A stretch of DNA of 64,000 bases from a virus (IMGVR_UViG_2904156775_000002:11714-75713); one strand, 5' to 3'; positions 1 through 64,000 are shown, numbered from the stretch's first letter. Made by a program: numbers and translations. The notes: generated by a model from the sequence alone, not told the origin.

Positions 1-2
1 TC

Positions 3-464
3 ACCGAGTCCCTGCAATTTTTCTTCAAGGAAGAAGTAAAGTGCTTAATGGAATCATCCAGTCTCAGAATTGGAAAATCAGGCAGCATTGACCGCAACAA
101 CTTTGATGAAGTAGCTGCCGCCATACTTCAAGTCACGAATATGGAAAAGATTAAGATCGAACCGCTGCCTGAATTCAAATCGGATCGCCATAAAGATATC
201 TATCTAAAAATTATGGAAGGCCGGTCTCGAAACTCAGCAAAAGATGAACTGAATATGGCTACAGTCATTAATACTGTCATCCATGGAGGCAAATCCTTTA
301 TCCCATACGAGACAGTCAAAAAGATGACCTTAAACCAATTGCTTAACAGCTACAAGGCTATTCTGGAAATTGATTCATTCTTTATTAACTTTAATCAAGC
401 CTTAGCGGGAGCAGATTCGAAAAAAATCGATCTCACTCATTGGGCCAACAAAATTAAAATATAA
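3..464 (+). CDS. Phage morphogenesis protein, 5'-truncated by the window edge
   Basis: Frame is open from position 3 (TESLQFFFKEEVKCLME...); lies directly upstream of the major tail gene. Confidence 0.65.
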   Translation, partial: TESLQFFFKEEVKCLMESSSLRIGKSGSIDRNNFDEVAAAILQVTNMEKIKIEPLPEFKSDRHKDIYLKIMEGRSRNSAKDELNMATVINTVIHGGKSFIPYETVKKMTLNQLLNSYKAILEIDSFFINFNQALAGADSKKIDLTHWANKIKI

Positions 465-485
465 CCTTAAAGGAGATTTAAACCT

Positions 486-1238
486 ATGAACTATGGAATT
501 AAAGACGCCGCAAATCTAACGATCCGCAAGAAAGCTGATAAAAGCATTTTCCTCTATACTCCATACGCGAATGTAACAACAAATGAATGGACTAGTGATC
601 AAGTATATGCCAATGTGAAAGGCTCCCGTGCCATCCGTTGGGATAATAATAAACAAGGTAAGCTTACCGTCTCGTTGGAAGTATTTGATCTCAAATGGCT
701 TGCTATGCTGGCAGGCGCCGACTGGAGCAAAGGCAAGACGGATATGTTCGTTCGCAAAGAGCTAACTGCGGATGCCGCTAACAGCATTACCCTGCCTTCG
801 ACACCGAAAGTCGGCTCCCTCTCTGTCTTCCAACTGCTGGACGATAAGGTATCGCATGGCGAGGAGCAGCTGGTCGGCGATCCAGCGCAAAATGAAAATG
901 AATATACGCTGGCAGGCCAAAAGGTTACTTTGAACGCTGCAACAGCTCCTGAGAACGCTGTGTTTGTTGTTTACTACCAGGCGGAAACAGAAGTAACAGC
1001 GAAAACACTGGAGTTCAAAGCGAACAAACATCCAGAGGCTTTCGAAATTATTGGCGATACCTTCATTCGTCCAAAAGACGGCGGCGAAGACGAGTTTGTA
1101 CAAATGTTTTATCCGAATGCACGTCCAGTATCCAACTTCACGATTACGATGGATTCCGGCAATGTGACGAATTTGGAAATCGTATTCGATCTATTCCCTG
1201 ATGCCGATCAAAATCTTGCCGTCTACACACTGCTCTAA
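486..1238 (+). CDS. Major tail (tube) protein, SPbeta-like
   Basis: RBS aaggag; MNYGIKDAANLT...FEIIGDTFIR...SNFTITMD...LEIVFDL pattern; followed by a terminator and chaperone/TMP genes. Confidence 0.75.
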   Translation: MNYGIKDAANLTIRKKADKSIFLYTPYANVTTNEWTSDQVYANVKGSRAIRWDNNKQGKLTVSLEVFDLKWLAMLAGADWSKGKTDMFVRKELTADAANSITLPSTPKVGSLSVFQLLDDKVSHGEEQLVGDPAQNENEYTLAGQKVTLNAATAPENAVFVVYYQAETEVTAKTLEFKANKHPEAFEIIGDTFIRPKDGGEDEFVQMFYPNARPVSNFTITMDSGNVTNLEIVFDLFPDADQNLAVYTLL

Positions 1239-1267
1239 TCATACCTTCTTCGTTTAAGTTTAATCCT

Positions 1268-1310
1268 AAGAAGATGGCAGAGGATCCCCTCCCCTGCTAT
1301 CTTCTTTATT
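1268..1310 (+). terminator. Rho-independent terminator after the major tail gene
   Basis: aagaagatggcag...ctgctatcttctt stem followed by T-rich tail. Confidence 0.65.
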
Positions 1311-1320
1311 ATTTGAGGAG

Positions 1321-1869
1321 TTGAAATTCATGAAGCGAAAATCCAAAAAAATGACGGTTGATCATTTGATTCAAGAAGCCAAAACCTATGATGTACTTAA
1401 AAAAGTAACGTTTGAAGATGGCTTATATGCGGAAGTTTATACAAATTTTTCGATTGTCCGAATGGATGATGCCCTGGAGGACTATAGCAAATTCATTGCA
1501 GAATACAGCCAGCATCACCCCATAAAAGAAAGAAAAATGATCGACTACATCAACCTTCATATTCTGTTATGGTTCACAACACTTGCTGATCCCGAGCCTT
1601 ATTCATACGAAGAAAAGGTGCAGCTTTTCGAAATCATTCTAAAAAGCAAGTATGCGGAAACGATCTTCCTGGCCTTGGATCCCCAAGACATTCAAAAAGT
1701 CTATCAGCGTATGTTCAAGAAGCTTGAGACGCTTCAGGAGTTGGCCCAATCCAATGCGGAAGTTCGCACCCAATTTCTTGAGAGCCTACAAAGCTTGGAT
1801 ATAGAAAACAAAGATGAAATTATGAATTTGCTGTTAAAGCCGCATTCTGAACCCACAACATCTAAATAG
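1321..1869 (+). CDS. Putative tail assembly chaperone
   Basis: Helical 182 aa ORF between the major tail and tape measure genes. Confidence 0.55.
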   Translation: MKFMKRKSKKMTVDHLIQEAKTYDVLKKVTFEDGLYAEVYTNFSIVRMDDALEDYSKFIAEYSQHHPIKERKMIDYINLHILLWFTTLADPEPYSYEEKVQLFEIILKSKYAETIFLALDPQDIQKVYQRMFKKLETLQELAQSNAEVRTQFLESLQSLDIENKDEIMNLLLKPHSEPTTSK

Positions 1870-1879
1870 GAGCTCGATT

Positions 1880-2332
1880 ATGAAGAAAATCAAGTTTTAT
1901 ATTCATGAATTAGAGTATGCTATTCTTTTTCTCTATGAACTCAAATTAATCGATTACCATTCCCGGATGAAAACCCGATTCATCAAGCTTCTGACTGAAC
2001 GTTTCCAGCAATACAAGGACGAGTATTTTGAGCTGGTCAAGGAACATGCTCATTTGGATGAAGACGGAGAACCGCTCCTCATTGAAGACAGCACCCAACC
2101 ACGATATGACATCAAAGATATGGATAAATTTAAATTGGCCCTTATCCCCCTCCTTGAAGAAGAATTTATCATTGATGTCAACGAACATAATGAAAACATG
2201 ATGAAAAGCGTTACGAAGTCTATCCTTCATTGCGGCCTATCCTTCGGAGGGCAGGATCAGTTCCTATATGAATCGTTATGCAGCAAATTTGAAGAGTTGT
2301 CGGAAGATGATGGCTCTAACTATACGAAATAA
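1880..2332 (+). CDS. Phage protein, DUF1617-like
   Basis: SRMKTRFIKLL...ELVKEHAHLDEDGEP motif; RBS aggag. Confidence 0.55.
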   Translation: MKKIKFYIHELEYAILFLYELKLIDYHSRMKTRFIKLLTERFQQYKDEYFELVKEHAHLDEDGEPLLIEDSTQPRYDIKDMDKFKLALIPLLEEEFIIDVNEHNENMMKSVTKSILHCGLSFGGQDQFLYESLCSKFEELSEDDGSNYTK

Positions 2333-2416
2333 AAAATATTAGAATTCGGAGTGGAGAGGAATCGTTCATATTTGACTGCTCCACTTTTTTGAGTCACGAA
2401 AGAGGTGTAATCAAAT

Positions 2417-5400
2417 ATGTCAGAATCAGATCAAGTTAGGCTAAGTGCCGATTTAAATCGCGATGTATCCGTGCAAAATATTAATAAGAGCATTAAGGCT
2501 GTTGAAAGTAATCCCTTACTCAAACAATTTCGAGTGAAAATTGATGTCAACCAAGATGAACTGAATCAATTAATGAACTTTATGAATCCTACAGCTAATC
2601 AAGCTGTTATAAAAGATGCGCCTGCAACGGAAACGAAGAAAAAAACGTTGAGTAGTATTAATAAGGGCATCCAGCACATTCCTGCCTGGTTTGAAACTGC
2701 ACGTTTTCTGCTGGATCCATTAGTAGCTGGAATGAAAGCAGCCATTCAAACTATCGTTCAAGTCGACAATCAGATCATCGAGCTGAAGCGAAGCATGAAT
2801 GAAGAAACAAACTTCGACAACCTGCTTCTCAAAAGCACCGAACTGGCAAAGGAGCTTGGCCGTTCGCTTACGGATGTTAATCAGGTGATGATCGAGCTTG
2901 CTCAGCAGGGCTTTAACGAAGATCAAATGTTAAGCCTTGCGAACTCCGTAACCGTTGCCCAGAATGTCAGCAAGCTTGACTCCAAGGAAGCTATTGATAC
3001 CATTGCGATCGCAATGTCGGCTTTCAATATTGAAGCTGATAAATCCATAGGAATTGTTGATAAGCTCGTTGCCATTAACTCCAGCTTTTCCGTAGCATCC
3101 AATGAACTTGCACAAGCACTGCAGCTTACATCTAGCACGGGAGACGCCTTTGGTGTAACTCTTGAAAACCTGCTTGGGGATGCGACAGCTATCATGCAAG
3201 TGACCAAGGAGTCCGGCAACGTCACAGGCGACGCTCTGAATACGATTTACTCCCGGCTGACCACAGTTGAGCCCGCTGTAGATACACTTAAACAACTAGG
3301 TATTAACATTACCCAAGCCAATGGCTTGTTTAAATCTTCCACACAAATCTTGGATGAGGTAGCACGTAAATTCGGAACATTGAATGATGAAGCAAAGTTA
3401 AATGCTTCTATCACGCTGGCAGGGCAAGACTATCATAGACAATTTCTCGCATTGATGGATAACCGCAATGTTGCACATGAAGCGGCAGCTAAAGCGATGT
3501 ATTCTGAAGGCAGCGCTATGAATGAACAAGCCTCATATATGCAGTCCTACGAGGGACGAATTGTCCAAATGAAGGCCGCTTGGCAAGAATTTTCGCTTGC
3601 AATGGGCAATGCTATCTTAAGTGATTCATTAATTATGATAACTTCCGCGTTAACTGAAATGGCTAACATATTTAGCTCGGTTGTTAGACATATAGGTTTC
3701 CTTCCTCCTGTTTTAGGTACAGTCGCAACCGCGCTCGCAGTATTGAGCCCAAATTTCAGAACAGCTACTATTGCAGTTATAACTTTTGGCAACGGCATAA
3801 AAGCATTAGGAGTCTCGGCAAAAAGTGCAACGGTGGCTCTCCGTTCATTAGGAGCTGCAACGGTAGTCGGCGCTGTATTTGTTGCAATTGGCTTTGCTCT
3901 TGAGGGCCTTATGAAGCTATTCAGCAAGTCAAAGGAATCGCAAGAGGATTACTTTGATTCACTGAAGCAGAATATGAACGAGACGAGCCAAAAGATAGCC
4001 AGTTTAAAAGAATTGCAACGGCAATTGCATGACAGCAACAGCTCACAAGAGGAACTACAAAACACTTATAAGCAGCTTGGTTCCATCATGCCTGAAGTGA
4101 TTAGTCATTATGATAAACATGGCAATATCGTCTATAAGAGCAAAGAAGCGATTGACGAATTAATCAAATCTCAAAGAGAACTTTATGCGCTTCAACAGAA
4201 AAATGCAGCTTTTAAAATGAAGGACTCTGTCCCTGGCATAACTGAAGAGATGGAGAAAAGCAACAAAAATAAAAATAAGTTATCCAAACAAGCCAATGAG
4301 CAGTTGGCCCGAGAGGAATCTTATACGTTTCTCAAAAAGTTTGGCGATGAAACGAATGTATTCGATTTTACTTCCAATTACCAAGAAGATTTAAAAACGT
4401 TAAAAGAAGAATTAAAAAACATTTATAGCAAACACGGATTAGAAGGCTCCATTTTATCTGGCACACTAAGCGAAAATTTTGATTTAAGAAACTTGTATGG
4501 AGCAATTGATGAGGACACTTTTAAAAGTATTCAATCTAGACTCTCAAAAATCAATGGCGAAATCGCTGTAGAAACAGAAAACATTAAGAAAAGCACCCAT
4601 GAGTATAATTACATTCTTAAAACTATTGGCCAAGCAGAAACTATTGATGGCGACCAAAATTTATCTCTATTTTTCAACCAATTGGCTGATGCCTTTACGA
4701 AGCATGAATCCTTTGCTACGAAAACTGAAGAAGAGCTCAATGCTTTTGCCAATAGCTATCAATCCACAATAAGCAACGTTGCTGCCTACATTAAAGATAA
4801 TAAAATAGACATTTCGCAAATGCTACAAACCGGGAATATGGATGAACTTGTAAATGCCTTCCCACAACTATCTGAACATTTCGGTCTGCTCTCAACATCC
4901 ATACAACAATCTGCCAATACCAGTAAAACTTTATTTCCTGTCTATGACGAACTTAAGAGACATATTGGTAATGTAAGCAGCAAATCAGATGCCGCAGCCA
5001 AAGGAATTAGGATTCTCGATGCTCAGATGGACTCTGCCACAGGTGCAGTCAAGTATGTAGGGAAAGTGGTTGATTCCAAGGAAGCAATGGAGGATCATAA
5101 CCGAAAGCTTCAGGAAACCGTAAATTCGATTTCTAAACTGGAATCTGCTTACAATACGTTACAAAGCGGACAAGAACTCTCACTAAGCTCTACATTAAGT
5201 CTTCTTGAAGAATTCCCTGAACTTCTGTCATACGTCGACCAACATACGGGTGCATTAAAATTAGAAGGAAATGTAATAGAGGAAATTGCAAACCAACGCA
5301 GAAAAGCACGACTTGAGGAAATTAAAGATCGCCTTGAAGATCTTAAAAGTACCCATAGTGAATTGGAAACCAAGCGTGACATGTATTTGCAGTTTTATCA

Positions 5401-7669
5401 AGCCATGGCTGGCCATATGCCTGAAAATGTACTCCAATCTACCAAAGATAAAATGTTTACTGCTGAAGAAAAGGCAAAATTCGATGATTATCAAAAAAAA
5501 GTGGATCTATTAAATGGGCAAATTGCGGCACTTTCAAAACCAATCGTTTTCAAAAGTCCCTCCGGCAAAGGCGGCTCCTCTTCAACTTCTTCGGTTTCCG
5601 ATGACCCGAAGAGCAAGGATATTACAGACGCCAAGATAAACTCTATTAACAATCTTGCTCTCACGCAACAGAAGGTAAATGATCTGCTGGAACAAAGCAT
5701 CTCCAAAGAAGAAGCTTACTCCAATCAAATTCAGAAAACGAGCAAATTAATATCCGGCAAGACAGAAGAAATGAAGCTTCTTCAAGATGCCAATAAAGAG
5801 TTGCTTAATGAGCAGAAGCTGCTTGAAAAGGAGAACACCTATAACAAGCCTATCTCCACCTGGTATGATCAGAATGGCAATGCCAGCGAAGAGTTTATTA
5901 AACTATACAATAAACTAACCTCAGGAAAAGCCCAAGAAAGCCTTCAGGAACTATTCGATAAATACAAAAAATTTGATGATGCCATTAAATCCAATAAATC
6001 CAGTATTGGAGACTTAACCAAAGAGAACGCAAACTTATTAGCCTCTCTGGATGAGCTAAAGCTTGCTTATACGCAAAACTATTTGAACACACGCAATGCT
6101 GAGGTCGATACCTATAACCAGAAGCTTAAGAAATCACGCCAGGTTCAGTCCACATATGAGGAGAATTCGCCGCTCTGGATTAAAGAACAAGAAAAACAAA
6201 TTAAGTTATTGAATGAAAAGAAACAAGCGCTTCATGAAGAAAACAACTGGATACGCGCAAGACAGGAAGCCAATAATTCAGCCAAAAATTCCGAGAAATT
6301 AACCACAGAGCAAATCGAACTGCTTAACAAGCAATTGGAAGCAAACTCTGACGCCTGGTACGAAACAGTAACTGCGATTACGTCCGCTACTAAGTCCCTG
6401 GATAACTATCGGGAGAAAAGTGCGGACAAAGTGATTGCCGATTACAAAAAAATGCTGGAACAGCAACGCGATCTTGAGCTAAGCGTAATCGACTCACGCA
6501 TGAATGACGAGGATCAACGTCATAAGCGTGTGATGGACAACTACAAAAATGAACGCGATAGTCTGAAAGAAACTATTGATGCGCAATTAAAAGCATTCAA
6601 CCGCACCAACGCAACAGAAGATTATGACAGAGAAATTAATAAGCTTCTTGAAGAAGAATCGCAAATTCAAAAGAAAATAAATGAGATTAGCCACAATAAT
6701 TCTTATGAAGACAAGGCGAAGAGAAACGATCTAGAGGAACAACTAGCCAACGTTCAGGAACAGATTGAGGGTAAGCAACGCGAACGAGGCAGAACGCTCC
6801 AAAAGGAAGCTTTGGATGATTTGTTGGAAGACCGGGAACAGCATATCAGTAACCTAGAGCAAACCGAGGATACCCTCTATCAGAAAACAAAAGATAAGCT
6901 TAATGATGAAAAGGAACTGCGGCAGATCCATTGGAAATCTGTGCTGGGAAATGAAAGCGAGTTTTATAATCTTAAGCAACAGTTAATGAGTAACGATGTA
7001 TTGCAAGTGGAATCCGCCTTAACTACCATTCGTGGAAAATATGATGAATTCTTCTCTTACTTACGTTCTAATTCAGGTTTTCTAGGAGAAATGTTCGGCA
7101 CAATCAATTCCAATACGCAAACGGATTACAAAGATCTTGATAAGATGCCCCTCCCTTCCGCCAATCAAAAGAGCGAAAAGGAAAAAGCTTGGGAAGAATA
7201 TCTAAACAATAAGAAGAAAGCGGAAGCCATTAAAAATTCATCCGATCCCGAATTCCAGAGACTTAAGGCGATCAATACAGCGCTTCGGGAAAAATGGGGA
7301 TTCGAAGATGGAAGCTATGAAAAGCTTAAAAATGTTAAAACCTATCATCAAGGCGGCGAAGTTGGCGTTGAAGGTACTACCACGCAGAAATGGTGGGAAG
7401 ACACGCTGCAATCGAATGAAGAGTTCGCTGTTTTGAAAAAAGGTGAAGTTGTGCTGCATAACCCGCTTTCCTTCATTAAAGATTTACCAATTCGATTAAT
7501 GAATACCGTAACAGGGCTAGCTTCAAAAACGCAAACCATTGCAGCATCTTCTGGAACCGTCATTGAAAATATAAGCGTGGTGCTGCAAGGCACAGTCCAG
7601 GACGGCTCGAACTTCTCCGACCTATTCGTAGATGGTCTGAACCGCAAAGGCATTCGAATTGGTCGTTAA
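2417..7669 (+). CDS. Tail tape measure protein (TP901-type core)
   Basis: 1750 aa; TP901-like core (IVDKLVAINSSFSVASNELAQAL...GDALNTIYSRL), hydrophobic segment, long coiled coil, C-terminal YHQGGEVG...EEFAVLKKGEVVL. Confidence 0.92.
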   Translation: MSESDQVRLSADLNRDVSVQNINKSIKAVESNPLLKQFRVKIDVNQDELNQLMNFMNPTANQAVIKDAPATETKKKTLSSINKGIQHIPAWFETARFLLDPLVAGMKAAIQTIVQVDNQIIELKRSMNEETNFDNLLLKSTELAKELGRSLTDVNQVMIELAQQGFNEDQMLSLANSVTVAQNVSKLDSKEAIDTIAIAMSAFNIEADKSIGIVDKLVAINSSFSVASNELAQALQLTSSTGDAFGVTLENLLGDATAIMQVTKESGNVTGDALNTIYSRLTTVEPAVDTLKQLGINITQANGLFKSSTQILDEVARKFGTLNDEAKLNASITLAGQDYHRQFLALMDNRNVAHEAAAKAMYSEGSAMNEQASYMQSYEGRIVQMKAAWQEFSLAMGNAILSDSLIMITSALTEMANIFSSVVRHIGFLPPVLGTVATALAVLSPNFRTATIAVITFGNGIKALGVSAKSATVALRSLGAATVVGAVFVAIGFALEGLMKLFSKSKESQEDYFDSLKQNMNETSQKIASLKELQRQLHDSNSSQEELQNTYKQLGSIMPEVISHYDKHGNIVYKSKEAIDELIKSQRELYALQQKNAAFKMKDSVPGITEEMEKSNKNKNKLSKQANEQLAREESYTFLKKFGDETNVFDFTSNYQEDLKTLKEELKNIYSKHGLEGSILSGTLSENFDLRNLYGAIDEDTFKSIQSRLSKINGEIAVETENIKKSTHEYNYILKTIGQAETIDGDQNLSLFFNQLADAFTKHESFATKTEEELNAFANSYQSTISNVAAYIKDNKIDISQMLQTGNMDELVNAFPQLSEHFGLLSTSIQQSANTSKTLFPVYDELKRHIGNVSSKSDAAAKGIRILDAQMDSATGAVKYVGKVVDSKEAMEDHNRKLQETVNSISKLESAYNTLQSGQELSLSSTLSLLEEFPELLSYVDQHTGALKLEGNVIEEIANQRRKARLEEIKDRLEDLKSTHSELETKRDMYLQFYQAMAGHMPENVLQSTKDKMFTAEEKAKFDDYQKKVDLLNGQIAALSKPIVFKSPSGKGGSSSTSSVSDDPKSKDITDAKINSINNLALTQQKVNDLLEQSISKEEAYSNQIQKTSKLISGKTEEMKLLQDANKELLNEQKLLEKENTYNKPISTWYDQNGNASEEFIKLYNKLTSGKAQESLQELFDKYKKFDDAIKSNKSSIGDLTKENANLLASLDELKLAYTQNYLNTRNAEVDTYNQKLKKSRQVQSTYEENSPLWIKEQEKQIKLLNEKKQALHEENNWIRARQEANNSAKNSEKLTTEQIELLNKQLEANSDAWYETVTAITSATKSLDNYREKSADKVIADYKKMLEQQRDLELSVIDSRMNDEDQRHKRVMDNYKNERDSLKETIDAQLKAFNRTNATEDYDREINKLLEEESQIQKKINEISHNNSYEDKAKRNDLEEQLANVQEQIEGKQRERGRTLQKEALDDLLEDREQHISNLEQTEDTLYQKTKDKLNDEKELRQIHWKSVLGNESEFYNLKQQLMSNDVLQVESALTTIRGKYDEFFSYLRSNSGFLGEMFGTINSNTQTDYKDLDKMPLPSANQKSEKEKAWEEYLNNKKKAEAIKNSSDPEFQRLKAINTALREKWGFEDGSYEKLKNVKTYHQGGEVGVEGTTTQKWWEDTLQSNEEFAVLKKGEVVLHNPLSFIKDLPIRLMNTVTGLASKTQTIAASSGTVIENISVVLQGTVQDGSNFSDLFVDGLNRKGIRIGR

Positions 7670-7710
7670 TAAATATATGAAATACAAATTTGTTTGTTGG
7701 ATGTGATGAA

Positions 7711-8310
7711 TTGACGATTTATGATTCAGCTTACTTCACCTTTAATTCTGTACGTTCAAAAGACTTGAGCATGCTTAATGTTACACTTGACGGAAGTATG
7801 CAGGAAGAGTATTTGGGAGCTTCGCAATCCATCTTGGAGGACAAAATTAAAGGCAGGCATAAGCCATACTTTCAAGGTATTGAGAAGAAACCGCTTGAAT
7901 TAACCGTACATTTTGCCTTCGAGAATGGCTGGACTACAGAAGAATTGCGATCTATTAGAAGATGGCTGACGGAGCCAACCTACTATGTTCCGCTCACCTT
8001 CTCTAATGATCCGGAAAAAATCTATTATGTTTTATATATTGATGATCCCTACTTGCTTCACAACTCGGCTTCTCAAGGATATGTGACATTACGCTTTCGA
8101 TGCAATGATTCCTATGCTTACTCCCCTCTTATGACTTCCCCGATCTATGATTGGGCAGAAAATGTGCAGACCATCCGCCATCAAGATTTTTCAGCTGGAG
8201 AATTATTGGGGATTGTTCAGGATGCTTCCGGACGTCTCTCTCTCACTCCGGATGTATTTAAGTGGAGTGACCTCCCAGCTAGTGCGGTATGGAGTGACAT
8301 TTTCAAATAA
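7711..8310 (+). CDS. Distal tail protein (Dit), N-terminal half
   Basis: YFTFNSVRSKDL...KPYFQGIEKKPLEL...IRRWL...GYVTLRFRCNDSYAYSP; immediately after TMP; TTG start inferred. Confidence 0.75.
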   Translation: MTIYDSAYFTFNSVRSKDLSMLNVTLDGSMQEEYLGASQSILEDKIKGRHKPYFQGIEKKPLELTVHFAFENGWTTEELRSIRRWLTEPTYYVPLTFSNDPEKIYYVLYIDDPYLLHNSASQGYVTLRFRCNDSYAYSPLMTSPIYDWAENVQTIRHQDFSAGELLGIVQDASGRLSLTPDVFKWSDLPASAVWSDIFK

Positions 8311-8334
8311 CTTAGAAAGGCAGGTAAATAATCG

Positions 8335-8970
8335 ATGTCAACACTAACGCAAAATCTAAAATTAATTAAACCGGAACTAAGCGATAATGGCCGACAGACT
8401 ATCTTGGATCTTGCCTCCAACATGGACAAGCTGGATGAAGCCTCTGAGGTATCCTCCCTATCTATTCCGGAATCCGGTTACTGGAACAAGCAAAAGAAAA
8501 TCTATTACAGCAATCCTCAGATTGGCGGATATGTAGGTGCCGTAAATATTCGTTCTGGTCAAGCCGCGCCAAAATGGTCCTCGCTGCGCCGTGTTGTTGT
8601 AGGTGATCCTATTGTTCCGTCGCAAGATAACGGTCATTACTATGTGTGCACCCAATCCGGGCATAGCGCGCCTTATGAGCCAACATGGCAGATCGCAGCC
8701 GGTTCCGTGACAGAAGATACAAAAAACAAAGCGGTATGGAGGCCGCAGCAGGTCTATCGCGAAAATGATATCGTCGTGCCGACTTTCCCAAGCGATCGCT
8801 TCTATGTATGTACGATAGCCGGCACTTCGGGAGCAAGCGAGCCGAATTGGTCTACCACAGATGGAAATGCAACTAGGGATGCCGGCATCATCTGGATGGC
8901 CTATCGGATCGTAAAATGGAAAGAATCCGGTACTGCCGCCCATTTCCGTCCTTTTGGAAAGATTGAGTAG
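8335..8970 (+). CDS. Tail-associated protein with two Trp-rich carbohydrate-binding-like repeats
   Basis: Two copies of W..x..VVP...YVCT..G.S...EP.W; N-terminal TQNLKLIKPEL fibre-like motif; RBS aaggcagg. Confidence 0.6.
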   Translation: MSTLTQNLKLIKPELSDNGRQTILDLASNMDKLDEASEVSSLSIPESGYWNKQKKIYYSNPQIGGYVGAVNIRSGQAAPKWSSLRRVVVGDPIVPSQDNGHYYVCTQSGHSAPYEPTWQIAAGSVTEDTKNKAVWRPQQVYRENDIVVPTFPSDRFYVCTIAGTSGASEPNWSTTDGNATRDAGIIWMAYRIVKWKESGTAAHFRPFGKIE

Positions 8971-8978
8971 GTGGTCTT

Positions 8979-9617
8979 ATGTTAACCTGGATAGATCTAC
9001 TCGGTATGAAAGGATATTACCAATCCGAACCCATCATGCTTGCTGTTGATGGTGATGGCGCAATCAATCATATGCACTGGAACGCTAGCGCACCGCCAGA
9101 TACATCCGTTGTTGTATTCACCTCGATTTCCTATGACGGAGGATATGAGTGGACAGAATGGCTTCAAGCTGTTAATGGAAGCTCCATTCCAGGTATTCTG
9201 CCTCACTCGCCAATCGGAGGCTTGATGCTCAGATATCGAATACTTTTAAGTACAGATCATCCTACAGTGACTCCTGTCTTCGGGGATATCACCTTTACGT
9301 TTGAGCCTGTTATTGTAGTGGACAATAAAGGAGATACAGAGTGCAAACCAGAGGTTTGGATCACCAAAACAGGTGCTGGTGACTTTGCGCTTACGAACAC
9401 CAGTCATATGAATAAAGAATTTAAATTCAGACAACTGAATAATAAAGAAACCGTATATGTGAACAACGAGCTGGAGTATATCGAGTCAGACCTCCCCATG
9501 GTCTACCGTTACTCTAATTTTAACGATCAATACTTAACGCTCTCGCAGGGAAAAAATGTATTCCGTGTAAAAGGAAATGCGAAGATTCAATTCCGCTATC
9601 AATTTAAGCTCATCTAG
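8979..9617 (+). CDS. Distal tail protein (Dit), C-terminal half with extra N-terminal domain
   Basis: C-terminus VVDNKGDTECKPEVWI...YRYSNFNDQYLTLSQGKNVFRVKGNAKIQFRYQF resembles a Dit C-terminal domain. Confidence 0.65.
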   Translation: MLTWIDLLGMKGYYQSEPIMLAVDGDGAINHMHWNASAPPDTSVVVFTSISYDGGYEWTEWLQAVNGSSIPGILPHSPIGGLMLRYRILLSTDHPTVTPVFGDITFTFEPVIVVDNKGDTECKPEVWITKTGAGDFALTNTSHMNKEFKFRQLNNKETVYVNNELEYIESDLPMVYRYSNFNDQYLTLSQGKNVFRVKGNAKIQFRYQFKLI

Positions 9618-9637
9618 ATTAGAAAGGAGGTGATAAC

Positions 9638-12600
9638 ATGCTAAGCCAGCTAGGAACGCTGGATTTATCTCTTAAGCCGGCAAGACCAAGACTCTTTCTA
9701 GCCAAACCTAACCGTGAAATCATAGCCAAGCTATCCGAAGTCAGCGGTATCAAGCGAGAGGTTTCCTTGACGGAGCTCTCTACCCTCTCCTTTCAACTTC
9801 CGTACTACGTCGATCAAAACAACGAGCTCGTAAGAAACCGGAATGTGGATCTGCTGCGAGAGAGATATCATTTGAAGGTTGTGACGGAGCATGCAACGGA
9901 TTGGTATATCATTACAAAGGTCAATGAGAGTACGGGAGATCGGGGAGATTCTAAAAGCGTTCAGTGCATCCATCTCCCCCAGGAATTGAATGACAAAATA
10001 ATCGGCGGCTACAAAAAAGATTCTCGAAACGCTAGACAAGTGCTGGAAGATGTGCTTTCACTCACCACCTCCTGGAGTATTGGTTATATGGATGCGGATT
10101 ATGAATTGTCCTATCGCTCTTGGGAGTTCCCGGATAATACGCTGCTGGATGCCGTCTTTACAATAATGGAGAAATACAATGCCATTGTGGAATGGGATAC
10201 CGAGCAGCGTAAGATCAATATGATTAAGCCTGAGCTGCATGGAACCAATAAGCTTGGCGTATTCTCCCATCAGAAATACTTAAAATCCGTTGACAAAGAA
10301 TCCAACGCCGAGATCGTCGTCACGAGATTGCGGCCAATCGGAAAAGAAGGTATGGGCATTGAGCGGCTTACGCCGAGCGGAAGCCCTTATCTGGAAGATT
10401 TCAGCTACTGGATGTATCCATTCGAGCGCGACTCTAAGGGCACTACGGTCCAGCCAAGCTACTTTATGAGTGACGAGCTATGCCATGCTTTGTTAGATTA
10501 TCAGCAGTTGCAAGAAAGCTATAAAGGCCAATTCGGTGCTCTAATTGAAATGGGAGATGAATATGCCCGGACGCAAGCCTCAAGAAGAACGGAATTGAAT
10601 GTGCTCAAAAATGAACTGGCCGCCATTACTCAGATTCAGCTTGGGCAGCAATTCAATGACAAGATGTTATTTGATCAGTCTACATTCAACGGCGGTGTGA
10701 AGACTGTAAAATTCCAGATTGATCCCAAACATCATTATGCAGTACTGATCAAGTTGTCCGACAGTTCGAACAAGACCGTTTCGGTGAATAACATACCGGT
10801 CGCTCTTTCGGGAGGCAAGTGGGAGCTTACTCGGAAGCTATTGGGAACCGGGGATGTCAGCGTCTCCCTCTCCGGATCAGGACAAGCTGAATTATTTATC
10901 CAGGTAGCCAACATCACCAATGCCGAATATAGTGCTTCCAATAATGGCCCTGCCATCATCAACAGATATAATTTTGATCATAAGAAAAGTGAAATCGCAG
11001 ATAAAGAAACTGTGATTCAGCAAATTCAAAACCAGCTAAACATCATTGATTCGGAAAAAAGTCAAATTCAAGAAGCTCTTTCCTTGCAGCAAAATTTCAG
11101 CCCTGAACTGATTCGAGAGCTTGATACTTTTATTTTTGAGCAAAAGTATGTCAACGAATCTCTTATTGAGGCCAAGGACATTTTAGAAGAAGGAAAAAAG
11201 AAATTTGAAGAATTCCGCATGCCACAGCTTCACTTGAAAATGGATATCGTCAACTTCCTGGAATATCTGGAGGAACAGCGGAACTGGTCCAAGCTTCTGC
11301 TCGGAGATAAAGTAATCGTAAAATACGACGTCTTCAACATGCTGATCGAAGCAAAAATCGTCAAAATCGACTTCGATTACGAAAGCTCCAATATCAGTCT
11401 TACTATAGCCAACTTTAAGGACTTGTCTACCAATCGATCTATGTTGGAGAAGTATATATACAACTCCAACAAAACAACCACAATTGTCAATGATCATAAG
11501 GACAAGTGGAACCAAGCCATTGTCGATAACAGCGATTTCAGCCGTATATTCGATCAATTCTGGGACAAGGTTACGAATCAGATTAATATGGCTGTTAATC
11601 AAACGGTCCATATTGGCGACAACGGCATTACCGTCTATGATACGCATGATCCTTTACGATTTCTGCGAATGACGAATGGAGCCATTGGACTCACCCGAAG
11701 CGGCGGATTGCGTTATGAAACCGCGCTTACTCCAGACGGTATTATTGCTGAGATGGTACTAGGGAAATTAATTTTAGGCCAACGGGTGACGATCGGGGAT
11801 GAGAACGGCATCTGGCTGACAGAAGGCCCTAAGACTACCATTACCGATCGATGCGGCCGTGTGGCTATGAAGCTGGGATTGTATGAAGAAAACCCGGACA
11901 AATTCGGCATGGTCATTCATCGCTATGACGATGTGACCCCATGCTCCTCCACCCTGCTCAACCGAATTATCACCAATTCTGAGGAAGGGTTTAAAATACA
12001 ACAATGGGACGGCCGAGAGTTTAAGGATAAGTTCTATGCCGATTTGAATGGTCTTCTCTTCGCTGAAGACATGACTGCCAAACGGTTACGAATCGTATCT
12101 GGGTCGGACGAGCTTATACTGGATAGCTATACCAAATATATGAACATCGGCAAGTTTGACGAGATTATTCTTGACGGCAAGCTTACCGCAATTGAAAAGC
12201 TGCAGGTTCTGGGAGAACGTACTCGCATCATCTCCGAGTATCAGAAGCTGCTCGATCAAGCTAATACCTATAAGCAAACCACTCGCGACACCAGTATTCG
12301 GATCAATACCGACGCCTTTACAAGCAGCTATCAAGCATTGCTGCTCTACCTGGCTCCCCTGCTCACGAATATGGATGAGACCTCTGAGATTGATCGGGAT
12401 GAATTCATAGCCAAATTCAAAGCGTACTATGATGAAGTAACTGCAATCATCAATGCCATTAATGACTCCATCAAGTACTCTTCCGTTCAATTTGGATCAA
12501 TGTTCAACAATGTGCTGATCGACTACGCTACTGGAATTACGGTAACCCGCAGTGACAACTTGTATCGATCCGTGATGAGCGGCACCCGAGGATTTGCTAT

Positions 12601-13561
12601 ACAGCGAAACACAGCTTCAGCTGATAAACCTCAATGGTCGGATGTCTTCTGGGCTGACTTAAACGGTATTGTCCATGCTCAGGGAATTAGAATTAAAGAT
12701 TCATTTATAACGGATGGCGGTATCGAAGGCTCATATATCATATTACGTGACGGCTCTAATGGAGTTATGAAGCTTTATCCTTCTGAAGGTCTATGGGCAG
12801 GAGCGGAACAGGCTGCTGATGCTCCCTTCTGGGTTTCCCCGAAAGGAAAGCTCAAGATCGCAGGTAACGGCGGCTCTGTTCTTATTGATACGGAAGCAGG
12901 AATTATGAACCTGAACAATATCAATGTCATTGGCACGGGCCGAATTGAAGCCGATTCCATTATTGTGAATACGGCTATCGCAGGTATGGGGGTTATATCG
13001 AACCTATCCGTGAACAAGCTGATTACATTTGATAAAGCAGATACCGTGGGAACGGTAGCCGATTATATTCATATTGAAAAGAATAAGTTAATGCTCAAGA
13101 CCGGTATAATTGATAGTCGTACGCAACTAAGCTCCAATGAGAAGCTATTGTTTTGGACAGATTCAAGCAAATCAAAAGCCACCACAGATCCCACTCCCTT
13201 TCCGATATGGCAGTTAGAGGTTAAAGACAAAGATAAGTTTATACTGGGATTTGAAGGCAGCGGCAACGATGGCATTCCATACATCCATATGGGACTAGGC
13301 GATGGAGTCAATGGCGACAGTGGTAAAGGTATCATCCGAAAGCCCAACGGCCAATGGAACTTTGTCTACCAGAACAACAATTACGCAAGAGAACGAAGAT
13401 TGCTGTTTCTGAATGATGGAATGGAAATCTCTGTCGAAACGGGATTTCTTGAGATCAAGCATGACAGCGGAAGTATGATCAAGCTCAATAGCAATGGCTC
13501 GATCGATATTAACGCGAATGGCGCGATTAATTTCTCAGGCACTCAGTATAATTTTAAGTAG
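9638..13561 (+). CDS. Tal / baseplate hub-tail spike protein with gp5/gpV-like beta-helix C-terminus
   Basis: Prophage-tail N-terminus (LFLAKPNREII, VVTRLRPIGKEG), DGIIAEMVLGKLILG, C-terminal LEIKHDSGSMIKLNSNGSIDINANGAINF. Confidence 0.8.
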   Translation: MLSQLGTLDLSLKPARPRLFLAKPNREIIAKLSEVSGIKREVSLTELSTLSFQLPYYVDQNNELVRNRNVDLLRERYHLKVVTEHATDWYIITKVNESTGDRGDSKSVQCIHLPQELNDKIIGGYKKDSRNARQVLEDVLSLTTSWSIGYMDADYELSYRSWEFPDNTLLDAVFTIMEKYNAIVEWDTEQRKINMIKPELHGTNKLGVFSHQKYLKSVDKESNAEIVVTRLRPIGKEGMGIERLTPSGSPYLEDFSYWMYPFERDSKGTTVQPSYFMSDELCHALLDYQQLQESYKGQFGALIEMGDEYARTQASRRTELNVLKNELAAITQIQLGQQFNDKMLFDQSTFNGGVKTVKFQIDPKHHYAVLIKLSDSSNKTVSVNNIPVALSGGKWELTRKLLGTGDVSVSLSGSGQAELFIQVANITNAEYSASNNGPAIINRYNFDHKKSEIADKETVIQQIQNQLNIIDSEKSQIQEALSLQQNFSPELIRELDTFIFEQKYVNESLIEAKDILEEGKKKFEEFRMPQLHLKMDIVNFLEYLEEQRNWSKLLLGDKVIVKYDVFNMLIEAKIVKIDFDYESSNISLTIANFKDLSTNRSMLEKYIYNSNKTTTIVNDHKDKWNQAIVDNSDFSRIFDQFWDKVTNQINMAVNQTVHIGDNGITVYDTHDPLRFLRMTNGAIGLTRSGGLRYETALTPDGIIAEMVLGKLILGQRVTIGDENGIWLTEGPKTTITDRCGRVAMKLGLYEENPDKFGMVIHRYDDVTPCSSTLLNRIITNSEEGFKIQQWDGREFKDKFYADLNGLLFAEDMTAKRLRIVSGSDELILDSYTKYMNIGKFDEIILDGKLTAIEKLQVLGERTRIISEYQKLLDQANTYKQTTRDTSIRINTDAFTSSYQALLLYLAPLLTNMDETSEIDRDEFIAKFKAYYDEVTAIINAINDSIKYSSVQFGSMFNNVLIDYATGITVTRSDNLYRSVMSGTRGFAIQRNTASADKPQWSDVFWADLNGIVHAQGIRIKDSFITDGGIEGSYIILRDGSNGVMKLYPSEGLWAGAEQAADAPFWVSPKGKLKIAGNGGSVLIDTEAGIMNLNNINVIGTGRIEADSIIVNTAIAGMGVISNLSVNKLITFDKADTVGTVADYIHIEKNKLMLKTGIIDSRTQLSSNEKLLFWTDSSKSKATTDPTPFPIWQLEVKDKDKFILGFEGSGNDGIPYIHMGLGDGVNGDSGKGIIRKPNGQWNFVYQNNNYARERRLLFLNDGMEISVETGFLEIKHDSGSMIKLNSNGSIDINANGAINFSGTQYNFK

Positions 13562-13596
13562 TCTAATAGATAGTTTTATCTTAAAGGGGTGATCGA

Positions 13597-14100
13597 ATGG
13601 CTGGTGCAGCAATACATGGCTCAACAATAACGCCAGTAATTAAACCTAATCATGTGACTTATGATATTGAGGAATATCAGGAAACACGACCAAGATATTG
13701 TGCTGAGCAAGATCCAGAGCAACCCGATAAGTGCCTCGAATGGGTTCCTGCAGAATATGGATGGGTAAAAACAGGCTCAGGATCTACTGGCGCCAAAATT
13801 ACAGGATCGGTTTCTTGCCCTGCATCCAAACTTAAAATACAAAGCAACAATGTTGCCAAAGTTGGTGACTTCACGATTGAGACTTGGGTTGCTGAGCCTC
13901 CTATTCCCTCAGATACTTCCTCCAAAAAATATGTGAATGTTAAGCCATTCCCACCGGGCAATGGACAAGGAACTATCACTGGCAGCAATAACAAGGCCTA
14001 TTTATCTTCATCGAACATTGCAATGGTTGGTTCGCAAGTCACGACACACCTAGGTGTTACGACCACCATTGCAGACGGCAACACCAAATTGAATTTCTAG
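13597..14100 (+). CDS. PAAR-like spike-tip protein
   Basis: Three degenerate PAAR repeats: MAGAAIHGS, KIQSNNVAKVGD, LSSSNIAMVGSQV...IADGNTKLNF; directly after the beta-helix spike gene. Confidence 0.6.
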   Translation: MAGAAIHGSTITPVIKPNHVTYDIEEYQETRPRYCAEQDPEQPDKCLEWVPAEYGWVKTGSGSTGAKITGSVSCPASKLKIQSNNVAKVGDFTIETWVAEPPIPSDTSSKKYVNVKPFPPGNGQGTITGSNNKAYLSSSNIAMVGSQVTTHLGVTTTIADGNTKLNF

Positions 14101-14116
14101 CTAAGGAGGTGATACA

Positions 14117-15286
14117 TTGCCAACATTGCAAACATATTTAGAATATATCGACCCCACGGTGGGTACATGGAGAAGCGGCCGTCCAGGGGATGAATACAAA
14201 TCTCGAATTGATTCACTTCCTGTCATCAATAGCAAAATTACGCTGCTTGAAATGCCCTCTGAATCACATAAAGTGATGATTTCAGGATTCAGTGAGCTTT
14301 CTCTGGACCAATTCCGGAGAAAAAAAACGATTGCGGAAAAAGAATTTTTCGTTGACTATACTACGGGAATTGTACAATTCCATCGGAACAATGAGGGTAA
14401 AACATTTACTTTGTCCTATCATGGAAAGGGCCTTATTGTCATTCCCGCTTCTCGTATTTATACGATGATTCAAAAAAATCCAGATGTCATTATTACTCTG
14501 CAAGACTACATAGATGAGCTTAAGATCTATATTCAGCAACTGGATCTCAAAATGGATGAAACGATTAAAGCCATTCAAGATGCAATTCAAGCTACAGCTC
14601 ATGCTAATTTGGCAGCTGATCATGCCGTCTTAGCTACAGAAGAAGCTATCAAGGCTACTGATGACGCGAGAAAAGCAGCTGAATCCACTCTAGTTATCAG
14701 AAAAGAACCTGTTGATACCTTTGATGATCTCATTAAAGCCTATCCTTCTCCTGAAAACGGATGGCAAGTTACCCTTAACTCCACCGCTGATATTTACCGT
14801 TTTAATTCCCAGTCTGGATTATGGGAGCTAGTTGGAAATTTCTTGGGCGGCTCTATTCCTAATGCAACAGACCAACAGGATGGATTGTTATCAAAAGAAG
14901 ATTTCTCCAAATTGAGAAGAATTGATGAGAAAACATACTCCAAAAGAGTCCTAGTGTTTGTATTACCCACAATTGAAGTTGGCATACAACCCATTATAGC
15001 TAGGCTTCCATTCAAAGGAAGGGTTATTGGTGCGAGAGCATTGTGCGGAACAAGAGGTGGAGGCAACACAGTAATTTCTATTGAAACTTCATCGGATATG
15101 ATGAACTGGCAAAGTATATTAGCCTCCAATATTGTGATTTTGGATAACCAGTATTTTGACGATGGAACAGGAAGCTTATCTAACGTAGAAGTGCCTGAAA
15201 ACACTTTGTTTAGGTTGGATGTGTTGGAAGTGGGAACTAATGTTCAGAATATTACTTTAGAAGTGATGATAGAAACAACTATTTGA
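14117..15286 (+). CDS. Tail fibre/baseplate-associated protein
   Basis: FFVDYTTGIVQF, Ala-rich coiled coil, DGLLSKEDFSKL fibre motif; RBS aaggagg. Confidence 0.65.
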   Translation: MPTLQTYLEYIDPTVGTWRSGRPGDEYKSRIDSLPVINSKITLLEMPSESHKVMISGFSELSLDQFRRKKTIAEKEFFVDYTTGIVQFHRNNEGKTFTLSYHGKGLIVIPASRIYTMIQKNPDVIITLQDYIDELKIYIQQLDLKMDETIKAIQDAIQATAHANLAADHAVLATEEAIKATDDARKAAESTLVIRKEPVDTFDDLIKAYPSPENGWQVTLNSTADIYRFNSQSGLWELVGNFLGGSIPNATDQQDGLLSKEDFSKLRRIDEKTYSKRVLVFVLPTIEVGIQPIIARLPFKGRVIGARALCGTRGGGNTVISIETSSDMMNWQSILASNIVILDNQYFDDGTGSLSNVEVPENTLFRLDVLEVGTNVQNITLEVMIETTI

Positions 15287-15296
15287 TTAGAGAGGG

Positions 15297-16034
15297 ATGG
15301 TATACATGACTAAACCAGTAATTTATTGGTACGACTCAGCACACAGCGCACAAATTAAAGAACCGTTTGATTTTGGAGTAATTGACGCAGGAGATGAAAG
15401 TAATGTGTTTACTTTTAACATTTGGAATAATAGATATGAAGCATCCAAGGACAATTACTCTGACGTATCGAAAATGGAAGATTGCACAATTACAACTAGA
15501 GATATGTCTGGTGGGACAGGTTCTATTAATGGCAACATAGTCGAATCTGTGCGAGACAATTGGTTCCATGCACAAGTGGATTCCCTTGGTGAGACAGATT
15601 TAACGGAGTCCTCTTCTCGTATTGGTGCATCATATTCCAAGGTTGTAGGAACAACTGGCACTACAAAGCATAGAAAGAGCTTAACCGCAACTACTTGGAT
15701 GGCATCGACTGCTTATACTGTTGGTCAAGCTGTTGTTCCTGCCACAGCTAACGGATTTGTTTACGTCTGCAAGACTGCGGGAACATCTAACGCTTTTGCA
15801 CCTACTTGGAGTACGATATCAGGTGAAACTGTAAATGACGGTTCTGTGGCTTGGGATGTAATTGCAATTAATCACACACCAAAGGCAGGCGAAATTTTGG
15901 GTGTGCAAAACAATGGTGTTGCCGCAAATTCTGGCGGCAATTTTATCACTGTAACCATCCAAGCACAAGTACCACTTACTGCTTCGGCGGGAAGACAAAA
16001 TATGAAATTACGTCTTTCCTATCGTTATGTGTAA
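15297..16034 (+). CDS. Phage structural protein with one Trp-rich carbohydrate-binding-like repeat
   Basis: FDFGVIDAG...FNIWNNR; WMASTAYTVGQAVVP...YVCKTAGTS...PTW repeat like that of 8335-8970. Confidence 0.6.
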   Translation: MVYMTKPVIYWYDSAHSAQIKEPFDFGVIDAGDESNVFTFNIWNNRYEASKDNYSDVSKMEDCTITTRDMSGGTGSINGNIVESVRDNWFHAQVDSLGETDLTESSSRIGASYSKVVGTTGTTKHRKSLTATTWMASTAYTVGQAVVPATANGFVYVCKTAGTSNAFAPTWSTISGETVNDGSVAWDVIAINHTPKAGEILGVQNNGVAANSGGNFITVTIQAQVPLTASAGRQNMKLRLSYRYV

Positions 16035-16070
16035 ACTAATAAAGGAAAATAGTATCTAACAAAAACATTA

Positions 16071-16110
16071 AGGGTGAGGGGTGAAATATATCTCTCACCC
16101 TTTTTTTCTT
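16071..16110 (+). terminator. Rho-independent terminator
   Basis: agggtgagggg...tctctcaccct followed by T tract. Confidence 0.7.
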
Positions 16111-16147
16111 TATATAAAAATATATCCAATACAATGGAGATGAAAAT

Positions 16148-16765
16148 ATGTTTATTTTAGGAAACAGAAGCATGACGAATTCACCAGTTGATTTTCAAGA
16201 CTTTTCGTGGATAGTTGAATATTCGGATGGTACACATCTAGCGGAATTTGACTTTGAATCAAAAAAACCAAATAACTTTTATGCGATAGATAAATCAAAA
16301 GCGATTCGATTCGGCCTAATCGGGAACAATTCGCAAGCTTATTTCGATATAGGCAATGGAATATTTACGGTCAACAATCATCGTTTCACAGTCTCCTATG
16401 AAGCTAATAATATAGAGTACCCATTGACAGGCAGATCATTGATTTATAATGATTTAATCACATATAAGGATGCTGTATCAGATGCATCTGTATTTAGCAG
16501 GAAAAACAGAGGTAGATTCAACGACACCATTACTCAATACAATTTTGGTTATAAGAAGAAGATGGAACTCTTAGATGTGAACATCTACTATCAGTGTGTC
16601 TTGAGTCTTCCCATCAATGGGACTGCATTCTTTCAAATCAAAATTTCTTCTGACAAAGACCTAAATGGTAAATTGATTTTCAGGAGAAATGGTAAAATAG
16701 TTGACGCTATAGAAGCACCATTACTTCAAGACATGTCTGGAAATATGAATTGGACTTTAAAATAA
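16148..16765 (+). CDS. Phage hypothetical protein (tail region)
   Basis: 205 aa ORF, co-oriented, RBS ggag. Confidence 0.65.
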   Translation: MFILGNRSMTNSPVDFQDFSWIVEYSDGTHLAEFDFESKKPNNFYAIDKSKAIRFGLIGNNSQAYFDIGNGIFTVNNHRFTVSYEANNIEYPLTGRSLIYNDLITYKDAVSDASVFSRKNRGRFNDTITQYNFGYKKKMELLDVNIYYQCVLSLPINGTAFFQIKISSDKDLNGKLIFRRNGKIVDAIEAPLLQDMSGNMNWTLK

Positions 16766-16777
16766 GGAAGTGATTTT

Positions 16778-17356
16778 GTGAGTATACAAGAGATTGGTTT
16801 TGTTATTGATTTGACAAAGGGTACATTTGTAAACACCATGAACAAAGATGGAAAGCTACAATTAGCCGAAATAGGATTAGACGCCAATAACAAGGTTATC
16901 TATGCCGAGCAAGGATATTGGGAATCCACACCTATTGTGATACAAGATAAAATCAAAGCTTTTAGTAAATTAGTTAAATCCGTTTCAATCGCTGGTAATG
17001 CTTCATTTAAAAACTATGTAAGAATTTCCGACGATGGGTACGTATGGGGCGACTACATTGAGGTTGGTGCAAATAACACTGTAACAAATGACTCCACTAA
17101 AAAATACGCAATGATTAAGATTGAAATATTTGGTGGAGAAGGGGATGTTGAAATATTAATCGATGACTTCCTTCAAGCGGGAGTTTATGACACTGATTTT
17201 GTCGATGGTAGCAATGGATTAAGCTTAATAAAAGATAAAAAGAATATTATGGTGGAAGATACTTCTCATATGGGAAACGGAAAGATATTTACTCATTCAG
17301 TAGTAAAAGCAGACTTTAAAAAAATTAATAGGATTAGAGTAAATGCAAAAAAATAA
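16778..17356 (+). CDS. Phage tail-region protein carrying the shared C-terminal GxGKxF motif
   Basis: Ends MGNGKIFTHSVVKADFKKINRIRVNAKK. Confidence 0.65.
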   Translation: MSIQEIGFVIDLTKGTFVNTMNKDGKLQLAEIGLDANNKVIYAEQGYWESTPIVIQDKIKAFSKLVKSVSIAGNASFKNYVRISDDGYVWGDYIEVGANNTVTNDSTKKYAMIKIEIFGGEGDVEILIDDFLQAGVYDTDFVDGSNGLSLIKDKKNIMVEDTSHMGNGKIFTHSVVKADFKKINRIRVNAKK

Positions 17357-17373
17357 TTTGAGGTGATGCTAAT

Positions 17374-18054
17374 ATGACAGTTCCAGCTACTACAGGGCAA
17401 TTGAGAGATAATATTCATGAAATGGAAATCGGTGATTTCATAGCAATGTGTATTAACCCTGATTATGAATTTGGCACAGGAGGAAAGACAGAATGCCCAA
17501 TAATAGGCGTTCCCCACAATGCATCAGTTGGCAATTATTTTTGGTACATGATAAAGGTTGACAAGGGGCTACTTATAAGCGACAGAGTGTGGATTCATAC
17601 ATTCGCTTGGAATGTTATCAATAATAATAAATGCATAGAAGGAATATTTATTCCCGCTTTAAACGGATATATCCGTTCTTTGACTGGCGGTGTTGGTTAT
17701 GTTGGTGTTAATGGTAATTTATCCATGACACAAATCGATTTATCATATGGTGCTTTTCCTGTAAATAATGAATATGACACCTATATTAAACGATCTGATT
17801 TAGATGGGAAAATAACTCCTGATGACGATAATGTATGGCATCATAAACACATTCAAACAGTTGTTCAGGATACCCCTGTTGCGGGTACGCATGTAAGTAT
17901 TGGTGGACAAACAAAAATTGTAACCACCTCGTTGAGAGTATTAAGAGGGTATGATAATAGAATGGACAGTACCTTCAAAGACTTCTCTACTGCAACAACA
18001 AATGAAGGTTGGTCTACTACTGGATTTCGTCCAGTTTTTGAATATAAAGAATGA
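17374..18054 (+). CDS. C-type-lectin-fold (Mtd/FGE-like) phage protein
   Basis: LLISDRV, IRSLTGG, NNEYDTYI and terminal GFRPVFE motifs. Confidence 0.6.
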   Translation: MTVPATTGQLRDNIHEMEIGDFIAMCINPDYEFGTGGKTECPIIGVPHNASVGNYFWYMIKVDKGLLISDRVWIHTFAWNVINNNKCIEGIFIPALNGYIRSLTGGVGYVGVNGNLSMTQIDLSYGAFPVNNEYDTYIKRSDLDGKITPDDDNVWHHKHIQTVVQDTPVAGTHVSIGGQTKIVTTSLRVLRGYDNRMDSTFKDFSTATTNEGWSTTGFRPVFEYKE

Positions 18055-18072
18055 GAAAGGAGTGATTAGTAT

Positions 18073-19896
18073 ATGGCTACAGTAGGACAGCAATTGCCTA
18101 TACCAGAAGTAGGATGGAAAAGAATTGACGATATCAATCCTAGTATTAAATATGCTGGAACAGGATGGACTTCGGTGGCGCGTGACCCAAATACATACGC
18201 TGGTACAGGTACTTACACGACGCTATCTGGTGCTACTAACAATTCTATTCGATTTAGTTTTTATGGAACCAAGATTAGGATTATTGACTTGTATTGGACG
18301 AATAGGGTTATCAATGTAAACATAAGCATTGATGGTATAATTTCATCTTGGAACCCAAATAATTCTATAAATCTATATAAGATGCTTGTGTTTGAGTCAT
18401 TGAATTTACCTTTAGCAACACATGAAGTTGTAATAACAACAAATAGTACAAGCGGTATTTTTTCAATAGATGCTATTGACATTGATTCAGATGGTCGTTT
18501 AATCCATCCTGACGAAGTATTTAAATTAAATGATTTAACTGTAGGCAAACGTATCAGATGCAACTATAAGGCTTCCTCTAATGCTGTAGGCTCTTTCAGT
18601 GGAATAGGAGTGGAAACTAAGGACTTCATACCTGTAGCTTCTTCCGCTACACCAGATGGAGATTTTTATTTCATTATGGTGGAAGATTGGAATAGAAGGA
18701 AGAGATTGATTGCTGACAGAAACATTCAACACAGTATATCTTGGGACACATTGAATATGTTTGGTCTTACGACTGGAAATAGGGTTGAAATTACATTAGA
18801 TGATGGCACAAGGGTTGATCCAAACATTCGTCTTTTAACAGGTGGCACAACTGCTACGGATAAAGATAATGAGTGGGACAAATATATTGTCAACTCCACA
18901 TTAAACAATACGATCATTGCAGGAGATAATAATGTATGGAACTGGAATGTGGGAATTACATCTTGGACTACAACAACTCCGGCAAACAATCCTTCTCTTA
19001 GAGTCAGAAGAGGGTATAACTCTTCGGTAAACACTTGGCTAGGAGATGCGCCAAGTAGTGGTGGGAACTATCTGTCATATAGTGCATTTCGACCAATGAT
19101 GATAATTGAAATTCCCTTATCATACACATTATTTTATAATAATGGAGAATATAAGAGGTGGATAGAAGGGAATAAAGAGGTTAAAAGTTCATATACAGAT
19201 GATTTAGTTCCTAAAATGATATCAAATAACTCTCCATATGGTGTAGTTAGAGCGAGTTCAACTTATGCATCAGTATCCCCATATTTAGCGTTTGACGATT
19301 CAAACACTACCGAAGCAAGCGCTTGGATAACAAATGCTACAAAGGCTGGATGGCTTGAATATGAATTTATTTCGCCAAAAATTATCACTAAATACACATT
19401 AGCAAGTCAAAAATTTAGTGGTGGCTCTACTGTTTCTGAATTGTTTGCGAGAGCACCTAAATCATGGACTTTCGAAGGCTCCAATGATGGTGTTATGTGG
19501 GACATTTTAGACACACAAACAAATGTTAGTGTATGGAGAGATGGTGTGAAAAGTGAGTTCGCAATAACCAACACGCAGTCATACCTAAAATATAGAATTA
19601 ATATTACTGAAAATAATGGTTCTACATTTACTGCAATTGGTGAGTTTGAAATGCTTGGCACGATTCCTGCCGTTCCTGCAACACCATCTTATTGGAAAAC
19701 AGTTTCGAGAACATTGCCTAGCGTAGACACTTTTATAAGTGACGGAATGGATTCATACCTATCGTCTCTCGTTAGAAAGATAAAAAAAACTGAGCAGACC
19801 ATGACTGGTGGTAGCGCATTGGGTTCTGGTAAAATGTTCAGATCAACTATTGACTTGAAAAAATGGATTGATATTAGAGGCATAAAGGTGAAGTAG
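18073..19896 (+). CDS. Multidomain adhesin-like protein (jelly-roll, CLec, F5/8 discoidin, shared C-terminal motif)
   Basis: MATVGQQLPIPEVGWKRIDD; LIADRNIQHSISWDTLN...SAFRP; APKSWTFEGSNDG...YRINIT; LGSGKMFRSTIDL. Confidence 0.7.
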   Translation: MATVGQQLPIPEVGWKRIDDINPSIKYAGTGWTSVARDPNTYAGTGTYTTLSGATNNSIRFSFYGTKIRIIDLYWTNRVINVNISIDGIISSWNPNNSINLYKMLVFESLNLPLATHEVVITTNSTSGIFSIDAIDIDSDGRLIHPDEVFKLNDLTVGKRIRCNYKASSNAVGSFSGIGVETKDFIPVASSATPDGDFYFIMVEDWNRRKRLIADRNIQHSISWDTLNMFGLTTGNRVEITLDDGTRVDPNIRLLTGGTTATDKDNEWDKYIVNSTLNNTIIAGDNNVWNWNVGITSWTTTTPANNPSLRVRRGYNSSVNTWLGDAPSSGGNYLSYSAFRPMMIIEIPLSYTLFYNNGEYKRWIEGNKEVKSSYTDDLVPKMISNNSPYGVVRASSTYASVSPYLAFDDSNTTEASAWITNATKAGWLEYEFISPKIITKYTLASQKFSGGSTVSELFARAPKSWTFEGSNDGVMWDILDTQTNVSVWRDGVKSEFAITNTQSYLKYRINITENNGSTFTAIGEFEMLGTIPAVPATPSYWKTVSRTLPSVDTFISDGMDSYLSSLVRKIKKTEQTMTGGSALGSGKMFRSTIDLKKWIDIRGIKVK

Positions 19897-19924
19897 GGCT
19901 ACTGCTCTACTTCTTTTCTTTTTT
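19890..19924 (+). terminator. Rho-independent terminator inside the adhesin array
   Basis: gaagtagggc...gctctacttc followed by T tract. Confidence 0.6.
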
Positions 19925-19947
19925 ATGACAATAAGATTGGATGTGGG

Positions 19948-21090
19948 ATGATGGCAACATTAGGTTCTTCTTTAACTGCTCCTGAGAGTGGATGGCAAAG
20001 ATTTGATGATGATGATGGTAATATTGTATACGACAGCACTTGGGTAAGCTGGTCTGGTGCAAATTTTTATAAAGCAATGTCCTATTATACTAGAAATGCA
20101 AATGGAATGGTTACAATACCCTTTTATGGAAGTGGATTTCGCTTAATATCTGCAACAAATCATGATTGTGCTTCAAATGTTAGGATTGAAATTGATGGTG
20201 TAGCTGAAACAATTAGCACAGCGTCCACTCTTGTATACCAAGCCTTGGTTTATGAGAAAACAGGGCTTTCAATTGGAAATCATACAGCAATTATAACAAA
20301 TGTCAGTGGCGGTGTTCTCTATATAGACGCGATTGATGTAGATGTGAATGGTGGTTTAGGAATCGGATTTGACCATAATATACTATTTTTTTCTGAACCT
20401 AACACAGCATTTTCAATTGAATCAAATCCTAATCAGACAGTTAATGCAATACCAAAAATGACTAGCAACACAGTTCCAAGTGGCGTGGTAAGCGCAAGCA
20501 CTACTAGGGTTGGATGGGAGCCATACATGTCATTTGACAGGATAGACACAGATGGAAATGGCTGGACTACGAACGAAGGTGTTAAAACAGGTTGGTTAGC
20601 ATATGAATTCCCCGAATCCATATGTATTGACACATATACAATTACCGCACATTATAGCGCATCCTGGGTGAATCTAGCACCAAGAGATTGGACTTTTGAA
20701 GGTTCTTTGGATGGAATTAATTGGAAAGTACTGGAAACAAGAGTGAATGAGATAGCGTGGGGTCCAAAAGAGAAAAGAACATTCTCTGTTAGAAACACAA
20801 GAAAGTTCAAGAAATATCGAATCAATATAACTGCTATAAATGGTGGAAATTACTTAAACATAAATGAAGTGGAAATGTTTAAAGGTGGAGCAACACTGAT
20901 TTCTATCAGGGATAGTGTAGTAGAAAGTGATTTTTTAAACTATGGTTTAAACCTTCAAACACAGAAAACGGATGTAATGTTTATAGATATTTTACAGAAA
21001 AAGAGAAATAGCACAACGTTAGGTTCTGGAAAAACATTCACACATACTGTTGACTTAAATAAATTTAGAATCAATTCAATCAAACTGTAA
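19948..21090 (+). CDS. Adhesin-like protein (jelly-roll, F5/8 discoidin, shared C-terminal motif)
   Basis: MATLGSSLTAPESGWQRFDD; APRDWTFEGSLDG...YRINIT; LGSGKTFTHTVDL. Confidence 0.7.
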   Translation: MMATLGSSLTAPESGWQRFDDDDGNIVYDSTWVSWSGANFYKAMSYYTRNANGMVTIPFYGSGFRLISATNHDCASNVRIEIDGVAETISTASTLVYQALVYEKTGLSIGNHTAIITNVSGGVLYIDAIDVDVNGGLGIGFDHNILFFSEPNTAFSIESNPNQTVNAIPKMTSNTVPSGVVSASTTRVGWEPYMSFDRIDTDGNGWTTNEGVKTGWLAYEFPESICIDTYTITAHYSASWVNLAPRDWTFEGSLDGINWKVLETRVNEIAWGPKEKRTFSVRNTRKFKKYRINITAINGGNYLNINEVEMFKGGATLISIRDSVVESDFLNYGLNLQTQKTDVMFIDILQKKRNSTTLGSGKTFTHTVDLNKFRINSIKL

Positions 21091-21128
21091 ATGGAAGAGA
21101 CATTTTATTGAGATAGGGGAGTGAGAGT

Positions 21129-22241
21129 GTGGCTACAATAGGACAACCATTAACCTCACCAGAAACAGGATGGAAGAGGTATGACAATACTAACGCTAAT
21201 TTTAAGTATATAGGAACTTGGACGCACGATACAGGGTCATTTTACAATTCAACAAGAAGTTGGACTAGCTCTAATGATAGTAAGTTAGTTTTGAAGTTCC
21301 GAGGAACAAGTATAAGGATTTTATCCTATATGAACCAAGACAGAGGGGATGCTTCTATAACGATAGATGGTGTAGGATATACTTACTCAGGTTATAGTTT
21401 AGCGGCAGGCACAGGAGGGACGTATCAAGGACTAGTGTACGAAAATACAAGCCTTTCTGAAAGCGAACATACAGTTGTAATTCAAAAGAAGAGTGGTTCT
21501 TTTTTGGATATTGATGCTTTTGATTTCAGTGAAAGCAGCGAACTCCTAGCCCCTCCGAGAGTAATAGGTGAGCAATTAACTGCGCCAGAAGCAGGATGGA
21601 AAAGGTATGACAATAAGGACTCTAACATTAAATTCACTGGAACTTGGAATAGTTATGCCAATGTTGGTTACAGTAGCGGCGAGTTGACAGGAGCAAATGT
21701 AGTGGGAAATAAGATTGAGTTTTCGTTTAAAGGAACTATGATTCGTATAATAGATGAGGGATTTACCAATAGGTCATCTGTGATCTCTATTACTATAGAT
21801 GGCGTAACTGAAACCTATAGTGCCTATCGGTCTTCATCACAAAACCAAACACTTGTATATGAGAAGACAGGTCTATCGAATAAATTCCATACTGTAACTA
21901 TTGAACTAAAGGAAGCGAGTAAATGGATAGGCTTAGATGCTATAGATATAGATGCTACAGGAGAACTGAGAGAACCATACAATAAATTCTTGATTTCTTC
22001 TAATAGTAGTATATACTCCCTAAGTGAAGAGAATGGGAAGAATGTTCTGATCAATGTCTCTAGCGCATCCGAAAATAACTTTATTAAACATGGATTCATT
22101 GCAACGAGTATTAATTTTATTGGTTTTTTTAAAGATAAAAGTTTTGTTTCTCAAACGAATATCGAAATAGGTGCAGGACGAGTTTTTAAACAATCTATAA
22201 ACACTGAACCTATACCCATAAAAAATATGAGTATAGAATGA
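21129..22241 (+). CDS. Adhesin-like protein (two jelly-roll modules, shared C-terminal motif)
   Basis: ATIGQPLTSPETGWKRYDN and VIGEQLTAPEAGWKRYDN repeats; IGAGRVFKQSIN. Confidence 0.7.
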   Translation: MATIGQPLTSPETGWKRYDNTNANFKYIGTWTHDTGSFYNSTRSWTSSNDSKLVLKFRGTSIRILSYMNQDRGDASITIDGVGYTYSGYSLAAGTGGTYQGLVYENTSLSESEHTVVIQKKSGSFLDIDAFDFSESSELLAPPRVIGEQLTAPEAGWKRYDNKDSNIKFTGTWNSYANVGYSSGELTGANVVGNKIEFSFKGTMIRIIDEGFTNRSSVISITIDGVTETYSAYRSSSQNQTLVYEKTGLSNKFHTVTIELKEASKWIGLDAIDIDATGELREPYNKFLISSNSSIYSLSEENGKNVLINVSSASENNFIKHGFIATSINFIGFFKDKSFVSQTNIEIGAGRVFKQSINTEPIPIKNMSIE

Positions 22242-22275
22242 TCGTTTCATTTAGATAAGAAAAGGAGTTGGGGGA

Positions 22276-24399
22276 ATGGCTAACTGGAATCCCAATAAAA
22301 AAGGTGCTAATGTTACACTTTCCAATGGCAACATAACAGCAACTATATCTGGAAGAGAGGGGGTGTTTGCAACTAGTGGAAAGACAACTGGAAAATATTA
22401 CTTTGAAGTTATTCATGATAGTGGCCCCCGAATTCTATCGATCGGAATCGCTAACGAGATAGCGCCAACAAATGCTACTTGGGTTTTTCAACAGTCGGGA
22501 GTATATTATGGAAATGAAGGTCGACTTTATGGGTTCACTGGCAGTTCTACTAGTGGCACTCCATATGGAAGTACATTTACAGTAGGAGATGTAATTGGAG
22601 TTGCCTTTGATGTTGACGCGAAAACTATCGAGTACTTCAAAAATGGAGTTTCACAGGGTCAAATTACTCATTTATTAACAGGTTCGCAGTTTTATGCATT
22701 TATAAGCAGAGGTAGTACTAGTGGAACTATAACTGCTACAGGTAGATTTTCTATTAATTCTTTTCAGTATCCTATCCCTGCGGGATTCAGTCCATATGAT
22801 GAATATCGGGTACTTGTTTACAATAATGGTTGGAAGAAGTGGAACTCAAACCTTTTAAGTTGGGTAACTGTTACAATTTCCAACCCCACTGAAACTGACT
22901 TTAATTCTGGAATGTCTGATTATGAGTTGTCTTTGATTCCAGAGACAGCTTGGAGTCAATTGATTGGCGAAATTGAAATTAATGCATTCACATCAAATCA
23001 GGATAAAACAGAGGTATTATTTAATGTTGAAACTGAACCATTTACATTGTCACAAGAATGGGATGGAAAGCAGATTCAAATTATCGAATTTACTGATGAT
23101 GCTAACAAAACAGAATCGAGTATTTTGTTAGAGACAGAGCCATTTATGCTTGAAGACTACCTGTCAGGCATTGATAAGTTAGATGTATTATATTACACCG
23201 ATGATACTGAGGTAAGTTCTCCAACTTTGGAGATTGAAGCTAACTATAGTCCTTTAGATGAACTTGGCGATTTCGACATTGTAACGTGGGTGGAAGATGA
23301 CAAGGTTAAACCAACAGTTGGAATCAACGCGTTACCTATAGGACAAGTTTTATTTAATGAAAATACTATTGAGAGATATATTGACATTGAATCTTTTGTC
23401 GCAACTATCGAATCTTCTAATGCAGATGCCAGTTTGATTAGATTCTTCCTATCATTTGATGGAGGATTGTCGTGGAAATCATTTAGGAACAACTATTGGA
23501 AGGAGGGGAAAGATGCTGACTTGACCAATAAATCATTAGTTAGAAGATATGGCATGAGTGCAAATGACTTGATGAGCATTCCTGAGTCCGAAATTAATCG
23601 TATGGTTGATGGCGAATTCAGGATTGGCTACTACATCGAAGAAAGAGCATGGACTGATGAAAATGAGAAGATTACAGAGGTAAGTTACAAAGGTACTGCC
23701 TATGTTGATGATGTGAAATTCTCAGACTTAGCCTTCTATATCTTAAACACAAAAGCAACAATCAATATTATATTCGCCGGAAATAAAGTGCAAGGTGTTC
23801 TTGATGACGAAGATAAAGGTAAAGTTCAATATCGAATCCTTCTTAATGGCGACCCCTATTTCCCTGTGAATGGTGAGTTCACTAGGCTTCTACCTTCCCC
23901 ATTCCAACTGAATGTTGTAGTTGATGATAAGCGAATCAAATTTGGGGAGCAAAATTCCATAATCGTAGAATTTAAAGACTATTGGGGAGAAGTTGATTCA
24001 TGGAGTTCGACCTTTATAGGTACACACTCAGGATTGGTGTTTACAGATGAAATGGGCAACTTCTTTACCACAGCTTTTGGTGAAGTGTTGAAATATCTTG
24101 ATTTTGGTGAAATTATTGCTGGACAGACAACATTAGACCAAAAGGTTATCTTAAAAAATAATATTGGTTATCCAGTAAAAAATGTTCAACTGACAGCAAG
24201 TTATGCTGATAGTGATGTAGCAATTGAAATGTCAAAAGAGCACTCTCCGTTTGAATCACATTCCGAATTGCTATATCCAGACGTTTTGGATATAAACGAA
24301 GAGATTCCTTTTTACGTAAGGATTAGCACCAAACTGACTGCATCACCAAATGCTAATGGAGAGTTTGAAATAAGATTGAATGCAGACAGGGTGATTTAG
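22276..24399 (+). CDS. SPRY-domain phage structural protein
   Basis: WNPNKKGANVTLSNGN...GKYYFEV...FTVGDVIGVAFD...YFKNGVSQG; acidic C-terminal domains (YLDFGEIIAGQTT). Confidence 0.7.
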   Translation: MANWNPNKKGANVTLSNGNITATISGREGVFATSGKTTGKYYFEVIHDSGPRILSIGIANEIAPTNATWVFQQSGVYYGNEGRLYGFTGSSTSGTPYGSTFTVGDVIGVAFDVDAKTIEYFKNGVSQGQITHLLTGSQFYAFISRGSTSGTITATGRFSINSFQYPIPAGFSPYDEYRVLVYNNGWKKWNSNLLSWVTVTISNPTETDFNSGMSDYELSLIPETAWSQLIGEIEINAFTSNQDKTEVLFNVETEPFTLSQEWDGKQIQIIEFTDDANKTESSILLETEPFMLEDYLSGIDKLDVLYYTDDTEVSSPTLEIEANYSPLDELGDFDIVTWVEDDKVKPTVGINALPIGQVLFNENTIERYIDIESFVATIESSNADASLIRFFLSFDGGLSWKSFRNNYWKEGKDADLTNKSLVRRYGMSANDLMSIPESEINRMVDGEFRIGYYIEERAWTDENEKITEVSYKGTAYVDDVKFSDLAFYILNTKATINIIFAGNKVQGVLDDEDKGKVQYRILLNGDPYFPVNGEFTRLLPSPFQLNVVVDDKRIKFGEQNSIIVEFKDYWGEVDSWSSTFIGTHSGLVFTDEMGNFFTTAFGEVLKYLDFGEIIAGQTTLDQKVILKNNIGYPVKNVQLTASYADSDVAIEMSKEHSPFESHSELLYPDVLDINEEIPFYVRISTKLTASPNANGEFEIRLNADRVI

Positions 24400-24431
24400 T
24401 CTCAATACAATGAGATTGGAAGTGGACAACC

Positions 24432-26147
24432 ATGGACGATGAATATGAGTACGACTTAGAAGCTATTTTTGCGGTCAGGACACTCTCAAATAAAATTGAG
24501 GGTGTTTTTAAGCTATATGCGGTTGATGATTCAGATATAGAAACGTCATTCGTTGTTGCAACAAGAGACAACAGTGATTTGGACATGGAGTTATCTGTAA
24601 AGGTACGCAGAGAAGCAGATTTGAATAGCACCTTCGATGTAAAGTACAGAGATAGCGACGATATTGAAGCTACATTTGAAGTTGTTGGCTCTTCTTATTT
24701 GGAGTCCACGTTGGAAATCAGACCCAATAACAGAATGTTCGGCAGATTTGAACTGCTGCCAGCACCAAGAGTAAATCAATTGATTTCGAGCGTTGAAGAT
24801 TCAACAACTCGTAGCAGAGAAGACTTGAGAACACTGAACTATGGCGATTCTCAAAAAATGATGATTGGCAGAATTTTTGATGCTGACCTTGGAGAAGACT
24901 ATCTCGAATCCTTTGTTAAATTCGGAGATGTTTCCAAAAACCTAATGGACTTGGCTATACTTGAAGAAGCGAGTCTGAGGTTATATTACACAGGCGACTT
25001 TTATGACACTGTTAATATAGAGCTTTGTTTGCCAAATCAAAATTGGCAGGAGCGTGGCATTACACATGCGAATAAACCACTTCCAAGTGAGCTAATAACA
25101 GACAAATTTACAATCAACAAAGATAAGCGTTATATTGAATTTGACATTAAAGAGACTTTCATGCATTGGTTCAATGGGGATATTAAAAACTTTGGTTTCC
25201 TGATAAGGTCGAACAACGGTTATTCTACTAGCTTCTATACAAGAGAAAGTAGTCGTCCTCCTGTATTAAACATTAATTATATATCAGATCAAGTCTACAG
25301 TGCAGGCAGAAGTGAAATTGAATCTACAATGTTCATTATTGGTAAAGGTTACTCTGACATAAACGCAACGTTTGAAGTTCATAGTGATTATGGATTTGAT
25401 GAGCGTGAGGCAACGTTGTATGTTCACAGAGCAGAGGTTCCATTGGAAGAAGATTTGGATTCCTTGATTGCGATTAGCAAACCAGACCAAAACGTAACGT
25501 TTAGGATAGCACTTCGAGACGAAGATGATAAAGATATAACCATTGCAGTTATTGCAAAGAAGAATGAAGAGTTTAAGTCTTATATTAGCGTAAGCAGACC
25601 AGAAATTGATGGTATGATTGCGGTTGACCCTAACATTTCAATGCCTATCACCATTGAAGTTAAAGGCGAAGAAAAAGAGGATTTTGTTTCATTCCTTACT
25701 GTCACAAGAGGGAAGATTGAGCTTGGATTCAAAGTTAGGGCGATTGACCATGGTGATTTGAGTTCGACAATTGAAGTTCCTAACTACGATTATCTTGACT
25801 CTGTAATTACTGTATCGAATCCAGACTTAGAAATGACTTTTGACATCCATACGATTGACCTAAAAGACGTAACATTTGTAGTCAAAGAGAAAGAATATCT
25901 TGATGCTACATTCTTGGTTTACCAGCATAGCAATTTGGATATGTCCTTTGATATTAAATACGCTAACGAGATTGATGCAACGTTCGTGGTTAGCAAACCA
26001 GAACTGTCAGGCTACTTCTATCCTAGGGCAATCGGTGAAGATGAACTTGAATTGACATATCAAATTAGACAATTGGATGCAAGTGACTTAGATATATTCC
26101 TTACAGTTAAAGGAGAAGACAGCGGAGCGTACTACTTCATACTGTAA
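24432..26147 (+). CDS. DNRLRE/CBM96-like domain protein flanked by short acidic repeats
   Basis: LNYGDSQKMMIG...ESFVKF...ASLRLY...WQERGITHANKP...FYTRES..RPPVL; repeated DLxxTFxV units. Confidence 0.65.
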   Translation: MDDEYEYDLEAIFAVRTLSNKIEGVFKLYAVDDSDIETSFVVATRDNSDLDMELSVKVRREADLNSTFDVKYRDSDDIEATFEVVGSSYLESTLEIRPNNRMFGRFELLPAPRVNQLISSVEDSTTRSREDLRTLNYGDSQKMMIGRIFDADLGEDYLESFVKFGDVSKNLMDLAILEEASLRLYYTGDFYDTVNIELCLPNQNWQERGITHANKPLPSELITDKFTINKDKRYIEFDIKETFMHWFNGDIKNFGFLIRSNNGYSTSFYTRESSRPPVLNINYISDQVYSAGRSEIESTMFIIGKGYSDINATFEVHSDYGFDEREATLYVHRAEVPLEEDLDSLIAISKPDQNVTFRIALRDEDDKDITIAVIAKKNEEFKSYISVSRPEIDGMIAVDPNISMPITIEVKGEEKEDFVSFLTVTRGKIELGFKVRAIDHGDLSSTIEVPNYDYLDSVITVSNPDLEMTFDIHTIDLKDVTFVVKEKEYLDATFLVYQHSNLDMSFDIKYANEIDATFVVSKPELSGYFYPRAIGEDELELTYQIRQLDASDLDIFLTVKGEDSGAYYFIL

Positions 26148-26274
26148 TCTATAACTTCAGGAGCTTCTGAATTTTATTGAGAGTCAAGATAGGTGTTTAC
26201 AGCAATATCCTGCAATTTATAAGAAATGCGGGATATTGCTTATTTATATTGAAAAAATTAAAGGAGCGGATATT

Positions 26275-26616
26275 ATGTCATTCTACACCGATACATATCT
26301 GAGGATTTGGGGAAATAAAGATGTGAAAACTGCCACCGTTACTTCGGCCAATAATGGCATTGTAATAAACCTTGAAGATTCAACATCTTATACAATCGCA
26401 CTTCCATCTAAACCCTACAAGTGGGACGATGTGCGACGAAAATCCGAATTAGTGGATGAGATTAATGCTCGGCTAAGATTATCTAATGCCAAAGTAGAAT
26501 GTTACATTGGCGGAGTCTCTAAGGATACGAAATACGATTGCTTAGTTTTCAGGGCAACAGGTAACTATAAAGTTTCAAGTGTTGCCGGTACATTTACCGA
26601 TGAGTTTTTCAAGTAA
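26275..26616 (+). CDS. Phage hypothetical protein
   Basis: RBS aaggag precedes the ATG at 26275. Confidence 0.6.
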   Translation: MSFYTDTYLRIWGNKDVKTATVTSANNGIVINLEDSTSYTIALPSKPYKWDDVRRKSELVDEINARLRLSNAKVECYIGGVSKDTKYDCLVFRATGNYKVSSVAGTFTDEFFK

Positions 26617-26648
26617 TTCTATCAAAATCAAGCGTTGTATGAAAATGT

Positions 26649-26678
26649 AAGAGTGTCTATAGAGGCACTCTTTTTTTT
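26649..26678 (+). terminator. Terminator-like hairpin before the lysis genes
   Basis: aagagtgtct/aggcactctt stem followed by T tract. Confidence 0.6.
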
Positions 26679-26700
26679 CTAAATGCTAGGAGGAGAAAAT

Positions 26701-27150
26701 TTGCAACTAGGAGCCTATATAAACTTTTGGACAACTAAAGAGATCACATTTTACGGCGTTGTGGGAGGGATTGGAACTTATATGTTTGGAACATTTACAG
26801 GCATTTTAGAAGTTCTATTTCTTGCCATGGCATTTGACTGGATTACAGGGGTGACCGCTTCAGTCATTGAAAAGAAAACACTAACAGCGATTAATAGTAA
26901 AAAGAATTTCATTGGTGGAGTGAAGAAATTCTTTATGATCATGATCGTCTTTCTTTCTCATCGTATAGATTTGGCTTTCGATCTAAATTGGGTAATGACA
27001 GGTGTAATTTATTTTTGGTTAATTAATGAGTTTATCTCTATCTCTGAAAACTTTTCAAGAATGGAAATTCCATTTCCTGCACAATTAAAGAAGTTTATCG
27101 CTATCTTAAAAGATAGATCATCTTACGACGAAAAGAAAAGCAATGAATAA
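26701..27150 (+). CDS. Phage holin (Phage_holin_4/toxin-secretion family)
   Basis: FDWITGV...KK...HRID...NEFISISENF..MEIPFP..LKKFIAILK; TTG start after aggagg. Confidence 0.88.
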   Translation: MQLGAYINFWTTKEITFYGVVGGIGTYMFGTFTGILEVLFLAMAFDWITGVTASVIEKKTLTAINSKKNFIGGVKKFFMIMIVFLSHRIDLAFDLNWVMTGVIYFWLINEFISISENFSRMEIPFPAQLKKFIAILKDRSSYDEKKSNE

Positions 27151-27192
27151 AAGAGAGAAAACAAATTAGTAAATTGAAATGAAGGTGAACCA

Positions 27193-28032
27193 ATGGCTTT
27201 TTTGATGAAGTACGAAGTTAAGCAAAAACTTTTAACAAAAAAAACAAAAAGACGATCTGGTATCTGTATGCCTTCTGTTAAATTCATAGTGTCGCATGAT
27301 ACTGGTAATGATGGAAGTACGGCCTTAGGGAACGTGACATACTATGAAAGGTCTAATAATGAAAAAGAAGCATCCGCACATACCTTTATTGATGATAAAG
27401 ATATTATTGAATGCATCCCACTTACAACTGGACAACCAGAAAAAGCGTGGCATGTTTTGTATAATATAACTGAAGATAACAGGCTATTTGGCGGAAATGC
27501 AAATGATATTGCTGCCGGTGTTGAGCTTTGTTATTCATATACAAAAGGCTCAATAAATAATAAAGAATCGTATAAGAGATATGTTTGGTATCATGCATAT
27601 TTATGTTTTAAATATAATATCGATCCTAAAAAGAATATATGCGGTCACAATGAATTGGATCCATCACGTAAAACTGATCCATTTAAAAATGCATTAAAGA
27701 TAATGAATATCAGTAAAGCTCAATTTATTGAGGATGTAATAAATGAGTATGATGAATGTACAATTAAGGAGAGTCAACCGATGACAATAGAAGAGAAAAC
27801 AGCTTTCAATAATCTAAAAGATATTGTTGAGAAACAAACAAAAATCATTACTACACTACATTCAACCATTAAATCCCTTCAAGAAAGAGATAAAATGCCG
27901 CAGATCCCTGAGTTCGCTAAGGAAGCAGTTGAAACAGCGGTTAAAGCTGGCTTGGTGGATACACCTGAAGGTGGCTCATATGATTTTTATCGATTAATTA
28001 CTGTTCTGCATCGCAATAAATTGATATTTTAG
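27193..28032 (+). CDS. Endolysin, N-acetylmuramoyl-L-alanine amidase (Amidase_2) with SLH-like C-terminus
   Basis: IVSHDTGN, SAHTFIDD, AWHV, GVELC, GHNELDPSRKTDP. Confidence 0.9.
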   Translation: MAFLMKYEVKQKLLTKKTKRRSGICMPSVKFIVSHDTGNDGSTALGNVTYYERSNNEKEASAHTFIDDKDIIECIPLTTGQPEKAWHVLYNITEDNRLFGGNANDIAAGVELCYSYTKGSINNKESYKRYVWYHAYLCFKYNIDPKKNICGHNELDPSRKTDPFKNALKIMNISKAQFIEDVINEYDECTIKESQPMTIEEKTAFNNLKDIVEKQTKIITTLHSTIKSLQERDKMPQIPEFAKEAVETAVKAGLVDTPEGGSYDFYRLITVLHRNKLIF

Positions 28033-28254
28033 TTTTCTGTTCCAATTTATAATTTAGTGTTTTTTATGATCAGCTTAGCATAAATAGTTATAAACGAGAT
28101 ACTAATATGGCTAGGAAAGCATGTGGATTTAAAGGAAAAACACTGAAAAATGTCATCCTAAACAAGTGAAATAACTAATCTTAGCCTCCCTCAAGAGAAA
28201 ATAATGTCATCCTAAATTGATATTTTTTCAGATCTTACTTGAGAGAGGATTTTT

Positions 28255-28632
28255 TTATTCATCAGTCCAATATGTTTGTCTGTTTTTCGACATAAATGTT
28301 TTTGTACCGTCTTTAAAGTAGATGGTCAACTCTTCATATACGGGACTAACCCTAATACTCTCTATCCTATCTATCAGCTCTTCTGCTACAACTGTATCTT
28401 TGTTATCTTTACTGCTTCCTCTACCACCGATAATCCCTATATCCTTATACATATCAATTATAAAATGATTATGAATAAGTTCTAGCAGCCATTCCTCTTC
28501 CACTTTCCATCTAACGCAGCTACGGTAATTATGATACCCAGAACAAATGTACTTGCGCTTCCCTCTTTCGTTAACACCTCGAAAATTTTGATTGCAGTTG
28601 AGACATTTAATTTTCTTTGAAAAAAGATACAT
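28255..28632 (-). CDS. Stand-alone large-serine-recombinase zinc-ribbon domain protein
   Basis: LFSKKIKCLNC...KYICSGY...C, then IDRIESIRV...LTIYFKDG; strong RBS GGGAGGT and its own promoter. Confidence 0.75.
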   Translation of the reverse strand: MYLFSKKIKCLNCNQNFRGVNERGKRKYICSGYHNYRSCVRWKVEEEWLLELIHNHFIIDMYKDIGIIGGRGSSKDNKDTVVAEELIDRIESIRVSPVYEELTIYFKDGTKTFMSKNRQTYWTDE

Positions 28633-28653
28633 AGCTTACCTCCCATATAGTTT

Positions 28654-28682
28654 ATTTTATAGCCTTAACAAATGTTATACAA
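28654..28682 (-). promoter_or_regulatory. Sigma-A promoter of the zinc-ribbon gene
   Basis: TTGTAT-17 nt-TAAAAT on the minus strand; palindrome TAACAAATGTTA (28666-28677) in the spacer region. Confidence 0.55.
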
Positions 28683-28686
28683 ACAC

Positions 28687-28716
28687 TTGATTTTAAGTTA
28701 AGTTGTATGATATGAT
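28687..28716 (+). promoter_or_regulatory. Sigma-A promoter of tRNA-Val
   Basis: TTGATT-18 nt-TATGAT with TG extension, 12 nt upstream of the tRNA. Confidence 0.5.
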
Positions 28717-28728
28717 AATTTTCGTTGA

Positions 28729-28803
28729 AGGACGGTAGCTCAGAGGGAGAGCATTATCTTGACAGGGTAAGGGTCATGGGTTCGATCCCCATCCGTCCTA
28801 CCA
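28729..28803 (+). tRNA. tRNA-Val (GAC)
   Basis: Cloverleaf: AGGACGG/CCGTCCT acceptor, GCTC/GAGC D arm, TTATC-TTGACAG-GGTAA anticodon arm, ATGGG-TTCGATC-CCCAT T arm, encoded CCA. Confidence 0.93.
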
Positions 28804-28817
28804 TAAACAATCAATGC

Positions 28818-28844
28818 GAGAAGACAATGGTCTTCTCTTTTTTT
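28818..28844 (+). terminator. Terminator after tRNA-Val
   Basis: gagaagac/gtcttctc stem followed by T tract. Confidence 0.7.
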
Positions 28845-29142
28845 ATTTTCCATTGAAAAGTTAAGAAAGACACTCGTTTTGCGAATGTCTTTTTTGGTTT
28901 TATATTCATTATGGATAATTTTTTCTTGAAAAATAAACTTAGCAGGTGAAACCAGATGTAGTGCTCTCGCTGAGCTAATCACGTTAGCGAAAAGATATTA
29001 TATAACAAATATACGGGCGAAGGTCAACATTTTGGGCATCTGATTTTCAAAAAAATTTACCTGTAGAGGAATACCTTGCAACCTATTGGTCAAAGCTTCC
29101 GTCAAAGAATATGCAGCTGCAAATACAAAACGAGGTGAGCAC

Positions 29143-30096
29143 ATGAAGAAGAAACCGTTGTTAATCATGGCCCTTACAGTCATCCTGATCTTTACGCTAG
29201 GACAAACCGTGATGGCATTCTCCGATGTAGCCAATAATCCTTATGGAGACAAAATCAAGGCGCTAAAGGAGAAAGGAATCTTAAGCGGGGTTGCCAACGA
29301 CCAATTCAAACCCGGCGACAAGCTTACTTACGCATCCGGTATTTCCATGCTGGTAAAAGGCTTGGATCTCAATCTCGACCTTTTTGATTTTATTAAGGAA
29401 CCAAAAGCAAGCGACTTTTTCTCGAATTTGAGCGACGATGCTTGGTACTCCCATGCATTCATTGTTGCACAGGCCCATGGACTTGAGATACCAAAAGATG
29501 TGAAGGCCAACGATCCGATTACCAAAGAGCAATTCGCCCATCACCTGTTCCAAGCGATGATGACGAAAGGCGACTACGCCTTCATCGAAATCTTCATGCT
29601 CATTAATGACGAAGCCGATGTGAACGGCGCTTATATGAACAGTATCCAAAAGCTGCTCATCAGTAAAATCGCATCCGTCGACAAAGACAACAACTTCTAC
29701 CCGACACAGCCGATTACACGCGGCGAAGCTGCTGCTTGGCTGCATGACGGCTTGAAATTCGTTGCTGAAACCAAGCCAATCGAGCCACAGCCTGAGCTTC
29801 CTGAATTTGAACAAAAGCTTTCGGTTGAAGCTGTCAATGATTCCATTAATAAAGTAACCATCACGGCTCAAATGCCGCATCCGGGCTACGGCCTGCGTAT
29901 TGCTTCGATCCAATTCGATGGTGAGCAAGCGATTATCCACACAGAGCCTATCCTTCCGGACCCGGACAAAATGTATCCGCAAGTGATTACCGAAGTGAAA
30001 GTATCGACTTATGTTGATGCAGCATTCAAGCCCGTCCTTCCCGCACAATCAGAAGGAAGCTCTTCGTCTAGCAGCGAAGCCATTGTGAACAAATAG
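29143..30096 (+). CDS. Secreted S-layer homology (SLH) domain protein with PrcB-like C-terminal domain
   Basis: Signal peptide, FSDV...GILSG...FKP, FYPTQPITRGEAA, MPHPGYGLRI...YPQVIT. Confidence 0.85.
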   Translation: MKKKPLLIMALTVILIFTLGQTVMAFSDVANNPYGDKIKALKEKGILSGVANDQFKPGDKLTYASGISMLVKGLDLNLDLFDFIKEPKASDFFSNLSDDAWYSHAFIVAQAHGLEIPKDVKANDPITKEQFAHHLFQAMMTKGDYAFIEIFMLINDEADVNGAYMNSIQKLLISKIASVDKDNNFYPTQPITRGEAAAWLHDGLKFVAETKPIEPQPELPEFEQKLSVEAVNDSINKVTITAQMPHPGYGLRIASIQFDGEQAIIHTEPILPDPDKMYPQVITEVKVSTYVDAAFKPVLPAQSEGSSSSSSEAIVNK

Positions 30097-30107
30097 TTTA
30101 ACACATT

Positions 30108-30150
30108 AAAGTGCCGCTCCCTAAACCTGGTTTAGAGAGCGGCACTTTTT
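30108..30150. terminator. Bidirectional terminator between convergent genes
   Basis: aaagtgccgctc...gagcggcactttt. Confidence 0.75.
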
Positions 30151-30151
30151 G

Positions 30152-30829
30152 TCATTCATCCGGTATTTGCCAATCTACAGGCTGGATGCCTCTTTCCGCA
30201 AGAAACACATTTGCTTTAGAAAACGGCTTGCTTCCAAAGAAACCATTTCGCGCTGCCAACGGGCTCGGATGTACGGAAGAAATAATGCCATGTTTATTCG
30301 TATCAATCGATTTTGCCTTATCCTGTGCATGCTTGCCCCATAATACGAATAAGGTCGGCTGCTCCCGCTCATTGAGCAACTCGATGATTTTGTCCGTGAA
30401 CGTCTCCCATCCCAGCTTCTTATGGGAAGCCGGCTTCCCGTCCTGTACTGTTAGTACAGTATTCAGCAGCAACACGCCTTGGCGTGCCCAAGACTCCAGA
30501 TTGCCATGGATCGGTATGGCGCAGCCCAAATCCTCAGCCAGTTCCTTATAAATATTGCGCAGCGAAGGCGGCAGCTTCACACCCTTCTGGACGGAGAAGC
30601 TTAAGCCATGGGCCTGTCCAGGGCCATGATAAGGATCTTGTCCCAGAATGACAACCTTCGTATTCGCAAGCGGTGTAAACTGGAGTGCAGCAAATAAATG
30701 TTCTTTTGGCGGATAAATCGCTTCTTCCTGGTACTGAGCTTCTATCTTCTCTAGCAGTTTCTGCATATAGGGTTTGGACAGCTCATCGCTCAAATGTCCT
30801 TGCCAATCGTTGTCCGGTAGCATAATCAA
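30152..30829 (-). CDS. ung: Uracil-DNA glycosylase (family 1)
   Basis: VVILGQDPYH, AHGLSFSV, PPSLRNIYKEL, GVLLLNTVLTV, HPSPL. Confidence 0.97.
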   Translation of the reverse strand: MIMLPDNDWQGHLSDELSKPYMQKLLEKIEAQYQEEAIYPPKEHLFAALQFTPLANTKVVILGQDPYHGPGQAHGLSFSVQKGVKLPPSLRNIYKELAEDLGCAIPIHGNLESWARQGVLLLNTVLTVQDGKPASHKKLGWETFTDKIIELLNEREQPTLFVLWGKHAQDKAKSIDTNKHGIISSVHPSPLAARNGFFGSKPFSKANVFLAERGIQPVDWQIPDE

Positions 30830-30865
30830 TGTCTTCCAGCCTCCATCCCTTAACTCTCACTTCTA

Positions 30866-33472
30866 TTATAACTGGATATGGAATGGAAGCCTATCTCCCC
30901 ATACGACAGATGTACCATCCTTCTTGAGCACATAGGTTGCACCTTTCAGCGCAAAGATACGATCGACATTTTGGATTTTGGCCGGGTGGTAGAAGCGGTC
31001 CACTCCCGTTCTCGTGTCAAAGTCGATAATCGCGCCATCTGAGCTATAAATGACGAAATGTCCATCGGCTCCCGTAACCGACATGGCATTTTTGATATTG
31101 GCCGGTGTTTTGCAATCATCGCCCCAGCAGGCTACTGTCCCGTCCTTTTTCAATGCCATCGTATTTTGACCGGCAATGGCAATCGCTTTTACATTTTTAA
31201 GGCCTTTTGGCATTGCTGTACGCCCCGCAAGATCTCCCCATTCAACAACCGTGCCGTCCTTGCGAAGCGCTGCTGCATAGGATTGGCCGGCTGCAATCGC
31301 TGTGGCATTTTTGACAGTGGCAGGAACTTTGAGCACGGACGATCCGCTCCATCCCCATGCTTTTAGCGTACCGTCCTTCTTCAAAGCAAGCGAGAAGTCT
31401 GGGCCAGCAGCAATATCAATAACGTCTTTTAATCCGTTAGGCACTGTTGCTTCAGGATTTTTTATACGATTGCCTGCCATATCAGTGCCAGAATAACCTC
31501 CCCAAGCTTCAACCGTACCGTTATCCTTCAACACCAATGCATGCATGCTCGAAAATACATATTTCTTCAAGCCTTCTGCCCGCTCGGGAGCATCAGCCAT
31601 GATGTAGCTGTTTCCTTGAACGGAAATCCGCTTATCTTTGCTAACTATAAAGCTTAGCTCATTATTTTTGTACAGGAATGTCGCGCTCTTTACATTCTTC
31701 AATTGGGTATTGTCATTGCGTTCATACGGATCAAGTACGATGACGTCCCCGTTCGCTAACACCCCGATATCGCCTGAAACTTGACGGAATGCCGTCTGGT
31801 CGTATCTGTTCAATTCCTTGCCTGTGTATGCGTCGAAAGCAATAGCAGTTCCATTGTCCATCAGTACCCATAACGCTTCGGAATGAGCGCCGAAGCTGAT
31901 GGCCGCTGGCTTCACTTTTTCATTCTTTAATGAATCAATTCGTACAGAATGTCCAAACTCATCCCAAACCGTAACGGACACATCCTCATTTAGAATTGCC
32001 GCATACGATCCACCGCTCGCAATAGCAGTTGCTTTTGCTGTTTGGGCAGGCATCATATTAGCTTTATACCCCCAAGCAACGACCGTTCCGTCCTTCTTCA
32101 AGGCCAGATTAGGAACTCCAGCAGCTATCGCAACAACATCATCAAGATCTTCTGGCACTTCGATAAAGCCTAGACGATTGCTTCCCCAACCCGTAACTTT
32201 CCCATCCTGGCTGAGCGCTAAGGAATACTCATACCCTGCAGCTACTGCCGTTACATTCCGAAGTCCAGACGGAACGGTCGCTTCCCCATTATTGTTGTTG
32301 CCCCAGGCTATTACCGTTCCATCCTTTTTCATTGCAAGCGCATGTTGGCTTCTGGACACGGAGACGGACACCATATCCTTTGCAGCAGCAGGGATCTTTT
32401 TCAACTGGGGCGAACTGAACTTTGACCATTGCGTTAGCGTCCCATCATTACGAACCGCTACATACTCCGTATCATTCATGGCAACGGATGAGATCGAAGA
32501 AGCCGCTTGTGCCGGGACAAAACCGCCATAAGAAGCAGAAGGCCATTGGACCAATTGACCTTCCTTCGTCAAGCCAAGGGCACCCGCTTCCCCGTCGGCT
32601 ACCATAGCAGCGAGCTTTGGCATATCCGGAAGCAGTGAAACTTTGCCCTCTTTCCAAACGGCAATAGAGCCATCAGCCCGCAGCAGGTAAATCTCGTCAA
32701 ATCCCGCTTCAATACCAACGATATCCCGGTAAGGCGCTGTTTGAAGCTCTGTCTTCTCGAAGCCGCTGCCCCAGGCAATTGCCCTTCCGTCTTTGGTTAG
32801 CGCCGCAGACACCTGCGAACCAGCTGCAATAGCAATGGCGTTCGAGACTTCTTTCGGAACCTTGGTATTGCCTCTGTAATCCTTGCCCCAGGCGATCACG
32901 GTTCCGTTCTTCTTCAGCGCCAGTGCATGATAAGCGCCGCCAGAAATATCTGCCACGCCCGCCAAACCCTTCGGGATTGCCGTCAGCGGGCTGCCCCCAT
33001 CATTGCGGTAGCGGTGATAGGATACTTTTCCGTTCTTATGTACGATTAGCAGCGTGCCGGCACTTGCAGATATGGCTGCAGCATCCTTCACCTTCGCTGG
33101 ATCGATTCCTGCGTGTATGCTTTGCAGAATATCCCCGCTGCCCCATTGGACAATCGAGCCGTTCTTCTTCAAGGCAAAAGCCATCTTGCCAGATGAGGTT
33201 AACGCCACCGCCTCACGCACGTTAGCAGGCGTCTTTGGCTCACCATTAAACGAATCACCCCACACGACAACAGAACCGTTATTTTTGATTGTCATATAAT
33301 GATATTGGTTTGAAGACAGCTTTTTTTGATTGGCAAGAACCTCAGCTGCTGTCAGTTTTGTGGCCTGTCCAGCGGAAACTGGCTGCACGGCCGCCGCTGT
33401 TAGCGGCAAAACAGATAACAATACCAGGAATGCGATCATGATCGCTAGACTCTTCATCGACTTGCTTCGCAT
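30866..33472 (-). CDS. Secreted RCC1/BLIP-II repeat beta-propeller protein
   Basis: Signal peptide; many HALALKKDGTVxAWG repeats; ATG at 33472 after ggaggag. Confidence 0.85.
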   Translation of the reverse strand: MRSKSMKSLAIMIAFLVLLSVLPLTAAAVQPVSAGQATKLTAAEVLANQKKLSSNQYHYMTIKNNGSVVVWGDSFNGEPKTPANVREAVALTSSGKMAFALKKNGSIVQWGSGDILQSIHAGIDPAKVKDAAAISASAGTLLIVHKNGKVSYHRYRNDGGSPLTAIPKGLAGVADISGGAYHALALKKNGTVIAWGKDYRGNTKVPKEVSNAIAIAAGSQVSAALTKDGRAIAWGSGFEKTELQTAPYRDIVGIEAGFDEIYLLRADGSIAVWKEGKVSLLPDMPKLAAMVADGEAGALGLTKEGQLVQWPSASYGGFVPAQAASSISSVAMNDTEYVAVRNDGTLTQWSKFSSPQLKKIPAAAKDMVSVSVSRSQHALAMKKDGTVIAWGNNNNGEATVPSGLRNVTAVAAGYEYSLALSQDGKVTGWGSNRLGFIEVPEDLDDVVAIAAGVPNLALKKDGTVVAWGYKANMMPAQTAKATAIASGGSYAAILNEDVSVTVWDEFGHSVRIDSLKNEKVKPAAISFGAHSEALWVLMDNGTAIAFDAYTGKELNRYDQTAFRQVSGDIGVLANGDVIVLDPYERNDNTQLKNVKSATFLYKNNELSFIVSKDKRISVQGNSYIMADAPERAEGLKKYVFSSMHALVLKDNGTVEAWGGYSGTDMAGNRIKNPEATVPNGLKDVIDIAAGPDFSLALKKDGTLKAWGWSGSSVLKVPATVKNATAIAAGQSYAAALRKDGTVVEWGDLAGRTAMPKGLKNVKAIAIAGQNTMALKKDGTVACWGDDCKTPANIKNAMSVTGADGHFVIYSSDGAIIDFDTRTGVDRFYHPAKIQNVDRIFALKGATYVLKKDGTSVVWGDRLPFHIQL

Positions 33473-33687
33473 TGTACACTCTCCTCCAGCAATTGGATAA
33501 ATGGACATCCTATTATTATATGGCAAATAGGTATATTTGTCTCTTTTTGTCTGAACAGGGAGAAGAGAAGCGTATTTTCATAGGATAAAAGAATGATAAG
33601 CGGAGTGACCTATTTTCAAATATCGCCAATTTGCGATTTATGAGGTAAGCTAAAAGCTGATTACTTTGAAAGGGGCTAGTCGAAGTT

Positions 33688-34326
33688 TTGAAAAAAATCA
33701 TCATATTCTCATTCATCATGGTCCTGTTGCTTACTTCTTGCGGAGGGTATGAAACCAAGACGCTTCTATCAACGGAGTATGAATACGAGTTGGTATTCCC
33801 TAGCGACAAATATCCGGAGACTGCTCTCCATATTCATGGGGCGATCGAGCAAGGCTACTCCAGCATTTGTACGATTGATCGGGACGGGGCTGAAGCCAAT
33901 CGCAAGCTATCGCTTGCCGGGATTGATACAAGAGATGGCTATGACAGGGACGAGTGGCCGATGGCCATGTGCGAGGAAGGCGGAAAAGGAGCTAGTGTCG
34001 CGTACATAGATTCAAGCGATAACCGCGGGGCCGGGAGCTGGGTTGGACACCAGCTGTCAAGCTATCCGAACGGAGCAAAAGTGTTGTTTATCGTGGATAA
34101 GCCGAAGGTGCTGTTCCCTAATCATCCCGTGACTGCTAAGCCGTCGGATGCTCCAGTGGAGACACCTATAATAGAGGAGCTTCAAGTTGAAGAAATAATG
34201 GATGAGGTTATTGTATACGCCAACTGTGCCGCTGTCAGAGCAGCCGGCAAAGCTCCGCTACATGAAGGCGAACCCGGCTACAGCCGGAAGCTGGATCGGG
34301 ATGACGATGGGGTTGCTTGTGAGTAG
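33688..34326 (+). CDS. NucA/NucB-family DNase lipoprotein with C-terminal excalibur Ca-binding domain
   Basis: Lipobox LLTSC; [14 protein letters not shown]...DNRGAG; [33 protein letters not shown]. Confidence 0.9.
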
Positions 34327-34327
34327 G

Positions 34328-34363
34328 AAGAGTGCTGCGAAGGGGATTCGCAGCACTCTTTTT
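34328..34363. terminator. Terminator between the nuclease gene and element 2
   Basis: aagagtgctgcgaa...ttcgcagcactctt followed by T tract. Confidence 0.75.
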
Positions 34364-34392
34364 AGTATCGAGGTACATTTCAAGAGGATTAG

Positions 34393-37026
34393 TTATAAAG
34401 CATGCCAATTTAGTTTTAAGTTAAAGCTTTCTGTCACGCTGCTATGATAATTATAGAATGTCAATTTTAAAGCTATTACACTACCATCGTTAGGGTCAGG
34501 CATGAGGTCAGCATCATAGAGCATCGTATAGCTTCGTGCCCATACTCTCGGCGATAATACATGAATACCGTAAGGAGGCGTATTCCTTTGTCCAGATACA
34601 TGTCCCCGCACGTTATCTACATCTACATATGTAGCCCATAGGGAACGACCAAGCCCGTCAGCATTATTGGCTGCCTTGCGCCCTACAGTTAATTGTGCGC
34701 CATAGTTGAAATTATCGTATTCCGTATTACCCTCTAACGAGATGGATAGATTGAGACTGCGGCGACCTTTGCCTATTGGGATATAATAGGTTTGATATTC
34801 TTTGGGTCCAACAGAGACGCTTAAGGGTCTGGCTCCATATGGAGTGCCTCCAAATGCGACATCTCCTCCCTCCGTCCGGATTGATCGCTCATCTCGGTAC
34901 CGAGGATCGTGGTATATTCGCTCTTTGAATAAAGGAAAACCGTTAGGATCAAAATGTTTATTAATATTTAGATTTCCTCCAGGGTCTTCACCGCCATATC
35001 CAATTAATATATAGCCTATTCGAAGACTACCGTCCGGCGGATTAGGAGGATATGCAATTCTTCCCCCTTCTGTACCAGCACTCAAGTAATGTATAGTACT
35101 GTTCTTATCAATGTATAGATATCTATATTCCCAGCCGTCTAGATCGCTTTCGGATACAATTAATGAACGGTTACTAAACCTAGTCTCAGGTATTAGCTTA
35201 TACGACCCATCCGGCATAATAACCTCAGAAGCTGAAACTACGATGTCAGCTGTCAATTTGGGCCATAAAAAAACAGACCCTGATTTCAAGTAATTATCAC
35301 TTACCCCATTTACTCCAGTGAAGGAGTTTGCAGTTTTACCTGTGTATTCAAATTCATAAACAAATCCAAATAAGTTAGGGTTAGTTATATCGTTAATATA
35401 GGCAGTCCCGCTTTCCGGAAATTGCTCCGTCGATTCCACATAAATCGTAGAAGCATTGATTGCGACAGCTGATGTCAACAACGTTTTAACTACCTCTTGC
35501 TTTCGATTCTCTATTCTAATAATACCACCGCTATGAATTCCTTTTCCCGCGATATCGTCAAGTCCTTTTTGTGTAATAGAACTCCAAGCATCTTGTAAGG
35601 CTTGCCTCAGGTAGGCTAGTTTCCCGGATAAAGCTGCGAATTTAGAGTTGACCTCTGCTCGTTCGTCCGGAGTAATTCCGGAGTCTGCAATTGCTGTCTC
35701 AATTGCGGTTAGCAGATCGTTAAAAGAAATATCATACTGCCGTTTAGCGTTTCCAAGGGCACTTTTCAACGTTACATTAGTCAAATATAAACTGGAATAA
35801 ATCCGTTCGTATTCTGCATCCACATCCGCTTTTTCCTTGGCCAACTGGAGCTTATGCTCAGCTATGATTTGCTTTTCAGCTTCACTAATCAGACCGTCAG
35901 CAAACGAAGTCTCTATATAGTCTTCAAAATCATATTGTGCACGCTCAAGCTCCAATTGCTGCTGCTCCAGCTCAGCAGTACGCTTCTCCACCAGCATTTG
36001 GTACTCCCTTTGTTTACGACGGTATTGGAGCAAATAGTCAGAAACGTACAGCTCGCGATAATTGCCTAATACAAATCTAGGCGAGACTCGCTTTTCAAAC
36101 GGATTGCGTTCATGCTCATAAATTCTGGCTGATAAATGATACCCCATCTTCTCATTGATAACCAGTACGTCATCTCCAACGTTTACTTCACTGAGCTCAA
36201 TCGATTCAATATCATAGCTTTCACGCGGTAGTTCGTAATTCTTCAAATATCGCTCCATTACAGCTAACAACTTTGATTGTTCATCGATGTCGGACCATTC
36301 CATCTTTCCTTCATATGGGCGCTGTGAATCGTAGTAAGGAGAGTCTAAATATTTTTTTGTATGCCCCAAATAACCCTCAATCGTCAACCCATCTTTTCCG
36401 TATCCATATAACCGCGTAATTCGCTCCGTATCTTGAACAGTACGACGAATGGATTTCAGATTTTTGCGGTAACGAATTTGTTTACCTGAATTAACTCCCT
36501 TTCGAGTTGTGAAGGTAACCGTATAGTTGTCGTATGATAAATCCGCATTAAACACTTCACGCAGCTCATGAAGAAGAGCAAGCTTGCTCTTCTCACCCCA
36601 TTCAAATATATCTTGGGCAATGAAAGTACCATTAATATTAAACATGAACGGCGTTCCCGCAAAAAGTCGAGTAAGCATTGTCTCAATGGTTTGCGCAGCT
36701 GCAAAATCAATATAGTCTTCATGATAGTAACGGCCCAAATCAAAGAAGATATGATGAGCTTCAATCTCCATATATGCATTTGACACATCATGTTTCTCAT
36801 CTGACTTCCAAATCAGAAAACGCTGGTCTTTTTCAATCTCATTTGGAAATCTGATTTCATAACCCGTTTCAATCATTTCGTAACGTTCATCGTCCCCTGG
36901 CAGTTTAGGATAACGAAATGTAATATAATATTCGCCGTTTAATACTTCGCGAACACGAACGGAAGAGGCGGCTGGCAAATAGGCCAACCGCCCCTCGTTA
37001 CTCCATAACTCTAATTTGGAAATCAT
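34393..37026 (-). CDS. Tal / prophage tail spike protein
   Basis: REVLNGEY, KQIRYRKNLKSI, ITRLYGYGKDGLTI, DGLISEAEK repeat. Confidence 0.8.
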   Translation of the reverse strand: MISKLELWSNEGRLAYLPAASSVRVREVLNGEYYITFRYPKLPGDDERYEMIETGYEIRFPNEIEKDQRFLIWKSDEKHDVSNAYMEIEAHHIFFDLGRYYHEDYIDFAAAQTIETMLTRLFAGTPFMFNINGTFIAQDIFEWGEKSKLALLHELREVFNADLSYDNYTVTFTTRKGVNSGKQIRYRKNLKSIRRTVQDTERITRLYGYGKDGLTIEGYLGHTKKYLDSPYYDSQRPYEGKMEWSDIDEQSKLLAVMERYLKNYELPRESYDIESIELSEVNVGDDVLVINEKMGYHLSARIYEHERNPFEKRVSPRFVLGNYRELYVSDYLLQYRRKQREYQMLVEKRTAELEQQQLELERAQYDFEDYIETSFADGLISEAEKQIIAEHKLQLAKEKADVDAEYERIYSSLYLTNVTLKSALGNAKRQYDISFNDLLTAIETAIADSGITPDERAEVNSKFAALSGKLAYLRQALQDAWSSITQKGLDDIAGKGIHSGGIIRIENRKQEVVKTLLTSAVAINASTIYVESTEQFPESGTAYINDITNPNLFGFVYEFEYTGKTANSFTGVNGVSDNYLKSGSVFLWPKLTADIVVSASEVIMPDGSYKLIPETRFSNRSLIVSESDLDGWEYRYLYIDKNSTIHYLSAGTEGGRIAYPPNPPDGSLRIGYILIGYGGEDPGGNLNINKHFDPNGFPLFKERIYHDPRYRDERSIRTEGGDVAFGGTPYGARPLSVSVGPKEYQTYYIPIGKGRRSLNLSISLEGNTEYDNFNYGAQLTVGRKAANNADGLGRSLWATYVDVDNVRGHVSGQRNTPPYGIHVLSPRVWARSYTMLYDADLMPDPNDGSVIALKLTFYNYHSSVTESFNLKLNWHAL

Positions 37027-37172
37027 TCCAACTCGCCGCCTTCAACTCCAGGTGAGCTTGTCTCTATCATCAACATTGTTCGATATGGCTCAGGAACATA
37101 ATCAATTGGGAGCCGCCCTGATTGGACTGCTGTACGGTACATTCCAAGGTAGATTTCGTTTACATTATTCAT
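37023..37172 (-). CDS. Small XkdX/CD1375-like phage protein (not in the ORF track)
   Basis: MNNVNEIYLGMYRTAVQSGRLPIDYVPEPYR..., 49 aa; RBS ggagg; stop overlaps the Tal start (ATGA). Confidence 0.6.
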   Translation of the reverse strand: MNNVNEIYLGMYRTAVQSGRLPIDYVPEPYRTMLMIETSSPGVEGGELE

Positions 37173-37350
37173 CTGCATTTCCTCCCTCCAATATTTCAAT
37201 TCTATTTCTTAAATAATCGACTTCTGACATAAGAACTGTAAGTAGCATAGTCGCCATCTCCATGTTCAGCTGAAATGTACTTTTATGAGGAGCCACCTCT
37301 ATCCCCTTTGACTTGAGATAATCCACCGCATTTTGCAATGATGGTTCCAT
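37165..37350 (-). CDS. Small tail fibre chaperone-like protein
   Basis: 61 aa, translationally coupled after the fibre gene; LRNRIEILEGG end. Confidence 0.55.
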   Translation of the reverse strand: MEPSLQNAVDYLKSKGIEVAPHKSTFQLNMEMATMLLTVLMSEVDYLRNRIEILEGGNADE

Positions 37351-37351
37351 A

Positions 37352-39880
37352 TTATGCCTCCTCCAGCGCTAATAGTCTTGCGGTATGCTGTGCCAATATC
37401 CAATCTTGTACGCCATCATGCGTCTTAATTGATGCGATATCTTGAGCAGATTGTGCCACAACACTGCTAAGAGTAGTTTGATAAGATATTGAAGCTTCCA
37501 ATGCGTTTGATGTATATAAATGCTTATCTAATACAATATAGTCAACATAGACATTGTTGAGATCATTCAGCTCAGATACAGGTATTGATGCTCTACTGGT
37601 TCCATAAGCATTATTGGATACTACAACCTTCCATTTTTCATTTCGATTGCCACCATCATAAACAGCAGTAATCAATGCTGCCCTGCGATTTAACTGAGAG
37701 CCAGAGGGAATCTCGTAGCTAGGCGTCGTCACGTTCTGCATATTAATGAAGTATTCGTTGTTCGTATTAACTCCAACGCCTCTAACCGGGTTGACCTTCT
37801 CACGAATGACCATTCCTTCAAGTAGTTCAATCATATTTCCGCCAGATTCCAATGATAATCCGCCTTGGTCATCTGCAATTTGTTCAATAACTGGAGTCGA
37901 TAACACATAATCCAGTGTTGCCCAGGCTTCCCAGCCCGGAGCTTTATTGTTTGCGACAAAAGCCTCGGTATTGGTGACTGGCGCTGCTCCTGTCAGAATC
38001 GAAACCCAATTTGTATACGAATTACCGTTATTTCCACTGGCGCGCCAACCATTGCTTAACGCTGCAACTGCGTTATTATTGGGATTAACGTTATCTATCC
38101 AACCACTATCCTCGTTTGTTACCGATAACACCACACCACCATATGCGGTGTTTAATCTAAATTCATTTGGGGCATTTTGAGCATTGTTTATGATATCTTG
38201 TCTGAGAATCGAACCATCGTACTTTACGGCAACAGCGCTATCATTAACATAGTCAGCTATTACATTACGCACAATTCTCTTGTATCCGCTAAAGTTTGAA
38301 TGGAACACCCACCCCATTGTCCGGTCCAGTTTAACCCCCGTCCGCCAACGTCTAAACACTTTCCCCGTAGCGCTATCATAATTGTCCGTAATGCTTCGGT
38401 CAGCGTTACTCGCGAGTGGTACGGGACAATGAGCATATTGGTCGACCCGAGGTTCAAATAAGGCTGGGAGTTGATCTGCGTCGCCGAGAACAAGCATCCA
38501 ATCCTTAAACTCAAATGTCCCAGTCGTGCCAGCATACATTGTGATTCGTATTCTAACAACATCGGATTGCGTCACAAAGGTCCCGTATGACGAATTTCCA
38601 GCAGGTAAAATTATTCGTTCTGTATACTTGCTTCCATCCGCCCTTTCCTCAAGTACTGAAGCATAATTACTTGTCGAATATCTAAACCATGCAAATGTAT
38701 ATGTTGTCTGGGGTGTGACGTTTGGATTTATCAGACAACCATAATCTGTTGCGGCAGAAGCATTAAGCGACACGTTATACTGGTTGATTAATACGGCATT
38801 ATTATGAATGTAATCTGGCACGCCTAGCAACAGGTTTTTACCCCTCTTCCGTACATTCACGCCCTGCAAATGTTTTACTCCGTCTATATACGGCAAGTAG
38901 GCGTCAAGAGCGTCGCCTTTTAAAGTAGTACCAATGGTTGCAAAGTCGGCATCTGACACTTCATAAATACGAAAAGAATCAATAAAAGCAGTGCCTGTCG
39001 TCGAAGTAACACCACTTGTTCCTACATACAACCTAAAGCCATCTGTTGTAATTACATTATTTTTAGGTATTTTCACATAGACAAGTTGCCAAGTCCCTGT
39101 AATCGTCGATGATGCAGCGGCGCTATATCTTTGGTTAACTCCATTATTTTTATCGTATATCCGGATGGCAAAATTACCTTGAGTAATGGAGTCAATATAA
39201 ATCCATCCAATAAGTAAATACTGTTTACTCCATTCGAGTTTATATGAATAATCCTTGTAGAGTAAGCTATTCTCGTTTGATACAAACTTAAATGATTTAC
39301 TACCTGTCTTAAACCGTTCTGTGGATAACACAACAGGCGATCCGTACGAACTAAATGAATCTAACCTCTCACACCCTCCATCGCTACCAGTTATATTAAC
39401 CAATGTCCGACCCTTAACCTGTACGGTCGCCCCGCTCGCTTGTGTTGTATTAACAACATTCATACCCCGATTAAGCATCGTTGTCTGATCGCGATCCTCC
39501 ATCTGGCGCCTTTCCATTCGATCCAATCTCGCCTTCAGCACTGGATGAACTGTACCGTCTGATCCGGCTCTCGCGTCCACAATTTCGGAATTGCTATTTC
39601 CAGCTTGTCCAACAATGCCATTAATCCTCTGGTTTTGACTGTCAATCGCTTCCTTAACATTTCTAGCTCCGCTGACTGGGCCGCTATACGTAATGCGATC
39701 CGCAGGGTGAGCTGTGGTACTGGAAGTGTGAGCGTTGTCTGCGGTCATGCGGGCTTGTTGCTCCGCGCTCACTTGCTGTTGAAGTGAGCTCAAATCGGCA
39801 TGGGCACGATCAAAATTTCGATTGTGTTTAGCTAAGTTATCAAGATCAAGCATCTTGTCTATTTTTTCAAATCGACTCAT
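37352..39880 (-). CDS. Tail fibre / receptor-binding protein
   Basis: NSEIVDAR...VLKARLD, VKGRTLVN, carbohydrate-binding-like domains, LDYVLSTP. Confidence 0.75.
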   Translation of the reverse strand: MSRFEKIDKMLDLDNLAKHNRNFDRAHADLSSLQQQVSAEQQARMTADNAHTSSTTAHPADRITYSGPVSGARNVKEAIDSQNQRINGIVGQAGNSNSEIVDARAGSDGTVHPVLKARLDRMERRQMEDRDQTTMLNRGMNVVNTTQASGATVQVKGRTLVNITGSDGGCERLDSFSSYGSPVVLSTERFKTGSKSFKFVSNENSLLYKDYSYKLEWSKQYLLIGWIYIDSITQGNFAIRIYDKNNGVNQRYSAAASSTITGTWQLVYVKIPKNNVITTDGFRLYVGTSGVTSTTGTAFIDSFRIYEVSDADFATIGTTLKGDALDAYLPYIDGVKHLQGVNVRKRGKNLLLGVPDYIHNNAVLINQYNVSLNASAATDYGCLINPNVTPQTTYTFAWFRYSTSNYASVLEERADGSKYTERIILPAGNSSYGTFVTQSDVVRIRITMYAGTTGTFEFKDWMLVLGDADQLPALFEPRVDQYAHCPVPLASNADRSITDNYDSATGKVFRRWRTGVKLDRTMGWVFHSNFSGYKRIVRNVIADYVNDSAVAVKYDGSILRQDIINNAQNAPNEFRLNTAYGGVVLSVTNEDSGWIDNVNPNNNAVAALSNGWRASGNNGNSYTNWVSILTGAAPVTNTEAFVANNKAPGWEAWATLDYVLSTPVIEQIADDQGGLSLESGGNMIELLEGMVIREKVNPVRGVGVNTNNEYFINMQNVTTPSYEIPSGSQLNRRAALITAVYDGGNRNEKWKVVVSNNAYGTSRASIPVSELNDLNNVYVDYIVLDKHLYTSNALEASISYQTTLSSVVAQSAQDIASIKTHDGVQDWILAQHTARLLALEEA

Positions 39881-39900
39881 ATTCTTACGCTCCTTTCGAA

Positions 39901-40722
39901 TTAATAAAGATAAGTGTGTCTGAAAATAAAATCGACCGTGAGATTGGCTCCGGTCGCTGAAATCGTAATTTTATTTTCCCCTTCAATAAGTCGAGGAAAC
40001 TTGCCCGTTGCACCGCTCACTGCACTAATTCCATTCTTGAGGATCGTTTGCTCAAGCGGAGCACAATTGATCTCGACTACATCATTAGCTGTCATCACGG
40101 TGTTTATCGTTAGTGATTCTGATGTCGCCGTATTGGTGATCTTAATGTTGGACCCGCTTCCTCTCATTCGAATGACAGGAAATGCTTCATGTGTTCCAGC
40201 GTGATATATGAGTTGAGACTTAGGCGATGTTGTAACTCCGAAGGAATAAGTATCGCCGTAACGTAAACCCATTCCAAACAAATAATTTTGCCCATATTCA
40301 AGCATTTGATGGGATTCCAATACACTTTCGGAGAAAGGATAGAAAGCCTTAAAGGGCAGAGTAAAGGATCCAAGAGACGCTATTTTTTCGATGGAGATTG
40401 TGCCATTGTACTTAGCCATCCACCGTTTACCCGGCATGCGGTCCAATACAAGCGGCTTGCTGCCCAGGCGAGCGTTGAACACTTTGGCTAATCGTTGCAA
40501 GGCTGCCTGATACTCAGACTCATCCTTTGTCAGCAATTCCACCGTTACTTCAATCATGCGTGGGCCATACCTCATCTCCATATCAAGAGAACCATCTAGT
40601 CCTGGCAAAGACTCTTCCTCTTGAATAGTTTCCGGAAGCAATGGAAGATTCACACCTGTTACAAGCAATCCAAGAGACGCAAAAGAGACGCCGCCATAAC
40701 TAGCCCCGCCATTATCGGTCAT
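39901..40722 (-). CDS. Distal tail protein (Dit)
   Basis: LPGLDGS..YGPRMI, FTLPFKAFYPF, FPRLIEGENKI; directly after TMP. Confidence 0.85.
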   Translation of the reverse strand: MTDNGGASYGGVSFASLGLLVTGVNLPLLPETIQEEESLPGLDGSLDMEMRYGPRMIEVTVELLTKDESEYQAALQRLAKVFNARLGSKPLVLDRMPGKRWMAKYNGTISIEKIASLGSFTLPFKAFYPFSESVLESHQMLEYGQNYLFGMGLRYGDTYSFGVTTSPKSQLIYHAGTHEAFPVIRMRGSGSNIKITNTATSESLTINTVMTANDVVEINCAPLEQTILKNGISAVSGATGKFPRLIEGENKITISATGANLTVDFIFRHTYLY

Positions 40723-43700
40723 ACGGGTCTCTCTCCTCTCGCTATCATTTGCCGTACAAGATGATCCTGCTCGCGATGATAGCTGTTGATATCAGCCTGG
40801 TCTTCTAAGCGAACATCTCCGTTGTTTTCAATAAGCGGCCCATAATAATTGTGATGAACGATCCTCTCTTCGCCAGCTTCTCTTTTCATTACTAGATCGG
40901 TAATCTGTTGCGGCGTCAGTATGACTTCGCCAGCACGCAGAATTGCAGCTATTTCATCCGGCATGAGCATATTGCCCGCTGAGAAGTTGCTCACCCCCGC
41001 GATTCCCCCGGTATGGAAAAGCTTAACACCGTCTTTATACCATTTGCCTTCCTTACTGTTGTAATGTGCACCCAGTTTTTCGCCGAGTTCCTTATTGGAA
41101 TCCGACAGTTTTTGCTTCTGATCCTTGCCTTCGGTATGCCAAGCTTTACTGTTCGCTTCCATCTGAGCAATATCCGCCAATTCACTTGGCGAAGGTCCGG
41201 ATTGCGCCTGTACTACTGCCCCATACTTGGCTGACAGATCCTTCTGGAACTGATCAGCTTCAGCCAAAAGCGTTTTATTGGTGTTCCTAAAAGCAGATAG
41301 TCTATTATCTTCCATCAATTGATAGATTGGGCCAATATCACCGCTAAATGTTTCTGCAGCTATCTTGAGATCTGCATACCAGGACTCAATATCCTTCTTC
41401 TGCTTCTCGAATTCTGCCAGCTTGTTGTCTCGTTCTTCCTGCAGTGCGCGTTTACTGTCTTCAATATTCATCTTGCGCAGCTGCTCTTGCAGTTCTTTAT
41501 ACCGTTTTTGTCCTTTTTCAGAGGAAGCAAACTTGTATTTCTCCGCTTCTTCTTCTATGGATTGGCGTTCACGGCCTCGTTCTGACTCATCAATACCTCT
41601 TAGCAGATTATCGTAATGTTCTTCGGTTTTTCTTCTCTGTTCATCCAAGGCATCGAGTTCGGCTTTCCGCCTCTTGTCAATCTGATCCAGAAAGCTTTTG
41701 GTTAGCTCGCTCTGCTCTTTTTTAGCAGCTTCCACTGCATCTTTTGCTGCTGCTTCATCAAGTCTGCGCAACGCCATTCGGGCCTCATACAAGGCTCTGT
41801 CGGCTTGCTTGTAGTATTCCGTATCAGATGCATAGCGCGAACGAATCCTCGTCCAAGCCTCAAGCTGCATGATGACAATATCGCGTTCTGAATCACCGCG
41901 TTCAGTCATAAGCCGCTTTTCCTTCTCAATCCATTCCGATGACTTATCGAATGACCGCCTGTGTGCTGCTTCCTCTTCCCGTGCCTGTTCTTCTGCCAAT
42001 TCCTTGGCATTGGCAGCTATTTGTTCGGCTACTCTTTGTCGGCGAGACTCCGCATCCATCCATATATCATCATACTTTTTATTTACCTCAGCTAGTTTCT
42101 CAAGCTTATCATGTTCTTGTTGTAGGGTAAGTGTACCTAGCAGGCGTTTCTTTTCCAATAAGTTGAGTTCCGCATCGTAATGTTGTTTCGCAATTTCTTC
42201 TGCTCTAAGCTTTTTGCCGCCTTTTCCAGTTCCCTTGTCGGTACCCTTCTCATCATTTGATGAGATATCGGGTAGATCAAACAATTTAACCCATGTACCG
42301 TTTTCAATCGCAGATAATTCGATTTTATATTGAGATAGATTTGCTTTTAGCGAATCAAGTTGGGTAGTAGCTTTATCAACCAATTTACTTACGGAATTTT
42401 GGTTTACATTATGAATGAAGAGGTCGTTATCCGTTAATTCCTCTGCCCATGGCGCTTTCTGCGGCTCTATATCCATCACTGCAGTAAGTGCTGCAAGATG
42501 TGTCTCAGCAGTGGTAATCGAAGCCTCTGTCGTGCGAATTAACGATTGGCGTTTTGCAGCTTCGGCAGTAAGCGTATACCGCAACGAGTCCTCTTCTGCC
42601 TTAATAATATTCCGGATTAGCTCCTCATTCGTTATCAACAGTTTCCCTTGAGCATCCATTTCGGCATGCAAAGAAGGGTACGTACTTGTCAGTTGTCTGA
42701 CTATGCTAGTGAGTTGACCGTTTTCTTCAGCAGTTAATCCCGTTTTATTGCGTAGCGATTCATATTGATCCGCCAGCTTTTTAGTTTCTGTAATCTGGTT
42801 TTGCTTGGCTGCCGCTTCCTGCAACCCCTCCATACGCATCTCACGTATAGCAGGTCCGGATTCATCGATAGCTTTGTTCATCTCTTGTACAGCAAATTTT
42901 GCATCTGTAGCTGTATATCCCATAGCCTTTAGCTCTTTATCGACGGCTTTCACTTCATCTACCAAATTCATGAGAGCATGCGTGTTTTCGATTGAACCAC
43001 GGCCCTCTTCGGCATCAAGCATGCGTTGATTATACTCATCCATAAGTCTGCTGCGCCGGTCCAATACTTCATTCAATACTTCAATATCTGCCTGCATCGC
43101 CTTAATGTCTTCAACGGTTCGATCAGTTGGAGACTGAGATAGCTTATCATTCAATTCACCTTGCGCAATAGCCAGCTTGTTGACAGATTCAGCCGCAACA
43201 TTGGAAGCAGAGATATAACCAGCAAGTCCAATGCCAGCTAAAGATAACGCCGCAACAACCCATCCAATCGGGCCGAAACTAATACTCAGTGCAGTAGCAG
43301 CTGCTCTTACAGCACCTAATATGGTAATCAGAGACGTAAAACCGGCGATTAACCCAACAATACCAATACCTGCAGCGCTCAGACCGGCAACCAGCTCTTT
43401 ATTGGATTCAACCCACTGCGTGAATCGAACAATGATAGGCATGACCAGCTCCATAAGTTCTTGCAATGCTGGCATAAAAGCTTCGCCAAGTTCCATACGA
43501 GCCATTTCTAATGTATTGTTAAAGATCATCTGCGTGCCTGCGTAGCTGTCAAGCGCCTCTTCTGCATTACCTGCAAATTGAGCAGCATTCTCCAATACGC
43601 CTGTAAAAGCGGCTTGTACCTTCTCGCCTTCTGTTAGTCGGTCAGCTGTGATACCTATTTTTGTTGCATATCGTTCATGCATTGCGGATAAGTTTGTTGT

Positions 43701-44234
43701 TATACCGGCTGATTCGATCATACCGGAATTACCTGATTTTATGCCGGATACAACCTGCCCTATCGCTTCTCCCCATCCGAGATGGGCATCACGATTATAA
43801 GCAGCGGCATTTGCGGTAGCATAGATCAGTTCTCGAGTTTGCTCCAAGTTGAGACCCGACGATAACGCTGTTTGTATAGCAGTCGAAGCCTCCGATAAAG
43901 AAATAAATCCTTTTTTTGCCAATTCCTCAGCAAGGCCTGTCGTTTCCTTAACGCTTATCCCAAGTGTCCTGGCTACTTCTGACATTCCATTCATCGAGAA
44001 TGCTAATTGATTGGCTTCTTCCGTTAATGATTTTACAGTATTGATAAGACCAGAAAACGCTGCTCCTGCTCCCAAAGCTGAAAAGCTCTTTTCAAGCTCA
44101 GCCCATTTATCCTTAGTCTCGCCTGATTCATTCTTTACGCTCTCCAGGAGCTCGCGTACCCGTTCCATTCCTTCCTTGAACTGGTTCATCTCCAGTTCCA
44201 TACGAACTTTAATTGCTTTTATTTCAGTCGTCAA
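40719..44234 (-). CDS. Tail tape measure protein
   Basis: 1171 aa; Ala/Gly-rich core, hydrophobic segment, coiled coil, FHTGGIAG...DEIAAILRAGEVILTP. Confidence 0.92.
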   Translation of the reverse strand: MTTEIKAIKVRMELEMNQFKEGMERVRELLESVKNESGETKDKWAELEKSFSALGAGAAFSGLINTVKSLTEEANQLAFSMNGMSEVARTLGISVKETTGLAEELAKKGFISLSEASTAIQTALSSGLNLEQTRELIYATANAAAYNRDAHLGWGEAIGQVVSGIKSGNSGMIESAGITTNLSAMHERYATKIGITADRLTEGEKVQAAFTGVLENAAQFAGNAEEALDSYAGTQMIFNNTLEMARMELGEAFMPALQELMELVMPIIVRFTQWVESNKELVAGLSAAGIGIVGLIAGFTSLITILGAVRAAATALSISFGPIGWVVAALSLAGIGLAGYISASNVAAESVNKLAIAQGELNDKLSQSPTDRTVEDIKAMQADIEVLNEVLDRRSRLMDEYNQRMLDAEEGRGSIENTHALMNLVDEVKAVDKELKAMGYTATDAKFAVQEMNKAIDESGPAIREMRMEGLQEAAAKQNQITETKKLADQYESLRNKTGLTAEENGQLTSIVRQLTSTYPSLHAEMDAQGKLLITNEELIRNIIKAEEDSLRYTLTAEAAKRQSLIRTTEASITTAETHLAALTAVMDIEPQKAPWAEELTDNDLFIHNVNQNSVSKLVDKATTQLDSLKANLSQYKIELSAIENGTWVKLFDLPDISSNDEKGTDKGTGKGGKKLRAEEIAKQHYDAELNLLEKKRLLGTLTLQQEHDKLEKLAEVNKKYDDIWMDAESRRQRVAEQIAANAKELAEEQAREEEAAHRRSFDKSSEWIEKEKRLMTERGDSERDIVIMQLEAWTRIRSRYASDTEYYKQADRALYEARMALRRLDEAAAKDAVEAAKKEQSELTKSFLDQIDKRRKAELDALDEQRRKTEEHYDNLLRGIDESERGRERQSIEEEAEKYKFASSEKGQKRYKELQEQLRKMNIEDSKRALQEERDNKLAEFEKQKKDIESWYADLKIAAETFSGDIGPIYQLMEDNRLSAFRNTNKTLLAEADQFQKDLSAKYGAVVQAQSGPSPSELADIAQMEANSKAWHTEGKDQKQKLSDSNKELGEKLGAHYNSKEGKWYKDGVKLFHTGGIAGVSNFSAGNMLMPDEIAAILRAGEVILTPQQITDLVMKREAGEERIVHHNYYGPLIENNGDVRLEDQADINSYHREQDHLVRQMIARGERPV

Positions 44235-44239
44235 CTTCG

Positions 44240-44617
44240 TTACCTCCTTCCTACTTGACCACGCAACTGTTCAAATGCACTGCGGTCAAATTCATCTTCT
44301 GGCATTTTTTCTGCCGGGTTCGCAATAAACTCAGCCTGCAGACTCTTAGCCAGCCGTTCATATGCTTGTTGATCAGCACTCTGGCTGACGATAGCGATAT
44401 TTAGTGCTATAAGCCGGTCCTCCGCCTTTGCCTGGGCTATGTACCATAGAATCATAGGCAAATCAATGAGGTAATACTCCGTTTCGAGCGATCGCTGGCT
44501 TACCCCCAGGCTGACTGAAGCTTGTAGAAGAAAATCATCAAGCGTTACACCATTTTGCCGTCGCCCGGTGCCTTCATGCCGAGTCCCAACTGTCCGAGGA
44601 CGGCCCGGAAGTTTTTT
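44240..44617 (-). CDS. Tail assembly chaperone GT extension (reached by -1 frameshift)
   Basis: The -1 frame is open from the A AAA AAC slippery site (44617-44611) to the stop at 44240. Confidence 0.7.
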   Translation of the reverse strand, partial: KKLPGRPRTVGTRHEGTGRRQNGVTLDDFLLQASVSLGVSQRSLETEYYLIDLPMILWYIAQAKAEDRLIALNIAIVSQSADQQAYERLAKSLQAEFIANPAEKMPEDEFDRSAFEQLRGQVGRR

Positions 44618-44955
44618 AATGTGCGCTGCAAATCATTTTTCTCGAGCGTCAAACGAATGAAATCTGTAATTTCGTTCAAATCTGCATGTGACGAAATATA
44701 CTCTGCATCCATATCCGCCAGCACAGCAACCAGCTGGACCATTTCATCCAATGCCAAATTAGCGCCAGCCAGAACCGTTGCAACGAAATCATCCGTATCC
44801 CGATCTGCCAACACACGAATAACGATGGCCGGAAGCGTCTCAATACGTTCAAACAAAGCCTTGTACTTCTCTGGAGTTAATTTTGGAATCTGAACCGTTT
44901 TATCCCCTAGCTGGACACTATCTTGTTGCGATTGACCAAATAATTTTCCTATCAC
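44545..44955 (-). CDS. Tail assembly chaperone G
   Basis: Between major tail and TMP; contains LKN at the slippery site. Confidence 0.8.
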   Translation of the reverse strand: MIGKLFGQSQQDSVQLGDKTVQIPKLTPEKYKALFERIETLPAIVIRVLADRDTDDFVATVLAGANLALDEMVQLVAVLADMDAEYISSHADLNEITDFIRLTLEKNDLQRTLKNFRAVLGQLGLGMKAPGDGKMV

Positions 44956-44987
44956 AGCAATCTCCCTTTCCTTTTGTAAAATAGAAT

Positions 44988-45010
44988 AGACGGCTCATAT
45001 GAGCCGTCTG
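44988..45010 (-). terminator. Hairpin after the major tail gene
   Basis: Palindrome agacggctcatatgagccgtct. Confidence 0.55.
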
Positions 45011-45018
45011 CGTGCCTA

Positions 45019-45558
45019 TTAAACCGATTTTGCGTTCGGATCACCGATACCAAGCAGCAGTCCATTTGTATCTGGGTAGCCTTTGAACGTCACATTCGTA
45101 ACGAGCTCATTGTCATAGGAATACGTGTAGTTCAAAGTTGTTGTTGGCGCTGCTTTATACAAAGTGATCGTATCGTTGGCCGTAGCTGTGGAAGACAGCG
45201 GCTCAATTCTCACTTCTTTAGCATAATCGATCAAATCCACAATTTTGGAAGCATCCACGTCGACGCGTTGCTTAGTAGGATCCGTCTTATCCGTTACCAG
45301 GGTCGAACCCGGAATGACTTTAGCAAGCTTGACCAGATCGTATTCAGCGAACGGCACGGCAAGCGATGCCTTTCTACCTGTAATTATTTCCCGAACTGGC
45401 GTAGTGCCGAATTGGTCGACGACGACTTCACGCATCGTCATCTCGTACGTAAGTACCACGCCGCCTTTCGTTGTTTCAAAAACGACCGGAGTCGTACCGC
45501 CTACGTCAAACGTTACCTTGCATGGACCTAGCTTAACTTTTGTTGTATCAGTTGCCAT
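45019..45558 (-). CDS. Major tail (tube) protein
   Basis: MATDTTKVKLGPCKV...TKGGVVLTYE...DQFG...VTFKGYPD; ATG at 45558 after aggagg. Confidence 0.85.
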   Translation of the reverse strand: MATDTTKVKLGPCKVTFDVGGTTPVVFETTKGGVVLTYEMTMREVVVDQFGTTPVREIITGRKASLAVPFAEYDLVKLAKVIPGSTLVTDKTDPTKQRVDVDASKIVDLIDYAKEVRIEPLSSTATANDTITLYKAAPTTTLNYTYSYDNELVTNVTFKGYPDTNGLLLGIGDPNAKSV

Positions 45559-45607
45559 AATAAAATTCCTCCTAAATGTTGTTTGTGATTTTATCGTATA
45601 AAAAATC

Positions 45608-45985
45608 TTAAAAACGGCTAAGCATAATAGCTGTGAAATTAATGGAATACAACACTCTATGATAATCGTCGAGTCCAAGATAGAGAGGCGCGGATTGGTC
45701 AGCAAATATAGCCAAAATATGTTCATCACCGATCTGACAATCATGGCGGCGATGAAATTCCTCATATATGGTGTTGGCTAGCTTCTCTGCAGCGGGGCCG
45801 TTATCTCCGCGCACTACAATTTGAATGGAAGGTCGACGCTGGCTTGTCCATTGGCTGGGGACAGTACCGCTATGAATTCGTACATAACCGGAATTATCTT
45901 CAGCCGATACCGGAAATTCATTCGGATAATACGTATAAGGCACGACAGACTGTACGAACGCAACTAGTTCAGTTATGGCAAACAC
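45608..45985 (-). CDS. Tail terminator / minor capsid-type neck protein
   Basis: PSIQIVVRG...QSAPLYLGLD...YSINF. Confidence 0.7.
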   Translation of the reverse strand: MFAITELVAFVQSVVPYTYYPNEFPVSAEDNSGYVRIHSGTVPSQWTSQRRPSIQIVVRGDNGPAAEKLANTIYEEFHRRHDCQIGDEHILAIFADQSAPLYLGLDDYHRVLYSINFTAIMLSRF

Positions 45986-45988
45986 ATC

Positions 45989-46390
45989 CTATCTCCACTC
46001 CTTTCCGATTTCTTTTGCAAGATTGTTCACAAAGTCCTGATAGTTTTCCTGAAAGGGACGCTCCAGAAACTTCAGATGTTGTGTTGTGTTTGGATCGCCG
46101 CCAACTTCATGCAAGTAGATGGCACTCTTCTCATCCTGTGCATCCTCGCTACGAATAGCGGCAAAATATACCTCGCCTACTATATTGGAGCCTTCCGATT
46201 TTATATCAATCCAGGACTCAAGGAGAGGCTGGTCTCCGTTGACTGGCGCCAGCTGCTTAGCTTGCTTGTGCAGCTTTTCCATAGATCTTCCGATTTCGCT
46301 TTCAGCAGCGGTTAGCGTAGACCCTAGCATTGAATTCAGAAAATTCTCAACTGCAGAATCGTCATATGTTATTTGGAAAGATTGTGTCAT
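45989..46390 (-). CDS. HK97 gp10-like tail completion protein
   Basis: AKQLAPV...LHE...KFLERPF. Confidence 0.7.
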   Translation of the reverse strand: MTQSFQITYDDSAVENFLNSMLGSTLTAAESEIGRSMEKLHKQAKQLAPVNGDQPLLESWIDIKSEGSNIVGEVYFAAIRSEDAQDEKSAIYLHEVGGDPNTTQHLKFLERPFQENYQDFVNNLAKEIGKEWR

Positions 46391-46707
46391 TTTGCGTGCA
46401 CCACCGTATAGACCGCACTTCCATTCAGCCAGCGTTTGCGTTGGATCTGAACAACATGGTATACACGTTCGTTTTCTAATTCATCCGTATACTTAAATGT
46501 ATGGGAAGCTGAAATGGCAGCAAATCCCTTCAGCCATATTTGGACTGTCGACACAGCTTGTTTTCCGTGCGGGTCTGTTATGACTTCCGTCTGCACTTGA
46601 ATACGGCATTTCAGCATAACAGGATTATCCCAGGACTGTGAATTCCATGGATGATTGCTGCCAGGTGGGCATAACATAATGTTTTGTTTAAGTGGAATCA
46701 ATCCCAT
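46387..46707 (-). CDS. Head-closure / head-tail joining protein
   Basis: MGLIPLKQ...LKCRI...GKQAVS; position in the neck module. Confidence 0.65.
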   Translation of the reverse strand: MGLIPLKQNIMLCPPGSNHPWNSQSWDNPVMLKCRIQVQTEVITDPHGKQAVSTVQIWLKGFAAISASHTFKYTDELENERVYHVVQIQRKRWLNGSAVYTVVHAK

Positions 46708-47097
46708 TTACAGCACCGTCCATTTCAATGCTCGACGAGAGAAAGATGCTTCTGGATTAGCATCTGTAATTAGCCTTAGAACCTTATCGGTTATTAAGCC
46801 GTCAAGTCCTGTCTTAGTTGACTCCTTGTACGTCACTTCTGCAACACCGGTTAATGAGTACGATTGGATCCCATGCTGGCGCAGCCGATTCACATCATTA
46901 AAAGCGATCGCCAATTCGTTCGCATATTCGTAAACTGCTGAATCCGGAATCGTAAAGCCTCGGTAGGATCCGAGAAGCATTTGCTTTGCTGTCAGCAGCA
47001 GCCTTTGCTTCCTTACTTCTTCTGAGTCAAACCAGTCCTCAGAATCAATACATTGCATACGGATATAATCATCCGCATCCAATACTGCAATTGCCAA
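46708..47097 (-). CDS. Head-tail connector protein
   Basis: ADDYI...W...KQRLL..A...IPDSAVYE...GIQSYSL; TTG start after ggagg. Confidence 0.7.
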   Translation of the reverse strand: MAIAVLDADDYIRMQCIDSEDWFDSEEVRKQRLLLTAKQMLLGSYRGFTIPDSAVYEYANELAIAFNDVNRLRQHGIQSYSLTGVAEVTYKESTKTGLDGLITDKVLRLITDANPEASFSRRALKWTVL

Positions 47098-47124
47098 AAT
47101 TATCGCCTCCCTCCGCATCCTCGT

Positions 47125-47622
47125 TTATATGCTGTTTTGTTTAAGCCTATTTTGCGAGGAGGTAGTCAACACAAAAATGTGCTTCTTTTTCAGCAAGGCT
47201 TCAAGCGCCTTCCTCATTCCGACAACTTGCCCGTTTGCATCTACCGAGATTCCCGATTTATCCAACAGCCTATAAGCTTCATCAATCGCCTCTAAACGCA
47301 GATTAGCATGGGCTGCCGCTCGCTTATATTCAGCCTTCTTCACTCTTTCGACAGCCAATTTAACCATGGATGAGGCAATCGCCTCCGCACGTGTGGCAAT
47401 TTCTTTCGAGGCTTTTAGCTCGGCTTGAATACGTATCAATTCTCTCAACGATGCCTTCTCTTGCTCGCATTCAACAGTCAGTTGATCCAACAATGCCGTT
47501 TTTAATGACTCTATCTCGCCGTATTTTTTACGTTCCCGAGCAATTCGTTTTGCAATAATGGCATCAAACTCTTCCTGCGTCAGATTAATGGTATCCTCTG
47601 TAGATTGATTGTGTAAGTTCAT
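47125..47622 (-). CDS. Capsid scaffold protein (possibly C-terminally degenerate)
   Basis: TQEEFDAIIAKRIARERKKY; LDKSGISVD..GQVVG...ALEAL. Confidence 0.7.
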   Translation of the reverse strand: MNLHNQSTEDTINLTQEEFDAIIAKRIARERKKYGEIESLKTALLDQLTVECEQEKASLRELIRIQAELKASKEIATRAEAIASSMVKLAVERVKKAEYKRAAAHANLRLEAIDEAYRLLDKSGISVDANGQVVGMRKALEALLKKKHIFVLTTSSQNRLKQNSI

Positions 47623-47698
47623 CGTATTATCCTCCGTGATTTGCAGCGCCGTCGCGCTTTTCTCCGTCAGTTTAAGGACATGCCGTAGGTCCGGTCGA

Positions 47699-49015
47699 TT
47701 ATTTTATCTGCATGTGTCCCCATTGAATATCGGGGTACTGGGGAGTATAGGATACAAAGCCTGCCGCTCCTTCATTAGCTGTATTATCGAGCACCATTGC
47801 GGTATACAGAGCTTCCTGAAGTGCCCGCTCCAGATGCATACAGATTCGATTAAGCTTAGAGTACCAAGGAAGAAGCAGCGTTTTCAGCGCATCGCCATCT
47901 GTGGCCGCATGATTACCAAGAAATTTGCTATACAACCATTCAGGAAAATCTGATTGCATAAATAGGAGTGAGAGCATGGTATCCAGTTCTTCAAAAGCGT
48001 CCTTCAGCTGTGATTCCCACTTCATATACCCTGGCAAGGGATCATCCTTGCCAACTGGAATATATTTACTGGAAATCCGAAGCTCTTTGGTCCCTATACC
48101 GTCCTCCAGATCGTTTGGTCCGTAGGCTATTGGATCTGCATGTTTCCATAAGATGTAGTCGATATGGGATAATCGGTCATGTATGGCTGCTAATATAGAC
48201 TCCGACTTCTCAATGCCGCCAATGCCTCTCCAATCATCATCTACTGTTTTGTAAGGAATGTGAAAAACCAGCAGCCCATCTGCTCCAGTAGGAACGATAT
48301 CCTCTTCCCTGCCTGTCGGCACTTGCTCAGTTATAGAGTAAACAGGCCTGCTTACACCATAGCTATCCTCTTTCCCGATTAGTTCCAGCTTGAATTTTTC
48401 ATACTGAATATAACCTGGTAGATGACGTTCAACGTGCAAGTAATTGACTTGCTCATTACCGGAACCTACTGATTCTATGCATGTGAGATTTATAGCTCTG
48501 AACCTGTTCTTGTTACGCTGTCCCCCTTCAGGATAAACTGAAGACGCTTGGGCAATTTCCATAATGGCATCTGCCTTTGTGTTAGGTTGAGCCAACGCTT
48601 CCTCTACTAGGCCTCCTAGTTCCTCAGTTACACCATAACTAATCTTGAGCCAGGAGTCGCCGCGAATGCCGCTTCCGGTTACCAGTTCATGAATAAGCCG
48701 CTTCAAATGATTCTTTCGTATCATTCGGTCTAGAGCAGTTTGTGCCGTTGATTCATTGACTCCCTCTACCTTGAATGATATTGTGCTTCCCGCAATCATA
48801 TCCGCTGGCTTTGAGATTAAGGTATCCATTACATTTATGGCTACGTTCAGCTTTGCAAGCTGCGGTTCCAACGGGGTATCGCGCAGCAATTCTGAAATAC
48901 GGCTGTACATGAGACGTCGGCCTTCATAAACTGCTTTGCTTCGTTCATATTTAGCAAGCCGTTCAATATCCTCAGCTGGCGGGAATAAACCGCCGACTTG
49001 AAATTTTTTTGCCAC
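47699..49015 (-). CDS. Portal protein, SPP1 gp6-like (probably C-terminally shortened)
   Basis: FPPAEDIERLAKY, GIRGDSWLKI, LVFHIPY, DRLSHIDYILWKHADP..YGP. Confidence 0.85.
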   Translation of the reverse strand: MAKKFQVGGLFPPAEDIERLAKYERSKAVYEGRRLMYSRISELLRDTPLEPQLAKLNVAINVMDTLISKPADMIAGSTISFKVEGVNESTAQTALDRMIRKNHLKRLIHELVTGSGIRGDSWLKISYGVTEELGGLVEEALAQPNTKADAIMEIAQASSVYPEGGQRNKNRFRAINLTCIESVGSGNEQVNYLHVERHLPGYIQYEKFKLELIGKEDSYGVSRPVYSITEQVPTGREEDIVPTGADGLLVFHIPYKTVDDDWRGIGGIEKSESILAAIHDRLSHIDYILWKHADPIAYGPNDLEDGIGTKELRISSKYIPVGKDDPLPGYMKWESQLKDAFEELDTMLSLLFMQSDFPEWLYSKFLGNHAATDGDALKTLLLPWYSKLNRICMHLERALQEALYTAMVLDNTANEGAAGFVSYTPQYPDIQWGHMQIK

Positions 49016-49117
49016 CTTTCTGCCTCCTGTCGTTAGGAATTCGAATTATTTCGTGAATGGGATAAATGACCTTCATAACGTATAGGTTTGAGAGCAATCA
49101 AAAAAGGGGGATGAATT

Positions 49118-49131
49118 AGAACAAATGTTCT
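49118..49131. promoter_or_regulatory. LexA (Cheo/SOS) box upstream of the portal gene
   Basis: AGAACAAATGTTCT matches the Bacillota GAAC-N4-GTTC consensus. Confidence 0.75.
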
Positions 49132-49193
49132 CTTTTTCTATAATTAATATAGTTATAGGGAAAATAAAAACGCCAACAATGGCGTTCAGAGTG

Positions 49194-49589
49194 TTACTGA
49201 TGCATTAACTCGAAATGCGAACGGCGTCTCTTTGTAGGCTTCCGATAATTCCGTCCGTCAGCTCCCGTTTCCTCTACTGCTTTAAGCCCTGTTTCACGGT
49301 CATGCCGCAGTTTCATTTGCCATTCACTCAGAAAGGGATATTCGTTATGTGCGATTTTATACACATCCGGATCCGACAATTCTTCTTTTAATATATAATT
49401 GCTTAACCGATTGAGCTGGTTAGAGTCAGGGGTATTTCCGGTCAGAGAAACAAAACTATCAATGAGTGCAGCAATTGTGGCAATACGCTTTTTTCTCTCA
49501 GGAGTATGGTATGCAATTATTTGCGTCACAGCATCTTCAAAGCTCGCCTCGGCAACGCCCAGTTTTGATTCCCACTCTGTTAGTATCAT
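49194..49589 (-). CDS. Phage protein partnered with the sigma-like activator
   Basis: QLNRLSNYIL.EEL.DPD.YK....EYPFLS..Q; coupled to the upstream gene. Confidence 0.6.
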   Translation of the reverse strand: MILTEWESKLGVAEASFEDAVTQIIAYHTPERKKRIATIAALIDSFVSLTGNTPDSNQLNRLSNYILKEELSDPDVYKIAHNEYPFLSEWQMKLRHDRETGLKAVEETGADGRNYRKPTKRRRSHFELMHQ

Positions 49590-49975
49590 GAATGTTCCTC
49601 CCCCTCATACTCGACAATCACATGTGCATAATTCCATTGAACAAAGATTGCTGTAATACGTTCTACTCCAGCTGCGACCAGATCCTTTACGCTATCTTTG
49701 CGTATCCCCATCATCTCTGCCGCTGCTTGTTGCGTTGCATCATTTTCATATATCCAGGCGACTGCTTCTCTCTGGCGGTTCGTAAGTCCAGCTATTTGTA
49801 TTGCTGTATTCAAATCGATCAGAATATCTGATGCCGACATATCGCCTCTTCCTCTACGAGCTGAGATTCTATGCTGATCACGAAGCAATTGCTTGACTCC
49901 AGTGGAAGTATTAAGGGCATATTCTTGAGCATATCTTCTTGCGTTTTTCATCATATCCAAGTTGTTCATCCGCAT
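49586..49975 (-). CDS. Sigma-70 region-4 / ArpU-like late transcription activator
   Basis: DILIDL..AI..AGLTNRQREAV...TQQAAAEMMGI helix-turn-helix. Confidence 0.75.
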   Translation of the reverse strand: MRMNNLDMMKNARRYAQEYALNTSTGVKQLLRDQHRISARRGRGDMSASDILIDLNTAIQIAGLTNRQREAVAWIYENDATQQAAAEMMGIRKDSVKDLVAAGVERITAIFVQWNYAHVIVEYEGEEHS

Positions 49976-50025
49976 TTAGTTGTCCCCCGTTTTTTTTAAT
50001 GATTGAACCCACCAACAATAAAAAA

Positions 50026-50039
50026 CGAACTTATGTTCT
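50026..50039. promoter_or_regulatory. LexA (Cheo/SOS) box overlapping the operon transcription start
   Basis: CGAACTTATGTTCT directly downstream of the -10 element. Confidence 0.8.
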
Positions 50040-50040
50040 T

Positions 50041-50069
50041 ATTTTATCTATGAAAAGTACAAGAGTCAA
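50041..50069 (-). promoter_or_regulatory. Sigma-A promoter of element 2
   Basis: TTGACT-17 nt-TAAAAT on the minus strand. Confidence 0.75.
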
Positions 50070-50161
50070 CCTCTTTTATTGAATATCGCCAAGTATGTAT
50101 TACTTTCTTGTACAAAAATTGTTGTACTTCACATCGATTTGTTCAGGTCAGAGTGCAAAAA

Positions 50162-50189
50162 AAGGATAGCTATCATGATAGCTATCCTT
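50162..50189 (-). terminator. 28-bp perfect palindrome, probably a terminator insulating element 2
   Basis: aaggatagctatcatgatagctatcctt; T run follows on the minus strand. Confidence 0.55.
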
Positions 50190-50677
50190 ATCTGACACTT
50201 TTTAATTTTGATCGTAACATCCCTTGGCTCCAATCTACTTTTCCCGACCTTCTCCATTCGGAAATTCTTCAATAGGTAATAGTTCAAATAATGTTCGATT
50301 GCTGCAAACATCTTTTCCTTGAACGTCTATACTAGTCGAGGGTATACGAGTACTTCATTTCTTCAAATATTCGAACTTCTAAATCTATAGAATGGTTAAT
50401 AAAAGGCTAAAAAATTTAGTATCCTACATCTTTAGGAATGGCATCCGGCCATGTCCACATAGAAAGATATACATATTCTTCGATGTCATTTGAGCAGTTT
50501 CAATCATATAAATTTCTGGAAGGATAACTGTATTTACTCCATCGAGCGCGCGACAGTTGTATCATGTTTCAGCTCCCAGCCGAAATCCAAACACACCAAA
50601 ACGGCGTCCGGACCTTTAATGGTTCGGACGCCGTTTCTTTTTGTCGCTTCACTCCGGCTTCGGCCGGCCGGAAGCGT

Positions 50678-53600
50678 CTATTCGTCCATCAGCTTCATCT
50701 CAAGCAGAACTCGCTTCAGCACAACAACCGCTTCGGCGCGGGTCGCCCGGTCATTTGGCGCAAAGACGACCTCCGTTTTGCCTTGCATAATGCCCCGCTT
50801 CACGACGTATTCGACCGCATTCCTGGCCCATACGCCGATCCGATCCCGGTCGCCGAACTTGTCGGCTGCCCCGTCCGCCGCGCCGCCGGCGCCCAGCGCA
50901 TTCGCCGCCATCACCGCCATCTGCTCACGGGTGATCGTATCGTTCGGCCGGAAGCTTCCATCACCGAAGCCAGAGATTAAGCCGAGCTCCGCCGCAATCG
51001 ACACTTCGCGATAGAACCAGTCCGACGCCTTCACATCACTGAAGTCCGCACTGCCGCCGATGCCGGCCCGGAGTCCCAGCGCGCGCACTAGCAGCGCCGC
51101 AAATTCAGCGCGGGTGATGGCATCCTGCGGTGCGAAGCGATCCTCGGACTTGCCGAATACGATCCGCTTCGAGGAGAGCTGCTCAATGCTGGCTCGCGCC
51201 CAATGCCCCTCCATGTCGGCGAACGTCTTGGCACCCTGAACCACAACATAGATGCTGTTGCCTGGGCTCATGATCGTCGCTGTCGTGCTTTCATCCTCCG
51301 AAGAGAACAGAGCCGGTACGTAGCGGAACTCCCTTGTGCCCGGATCATAGATCATGGCCGCAGATGTCGCCGGGTTCAACCTTCCGTCTACCGTAATCGT
51401 GCGTGTCATGTATGTCCGCCCGAAGCCGTTCAGCTCCTGCAGGCTGTCGCCACGCTTCAGATACAGACGGAACTGCACCGGCTCTCCCGCAAGCTCAAGC
51501 CCGGCCGCCCGCGCCTGTGACGCGATTTCATCGCGAAGCTGTGCTGTGACGCCTTCCATTTTCAAGATCAGCGTGCCATCCGCTTCTGTGCCGCCCTCCT
51601 TGACGTACGGAGCAATCAGCCTCATGAAGTCGACTGGCAGCACGTAGCTGGCTCTGCCCGACTTCGCAACGACCGATGCGTCCGGATTTTGCACCGCCGC
51701 TGCCCGAAGTGCCGCAATCGACAGCTCCGCGACGCCTTGCGAATCGACGGACAGCTCGATGACCGGCAGCTTGCCCGCTGCGCCTTCGCTCAGCCTTCTA
51801 TCATTATCAGCCGAGCTTCCCGGCAGCTCGGTCGGTCCGCCCGTTCCGGAACCTTGCCCCGGTCCCTCCGGTCTATCCGACAGCCGATGGATCCGGAAGG
51901 CGTCTCCCGCTGCATTGTTGATTGTCCCGAACTTCGTATGGCGGATGATGACATTTTTGAAATTAATCGCGCCTTTAACCGTCGAGCCGACCTCTATGCC
52001 GGTCAGTCCGGCTCCATCGATGACCATATCCTCTACTGTCACCTTAGCGCGCTCGCTGCTTACGGATCCCAGCGTCTTGGCGCCGCCGATGGACAAGCCA
52101 TGGTATGTGCTGTCGAGCGCCGTATTGTGGCGAATGATGACTTCGCTGTCAATATCGCGATCATAGGCGTATATCCAAATTGCACCTGTGCTGTAGCCCG
52201 CGCCGGGGTCGTTGCTGCCTGTGCGGATCAGCGTATTCCGCTCCACAACGAACGTGCCCTCGTACGGCGTAGGCGTGAACTTCGTCGATACGCTGATGCC
52301 TGAACCGTGGGTAACCGTGTCCAGCACAATATTGTCCTGAACCTTATGGTTTTTGCCGCCAAAAACAATGATGTTGTTGGCCAGCCACGGCAGCTGCACT
52401 GTATTGAAACGGTACGTGTTGTTTTCTGTGTAGTCGGTCGGCACGTTCTCCACGAAAGACCACATTGCCATACCATCGTCGCCGGGATACCGGATGTTCA
52501 TATGCTCGGCCATGCTGTTTTTCGTGTTTACGGCGAAATTCATGCCGTCCGCCATGACGTTGCGAATACGCGAGCCAGCGATATAGAATTCATCCGTATA
52601 CAGGTCGGTATTGAACGTGTAGCCGCCTTTGTTGATCGGACGTGTGAGCCACAGCCCGGTCTTCGTGTGCTCAATCCACACGTTCTGGACCGTCGAACCG
52701 GGACCAAACGCCCCTTCAAACCCGTTCGTCTGCGCAATGTCGTCGCGCACGCTGATTTTTCCATCGATGAACAGATCGAATACGCCGATATTGCTGCCGT
52801 TGCCAAAAAACTTCGCTCCGTTCAGAATCGTATGCCATTTGCCCGCTCCGCGGATCGTCACGTTGTCGAGTATCAGCAGTCCGTCGCCAACCTCAAACGT
52901 GCCTTCCGGCACCCAGACGCCTTTTCCCGCAGACTTCGCGGCTTCCATCGCGGCTTTGAACGCCTCCGTATCATCCAAGCCGTCATCCGCTACAGCGCCG
53001 AACTCAGCAATCGACAGGAAGCCCTCCGGCATCTCCAGCGCAGGTCCCGCCTGCTCCAGATCAACCAGGTCGATAATATAGTACTCTGCTGCGTCTGACT
53101 CCCGCACTTCCAGCCTGACGATGGATCCCGCCGGAATCTGTCCGATGATCGCCCGCGCGTCGTCATAGAAGCGATGCGCGCTTCCTTGCTTCGGATCGTT
53201 CGACCACGGATAGTTGCCGTATACCCAAGCATAAGCCGAGTTCAAATCCAGCTCAGCGCGCAACTGTCCGTCAACGTAAACGCCGATCGTTGCTTCAATG
53301 CCTCCGCCTGTCGGCGCATCCGGGATTGAGTAACGGACGACGATCGAATCGGCGTCCTTGGCCGCTTCGAACTCCACGTAATGCCCCGTCTCGCTCAGCC
53401 TGACTGCTTGCCGCCCGGATGCCTCCGACGCCACGTCCAGATAGACGCGGGACGGTCCCAGCAGCGAGCCGTTGGTCGCCATATGCTCCGCTTCATATGT
53501 CGTATACGGCAGAGTAGCGCCGCGATAGTCCAAATTGACGTTGTCTTGCACCACGACGGCATCAACCAGCGCTTGCCCCGTCCCGGTATCCGCTGCTGTC

Positions 53601-56600
53601 CGTTCCAGACTGACGGAGTTGTAGCCCTCACGCAGCGGCAGGGTAACGGACAATTCCCGCCATACGCCGCTTCCGGTTGGCGCAAGCTGCAATTGTCCTG
53701 CGTCCAAGCCGTTTACCTTCAAAGTCAGCGTTTGCGCAGTAACGGACGGATTGCTGTACCGGATCGCAGCTTTGTACTCACCGTCCTCCTGCCCGTTCAC
53801 CGCCATTATTGTCCGCGCGCCCGTCTTGCTGAAGCCTGACGCGTAGCCGGCTGCTCCCGCAGCTCCCGACGTTACCGCAACGCCGCCGGAGACGAATGCT
53901 TTTTCCGCTTCGTAACGAACAGTACCTGCCACCGGATCAAGCGTCCAGCGGGAGGCATCATCGCCAGGAGTGCCATATTGCACCGTTTCGCCGTTTTGCC
54001 GCAGCTGCTGGCCGCTCAGCAATACGCTGACGATCTCTTCGTAGCCCAGAATCTCGCGAATATTCCATTGCGCACCAAGTCCGATAGGCGACGATCCGCC
54101 GACGCTTGTCGTTACTTCGGAGCCGACGGATGACACCATGAGCAAACGGCCGCTTGCCCGGTTCTTGAACAGCTTGTGGCCGTTATAGTCCTGTATCAGC
54201 CAATGGGCCTGCGGGTCGTCCACCGATGCCGCAGCCTTTGCCGGAATCGCCTTGCCGCCTCGCTCTAACAGCAGCTCGCCCGTTGCCTTGTTGATCAGAC
54301 GCACATAGTTCGAATCGTCGAAGATCGCCGTTGCCGCATTAAGCTGAGGCTCCTCCGGCCATTCCGGCGTCACTGCCTCTGCCGGCGCCGTCTCGAACGT
54401 CCAATGCAGGCTTGGACTCGAAATCAGATGAAGGCCGCGCTCTGGATAACCCAGTGACGAAGCCGTATTCAAATATTCATCCGAATAGCCAGGCATCAAG
54501 CTCCGGAGCATAAAATCGTCTCCAATCGGAGCCCCTTCCACGATCCATTGCGAATTGCCGGCGATGACGCCGCTTGCCGTCGCTTCGGCATATTTGTAGT
54601 CCGGCGTCAGGGATAGGTACATACCGGTCGCGCGGTTTTTAATCCGCTGCGTGCCGTCGCCGCTCTCCAGCAGCCAATGCGAATAAGCATTGTCAGCCGC
54701 AGGTTCGCCATATACGACCACGTTTTTGTCCGATTGCAGCAAATATTGCCCGTTTGCGGCATTTTTGATCCGGATATAATTGGCCGGCAGCAGCAGTTGA
54801 TCCGCCGGTACGCCTTCCATAACGAATTGAATGTCGTCATCACCGGGTTGCGGATTCTCGACCTGCTGTACATGGCCGAGCTCATCCTTGGTTGAGAGGA
54901 AGCGCCAAGGATTCCATACGTTATTGAACTGCACATATCCGGCTGTCGCCGCGTCTTCGATCATCCATTTGGGACTCGCCGATCCCCATTCCATCTCAAA
55001 ATGCTCGACGCTGATCGCCGACGCCGGGTTGTCACGGTCCATAAATTCAATATTAATGTAATGGCCGGTTGCGCGGTTGCGGACATATTGCGCTCCGTCT
55101 CCGGCATCCTCCATGAACCAGTGCGTACGGGAATCGGAGGCGTCCAGATCGCCGTAGCGAAGCTCCTTATCCTGCTCATACCAGTAACCGCTTGCGCTTT
55201 TGCTTTTGATTCGCACATACGGGGACATGTTCGGCGCGTTTTCGAACGCAAACCATTTGCTGTCCTCCGCTTCCGGGGACGTCAATTGCGCGGAGCGAAT
55301 ACGCTGCAGATGGCCAAGACCATCCTGGTTCGTCAAATAATGATCGTTTGTCCAGCCGTTCTTGAACGCTTGGAGCTCTCCGTTTTCCTCCACGATCCAT
55401 TTGTGGCTGCTCCACGCCGCATCCACCTCGATGACGCGAACAGCCATGTCCGCATTCTCAATCTCGGATTCGTCCGAACCCGACGGCTGCATCGACACGT
55501 AATGTCCCGTAGCCCGGTTGCGGATGACCTTGCGCCCGCCGTCCGATTCCTCCACCAGCCAATGCGACAGAAAATCGGTGTCGGCCGGATCGCCGTATTT
55601 TACTACGCCATGGTCCTCATACCAATAGTCGCCCGTCGTATTGTTTTTAATGCGCACATAAGACACGGCATCATCCGCAACGGCCACAAACTGCCATTTT
55701 GGGCTGCCCCAGTTCGGATTGATGGCGCTGTATTCCGCGTATTTGGTCAAGTTTTGCAAATTGATATACGCCTGTTCGCCGGAATCGTTGTTCAGGTCCT
55801 GCGCGCTCCAGATGTTTTTGCCGCCGCCGTTATCCTTAATGCGCCACAGCACGCCAAGCAGCTGCTCGTCGGTCAACGTCTCGATATCCAGTGCCGACAA
55901 CGGCAAATGGCCGGTCGTCTGATTCAGCACGTTCAAATAATGGCCGGTCTCGCGGTTCTGGATCAGACTGCGGCCGTTGTAGCGCGTCACAATCCATTCG
56001 GCGCGTTGGTCGCCAGGTCTTGCGTTGCCGTATTTCAACACTCCATTGCCATCTTCGTACAAATACATGTTTTGCCATACATTGCGGATTTGCACGATCT
56101 GCGGGTCTCCACCCGCGCTTGCGGCCGGGTCCTCTACGTACCACTGAGCATCGCTGCCCGCGGGATCGACCTCTCCCGATTGGGCGAAGCCCATTGCGTC
56201 TCCGACATGGATGTAATGGCCGGACCGGATCACGCTTTCCAGGCTTACAAAATTATCATATAGAGGCGATTCGTTCAGCCGCCATTGTCCCGCTCCGCCT
56301 TCATCCGCCAGCACCTCCAGCGGATCTTCGGCAGCTCCGATATTTTCGGGCGAAATATAGAGCCCGGACTGCAAATTGCGAACTCTTTTGCTTCCGTTGT
56401 AATCCTCTATGATCCATTGGTAAGCGGCGCTGTCCGCCTCCAGCGTCCCGTATCTCACCAGTCCCTGATCCTCAAACAAATAAATCTTACTGTTCTCGTC
56501 GCCGATGTCCCGATAGTTGACGAGCCTGACCGGCTGGACGGCGGGAGCGACTTCGATTCGCCACTGTGCATTGTCATTGCCGGCATTCGACCAGTTGTTA

Positions 56601-57574
56601 GATCGGACAAATATGTCATCGAACTGCGTGTTCAGCACGTATGTCCCTTGCGGAATCTCCTCCGGCGAGTCTTCCCCCGTTTCGGCCGCATATACGTTCG
56701 TGAAGGTGACGTAACCCGTGTTCGAGACGGGCGACATCACCCATTGGTTTTTGGAGCTTGCATCCCAGGTCTTTCCTGCGATCGCCGCCCAGTGCGTACC
56801 TTGTGTGATCACATGATTCGTAAGCGCGTTGCGGAGCTCGACCGTCGCACCCCCGTCTCCGTTATCCGCTACCTCATGCACGTACCAGTGGGATGCCGCA
56901 TCGTGGTAAGCGATATCGCCGTATGCGATTTTCCCCTTGTCCTCTCCCTCTTCCGTCACTTCGTAGAGATAAGCTTGCTGGGATTTGTTGTAAATCCGCA
57001 CAGCCTGCTCCGTCGGCGCCGTCTCAAACGACCATTGCGGGCTTTCCCATTCCGCGCCGATATCGCCGCTTACCTGGGCGTAACCAAGCTGATCCTCCTC
57101 GTGGATAAAATATGTGCCGCCCGTAAACTTTTCGCTGCGGATCGTGAATTGACCCGCGCGGTTGACCGCCGGCTCCACGATCCAAGCCGTCTCGCCCCCA
57201 TCTGCGGTTGACGCCGTTGTCAGCGCGCTAGTGCGTCCGGCAATGTCCGCGACAGATATGTATTGTCCTGACGCACGGTTGCGAATAGACTTGGAACCGC
57301 TTCCATTTATCCCCTCCTCAATCGCCCAATGCGAGTTGGCATCGGTAGCCGACGTGAAGCCGTAACGGACGATACCGCTTTCATCCTCGTACAAATAATG
57401 GCCTGTCCACTTGTTTTTGATGCGCACGAACTCGCCTGCCGGCTCCGGGCCCTGTGCTGCCCAGACTGTGTCATCTCCGCCGAACGGCACCATTGGCCCG
57501 GCAGCCAACGTAGACAGCAGCATGACAATCGCCAGCAATAGCGATATCGGTTTTCTCTTGTGTAGCATCAACAT
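50678..57574 (-). CDS. Cell-surface GH87 alpha-1,3-glucanase/mycodextranase-like enzyme with 8 ricin-like beta-trefoil repeats, CBM6/35-like module and 3 SLH domains
   Basis: GATLPYTTYEAE...SEASGRQAVRL, HRFYDD, VWIEHTKTGLW, ADGMNF, GDDGMAMWS; RYEAE CBM; SLH repeats; ATG at 57574 after ggaggt. Confidence 0.85.
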   Translation of the reverse strand: MLMLHKRKPISLLLAIVMLLSTLAAGPMVPFGGDDTVWAAQGPEPAGEFVRIKNKWTGHYLYEDESGIVRYGFTSATDANSHWAIEEGINGSGSKSIRNRASGQYISVADIAGRTSALTTASTADGGETAWIVEPAVNRAGQFTIRSEKFTGGTYFIHEEDQLGYAQVSGDIGAEWESPQWSFETAPTEQAVRIYNKSQQAYLYEVTEEGEDKGKIAYGDIAYHDAASHWYVHEVADNGDGGATVELRNALTNHVITQGTHWAAIAGKTWDASSKNQWVMSPVSNTGYVTFTNVYAAETGEDSPEEIPQGTYVLNTQFDDIFVRSNNWSNAGNDNAQWRIEVAPAVQPVRLVNYRDIGDENSKIYLFEDQGLVRYGTLEADSAAYQWIIEDYNGSKRVRNLQSGLYISPENIGAAEDPLEVLADEGGAGQWRLNESPLYDNFVSLESVIRSGHYIHVGDAMGFAQSGEVDPAGSDAQWYVEDPAASAGGDPQIVQIRNVWQNMYLYEDGNGVLKYGNARPGDQRAEWIVTRYNGRSLIQNRETGHYLNVLNQTTGHLPLSALDIETLTDEQLLGVLWRIKDNGGGKNIWSAQDLNNDSGEQAYINLQNLTKYAEYSAINPNWGSPKWQFVAVADDAVSYVRIKNNTTGDYWYEDHGVVKYGDPADTDFLSHWLVEESDGGRKVIRNRATGHYVSMQPSGSDESEIENADMAVRVIEVDAAWSSHKWIVEENGELQAFKNGWTNDHYLTNQDGLGHLQRIRSAQLTSPEAEDSKWFAFENAPNMSPYVRIKSKSASGYWYEQDKELRYGDLDASDSRTHWFMEDAGDGAQYVRNRATGHYINIEFMDRDNPASAISVEHFEMEWGSASPKWMIEDAATAGYVQFNNVWNPWRFLSTKDELGHVQQVENPQPGDDDIQFVMEGVPADQLLLPANYIRIKNAANGQYLLQSDKNVVVYGEPAADNAYSHWLLESGDGTQRIKNRATGMYLSLTPDYKYAEATASGVIAGNSQWIVEGAPIGDDFMLRSLMPGYSDEYLNTASSLGYPERGLHLISSPSLHWTFETAPAEAVTPEWPEEPQLNAATAIFDDSNYVRLINKATGELLLERGGKAIPAKAAASVDDPQAHWLIQDYNGHKLFKNRASGRLLMVSSVGSEVTTSVGGSSPIGLGAQWNIREILGYEEIVSVLLSGQQLRQNGETVQYGTPGDDASRWTLDPVAGTVRYEAEKAFVSGGVAVTSGAAGAAGYASGFSKTGARTIMAVNGQEDGEYKAAIRYSNPSVTAQTLTLKVNGLDAGQLQLAPTGSGVWRELSVTLPLREGYNSVSLERTAADTGTGQALVDAVVVQDNVNLDYRGATLPYTTYEAEHMATNGSLLGPSRVYLDVASEASGRQAVRLSETGHYVEFEAAKDADSIVVRYSIPDAPTGGGIEATIGVYVDGQLRAELDLNSAYAWVYGNYPWSNDPKQGSAHRFYDDARAIIGQIPAGSIVRLEVRESDAAEYYIIDLVDLEQAGPALEMPEGFLSIAEFGAVADDGLDDTEAFKAAMEAAKSAGKGVWVPEGTFEVGDGLLILDNVTIRGAGKWHTILNGAKFFGNGSNIGVFDLFIDGKISVRDDIAQTNGFEGAFGPGSTVQNVWIEHTKTGLWLTRPINKGGYTFNTDLYTDEFYIAGSRIRNVMADGMNFAVNTKNSMAEHMNIRYPGDDGMAMWSFVENVPTDYTENNTYRFNTVQLPWLANNIIVFGGKNHKVQDNIVLDTVTHGSGISVSTKFTPTPYEGTFVVERNTLIRTGSNDPGAGYSTGAIWIYAYDRDIDSEVIIRHNTALDSTYHGLSIGGAKTLGSVSSERAKVTVEDMVIDGAGLTGIEVGSTVKGAINFKNVIIRHTKFGTINNAAGDAFRIHRLSDRPEGPGQGSGTGGPTELPGSSADNDRRLSEGAAGKLPVIELSVDSQGVAELSIAALRAAAVQNPDASVVAKSGRASYVLPVDFMRLIAPYVKEGGTEADGTLILKMEGVTAQLRDEIASQARAAGLELAGEPVQFRLYLKRGDSLQELNGFGRTYMTRTITVDGRLNPATSAAMIYDPGTREFRYVPALFSSEDESTTATIMSPGNSIYVVVQGAKTFADMEGHWARASIEQLSSKRIVFGKSEDRFAPQDAITRAEFAALLVRALGLRAGIGGSADFSDVKASDWFYREVSIAAELGLISGFGDGSFRPNDTITREQMAVMAANALGAGGAADGAADKFGDRDRIGVWARNAVEYVVKRGIMQGKTEVVFAPNDRATRAEAVVVLKRVLLEMKLMDE

Positions 57575-57788
57575 TTTCCAAGACCTCCTATTTTGTGAGC
57601 TAACCTCATTATAGGATAAGATCCCGGCTGCTATGATTGGCGTTATTAAGGGGAATATGTGCGTTTTTACGGAAATGGGGCTCAATGGCGAAAAAAGGAT
57701 ATCTTATTCTCATTTGACGGGTGAGCTGGTACAATGAATATAACTTTCATCTCTTCCAACCCATTTCTACCAATAAAGGGGCCGTGTT

Positions 57789-57986
57789 ATGAAGCAAATA
57801 AATCGTCAAATCGTGTCGGATCATGATTTCGAGAGAATGCGCGTCTTCTCCCAACTTATCGCCGTGTACCGTGACAACGAGCTGCTGGACGGCAATATTC
57901 GGATCGTCACCCATAGCGAGCACTCCGTAACCTGCGACAACGATATCACTTATATCAAGACGAACCACCAGTTTTACCGTTTGTAG
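57789..57986 (+). CDS. Small hypothetical protein
   Basis: 65 aa, RBS aagggg, upstream TGnTACAAT extended -10. Confidence 0.5.
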   Translation: MKQINRQIVSDHDFERMRVFSQLIAVYRDNELLDGNIRIVTHSEHSVTCDNDITYIKTNHQFYRL

Positions 57987-58199
57987 GCGGTAATTGTCTG
58001 CCTTGCACGCACTAAGACATAAGTTTTTGACTCTTCAACTTAGAAATTGATACAACGATAGCAGAGGACGTGAAAAAAAAGTCCTAGACTATCGCAGTTT
58101 CATTAAGCTCCCTCGAAATGATTCAGTTTCCTCACTCAGACTCATGAATTCCAGGATTTCATCCTGTAGTTATAATGAAGAAGAGGATGTGGGAGGAGT

Positions 58200-58477
58200 C
58201 GGGGGCGAACAGACGTAAAAATGGGCATGCGGGAATAAAGGTGAATGCTGTACCACCCATATTGTTCCATTATGCGCACGTCTCCACGTCGCCCTAGCGA
58301 TTCTCGCTCCCATGTCTCAACGGGTCATAGCCCTTTCATTCCTTCGTCACATCTAACTACGGGGTGGAGGTCGGTCTTTCTAACGGAACGGGTCCGAGCC
58401 CTTTTGCGTAACGTCTCCCGATACTCCGTACTTCTTGTAATCCTGCGAATGCTTGAGCTGGTGAGGGTCGACTGCGC
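58200..58477 (-). ncRNA. Putative IS110 bridge RNA (boundaries approximate)
   Basis: Duplicated AAAGGGCTnnGACCCGTT motif, each copy followed by a junction-matching segment. Confidence 0.55.
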
Positions 58478-59743
58478 TTAGGCAGCCTGCGGGAAAACTC
58501 TGGTTGAATCGTAAGCTTCGCTACTCTTAGCCAGACCGACTAACAGACGAGCTACCTTACTGCATAATTTCATGATGGATTTCATCTTCTTTAGCTTCTT
58601 TTCCTCCACATTGTAACGATGTAAAGCCCGAATTTCGGGGTTCGTCATAACCATACACATGGTCATTAGATACAGAAAATGACGCAGACGTGGACGCCCA
58701 CGTTTGCTGAGTACCATCTTCCCTCGCCATTTCCCAGAACTAGCCTCCGCTAGATTTAGTCCAGCATGCCGAAGCAGTGCATTTCCATGCGAAAAGCCGC
58801 TTAGATCACCGCTCTCACCAAGAACACCAGCAAGACACGTAGCACTGACGCCTCGTATTTCAAGCAGCTTCTTTGCGTAAGGGATGCGTTTAAGAATGCT
58901 GTTCAGCTCATACTCAATCTGTTCAAGCTGACTCTGGGCCAGGTCATATTCTTCTAGCAAATGGCCAAGATGAAGCTTGTATGCGTGGAGGGCCTGAGTG
59001 GTGCCAACACTAGATTTTGCAAGTGTAATGAGCAGTTCAGCACGTTTAACGCCAGCATGACGCTTCACGTATTGCTTCCAACCTGTTAAAATCTGTTCAG
59101 TACTTAACTGACGGATGTCGCTTGGCAAAGGAAAGAGTCTGAGTGTTGCAATTGCACTGGTGCAGGTAAGGATTTTGAAGACCTGACACAGTTCAGGGAA
59201 AACAATGTCTACCCAACGATGAATCTGGTTAACTGCACTGTTCAAGCGCTTAGTAACCGTCTCGCGGTTTGCCATGAGAATACGTAGCTCCTCGTAGGCT
59301 TCAGGATGAAAACGAACGGGGGAGTAGTACCCGTTTTTGATCATATCTGCGATGACCAGCGCGTCCTTGCGATCACTTTTTGAAGGCGTATTGTCCCGGT
59401 TTTCCTTGTTCTTTTTGACGAGATGAGGATTAACTAGAACAGACTCAATTCCCTGCTCGATGAGCCAGCGTGCTAGACTGAACCAGTAGTGGCCGGTCGG
59501 CTCCATGCCAACGATGATGCTGCTCAGACTGTGGGTCTTGAGCAGATCCTGTACCCAACGCTCGAACAACTTGAATCCTTCGCGATGGTTGCCGAACTCG
59601 AGGGGAGCGCCTAAAGCAATCCCACGGAAGCTGACAGCCCGGGCAACATGGGTTTCCTGAGCGATGTCGACGCCAATGACTAGATGTTGAACGGTAATGT
59701 TTTCAATGAGTTGATTTTGCTTGTCCTGTGCCTTAAACTTCAT
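58478..59743 (-). CDS. IS110-family transposase (DEDD recombinase)
   Basis: VIGVDIA, GMEPTGHYW, KSDRKDA, AGLNL...SSGK...SKRGRPRLR. Confidence 0.95.
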   Translation of the reverse strand: MKFKAQDKQNQLIENITVQHLVIGVDIAQETHVARAVSFRGIALGAPLEFGNHREGFKLFERWVQDLLKTHSLSSIIVGMEPTGHYWFSLARWLIEQGIESVLVNPHLVKKNKENRDNTPSKSDRKDALVIADMIKNGYYSPVRFHPEAYEELRILMANRETVTKRLNSAVNQIHRWVDIVFPELCQVFKILTCTSAIATLRLFPLPSDIRQLSTEQILTGWKQYVKRHAGVKRAELLITLAKSSVGTTQALHAYKLHLGHLLEEYDLAQSQLEQIEYELNSILKRIPYAKKLLEIRGVSATCLAGVLGESGDLSGFSHGNALLRHAGLNLAEASSGKWRGKMVLSKRGRPRLRHFLYLMTMCMVMTNPEIRALHRYNVEEKKLKKMKSIMKLCSKVARLLVGLAKSSEAYDSTRVFPQAA

Positions 59744-60015
59744 AGTAGAGCGACCTCCTGATGGGCTTTTTGAGGCATTGACCTCGTGCGTAACCCCATC
59801 TTACTGGAGGCGCTCGTTTTTGTTCAAACGCCAAATTTTTCGTTTTACAGGAATTCTAACGAGTTATACTCGGATCGTAGAACCCGAGAATTTCTTTATC
59901 GATTAAAGCTTAGTTTTACGGTGTCAGCTTACATGTTGGCGAAAGCATCGGCATTTTACTCATGCAAACATAGAGAGCAGGCATCATTAAGGTGCCTGCT
60001 CTCTCCTATGACCTC

Positions 60016-60510
60016 TTATGAGTCTTGATTGGCTAGCCGATAATACTCCCGGTAAAGCTGCAGCAGCTCCGATTCTTTCTCCGCGATCAGCTCGGAGATT
60101 TCTTCCAAACGAGGTCCGGCAGGCTCGCCGTTTCCGTCAGTCGATGACGTATCGTCATCTGCATTCGTCGATGGCGGCTGCTCCTCGGGCATCCCCTGTT
60201 CGGTCGTCTGGTCCCAATTGAGCATAAAACCGAACGTTCCGGCAACCCAGTCATCCGCTTCTTCCCTGCCGGATTCCCGATAGATGCTTGCGTATTTTTC
60301 CAATGCTGCGTTTACGGTCAACCGACGCTCCCAGCCCAGAATCCCTACCGCATCCTTGGCCCGAGAGACGGCCAGCATCAGCTGAAAGTCGTTCAGCTTG
60401 CCACGCACGGCTTCAATATGATCAATTTCACTCATCAATATCGGGTACACATTAGCGAATTCTATCGATTCCTGCACCATATCATCTTCCGAAATGATAA
60501 GGCGTTCCAT
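60016..60510 (-). CDS. Hypothetical protein
   Basis: 164 aa, RBS-like ggaaggg upstream, hairpin agagagcaggca/tgcctgctctct downstream. Confidence 0.6.
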   Translation of the reverse strand: MERLIISEDDMVQESIEFANVYPILMSEIDHIEAVRGKLNDFQLMLAVSRAKDAVGILGWERRLTVNAALEKYASIYRESGREEADDWVAGTFGFMLNWDQTTEQGMPEEQPPSTNADDDTSSTDGNGEPAGPRLEEISELIAEKESELLQLYREYYRLANQDS

Positions 60511-60589
60511 TCCCGCTCAATCCCTTCCTGTTGGTTTCGGTTGCGTTCCTTCTATAGTATTCGAAGCTTAGTTGTAAATTCAGGCGGAC

Positions 60590-60790
60590 CAATGTTGTAA
60601 TTTTTCTTTGTTTACCTGCCACAAAGCATAAGCAAGCATCGTCTCTGTGGCGAATAGCAATTCCATATGTGCATACTGATGCGCTTCGGATGTGGGTGGC
60701 AAGCTCAAAGCCAAGTTCCTGCTTGGCAGTACGAAGGAACATTTTAATGGGTCAGCGTATAGACTTCGAGTGCTTGTTCCGGTTTAAGAA
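60590..60790 (-). pseudogene. C-terminal remnant of a DDE (IS4/IS701-like) transposase
   Basis: Frameshifted pieces EQALEVY / MFLRTAKQELG / SEAHQYAHMELLF fit the Y..RW.IE..FR..KQ.LG signature. Confidence 0.5.
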
Positions 60791-60909
60791 TGATTACAAG
60801 CTGTCCCCACTCCGTCCCTAAAGCAAAAAGACACTCATTCCTCATGGGTGCCCGAAAAAAATGAAAATAAAAAATCCCTTTCATATCAAGGGATTTCGCA
60901 TTTCTTATG

Positions 60910-60968
60910 TGGTGCCGAGGACGGGAACCGAACCCGTACGGTGGTCACCCACCGCAGGATTTTAAGTC
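60910..60968 (-). repeat. 3' fragment of tRNA-Leu(TAA): att site of prophage 3
   Basis: GACTTAAAATCCTGCGGTGGGTGACCACCGTACGGGTTCGGTTCCCGTCCTCGGCACCA with long variable arm; no 5' half upstream. Confidence 0.85.
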
Positions 60969-61184
60969 AAACGGCGGTCGGCTTAAAAGATTTGATGCCG
61001 TACGGCGTTTCCTGTACGTTGCCCCTCGTATTTAACAGTATTACTCACAGTATAGCCTCCGCTGGCCTCATCGTTGGCTAAAAATCCTGACGCGGCTCTA
61101 ATCGTGTTCTCGAAAAAAACGCGCCTTATATCCACTACGGTAATTCTATCATTACGCTGCTTATCTCGCAATACCAACGCAACT

Positions 61185-61460
61185 TCAACCCGTCCGACTC
61201 CGGTCCGCCCACGTATACGGCCGACGGGCTTCGACACCTCTACGTTCCTCTGGCGCAATAACTTTAACGATCCCGGCCCGCTCATCCCACGTTATGTACC
61301 GATCATCCGCCAACTCCCGTATTGCTGCCGATATCTGTCCCGACGTCCGGCCGGACAATCGCGCCAACCGATTATCGTTGACCCTTGCGGCCGCCGATTG
61401 GTATAAGTTGAAAAATATACGGTGCAATTTACGAGCTGTATCGTCTAACATTTTGCTCAT
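61185..61460 (-). CDS. Winged-helix DNA-binding-like phage protein
   Basis: MLDDTARKLHRIF...LARLSGRTSGQISAAIRELADDRYITW; RBS ggaggt; degenerate SOS box GAACATATGATC at 61523-61534. Confidence 0.6.
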   Translation of the reverse strand: MSKMLDDTARKLHRIFFNLYQSAAARVNDNRLARLSGRTSGQISAAIRELADDRYITWDERAGIVKVIAPEERRGVEARRPYTWADRSRTG

Positions 61461-61718
61461 TCTTCGCCACCTCCGAAATTCAGCGTATATCACATCAGAA
61501 TTATAGAGCTTCATTTTAATGGGATCATATGTTCTAGTCAATAAACAAGGATAATGCACTTCTTTCTTTAGTTCTACTTAGTTTGGAATATCTGAATACT
61601 ACTATTTACCTACTTTTTTGATCTATTTTAGGAAATATATAGCAATGATGTGTGTTATAGGGTAATATATCCATCAGAAGACAAGTAACTTTGAGGGTGT
61701 AATATAGGGGGATAACAA

Positions 61719-62189
61719 TTGACAAATATTATTTCTATAGCGCTTTCTTTAATACTTCCACTTGTGCTTCTAATATATGGAGACAAAATTAAAGAGTATT
61801 ATTCAAACAAAAGCATAAAAAACACTGAAAAAAGAATCTACCAACTAAGGAAGAACCTTAATAGGTACAGTAGTTTTAGAAACAATCCCTCAACCTTAAT
61901 AACCTGGGGATTAAACATAATCTTTACTATTCTAATCTGGATTTTTGTTCTCTATACTTTTAGGTACTACGCCTCAATCCTCACTGAGATTAGTACTGAG
62001 GCATTTAAAGAAATAAATTACACTTTAGATATACTTTCTTTCATTGTTTTTTACGTGATATTTTTAAACCTTGTTTACCAATCAAAAACAATAAAAAACT
62101 TAAGAGACTATGAACGATATATTCTTACACTAAATAAAAAAATTGAACAAGCAGAACTTGCTATTCAGAAGAAGAAAAACGCTAAATAG
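61719..62189 (+). CDS. AT-rich membrane protein (prophage moron)
   Basis: Three hydrophobic segments; opposite strand to the phage genes; RBS ggggg and downstream hairpin. Confidence 0.65.
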   Translation: MTNIISIALSLILPLVLLIYGDKIKEYYSNKSIKNTEKRIYQLRKNLNRYSSFRNNPSTLITWGLNIIFTILIWIFVLYTFRYYASILTEISTEAFKEINYTLDILSFIVFYVIFLNLVYQSKTIKNLRDYERYILTLNKKIEQAELAIQKKKNAK

Positions 62190-62326
62190 ATTGAAAAGAG
62201 CTCGCTAACCGTAATTGGTTATCGAGCTCTAGTTTAAGGCTGGGCTTTCAGTCGTTAAGATTGATCGGAGGAAATCAACGAAATGTGTCGAATGTAATAC
62301 GTATCCAAATATAGGAGGCGTTACTT

Positions 62327-62575
62327 ATGCAAATGATATCGGTATTGTCTTCGAATATTTCTGCAATTGGTTACGACGCAGCCGCCCATCATCTATATGT
62401 CCGGTTCCATTCGGGTACGACATACCGATATAGCGGGGTTCCTTCGTCTATTCATTCCGGGTTGATGAACGCCACGTCAAAAGATAGCTACTTAACTCAC
62501 TGTATTAAAGACCGGTTCCCCTGCAGTACCAGTTCGCTAATCAACGTTAATCACTACGATGGCTGGACCGTTTAA
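62327..62575 (+). CDS. KTSC-domain protein (C-terminus possibly degenerate)
   Basis: VLSSNISAIGYD....LYVRFHSG.TYRYSGVP...LMNATSK; RBS aggagg. Confidence 0.8.
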   Translation: MQMISVLSSNISAIGYDAAAHHLYVRFHSGTTYRYSGVPSSIHSGLMNATSKDSYLTHCIKDRFPCSTSSLINVNHYDGWTV

Positions 62576-62680
62576 GTTAATGCTTACATTTTCGTACGGT
62601 TCGACCATCGCTGTTTGTACGCCCTCGCGTTTCGCTAATTCTTTCGTCAGTTCCTTCGTACTATACTCCGCTAGTGTCAC
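62537..62680 (-). CDS. BC1881-like small phage protein
   Basis: STKELTKELAKREGV....VEPYE.......GPAIVVINVD; GTG start after ggaggtga. Confidence 0.7.
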   Translation of the reverse strand: MTLAEYSTKELTKELAKREGVQTAMVEPYENVSINLNGPAIVVINVD

Positions 62681-62693
62681 ACGTTCACCTCCG

Positions 62694-63407
62694 TCATTTA
62701 TTAATGCATACGGTCCTCGTCGCCGCATCCCACGTCACCTTATCATCTACGCCGCACATCTCGCCAACGGCCGCCGCGATTTCTCGTGCGGGAACGTACG
62801 TCGTGCTATTCGTAATGTGGTCGTCGGACAATTTCGTTCCATTAACGATTACGTTTACGAACGATAACGTTGCTGTATTCGTAGATGGCTGCGTTGGCTT
62901 AACCGGCTCTGTCGGCTTCAGCGGCGTAAGCTTTCCGGAAACCATCGTCTTAAACTCGGTCCATCCCGTCCACTTACCGTCCTTGTTCATGAGGCGCGGA
63001 CAATTCTTACGGCTCCAATCGTAATGACGACGCAGCCAATCAACGCCCCAGCCGCGTTCACGTAACATGTTTGCTACTAGTTCCGCTGCCCGATTGAGTG
63101 TCTTCGCGTAATCGCCGGATTCGCAAATCTCGATTCCGATAGATGTACGATTACCGCTAACGGCTTTACTACCGTCCCCCGCGTGCCAACCGACCTCGTT
63201 AAGCGGTAGACATTCGATTGTCTCACGTTCATCGATTGCGATATGACACGATGCCGTCACCTTATTCGTTGGGTTCGTCAGCCAATTACGTTCATTGCGT
63301 GCGGTAGATTTCCGGTATTGTGGATCGTAATATATGTCGGAACCATTGCGTCCTGGACGCCGATTACACGGAGTAGACTTCGGAATATGATCGATTATAT
63401 ACGTCAT
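62694..63407 (-). pseudogene. XlyA-like N-acetylmuramoyl-L-alanine amidase with its first catalytic motif out of frame
   Basis: ASCHIAID, GWHAGDG, SIGIEIC and HYDWS.KNCP are in frame, but YITIHNTGN is encoded in another frame. Confidence 0.75.
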
Positions 63408-63818
63408 TACTTTCCGCTTCCCATTGTTTTCAAAACGTCGATTACATCGCGCAGCTTGTCCGGCTGCGGCATCCCGGACCTGCCGAGATTCTCCGATATG
63501 CTAACCAACTCATTTGCGATGTAGAAGTAGACGGCGGCCGTCATTACAATCGCGTCGAGTCCGAGTAGGATATCGATCCGGTGCGCTAGGAAGATAACGA
63601 GCAGCGCCAGCCTTTTTTGCCCGCGCCAATACTCGCAACTGAGGACGATAAGCCGCGACCCTCCGCTCTACTTGCGTAAATACCGGTTATGATATCGATA
63701 GCGAATGCGACAAGTAGAAACGATATTGCTTCCGTCCAATGTACGAACGCATACGCTACAACCGCTCTGGCTGCGCTGGCTGCGACCCTGATACTCCGTT
63801 AATAGTTACGAGATTCAT
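63407..63818 (-). pseudogene. Phage holin with two frameshifts
   Basis: Fragments FAIDIITGIYAS..EGRGLSS and LAHRIDILL...YFYIANELVSISENLGR lie in different frames. Confidence 0.8.
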
Positions 63819-64000
63819 TCCGAATCAACCTCCGTTGTATAATGTTTTATTGCTGCCGTAATTTCCGTCTGCAACTCCGTTAATATCTGCGTCTCCTTGC
63901 CGGGATGGATATGTAGGAATTCGAAAATAACGTTATTGATTTCCGGGATCGGTTCGGATGCGTTAACGAGAAATTCGAGCTTATGCGTGACTTTCTTCAT
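63815..64000 (-). CDS. Small phage hypothetical protein
   Basis: 61 aa; stop overlaps the holin start (ATGA); at the window edge. Confidence 0.5.
   Translation of the reverse strand: MKKVTHKLEFLVNASEPIPEINNVIFEFLHIHPGKETQILTELQTEITAAIKHYTTEVDSE

Follow-up and report, generated by a model that had tools for sequence, protein, structure and literature searches.

Tailocins are thought to be phage tails that were co-opted by bacteria. Among the described systems, the monocins of Listeria monocytogenes have loci that carry their own regulators, and PBSX of Bacillus is an SOS-responsive, domesticated phage-like element of a spore-former whose late genes need the small sigma-like protein Xpf. In monocin particles the cap consists of the terminator FtbF and nothing else, and the accessible part of the source makes no mention of a portal or connector (PMC11830787). 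In the Enterococcus faecalis efagins, head-related genes are stated to be wholly absent. Deletion of the major capsid or the portal gene was found to turn phages into killing tail particles, according to the available portion of PMC10670071, and intermediates between phage and tailocin are called scarce by the authors in the available text of PMC12713668.

We analysed a window of 64,000 nt, which is the whole stretch of DNA in the virus record IMGVR_UViG_2904156775_000002:11714-75713, from a host that is a Paenibacillus-family bacterium. A single operon of ~15.7 kb lies on its minus strand (50069-34393; all genes below are on this strand).

Gene content of the operon and its phage relatives

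The operon opens with a sigma-like regulator and its partner gene, which are followed by portal and scaffold, three neck genes and the tail genes for terminator, tube, G/GT chaperones, tape measure protein (TMP), distal tail protein (Dit), p842 and Tal; all the regulator-to-tail ORFs named in the initial annotation were found on the minus strand and were open. Profile searches (PHROG, Pfam and TIGR) revealed a complete siphovirus-type tail module and matched no sheath family. The same head-less element was also found at the same chromosomal locus in an IMG/VR provirus contig (G255), with every frame open and both flanks syntenic, and Logan contigs run from the element into chromosomal flanks.

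The first of the neck genes, c136 (46708..47097; phrog_10959), is head-tail adaptor-like and encodes 129 aa from a TTG at 47097, the ATG ORF starting at 47118. When its model was used in a fold search, the top 13 matches by Z (7.4-4.2) were all phage neck or adaptor chains, including YqbG and SPP1 gp15, which is suggestive of an adaptor identity. It is followed by c106 (46387..46707), which is head-tail connector or closure-like on a weak match to phrog_3881 (4e-4) and is syntenic in relatives, and by the 133-aa neck protein c133 (45989..46390), whose position is conserved in relatives and whose dN/dS was 0.34. No family match to c133 was obtained in the PHROG, Pfam or TIGR-type profile libraries, and its earlier label as "gp10-like" found no support in any of them.

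The tail module begins with the tail terminator (45608..45985; PF12691, 1.8e-14; 94% amino acid identity to G255) and the 179-aa tail tube protein with an Ig-like domain (45019..45558; phrog_2175, 3e-45; dN/dS 0.037), after which a terminator-like hairpin lies at 44988-45009. In the genes of the tail assembly chaperones G and GT (44240..44955; phrog_18210), the heptamer A AAA AAC at 44617-44611 provides a -1 slippery site; G and T overlap at the end of G, T being in the -1 frame, and since G255 has the same heptamer in the same phase, the tail module looks functional. Next come the TMP of 1171 aa (40719..44234; TIGR01760 and several TMP PHROGs; dN/dS 0.114) and Dit (39901..40722; PF05709, PF22768, phrog_33). 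The variable tail protein p842 (37352..39880; 842 aa; phrog_13022, 4e-84) was 58% identical in amino acids to G255, its residues ~160-450 gave no alignment at >=80% in any of four metagenome runs, and it is a candidate receptor-binding protein or fibre. The small protein p61 (37165..37350) was 63% identical in G255 and was ruled out as a holin because it has no membrane helix. The operon ends with the 877-aa Tal or tail spike (34393..37026; PF06605, 1.9e-35; TIGR01665), in which the N-terminal Prophage_tail domain is conserved and the C-terminus is variable, the G255 homologue being 1026 aa long and 69% identical.

The initial annotation had claimed that there was no room for terminase, minor capsid or major capsid genes, and this was borne out by the spacers, which measured 178 bp between regulators and portal, 76 bp between portal and scaffold, and 6 bp between scaffold and c136 (27 bp if the likelier TTG start is used). 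In the phage relatives, terS/terL, the minor capsid gene and the SU10-type major capsid gene were found precisely at these three short spacers. The order in the relatives is TerS-TerL-portal-minor capsid-scaffold-SU10_MCP-neck, the gap genes being named by Pfam as terminase, minor capsid protein 2 and SU10_MCP, and the portals of the prophage relatives are 42-53% identical to that of the element. The distance from reg2, the partner gene, to the portal was 6-11.5 kb in relatives versus 178 bp here; in the nine of 11 fetched prophage loci with a tblastn match to the scaffold, portal and scaffold were 1.2-2.8 kb apart, and scaffold and adaptor 1.5-3.5 kb. In phage Tripp (Halcyonevirus), the late genes were found to follow the same order, terS being preceded by the sigma gene and a homologue of reg2, and Tal being followed by holin/lysin. 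Tripp and the related Paenibacillaceae prophages share the late-module order of the element, which begins with the sigma-like gene and its partner, continues with portal, scaffold and neck genes and then has the Ig-domain tube, TMP, Dit and Tal; unlike the element, they hold terS, terL, minor head and major capsid genes, full-length portal and scaffold, holin/endolysin, integrase and repressor.

The truncated form was found in none of 73 genomes of other species of the genus, six of which held full-length relatives (46-51% identity), and in a sample of the family 14 of 200 genomes gave a match, all 14 of them full-length. The truncated element is narrowly distributed and limited to a few close lineages.

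The MCP, minor capsid and TerS proteins of the relatives gave no tblastn match in the genome, where a distant TerL fragment was all that appeared, and the cognate capsid family PF17236 was not found in it, the same profile search being positive in two of two control genomes. Between the flanking host genes, integrase and replication genes were absent, and no holin or endolysin was present in either the window or G255. On contig C20 of the genome lies at least one prophage that looks complete, its genes covering terminase, portal, protease, HK97 capsid and tail as well as holin and endolysin.

The element is surrounded by prophage debris, including a recombinase fragment and, within the window, a neighbouring prophage. 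This prophage carries a holin and an amidase and is absent from G255. A separate remnant outside the window holds a TerL fragment and an integrase fragment, which lie 22-26 kb upstream, together with split Tal pieces and transposases.

Two other kinds of element were rejected: a gene transfer agent, as no capsid or terminase is there to package host DNA, and a phage satellite (PICI or cf-PICI), as integrase, replication, packaging and capsid-redirecting genes are lacking and the locus is fixed in two lineages.

Portal, scaffold and selection

The portal gene (47699..49015; phrog_533, 2.9e-25) encodes a crown-less protein of 438 aa, compared with 500-565 aa in relatives. It stops after ..YPDIQW and has a 7-aa deletion in the tunnel loop, and solved portals continue for 30-110 aa past the aligned range. 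The AF2 model (pLDDT 76) aligned to the 80alpha/SaPI1 portal with a Z of 25.3 over 342 residues and to SPP1 gp6 with a Z of 23.1 over 326 residues, and thus shows an SPP1 gp6-like portal fold with wing, stem and clip. No Pfam match to PF05133 was obtained at E 0.001 or better; in one full-length relative, the PF05133 match mainly covered residues 395-551, a region missing or changed here. When the 187 columns conserved at >=90% in 39 full-length relatives were compared, 21 were found to be deleted (four in the tunnel loop and 17 in the crown), and 49 of the 166 retained columns were changed. Such changes affected 15 of 25 columns in residues 361-400 versus 3 of 37 in residues 241-320, and nearly all of the changed columns were also changed in P0002.

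The scaffold remnant (47125..47622) has 165 aa, versus 224-235 aa in relatives, and was recognised by three scaffold PHROGs and by PF06810 at 1.2e-6, which is under the Pfam cut-off. Its coiled-coil core is retained; missing are ~45 aa at the C-terminus and the LNLQxFAE/Pro-rich stretch at the N-terminus. Crown loss, the remodelled tunnel loop and the loss of the scaffold C-terminus had been overlooked in the initial annotation, as had the absence of a lysis cassette. Its statement that the operon keeps portal and scaffold was right in that both are present and under purifying selection; both are nevertheless truncated relative to relatives, and a crown-less portal with a shortened scaffold alters what "keeping" them means.

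The element was compared with G255 over a 10,958-bp colinear alignment (window 50214-39362; 84.2% identity), which spans all three deletion junctions, and all 16 compared ORFs were intact in both copies. Among the events listed (12 of 50), the indels in coding sequence were whole codons and those of a single base lay in spacers. By the simple NG86 method, with G255 as the one DNA-level comparator, dN/dS was 0.04-0.34 over all 14 element genes compared, dS being saturated for c136, p842 and Tal. Values were 0.04-0.12 for the tail genes, and 0.08 and 0.14 for the host genes on the flanks. The portal was similarly low at 0.152 (Sd 87, Nd 55; binomial p 9e-23), as was the scaffold at 0.179 (p 1e-9), and both stayed below 0.27 in every sub-region tested. 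A third lineage was recovered from Logan contigs; the portals of the three lineages have 438, 438 and 439 aa with a pairwise identity of 88-89%, and the scaffolds 165, 161 and 161 aa. The head-less state is older than the split of at least three lineages, and all remaining genes, the portal without crown and the shortened scaffold among them, have been under purifying selection since the lineages split. Synteny and dN/dS in related genomes, proposed earlier as a check, favour domestication, as G255 has the same architecture with values of 0.15 and 0.18 for portal and scaffold.

Promoter, LexA boxes and regulators

The best promoter match in the region was P1, a sigma-70-type TTGACT-17-TAAAAT (50041..50069, minus strand; 10 of 12 positions). 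A LexA (Cheo) box, GAACATAAGTTC on the operon strand, starts 3 nt after the -10 (50027..50038), and a second box with the GAAC-N4-GTTC motif lies in the spacer between reg2 and portal (49119..49130). Both the box at the +1 of this promoter and the one before the portal had been reported in the initial annotation; both were recovered here and are conserved in G255, the first identically and the second with both half-sites retained and an altered spacer (GAACGTTAGTTC). From the -35 through the first box, 46 of 48 positions were identical in G255, and the surrounding flanks contained indels. By its motif and its conservation, a Cheo-box operator adjoins the promoter, and LexA is predicted from the motif to bind it.

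GAAC-N4-GTTC occurred three times in the window versus 0.77 expected, a count reached in 4 of 100 shuffles, and two of these three sites lie in the two regulatory spacers of the operon. Genome-wide, the motif showed no enrichment (69 found versus 88 expected), and its AT-spacer subset was mildly enriched (9 versus 5). It also stands in the promoter of the lexA gene of this genome and ahead of a DinG-like helicase gene, and the recA box has one mismatch. No box was detected upstream of sig in any of the 19 phage-relative loci carrying a sig homologue, and the LexA boxes are a derived trait of the head-less lineage.

The first gene, sig (49586..49975; 129 aa), encodes a sigma-70 region-4 HTH protein (phrog_3512, 3.6e-25; PF04545, Sigma70_r4) with a dN/dS of 0.09, is homologous to TRIPP_83, the "sigma factor" of phage Tripp, and is a candidate late activator. 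Its partner reg2 (49194..49589; 131 aa; phrog_13088, 3e-30; dN/dS 0.16) overlaps it by 4 nt and is 42% identical to TRIPP_84, which adjoins the sigma gene in Tripp. Directly after reg2, a hairpin like an intrinsic terminator (49168..49187, minus strand) is retained in G255 with a changed loop. Downstream of the second box, a block of 42 nt (49071..49112, minus strand) is identical in G255 and, judged by this conservation, is a candidate late promoter or leader element.

Interpretation and comparison with known systems

We regard the locus as a domesticated, probably SOS-wired, F-type-tailocin-like element with a remodelled portal and neck, which is likely to give a DNA-damage-induced, tail-shaped particle of unusual build. 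The full explanation towards which we lean is that the late operon of a temperate siphophage was domesticated, is controlled by LexA and yields a necked, tailocin-like tail. The ancestor would have been a temperate siphophage of Paenibacillus of the Halcyonevirus-like kind, its late operon becoming fixed between host genes. Of three clean deletions, one would have taken terS/terL and small genes, another the minor capsid gene and the crown of the portal, and the third the gene for the major capsid protein and the C-terminal part of the scaffold, and the lysogeny, replication and lysis modules would have been lost as well. Host LexA would occupy the box overlapping the start site of P1, a putatively strong sigma-A-type promoter, and a second box would stand ahead of the structural genes; upon DNA damage P1 would be de-repressed, and the sigma-like protein and its partner would turn on the structural operon.

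The product would be a complete non-contractile tail, ~175 nm long by the rule of ~0.15 nm per TMP residue, acting like an F-type tailocin whose specificity would be set by p842 and the C-terminus of Tal. The portal would no longer move DNA and would most likely be a ring binding the adaptor/stopper neck atop the tail terminator. The scaffold core may be kept as the ring-assembly chaperone of the portal, after the P22 scaffolding protein, which triggers portal ring formation according to the available parts of PMC5529062 and PMC13386823. For release, the element would need an external factor, for instance host autolysis or a prophage induced at the same time. The domestication claimed in the initial annotation is upheld by synteny with G255 and dN/dS. 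The lack of lysis genes in the conserved element counts against a self-sufficient tailocin.

A bolder form of this explanation, which we hold tentatively and consider rather doubtful, is that the element is a natural "necked" tailocin and a living phage-to-tailocin intermediate, directly switched by LexA and with the portal inside the released particle. A crown-less, DNA-blind portal dodecamer would then be integral to that particle, built with the help of a scaffold lacking its coat-binding end and attached to the tail terminator by way of the adaptor, stopper and tail-joining proteins, so that the proximal end would be capped differently from that of monocins, where the terminator alone serves as cap. 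Loss of host LexA would switch the element on, the promoter and operator having been born at a deletion junction. Since in the known F-type particles the terminator by itself forms the cap, according to the accessible text of PMC11830787, a portal cap would be unprecedented, and dispensable for a working tail.

Alternatively, the element could work with another resident or infecting phage, through piggy-back release, tail donation or capsid borrowing, and not be a free-standing bacteriocin. Its lack of own lysis genes, the complete-looking prophage on contig C20 and the second prophage next door agree with this, and the retained portal-binding neck genes would suit head-tail joining. We nevertheless consider such dependence unlikely, as the resident heads differ (HK97 capsid and protease, each with its own portal) and no SU10-type capsid is present, neither the crown nor the conserved tunnel loop is left in the portal, and the part aligning to the C-terminal region of relatives is missing from the scaffold; in P22, coat binding resides in an HTH domain of the scaffold, according to the available part of 10.1101/2022.12.13.520362. 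Moreover, the neighbouring prophage is missing in G255, where the element is intact, integrase, replication and packaging genes are lacking, and the flanks are fixed.

It is more improbable still that the truncated portal and scaffold act as dominant-negative proteins poisoning capsid assembly of related phages, the tail genes being selected separately or not at all. Oligomerisation cores are kept here, packaging parts and, by analogy, the putative coat-binding parts are gone, and full-length phage relatives occur often in the family (14 of 200 genomes); against this, portal and scaffold share an SOS-box operon with tail genes that show equal or stronger constraint, and expression only after DNA damage would fit defence against infection poorly. 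That the locus is an inert prophage remnant, whose head genes were lost by chance and whose other genes have not decayed so far, is scarcely credible in spite of the surrounding debris (with a second remnant holding integrase and TerL fragments), the truncation of portal and scaffold themselves and the absence of lysis genes, being largely refuted by dN/dS of 0.04-0.34 in 14 genes with a strong synonymous excess in portal and scaffold, by open frames in two DNA-level copies differing by 16%, by truncated lengths maintained in three lineages, and by conservation of the frameshift site, promoter and boxes.

The domesticated, LexA-controlled late operon that we favour would be of interest in several ways. 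With capsid, terminase, lysis and lysogeny genes gone and a remodelled portal and scaffold kept by selection, it would offer a dated and testable intermediate or an alternative design. It also offers a natural experiment on a portal without DNA packaging, in which wing, stem and clip are constrained and tunnel loop and crown are lost, and a case of rewiring, in which a late activator of phage origin appears to have been linked to the SOS repressor of the host. It is a possible tailocin of Paenibacillaceae, a family for which none was described in the literature searched by genus or by head genes.

PBSX differs from the element in being contractile, in having heads, terminase and lysis genes, and in its control through a repressor of its own. 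The engineered Salmonella deletants (S117, Fels-1/2 and Gifsy-1/2) are a laboratory analogue, in that they lose the major capsid gene and keep other head genes, as far as their available description goes; they are recent and retain lysis, replication and the remaining head genes, whereas the element is natural, old (dS 0.3-0.8) and trimmed. Like the element, the efagins and the F-type pyocins are domesticated, non-contractile and chromosomally fixed, with variable specificity regions; the element differs in keeping two head-derived genes and in its confinement to a few close lineages. The monocins, too, have a tail module of the non-contractile siphovirus type in the chromosome of a Bacillota host, without capsid or terminase and with the same kinds of component as here, from terminator, tube and chaperones through TMP and Dit to hub and side-fibre proteins. 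Lysis genes, present in monocin and known F-type tailocin loci according to the available text of PMC12713668, are absent from the element. In contrast to monocins, the element has LexA boxes, and selection has preserved in it a portal without crown, a remnant of the scaffold and three neck genes. F-type tailocins are already known as domesticated tails, and what is new in this variant is that portal and scaffold have been retained under selection without a capsid.

Operon gene content and the missing head, packaging and lysis genes

A single tightly packed row of genes was found on the minus strand, running from window position 50069 to 34393, and its genes were identified with PHROGs, Pfam and NCBIfam. 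The row opens with sig, encoding a 129-aa protein with a sigma-70 region-4 helix-turn-helix (phrog_3512, 3.6e-25), and its 131-aa partner reg2 (phrog_13088), followed by the portal gene (phrog_533, 2.9e-25), the scaffold gene (PF06810 at 1.2e-6, under the Pfam cut-off, together with three scaffold PHROGs) and three small genes at the neck position, c136, c106 and c133 (136/129, 106 and 133 aa). Next come the tail terminator (PF12691), a tube protein carrying an Ig domain, the chaperones G/GT in two frames whose -1 overlap lies at the heptamer A AAA AAC, a 1171-aa tape measure protein (TMP), Dit (PF05709, PF22768), p842 (842 aa, phrog_13022), p61 (61 aa) and an 877-aa Tal (PF06605, TIGR01665). 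The initial annotation had described a capsid-less tail operon with portal and scaffold, and this was confirmed, as were its tight spacers of 178 bp between reg2 and portal, 76 bp between portal and scaffold, and 6 bp after the scaffold (27 bp if the adaptor gene begins at its TTG codon, the likelier start). Foldseek with the 129-aa form of c136 returned nothing at E 0.001 or better. In the VIA fold comparison its 13 best rows (Z 7.4 to 4.2) were all phage neck or adaptor chains, including YqbG and SPP1 gp15, with unrelated chains from Z 3.8 or less; these Z values are middling, and the modelled fold is suggestive of a portal adaptor.

Among 200 other genomes sampled from the family, 14 had portal relatives (31-53% identity), as did 6 of 73 other genomes of the genus (46-51% identity), the named records being Paenibacillus and allies, while scans of genome contigs and metagenome contigs gave four and three loci, holding only relatives at 44-50% identity. 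In the two relative loci annotated with Pfam, TerS, TerL, an SPP1-type portal (562-565 aa) and minor capsid protein 2 come first, and the scaffold (224-233 aa), a SU10-type major capsid protein and neck genes follow. Paenibacillus phage Tripp has the same order, with a sigma gene and a reg2 homologue some kilobases upstream of terS and with holin and endolysin after Tal. Of 11 relative loci retrieved, nine gave a scaffold match, and in these 1.2-2.8 kb lay between the end of the portal match and the scaffold and 1.5-3.5 kb between the scaffold end and the adaptor gene; the reg2-portal distance was 6-11.5 kb in prophage relatives, in contrast to the 178 bp seen here. Judged by the gene order and gaps of its relatives, the operon is therefore a phage late region minus four blocks, namely the genes for packaging, for the minor capsid protein and for the major capsid protein, and the lysis cassette. 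Lysogeny and replication genes are likewise all absent from the element.

The rest of the genome was also searched. tblastn with the relatives' major capsid, minor capsid and TerS proteins gave no match, and the SU10_MCP model, present in both control genomes, had none in this genome. With TerL, only a C-terminal fragment was obtained, ~22 kb upstream and outside the window. The one HK97-type capsid gene lies on another contig, in an ordinary, complete-looking prophage that has its own terminase, portal, protease, tail, holin and lysin. By these searches, the genome offers no substitute for the missing head genes. As for lysis, no holin or endolysin was found in the element, p61 is without a membrane helix, and the conserved sig-Tal unit holds no lysis genes. 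Release is the weak point of the tailocin reading. A co-resident prophage could supply lysis in this genome; the prophage adjacent in the window is not part of the system, by its absence in G255, an IMG/VR provirus contig of a close relative with the same head-less element at the same chromosomal locus.

A heavily broken prophage remnant was observed on the same strand, to the right of the window (G000:C11:181000-200999, 631-12732) and at window 62694-63407. It contains an integrase fragment, transposase genes, an amidase-type endolysin, a 306-aa C-terminal fragment of TerL (53-58% identical to the relatives' TerL) and two Tal pieces, 47% identical to the Tal of the element. This upstream TerL/Tal/endolysin remnant was rejected as the missing half of the element, since its Tal piece reaches only that 47% identity and since the flanks are continuous in G255, where the 7-kb glucanase gene and IS110 copy of the window are missing.

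Truncated portal and scaffold under selection in three lineages

An AlphaFold model of the portal (41-sequence alignment, pLDDT 76.4, pTM 0.74) matched solved portals in Foldseek (E ~1e-11) and in VIA (Z 25.3 with SaPI1/80alpha, Z 23.1 with SPP1 gp6); a PDB sequence search with the portal profile gave no match. Among the best 120 of 171 portal homologues (E 0.001 or better), all but two were 466-554 aa long, and the two exceptions were the portal of the window itself and one 438-aa protein with 89% identity to it. In the alignment, both short portals stop directly after ..YP(D/A)IQW, where the relatives continue for ~70-110 residues, and both miss 7 residues of the conserved loop DKGGTGTSHTDG. 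In the model the loop sits between two long helices (333-354, 374-413), with little chain left beyond the second; solved portals run 30-110 residues past the aligned range. Following the general plan of portals, we take the loop to be the tunnel loop and the missing C-terminal part to be the crown. The 39 full-length relatives define 187 columns with conservation of 90% or more. The portal of the window has lost 21 of these columns (loop 4, crown 17) and differs at 49 of the 166 that it retains, and almost all of the differences recur in the second short portal. Residues 361-400 have 15 of 25 conserved columns changed, versus 3 of 37 in residues 241-320; changes at conserved positions cluster in the same region as the losses of loop and crown.

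The scaffold keeps its coiled-coil core and is without the relatives' last ~45 residues and their N-terminal LNLQxFAE/proline-rich stretch. That its last 18 aa were junk from a deletion junction was rejected, as a similar peptide is read there in a relative. The retention of portal and scaffold put forward by the initial annotation thus stands, but neither protein is whole, and the missing portal crown and loop and scaffold ends had escaped it, as had the lack of a lysis cassette.

G255 (28,099 bp) was reached from a homologous JGI protein of 161 aa with 82% identity to the scaffold. Scanning IMG/VR with the G255 portal gave 11 loci, none besides G255 with the truncated type, and none of the 73 other species genomes examined in the genus carried the truncated form, which makes its distribution narrow. 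Window 50214-39362 aligned with G255 in a single colinear block of 10,958 bp (84.2% identity) that spans all three deletion junctions, and the remaining element and both flanks were matched as well: a NucB-type DNase, an RCC1-repeat protein, UDG, an SLH protein and tRNA-Val downstream, and the genes at window 57.7-60.5 kb upstream. Since these flanks match, and since G255 has neither the 7-kb glucanase gene nor the IS110 copy nor the neighbouring prophage, what is conserved runs precisely from sig to Tal and lies between host genes.

All 16 compared ORFs were intact in both the window and G255. By the simple Nei-Gojobori method, with G255 as the one DNA-level comparator, dN/dS was 0.152 for the portal (Sd 87, Nd 55, dS 0.37) and 0.179 for the scaffold. 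The other ratios were 0.09 for sig, 0.16 for reg2, 0.24 for c106, 0.34 for c133, 0.11 for the terminator, 0.04 for the tube, 0.09 for chaperone G, 0.11 for TMP and 0.12 for Dit, then 0.09 for c136, 0.15 for p842 and 0.08 for Tal, these three with saturated dS, and 0.14 for RCC1 and 0.08 for UDG in the host flank. The synonymous excess was significant (portal p 9e-23, scaffold p 1e-9), and this was true of every sub-region tested. The window and G255 share the truncations and junctions, and therefore all of this divergence arose after capsid loss.

Five Logan sequencing runs from two studies (5-6% of sampled words), with contigs compared from four runs, provided a third lineage, a ~90%-identical relative at a likeness of at least 80%, with 2356 differences and 50 indels; among the 12 indels listed, those in the portal sum to one codon and the single-base ones lie in spacers. 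The portal of this lineage has 438 aa, its scaffold 161 aa and its adaptor-like protein 129 aa, and the portals of the three lineages have pairwise identities of 88-89%. One contig of 4,754 bases is colinear from the scaffold to past the promoter P1, and in another the stretch from scaffold to c106 is at most 986 bases (769 in the window), so there is no room for a capsid gene. Absence of the uncovered stretches 46410-47180 and 38521-39395 was rejected in favour of divergence; P0122, a sequence from a relative, has c136 there at 70% identity. Random decay is refuted by the intact ORFs, the low dN/dS and the three lineages, and synteny and dN/dS in relatives, with a colinear G255, open frames and the portal and scaffold ratios, instead favour the domestication proposed initially. 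The firmest result, read from sequence comparison, is purifying selection on the truncated portal and scaffold, with no capsid gene since before the three lineages split.

Several observations concern exchange and the surroundings. The neck genes (window 45989-47118) share 60-68% aa identity with G255 (c136 dS saturated), their neighbours 88% (portal), 82% (scaffold) and 94% (terminator), and c136 is similar in its Logan and JGI versions; the pattern suggests recombinational exchange of the neck module in the branch of the window. The dS values of sig, portal and terminator (0.26-0.37) are well under those of the flanking host genes (0.84-0.86); once the hosts had diverged, exchange between lineages may have affected parts of the element. 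Just downstream, window 30866-33526 encodes the 886-aa RCC1-repeat protein (80% aa identity with G255, at the ratio given), whose short 'tail protein' PHROG match lies inside one RCC1 repeat; it is probably a host gene. Window 1-28632, on the plus strand, is the tail end of a second, large prophage with a 1750-aa TMP, a 1307-aa YomG_N/Prophage_tail protein, a holin (26683-27150), an amidase (27193-28032) and a serine-recombinase fragment (28255-28632), and is adjoined by tRNA-Val (28729-28803); in G255, AgrB and LytTR host genes follow tRNA-Val and this prophage is absent. On the other side, the gene for a 2335-aa SLH-anchored alpha-1,3-glucanase (50678-57685; GC 53-58% against 44-48% in its neighbours) and an IS110-family transposase (58478-59743) are both precisely absent from G255. 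The glucanase gene does occur in the silage-run relative, and the pattern looks like either loss in G255 or a recent insertion in one branch.

Promoter and candidate LexA boxes

The best promoter match of the region is P1 (TTGACT-17-TAAAAT, 50069-50041, 10 of 12 positions), and the candidate LexA box 1, GAACATAAGTTC, begins 3 nt past its -10. After reg2, a terminator-like hairpin, box 2 (GAACATTTGTTC), a 42-nt block and the portal ribosome-binding site follow in that order. From the -35 of P1 through box 1, 46 of 48 positions are identical in G255, with a 48-nt insertion directly after, and box 2 retains both half-sites there with a changed spacer, so the promoter and two boxes first noticed by the initial annotation held up. 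The window, at 50010-50027, is without the extra 48-65 nt found between box 1 and the sig ribosome-binding site in G255 and in an X2 contig of a relative. Between box 2 and the start of the portal gene, the 42-nt block (49071-49112) has 100% identity to G255, against 88% for the whole spacer; it could act as an RNA leader element or as the promoter that the sigma-like protein recognises.

Genome-wide, the bare LexA motif showed no enrichment (69 found, 88 expected), and sites with an all-A/T spacer numbered 9 against 5 expected. Two of these nine are the boxes of the element, one lies in the lexA promoter with a second box beside it, and one precedes a DinG-like helicase; recA has a box with one mismatch. 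The boxes were then compared at 25 reg2-homologue loci from 24 other genomes, 19 of which also have a sig homologue. An exact box was present upstream of the sig homologue at none of these 19, within the ~370-1100 nt upstream examined, which marks the operator as derived in this lineage. As candidate boxes, they fit a rewiring to host LexA.

Proposed working and comparison with known tailocins

What the three lineages have in common is a head-less tail-plus-neck-plus-portal operon, intact and constrained, with conserved operators of SOS type. In the proposed working, LexA cleavage would open P1, and the sigma-like protein with its partner would drive the structural genes from the conserved region ahead of the portal. 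By a rule of thumb, tail length follows TMP length at ~0.15 nm per residue, and on this basis a flexible tail of ~175 nm would be built, which would act on neighbouring cells as F-type tailocins do. Its specificity parts would be p842 and the Tal C-terminus, because p842 (58% identity) and Tal (69%) are the most divergent proteins, against 83-95% in the tail core (terminator, tube, chaperone G, TMP and Dit); the middle of p842 was not alignable in any of four runs.

In the portal, wing, stem and clip are constrained and the channel loop and crown are lost, a pattern that points to a ring still binding its partners and no longer handling DNA. Such partners would be at hand in the adjacently encoded adaptor-like, closure-like and joining proteins. 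In P22, portal ring formation is triggered by scaffolding protein via the portal wing (PMC5529062, PMC13386823) and coat binding requires a helix-turn-helix domain (10.1101/2022.12.13.520362). By analogy, a scaffold that keeps its core and is without the region aligning to the relatives' C-terminal end would serve the portal only. Selection and conserved boxes speak in part for the domesticated, LexA-wired particle envisaged by the initial annotation; the element has no lysis genes, and particle formation, LexA binding and a capping role of the portal are putative.

In the monocin, the cap is a terminator hexamer, and the available part of the structure paper mentions neither portal nor connector (PMC11830787). 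Efagins are described as having no head genes at all, and the same authors note that intermediates linking phages to elements of this kind are few (PMC12713668). The literature gave no natural tailocin with a retained portal and no characterised Paenibacillus tailocin, although closed supplements and subscription papers could hold one. Salmonella phages are reported to have given killing tail particles on engineered deletion of the major capsid or portal gene (PMC10670071), and therefore a capsid-less phage keeping other head genes can work as a tailocin. Two of the tested features of the described F-type family do not hold here, as the element retains head genes and has no lysis cassette of its own. 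We therefore place the element among those that would work like F-type tailocins, rather than with the strict members of the family.
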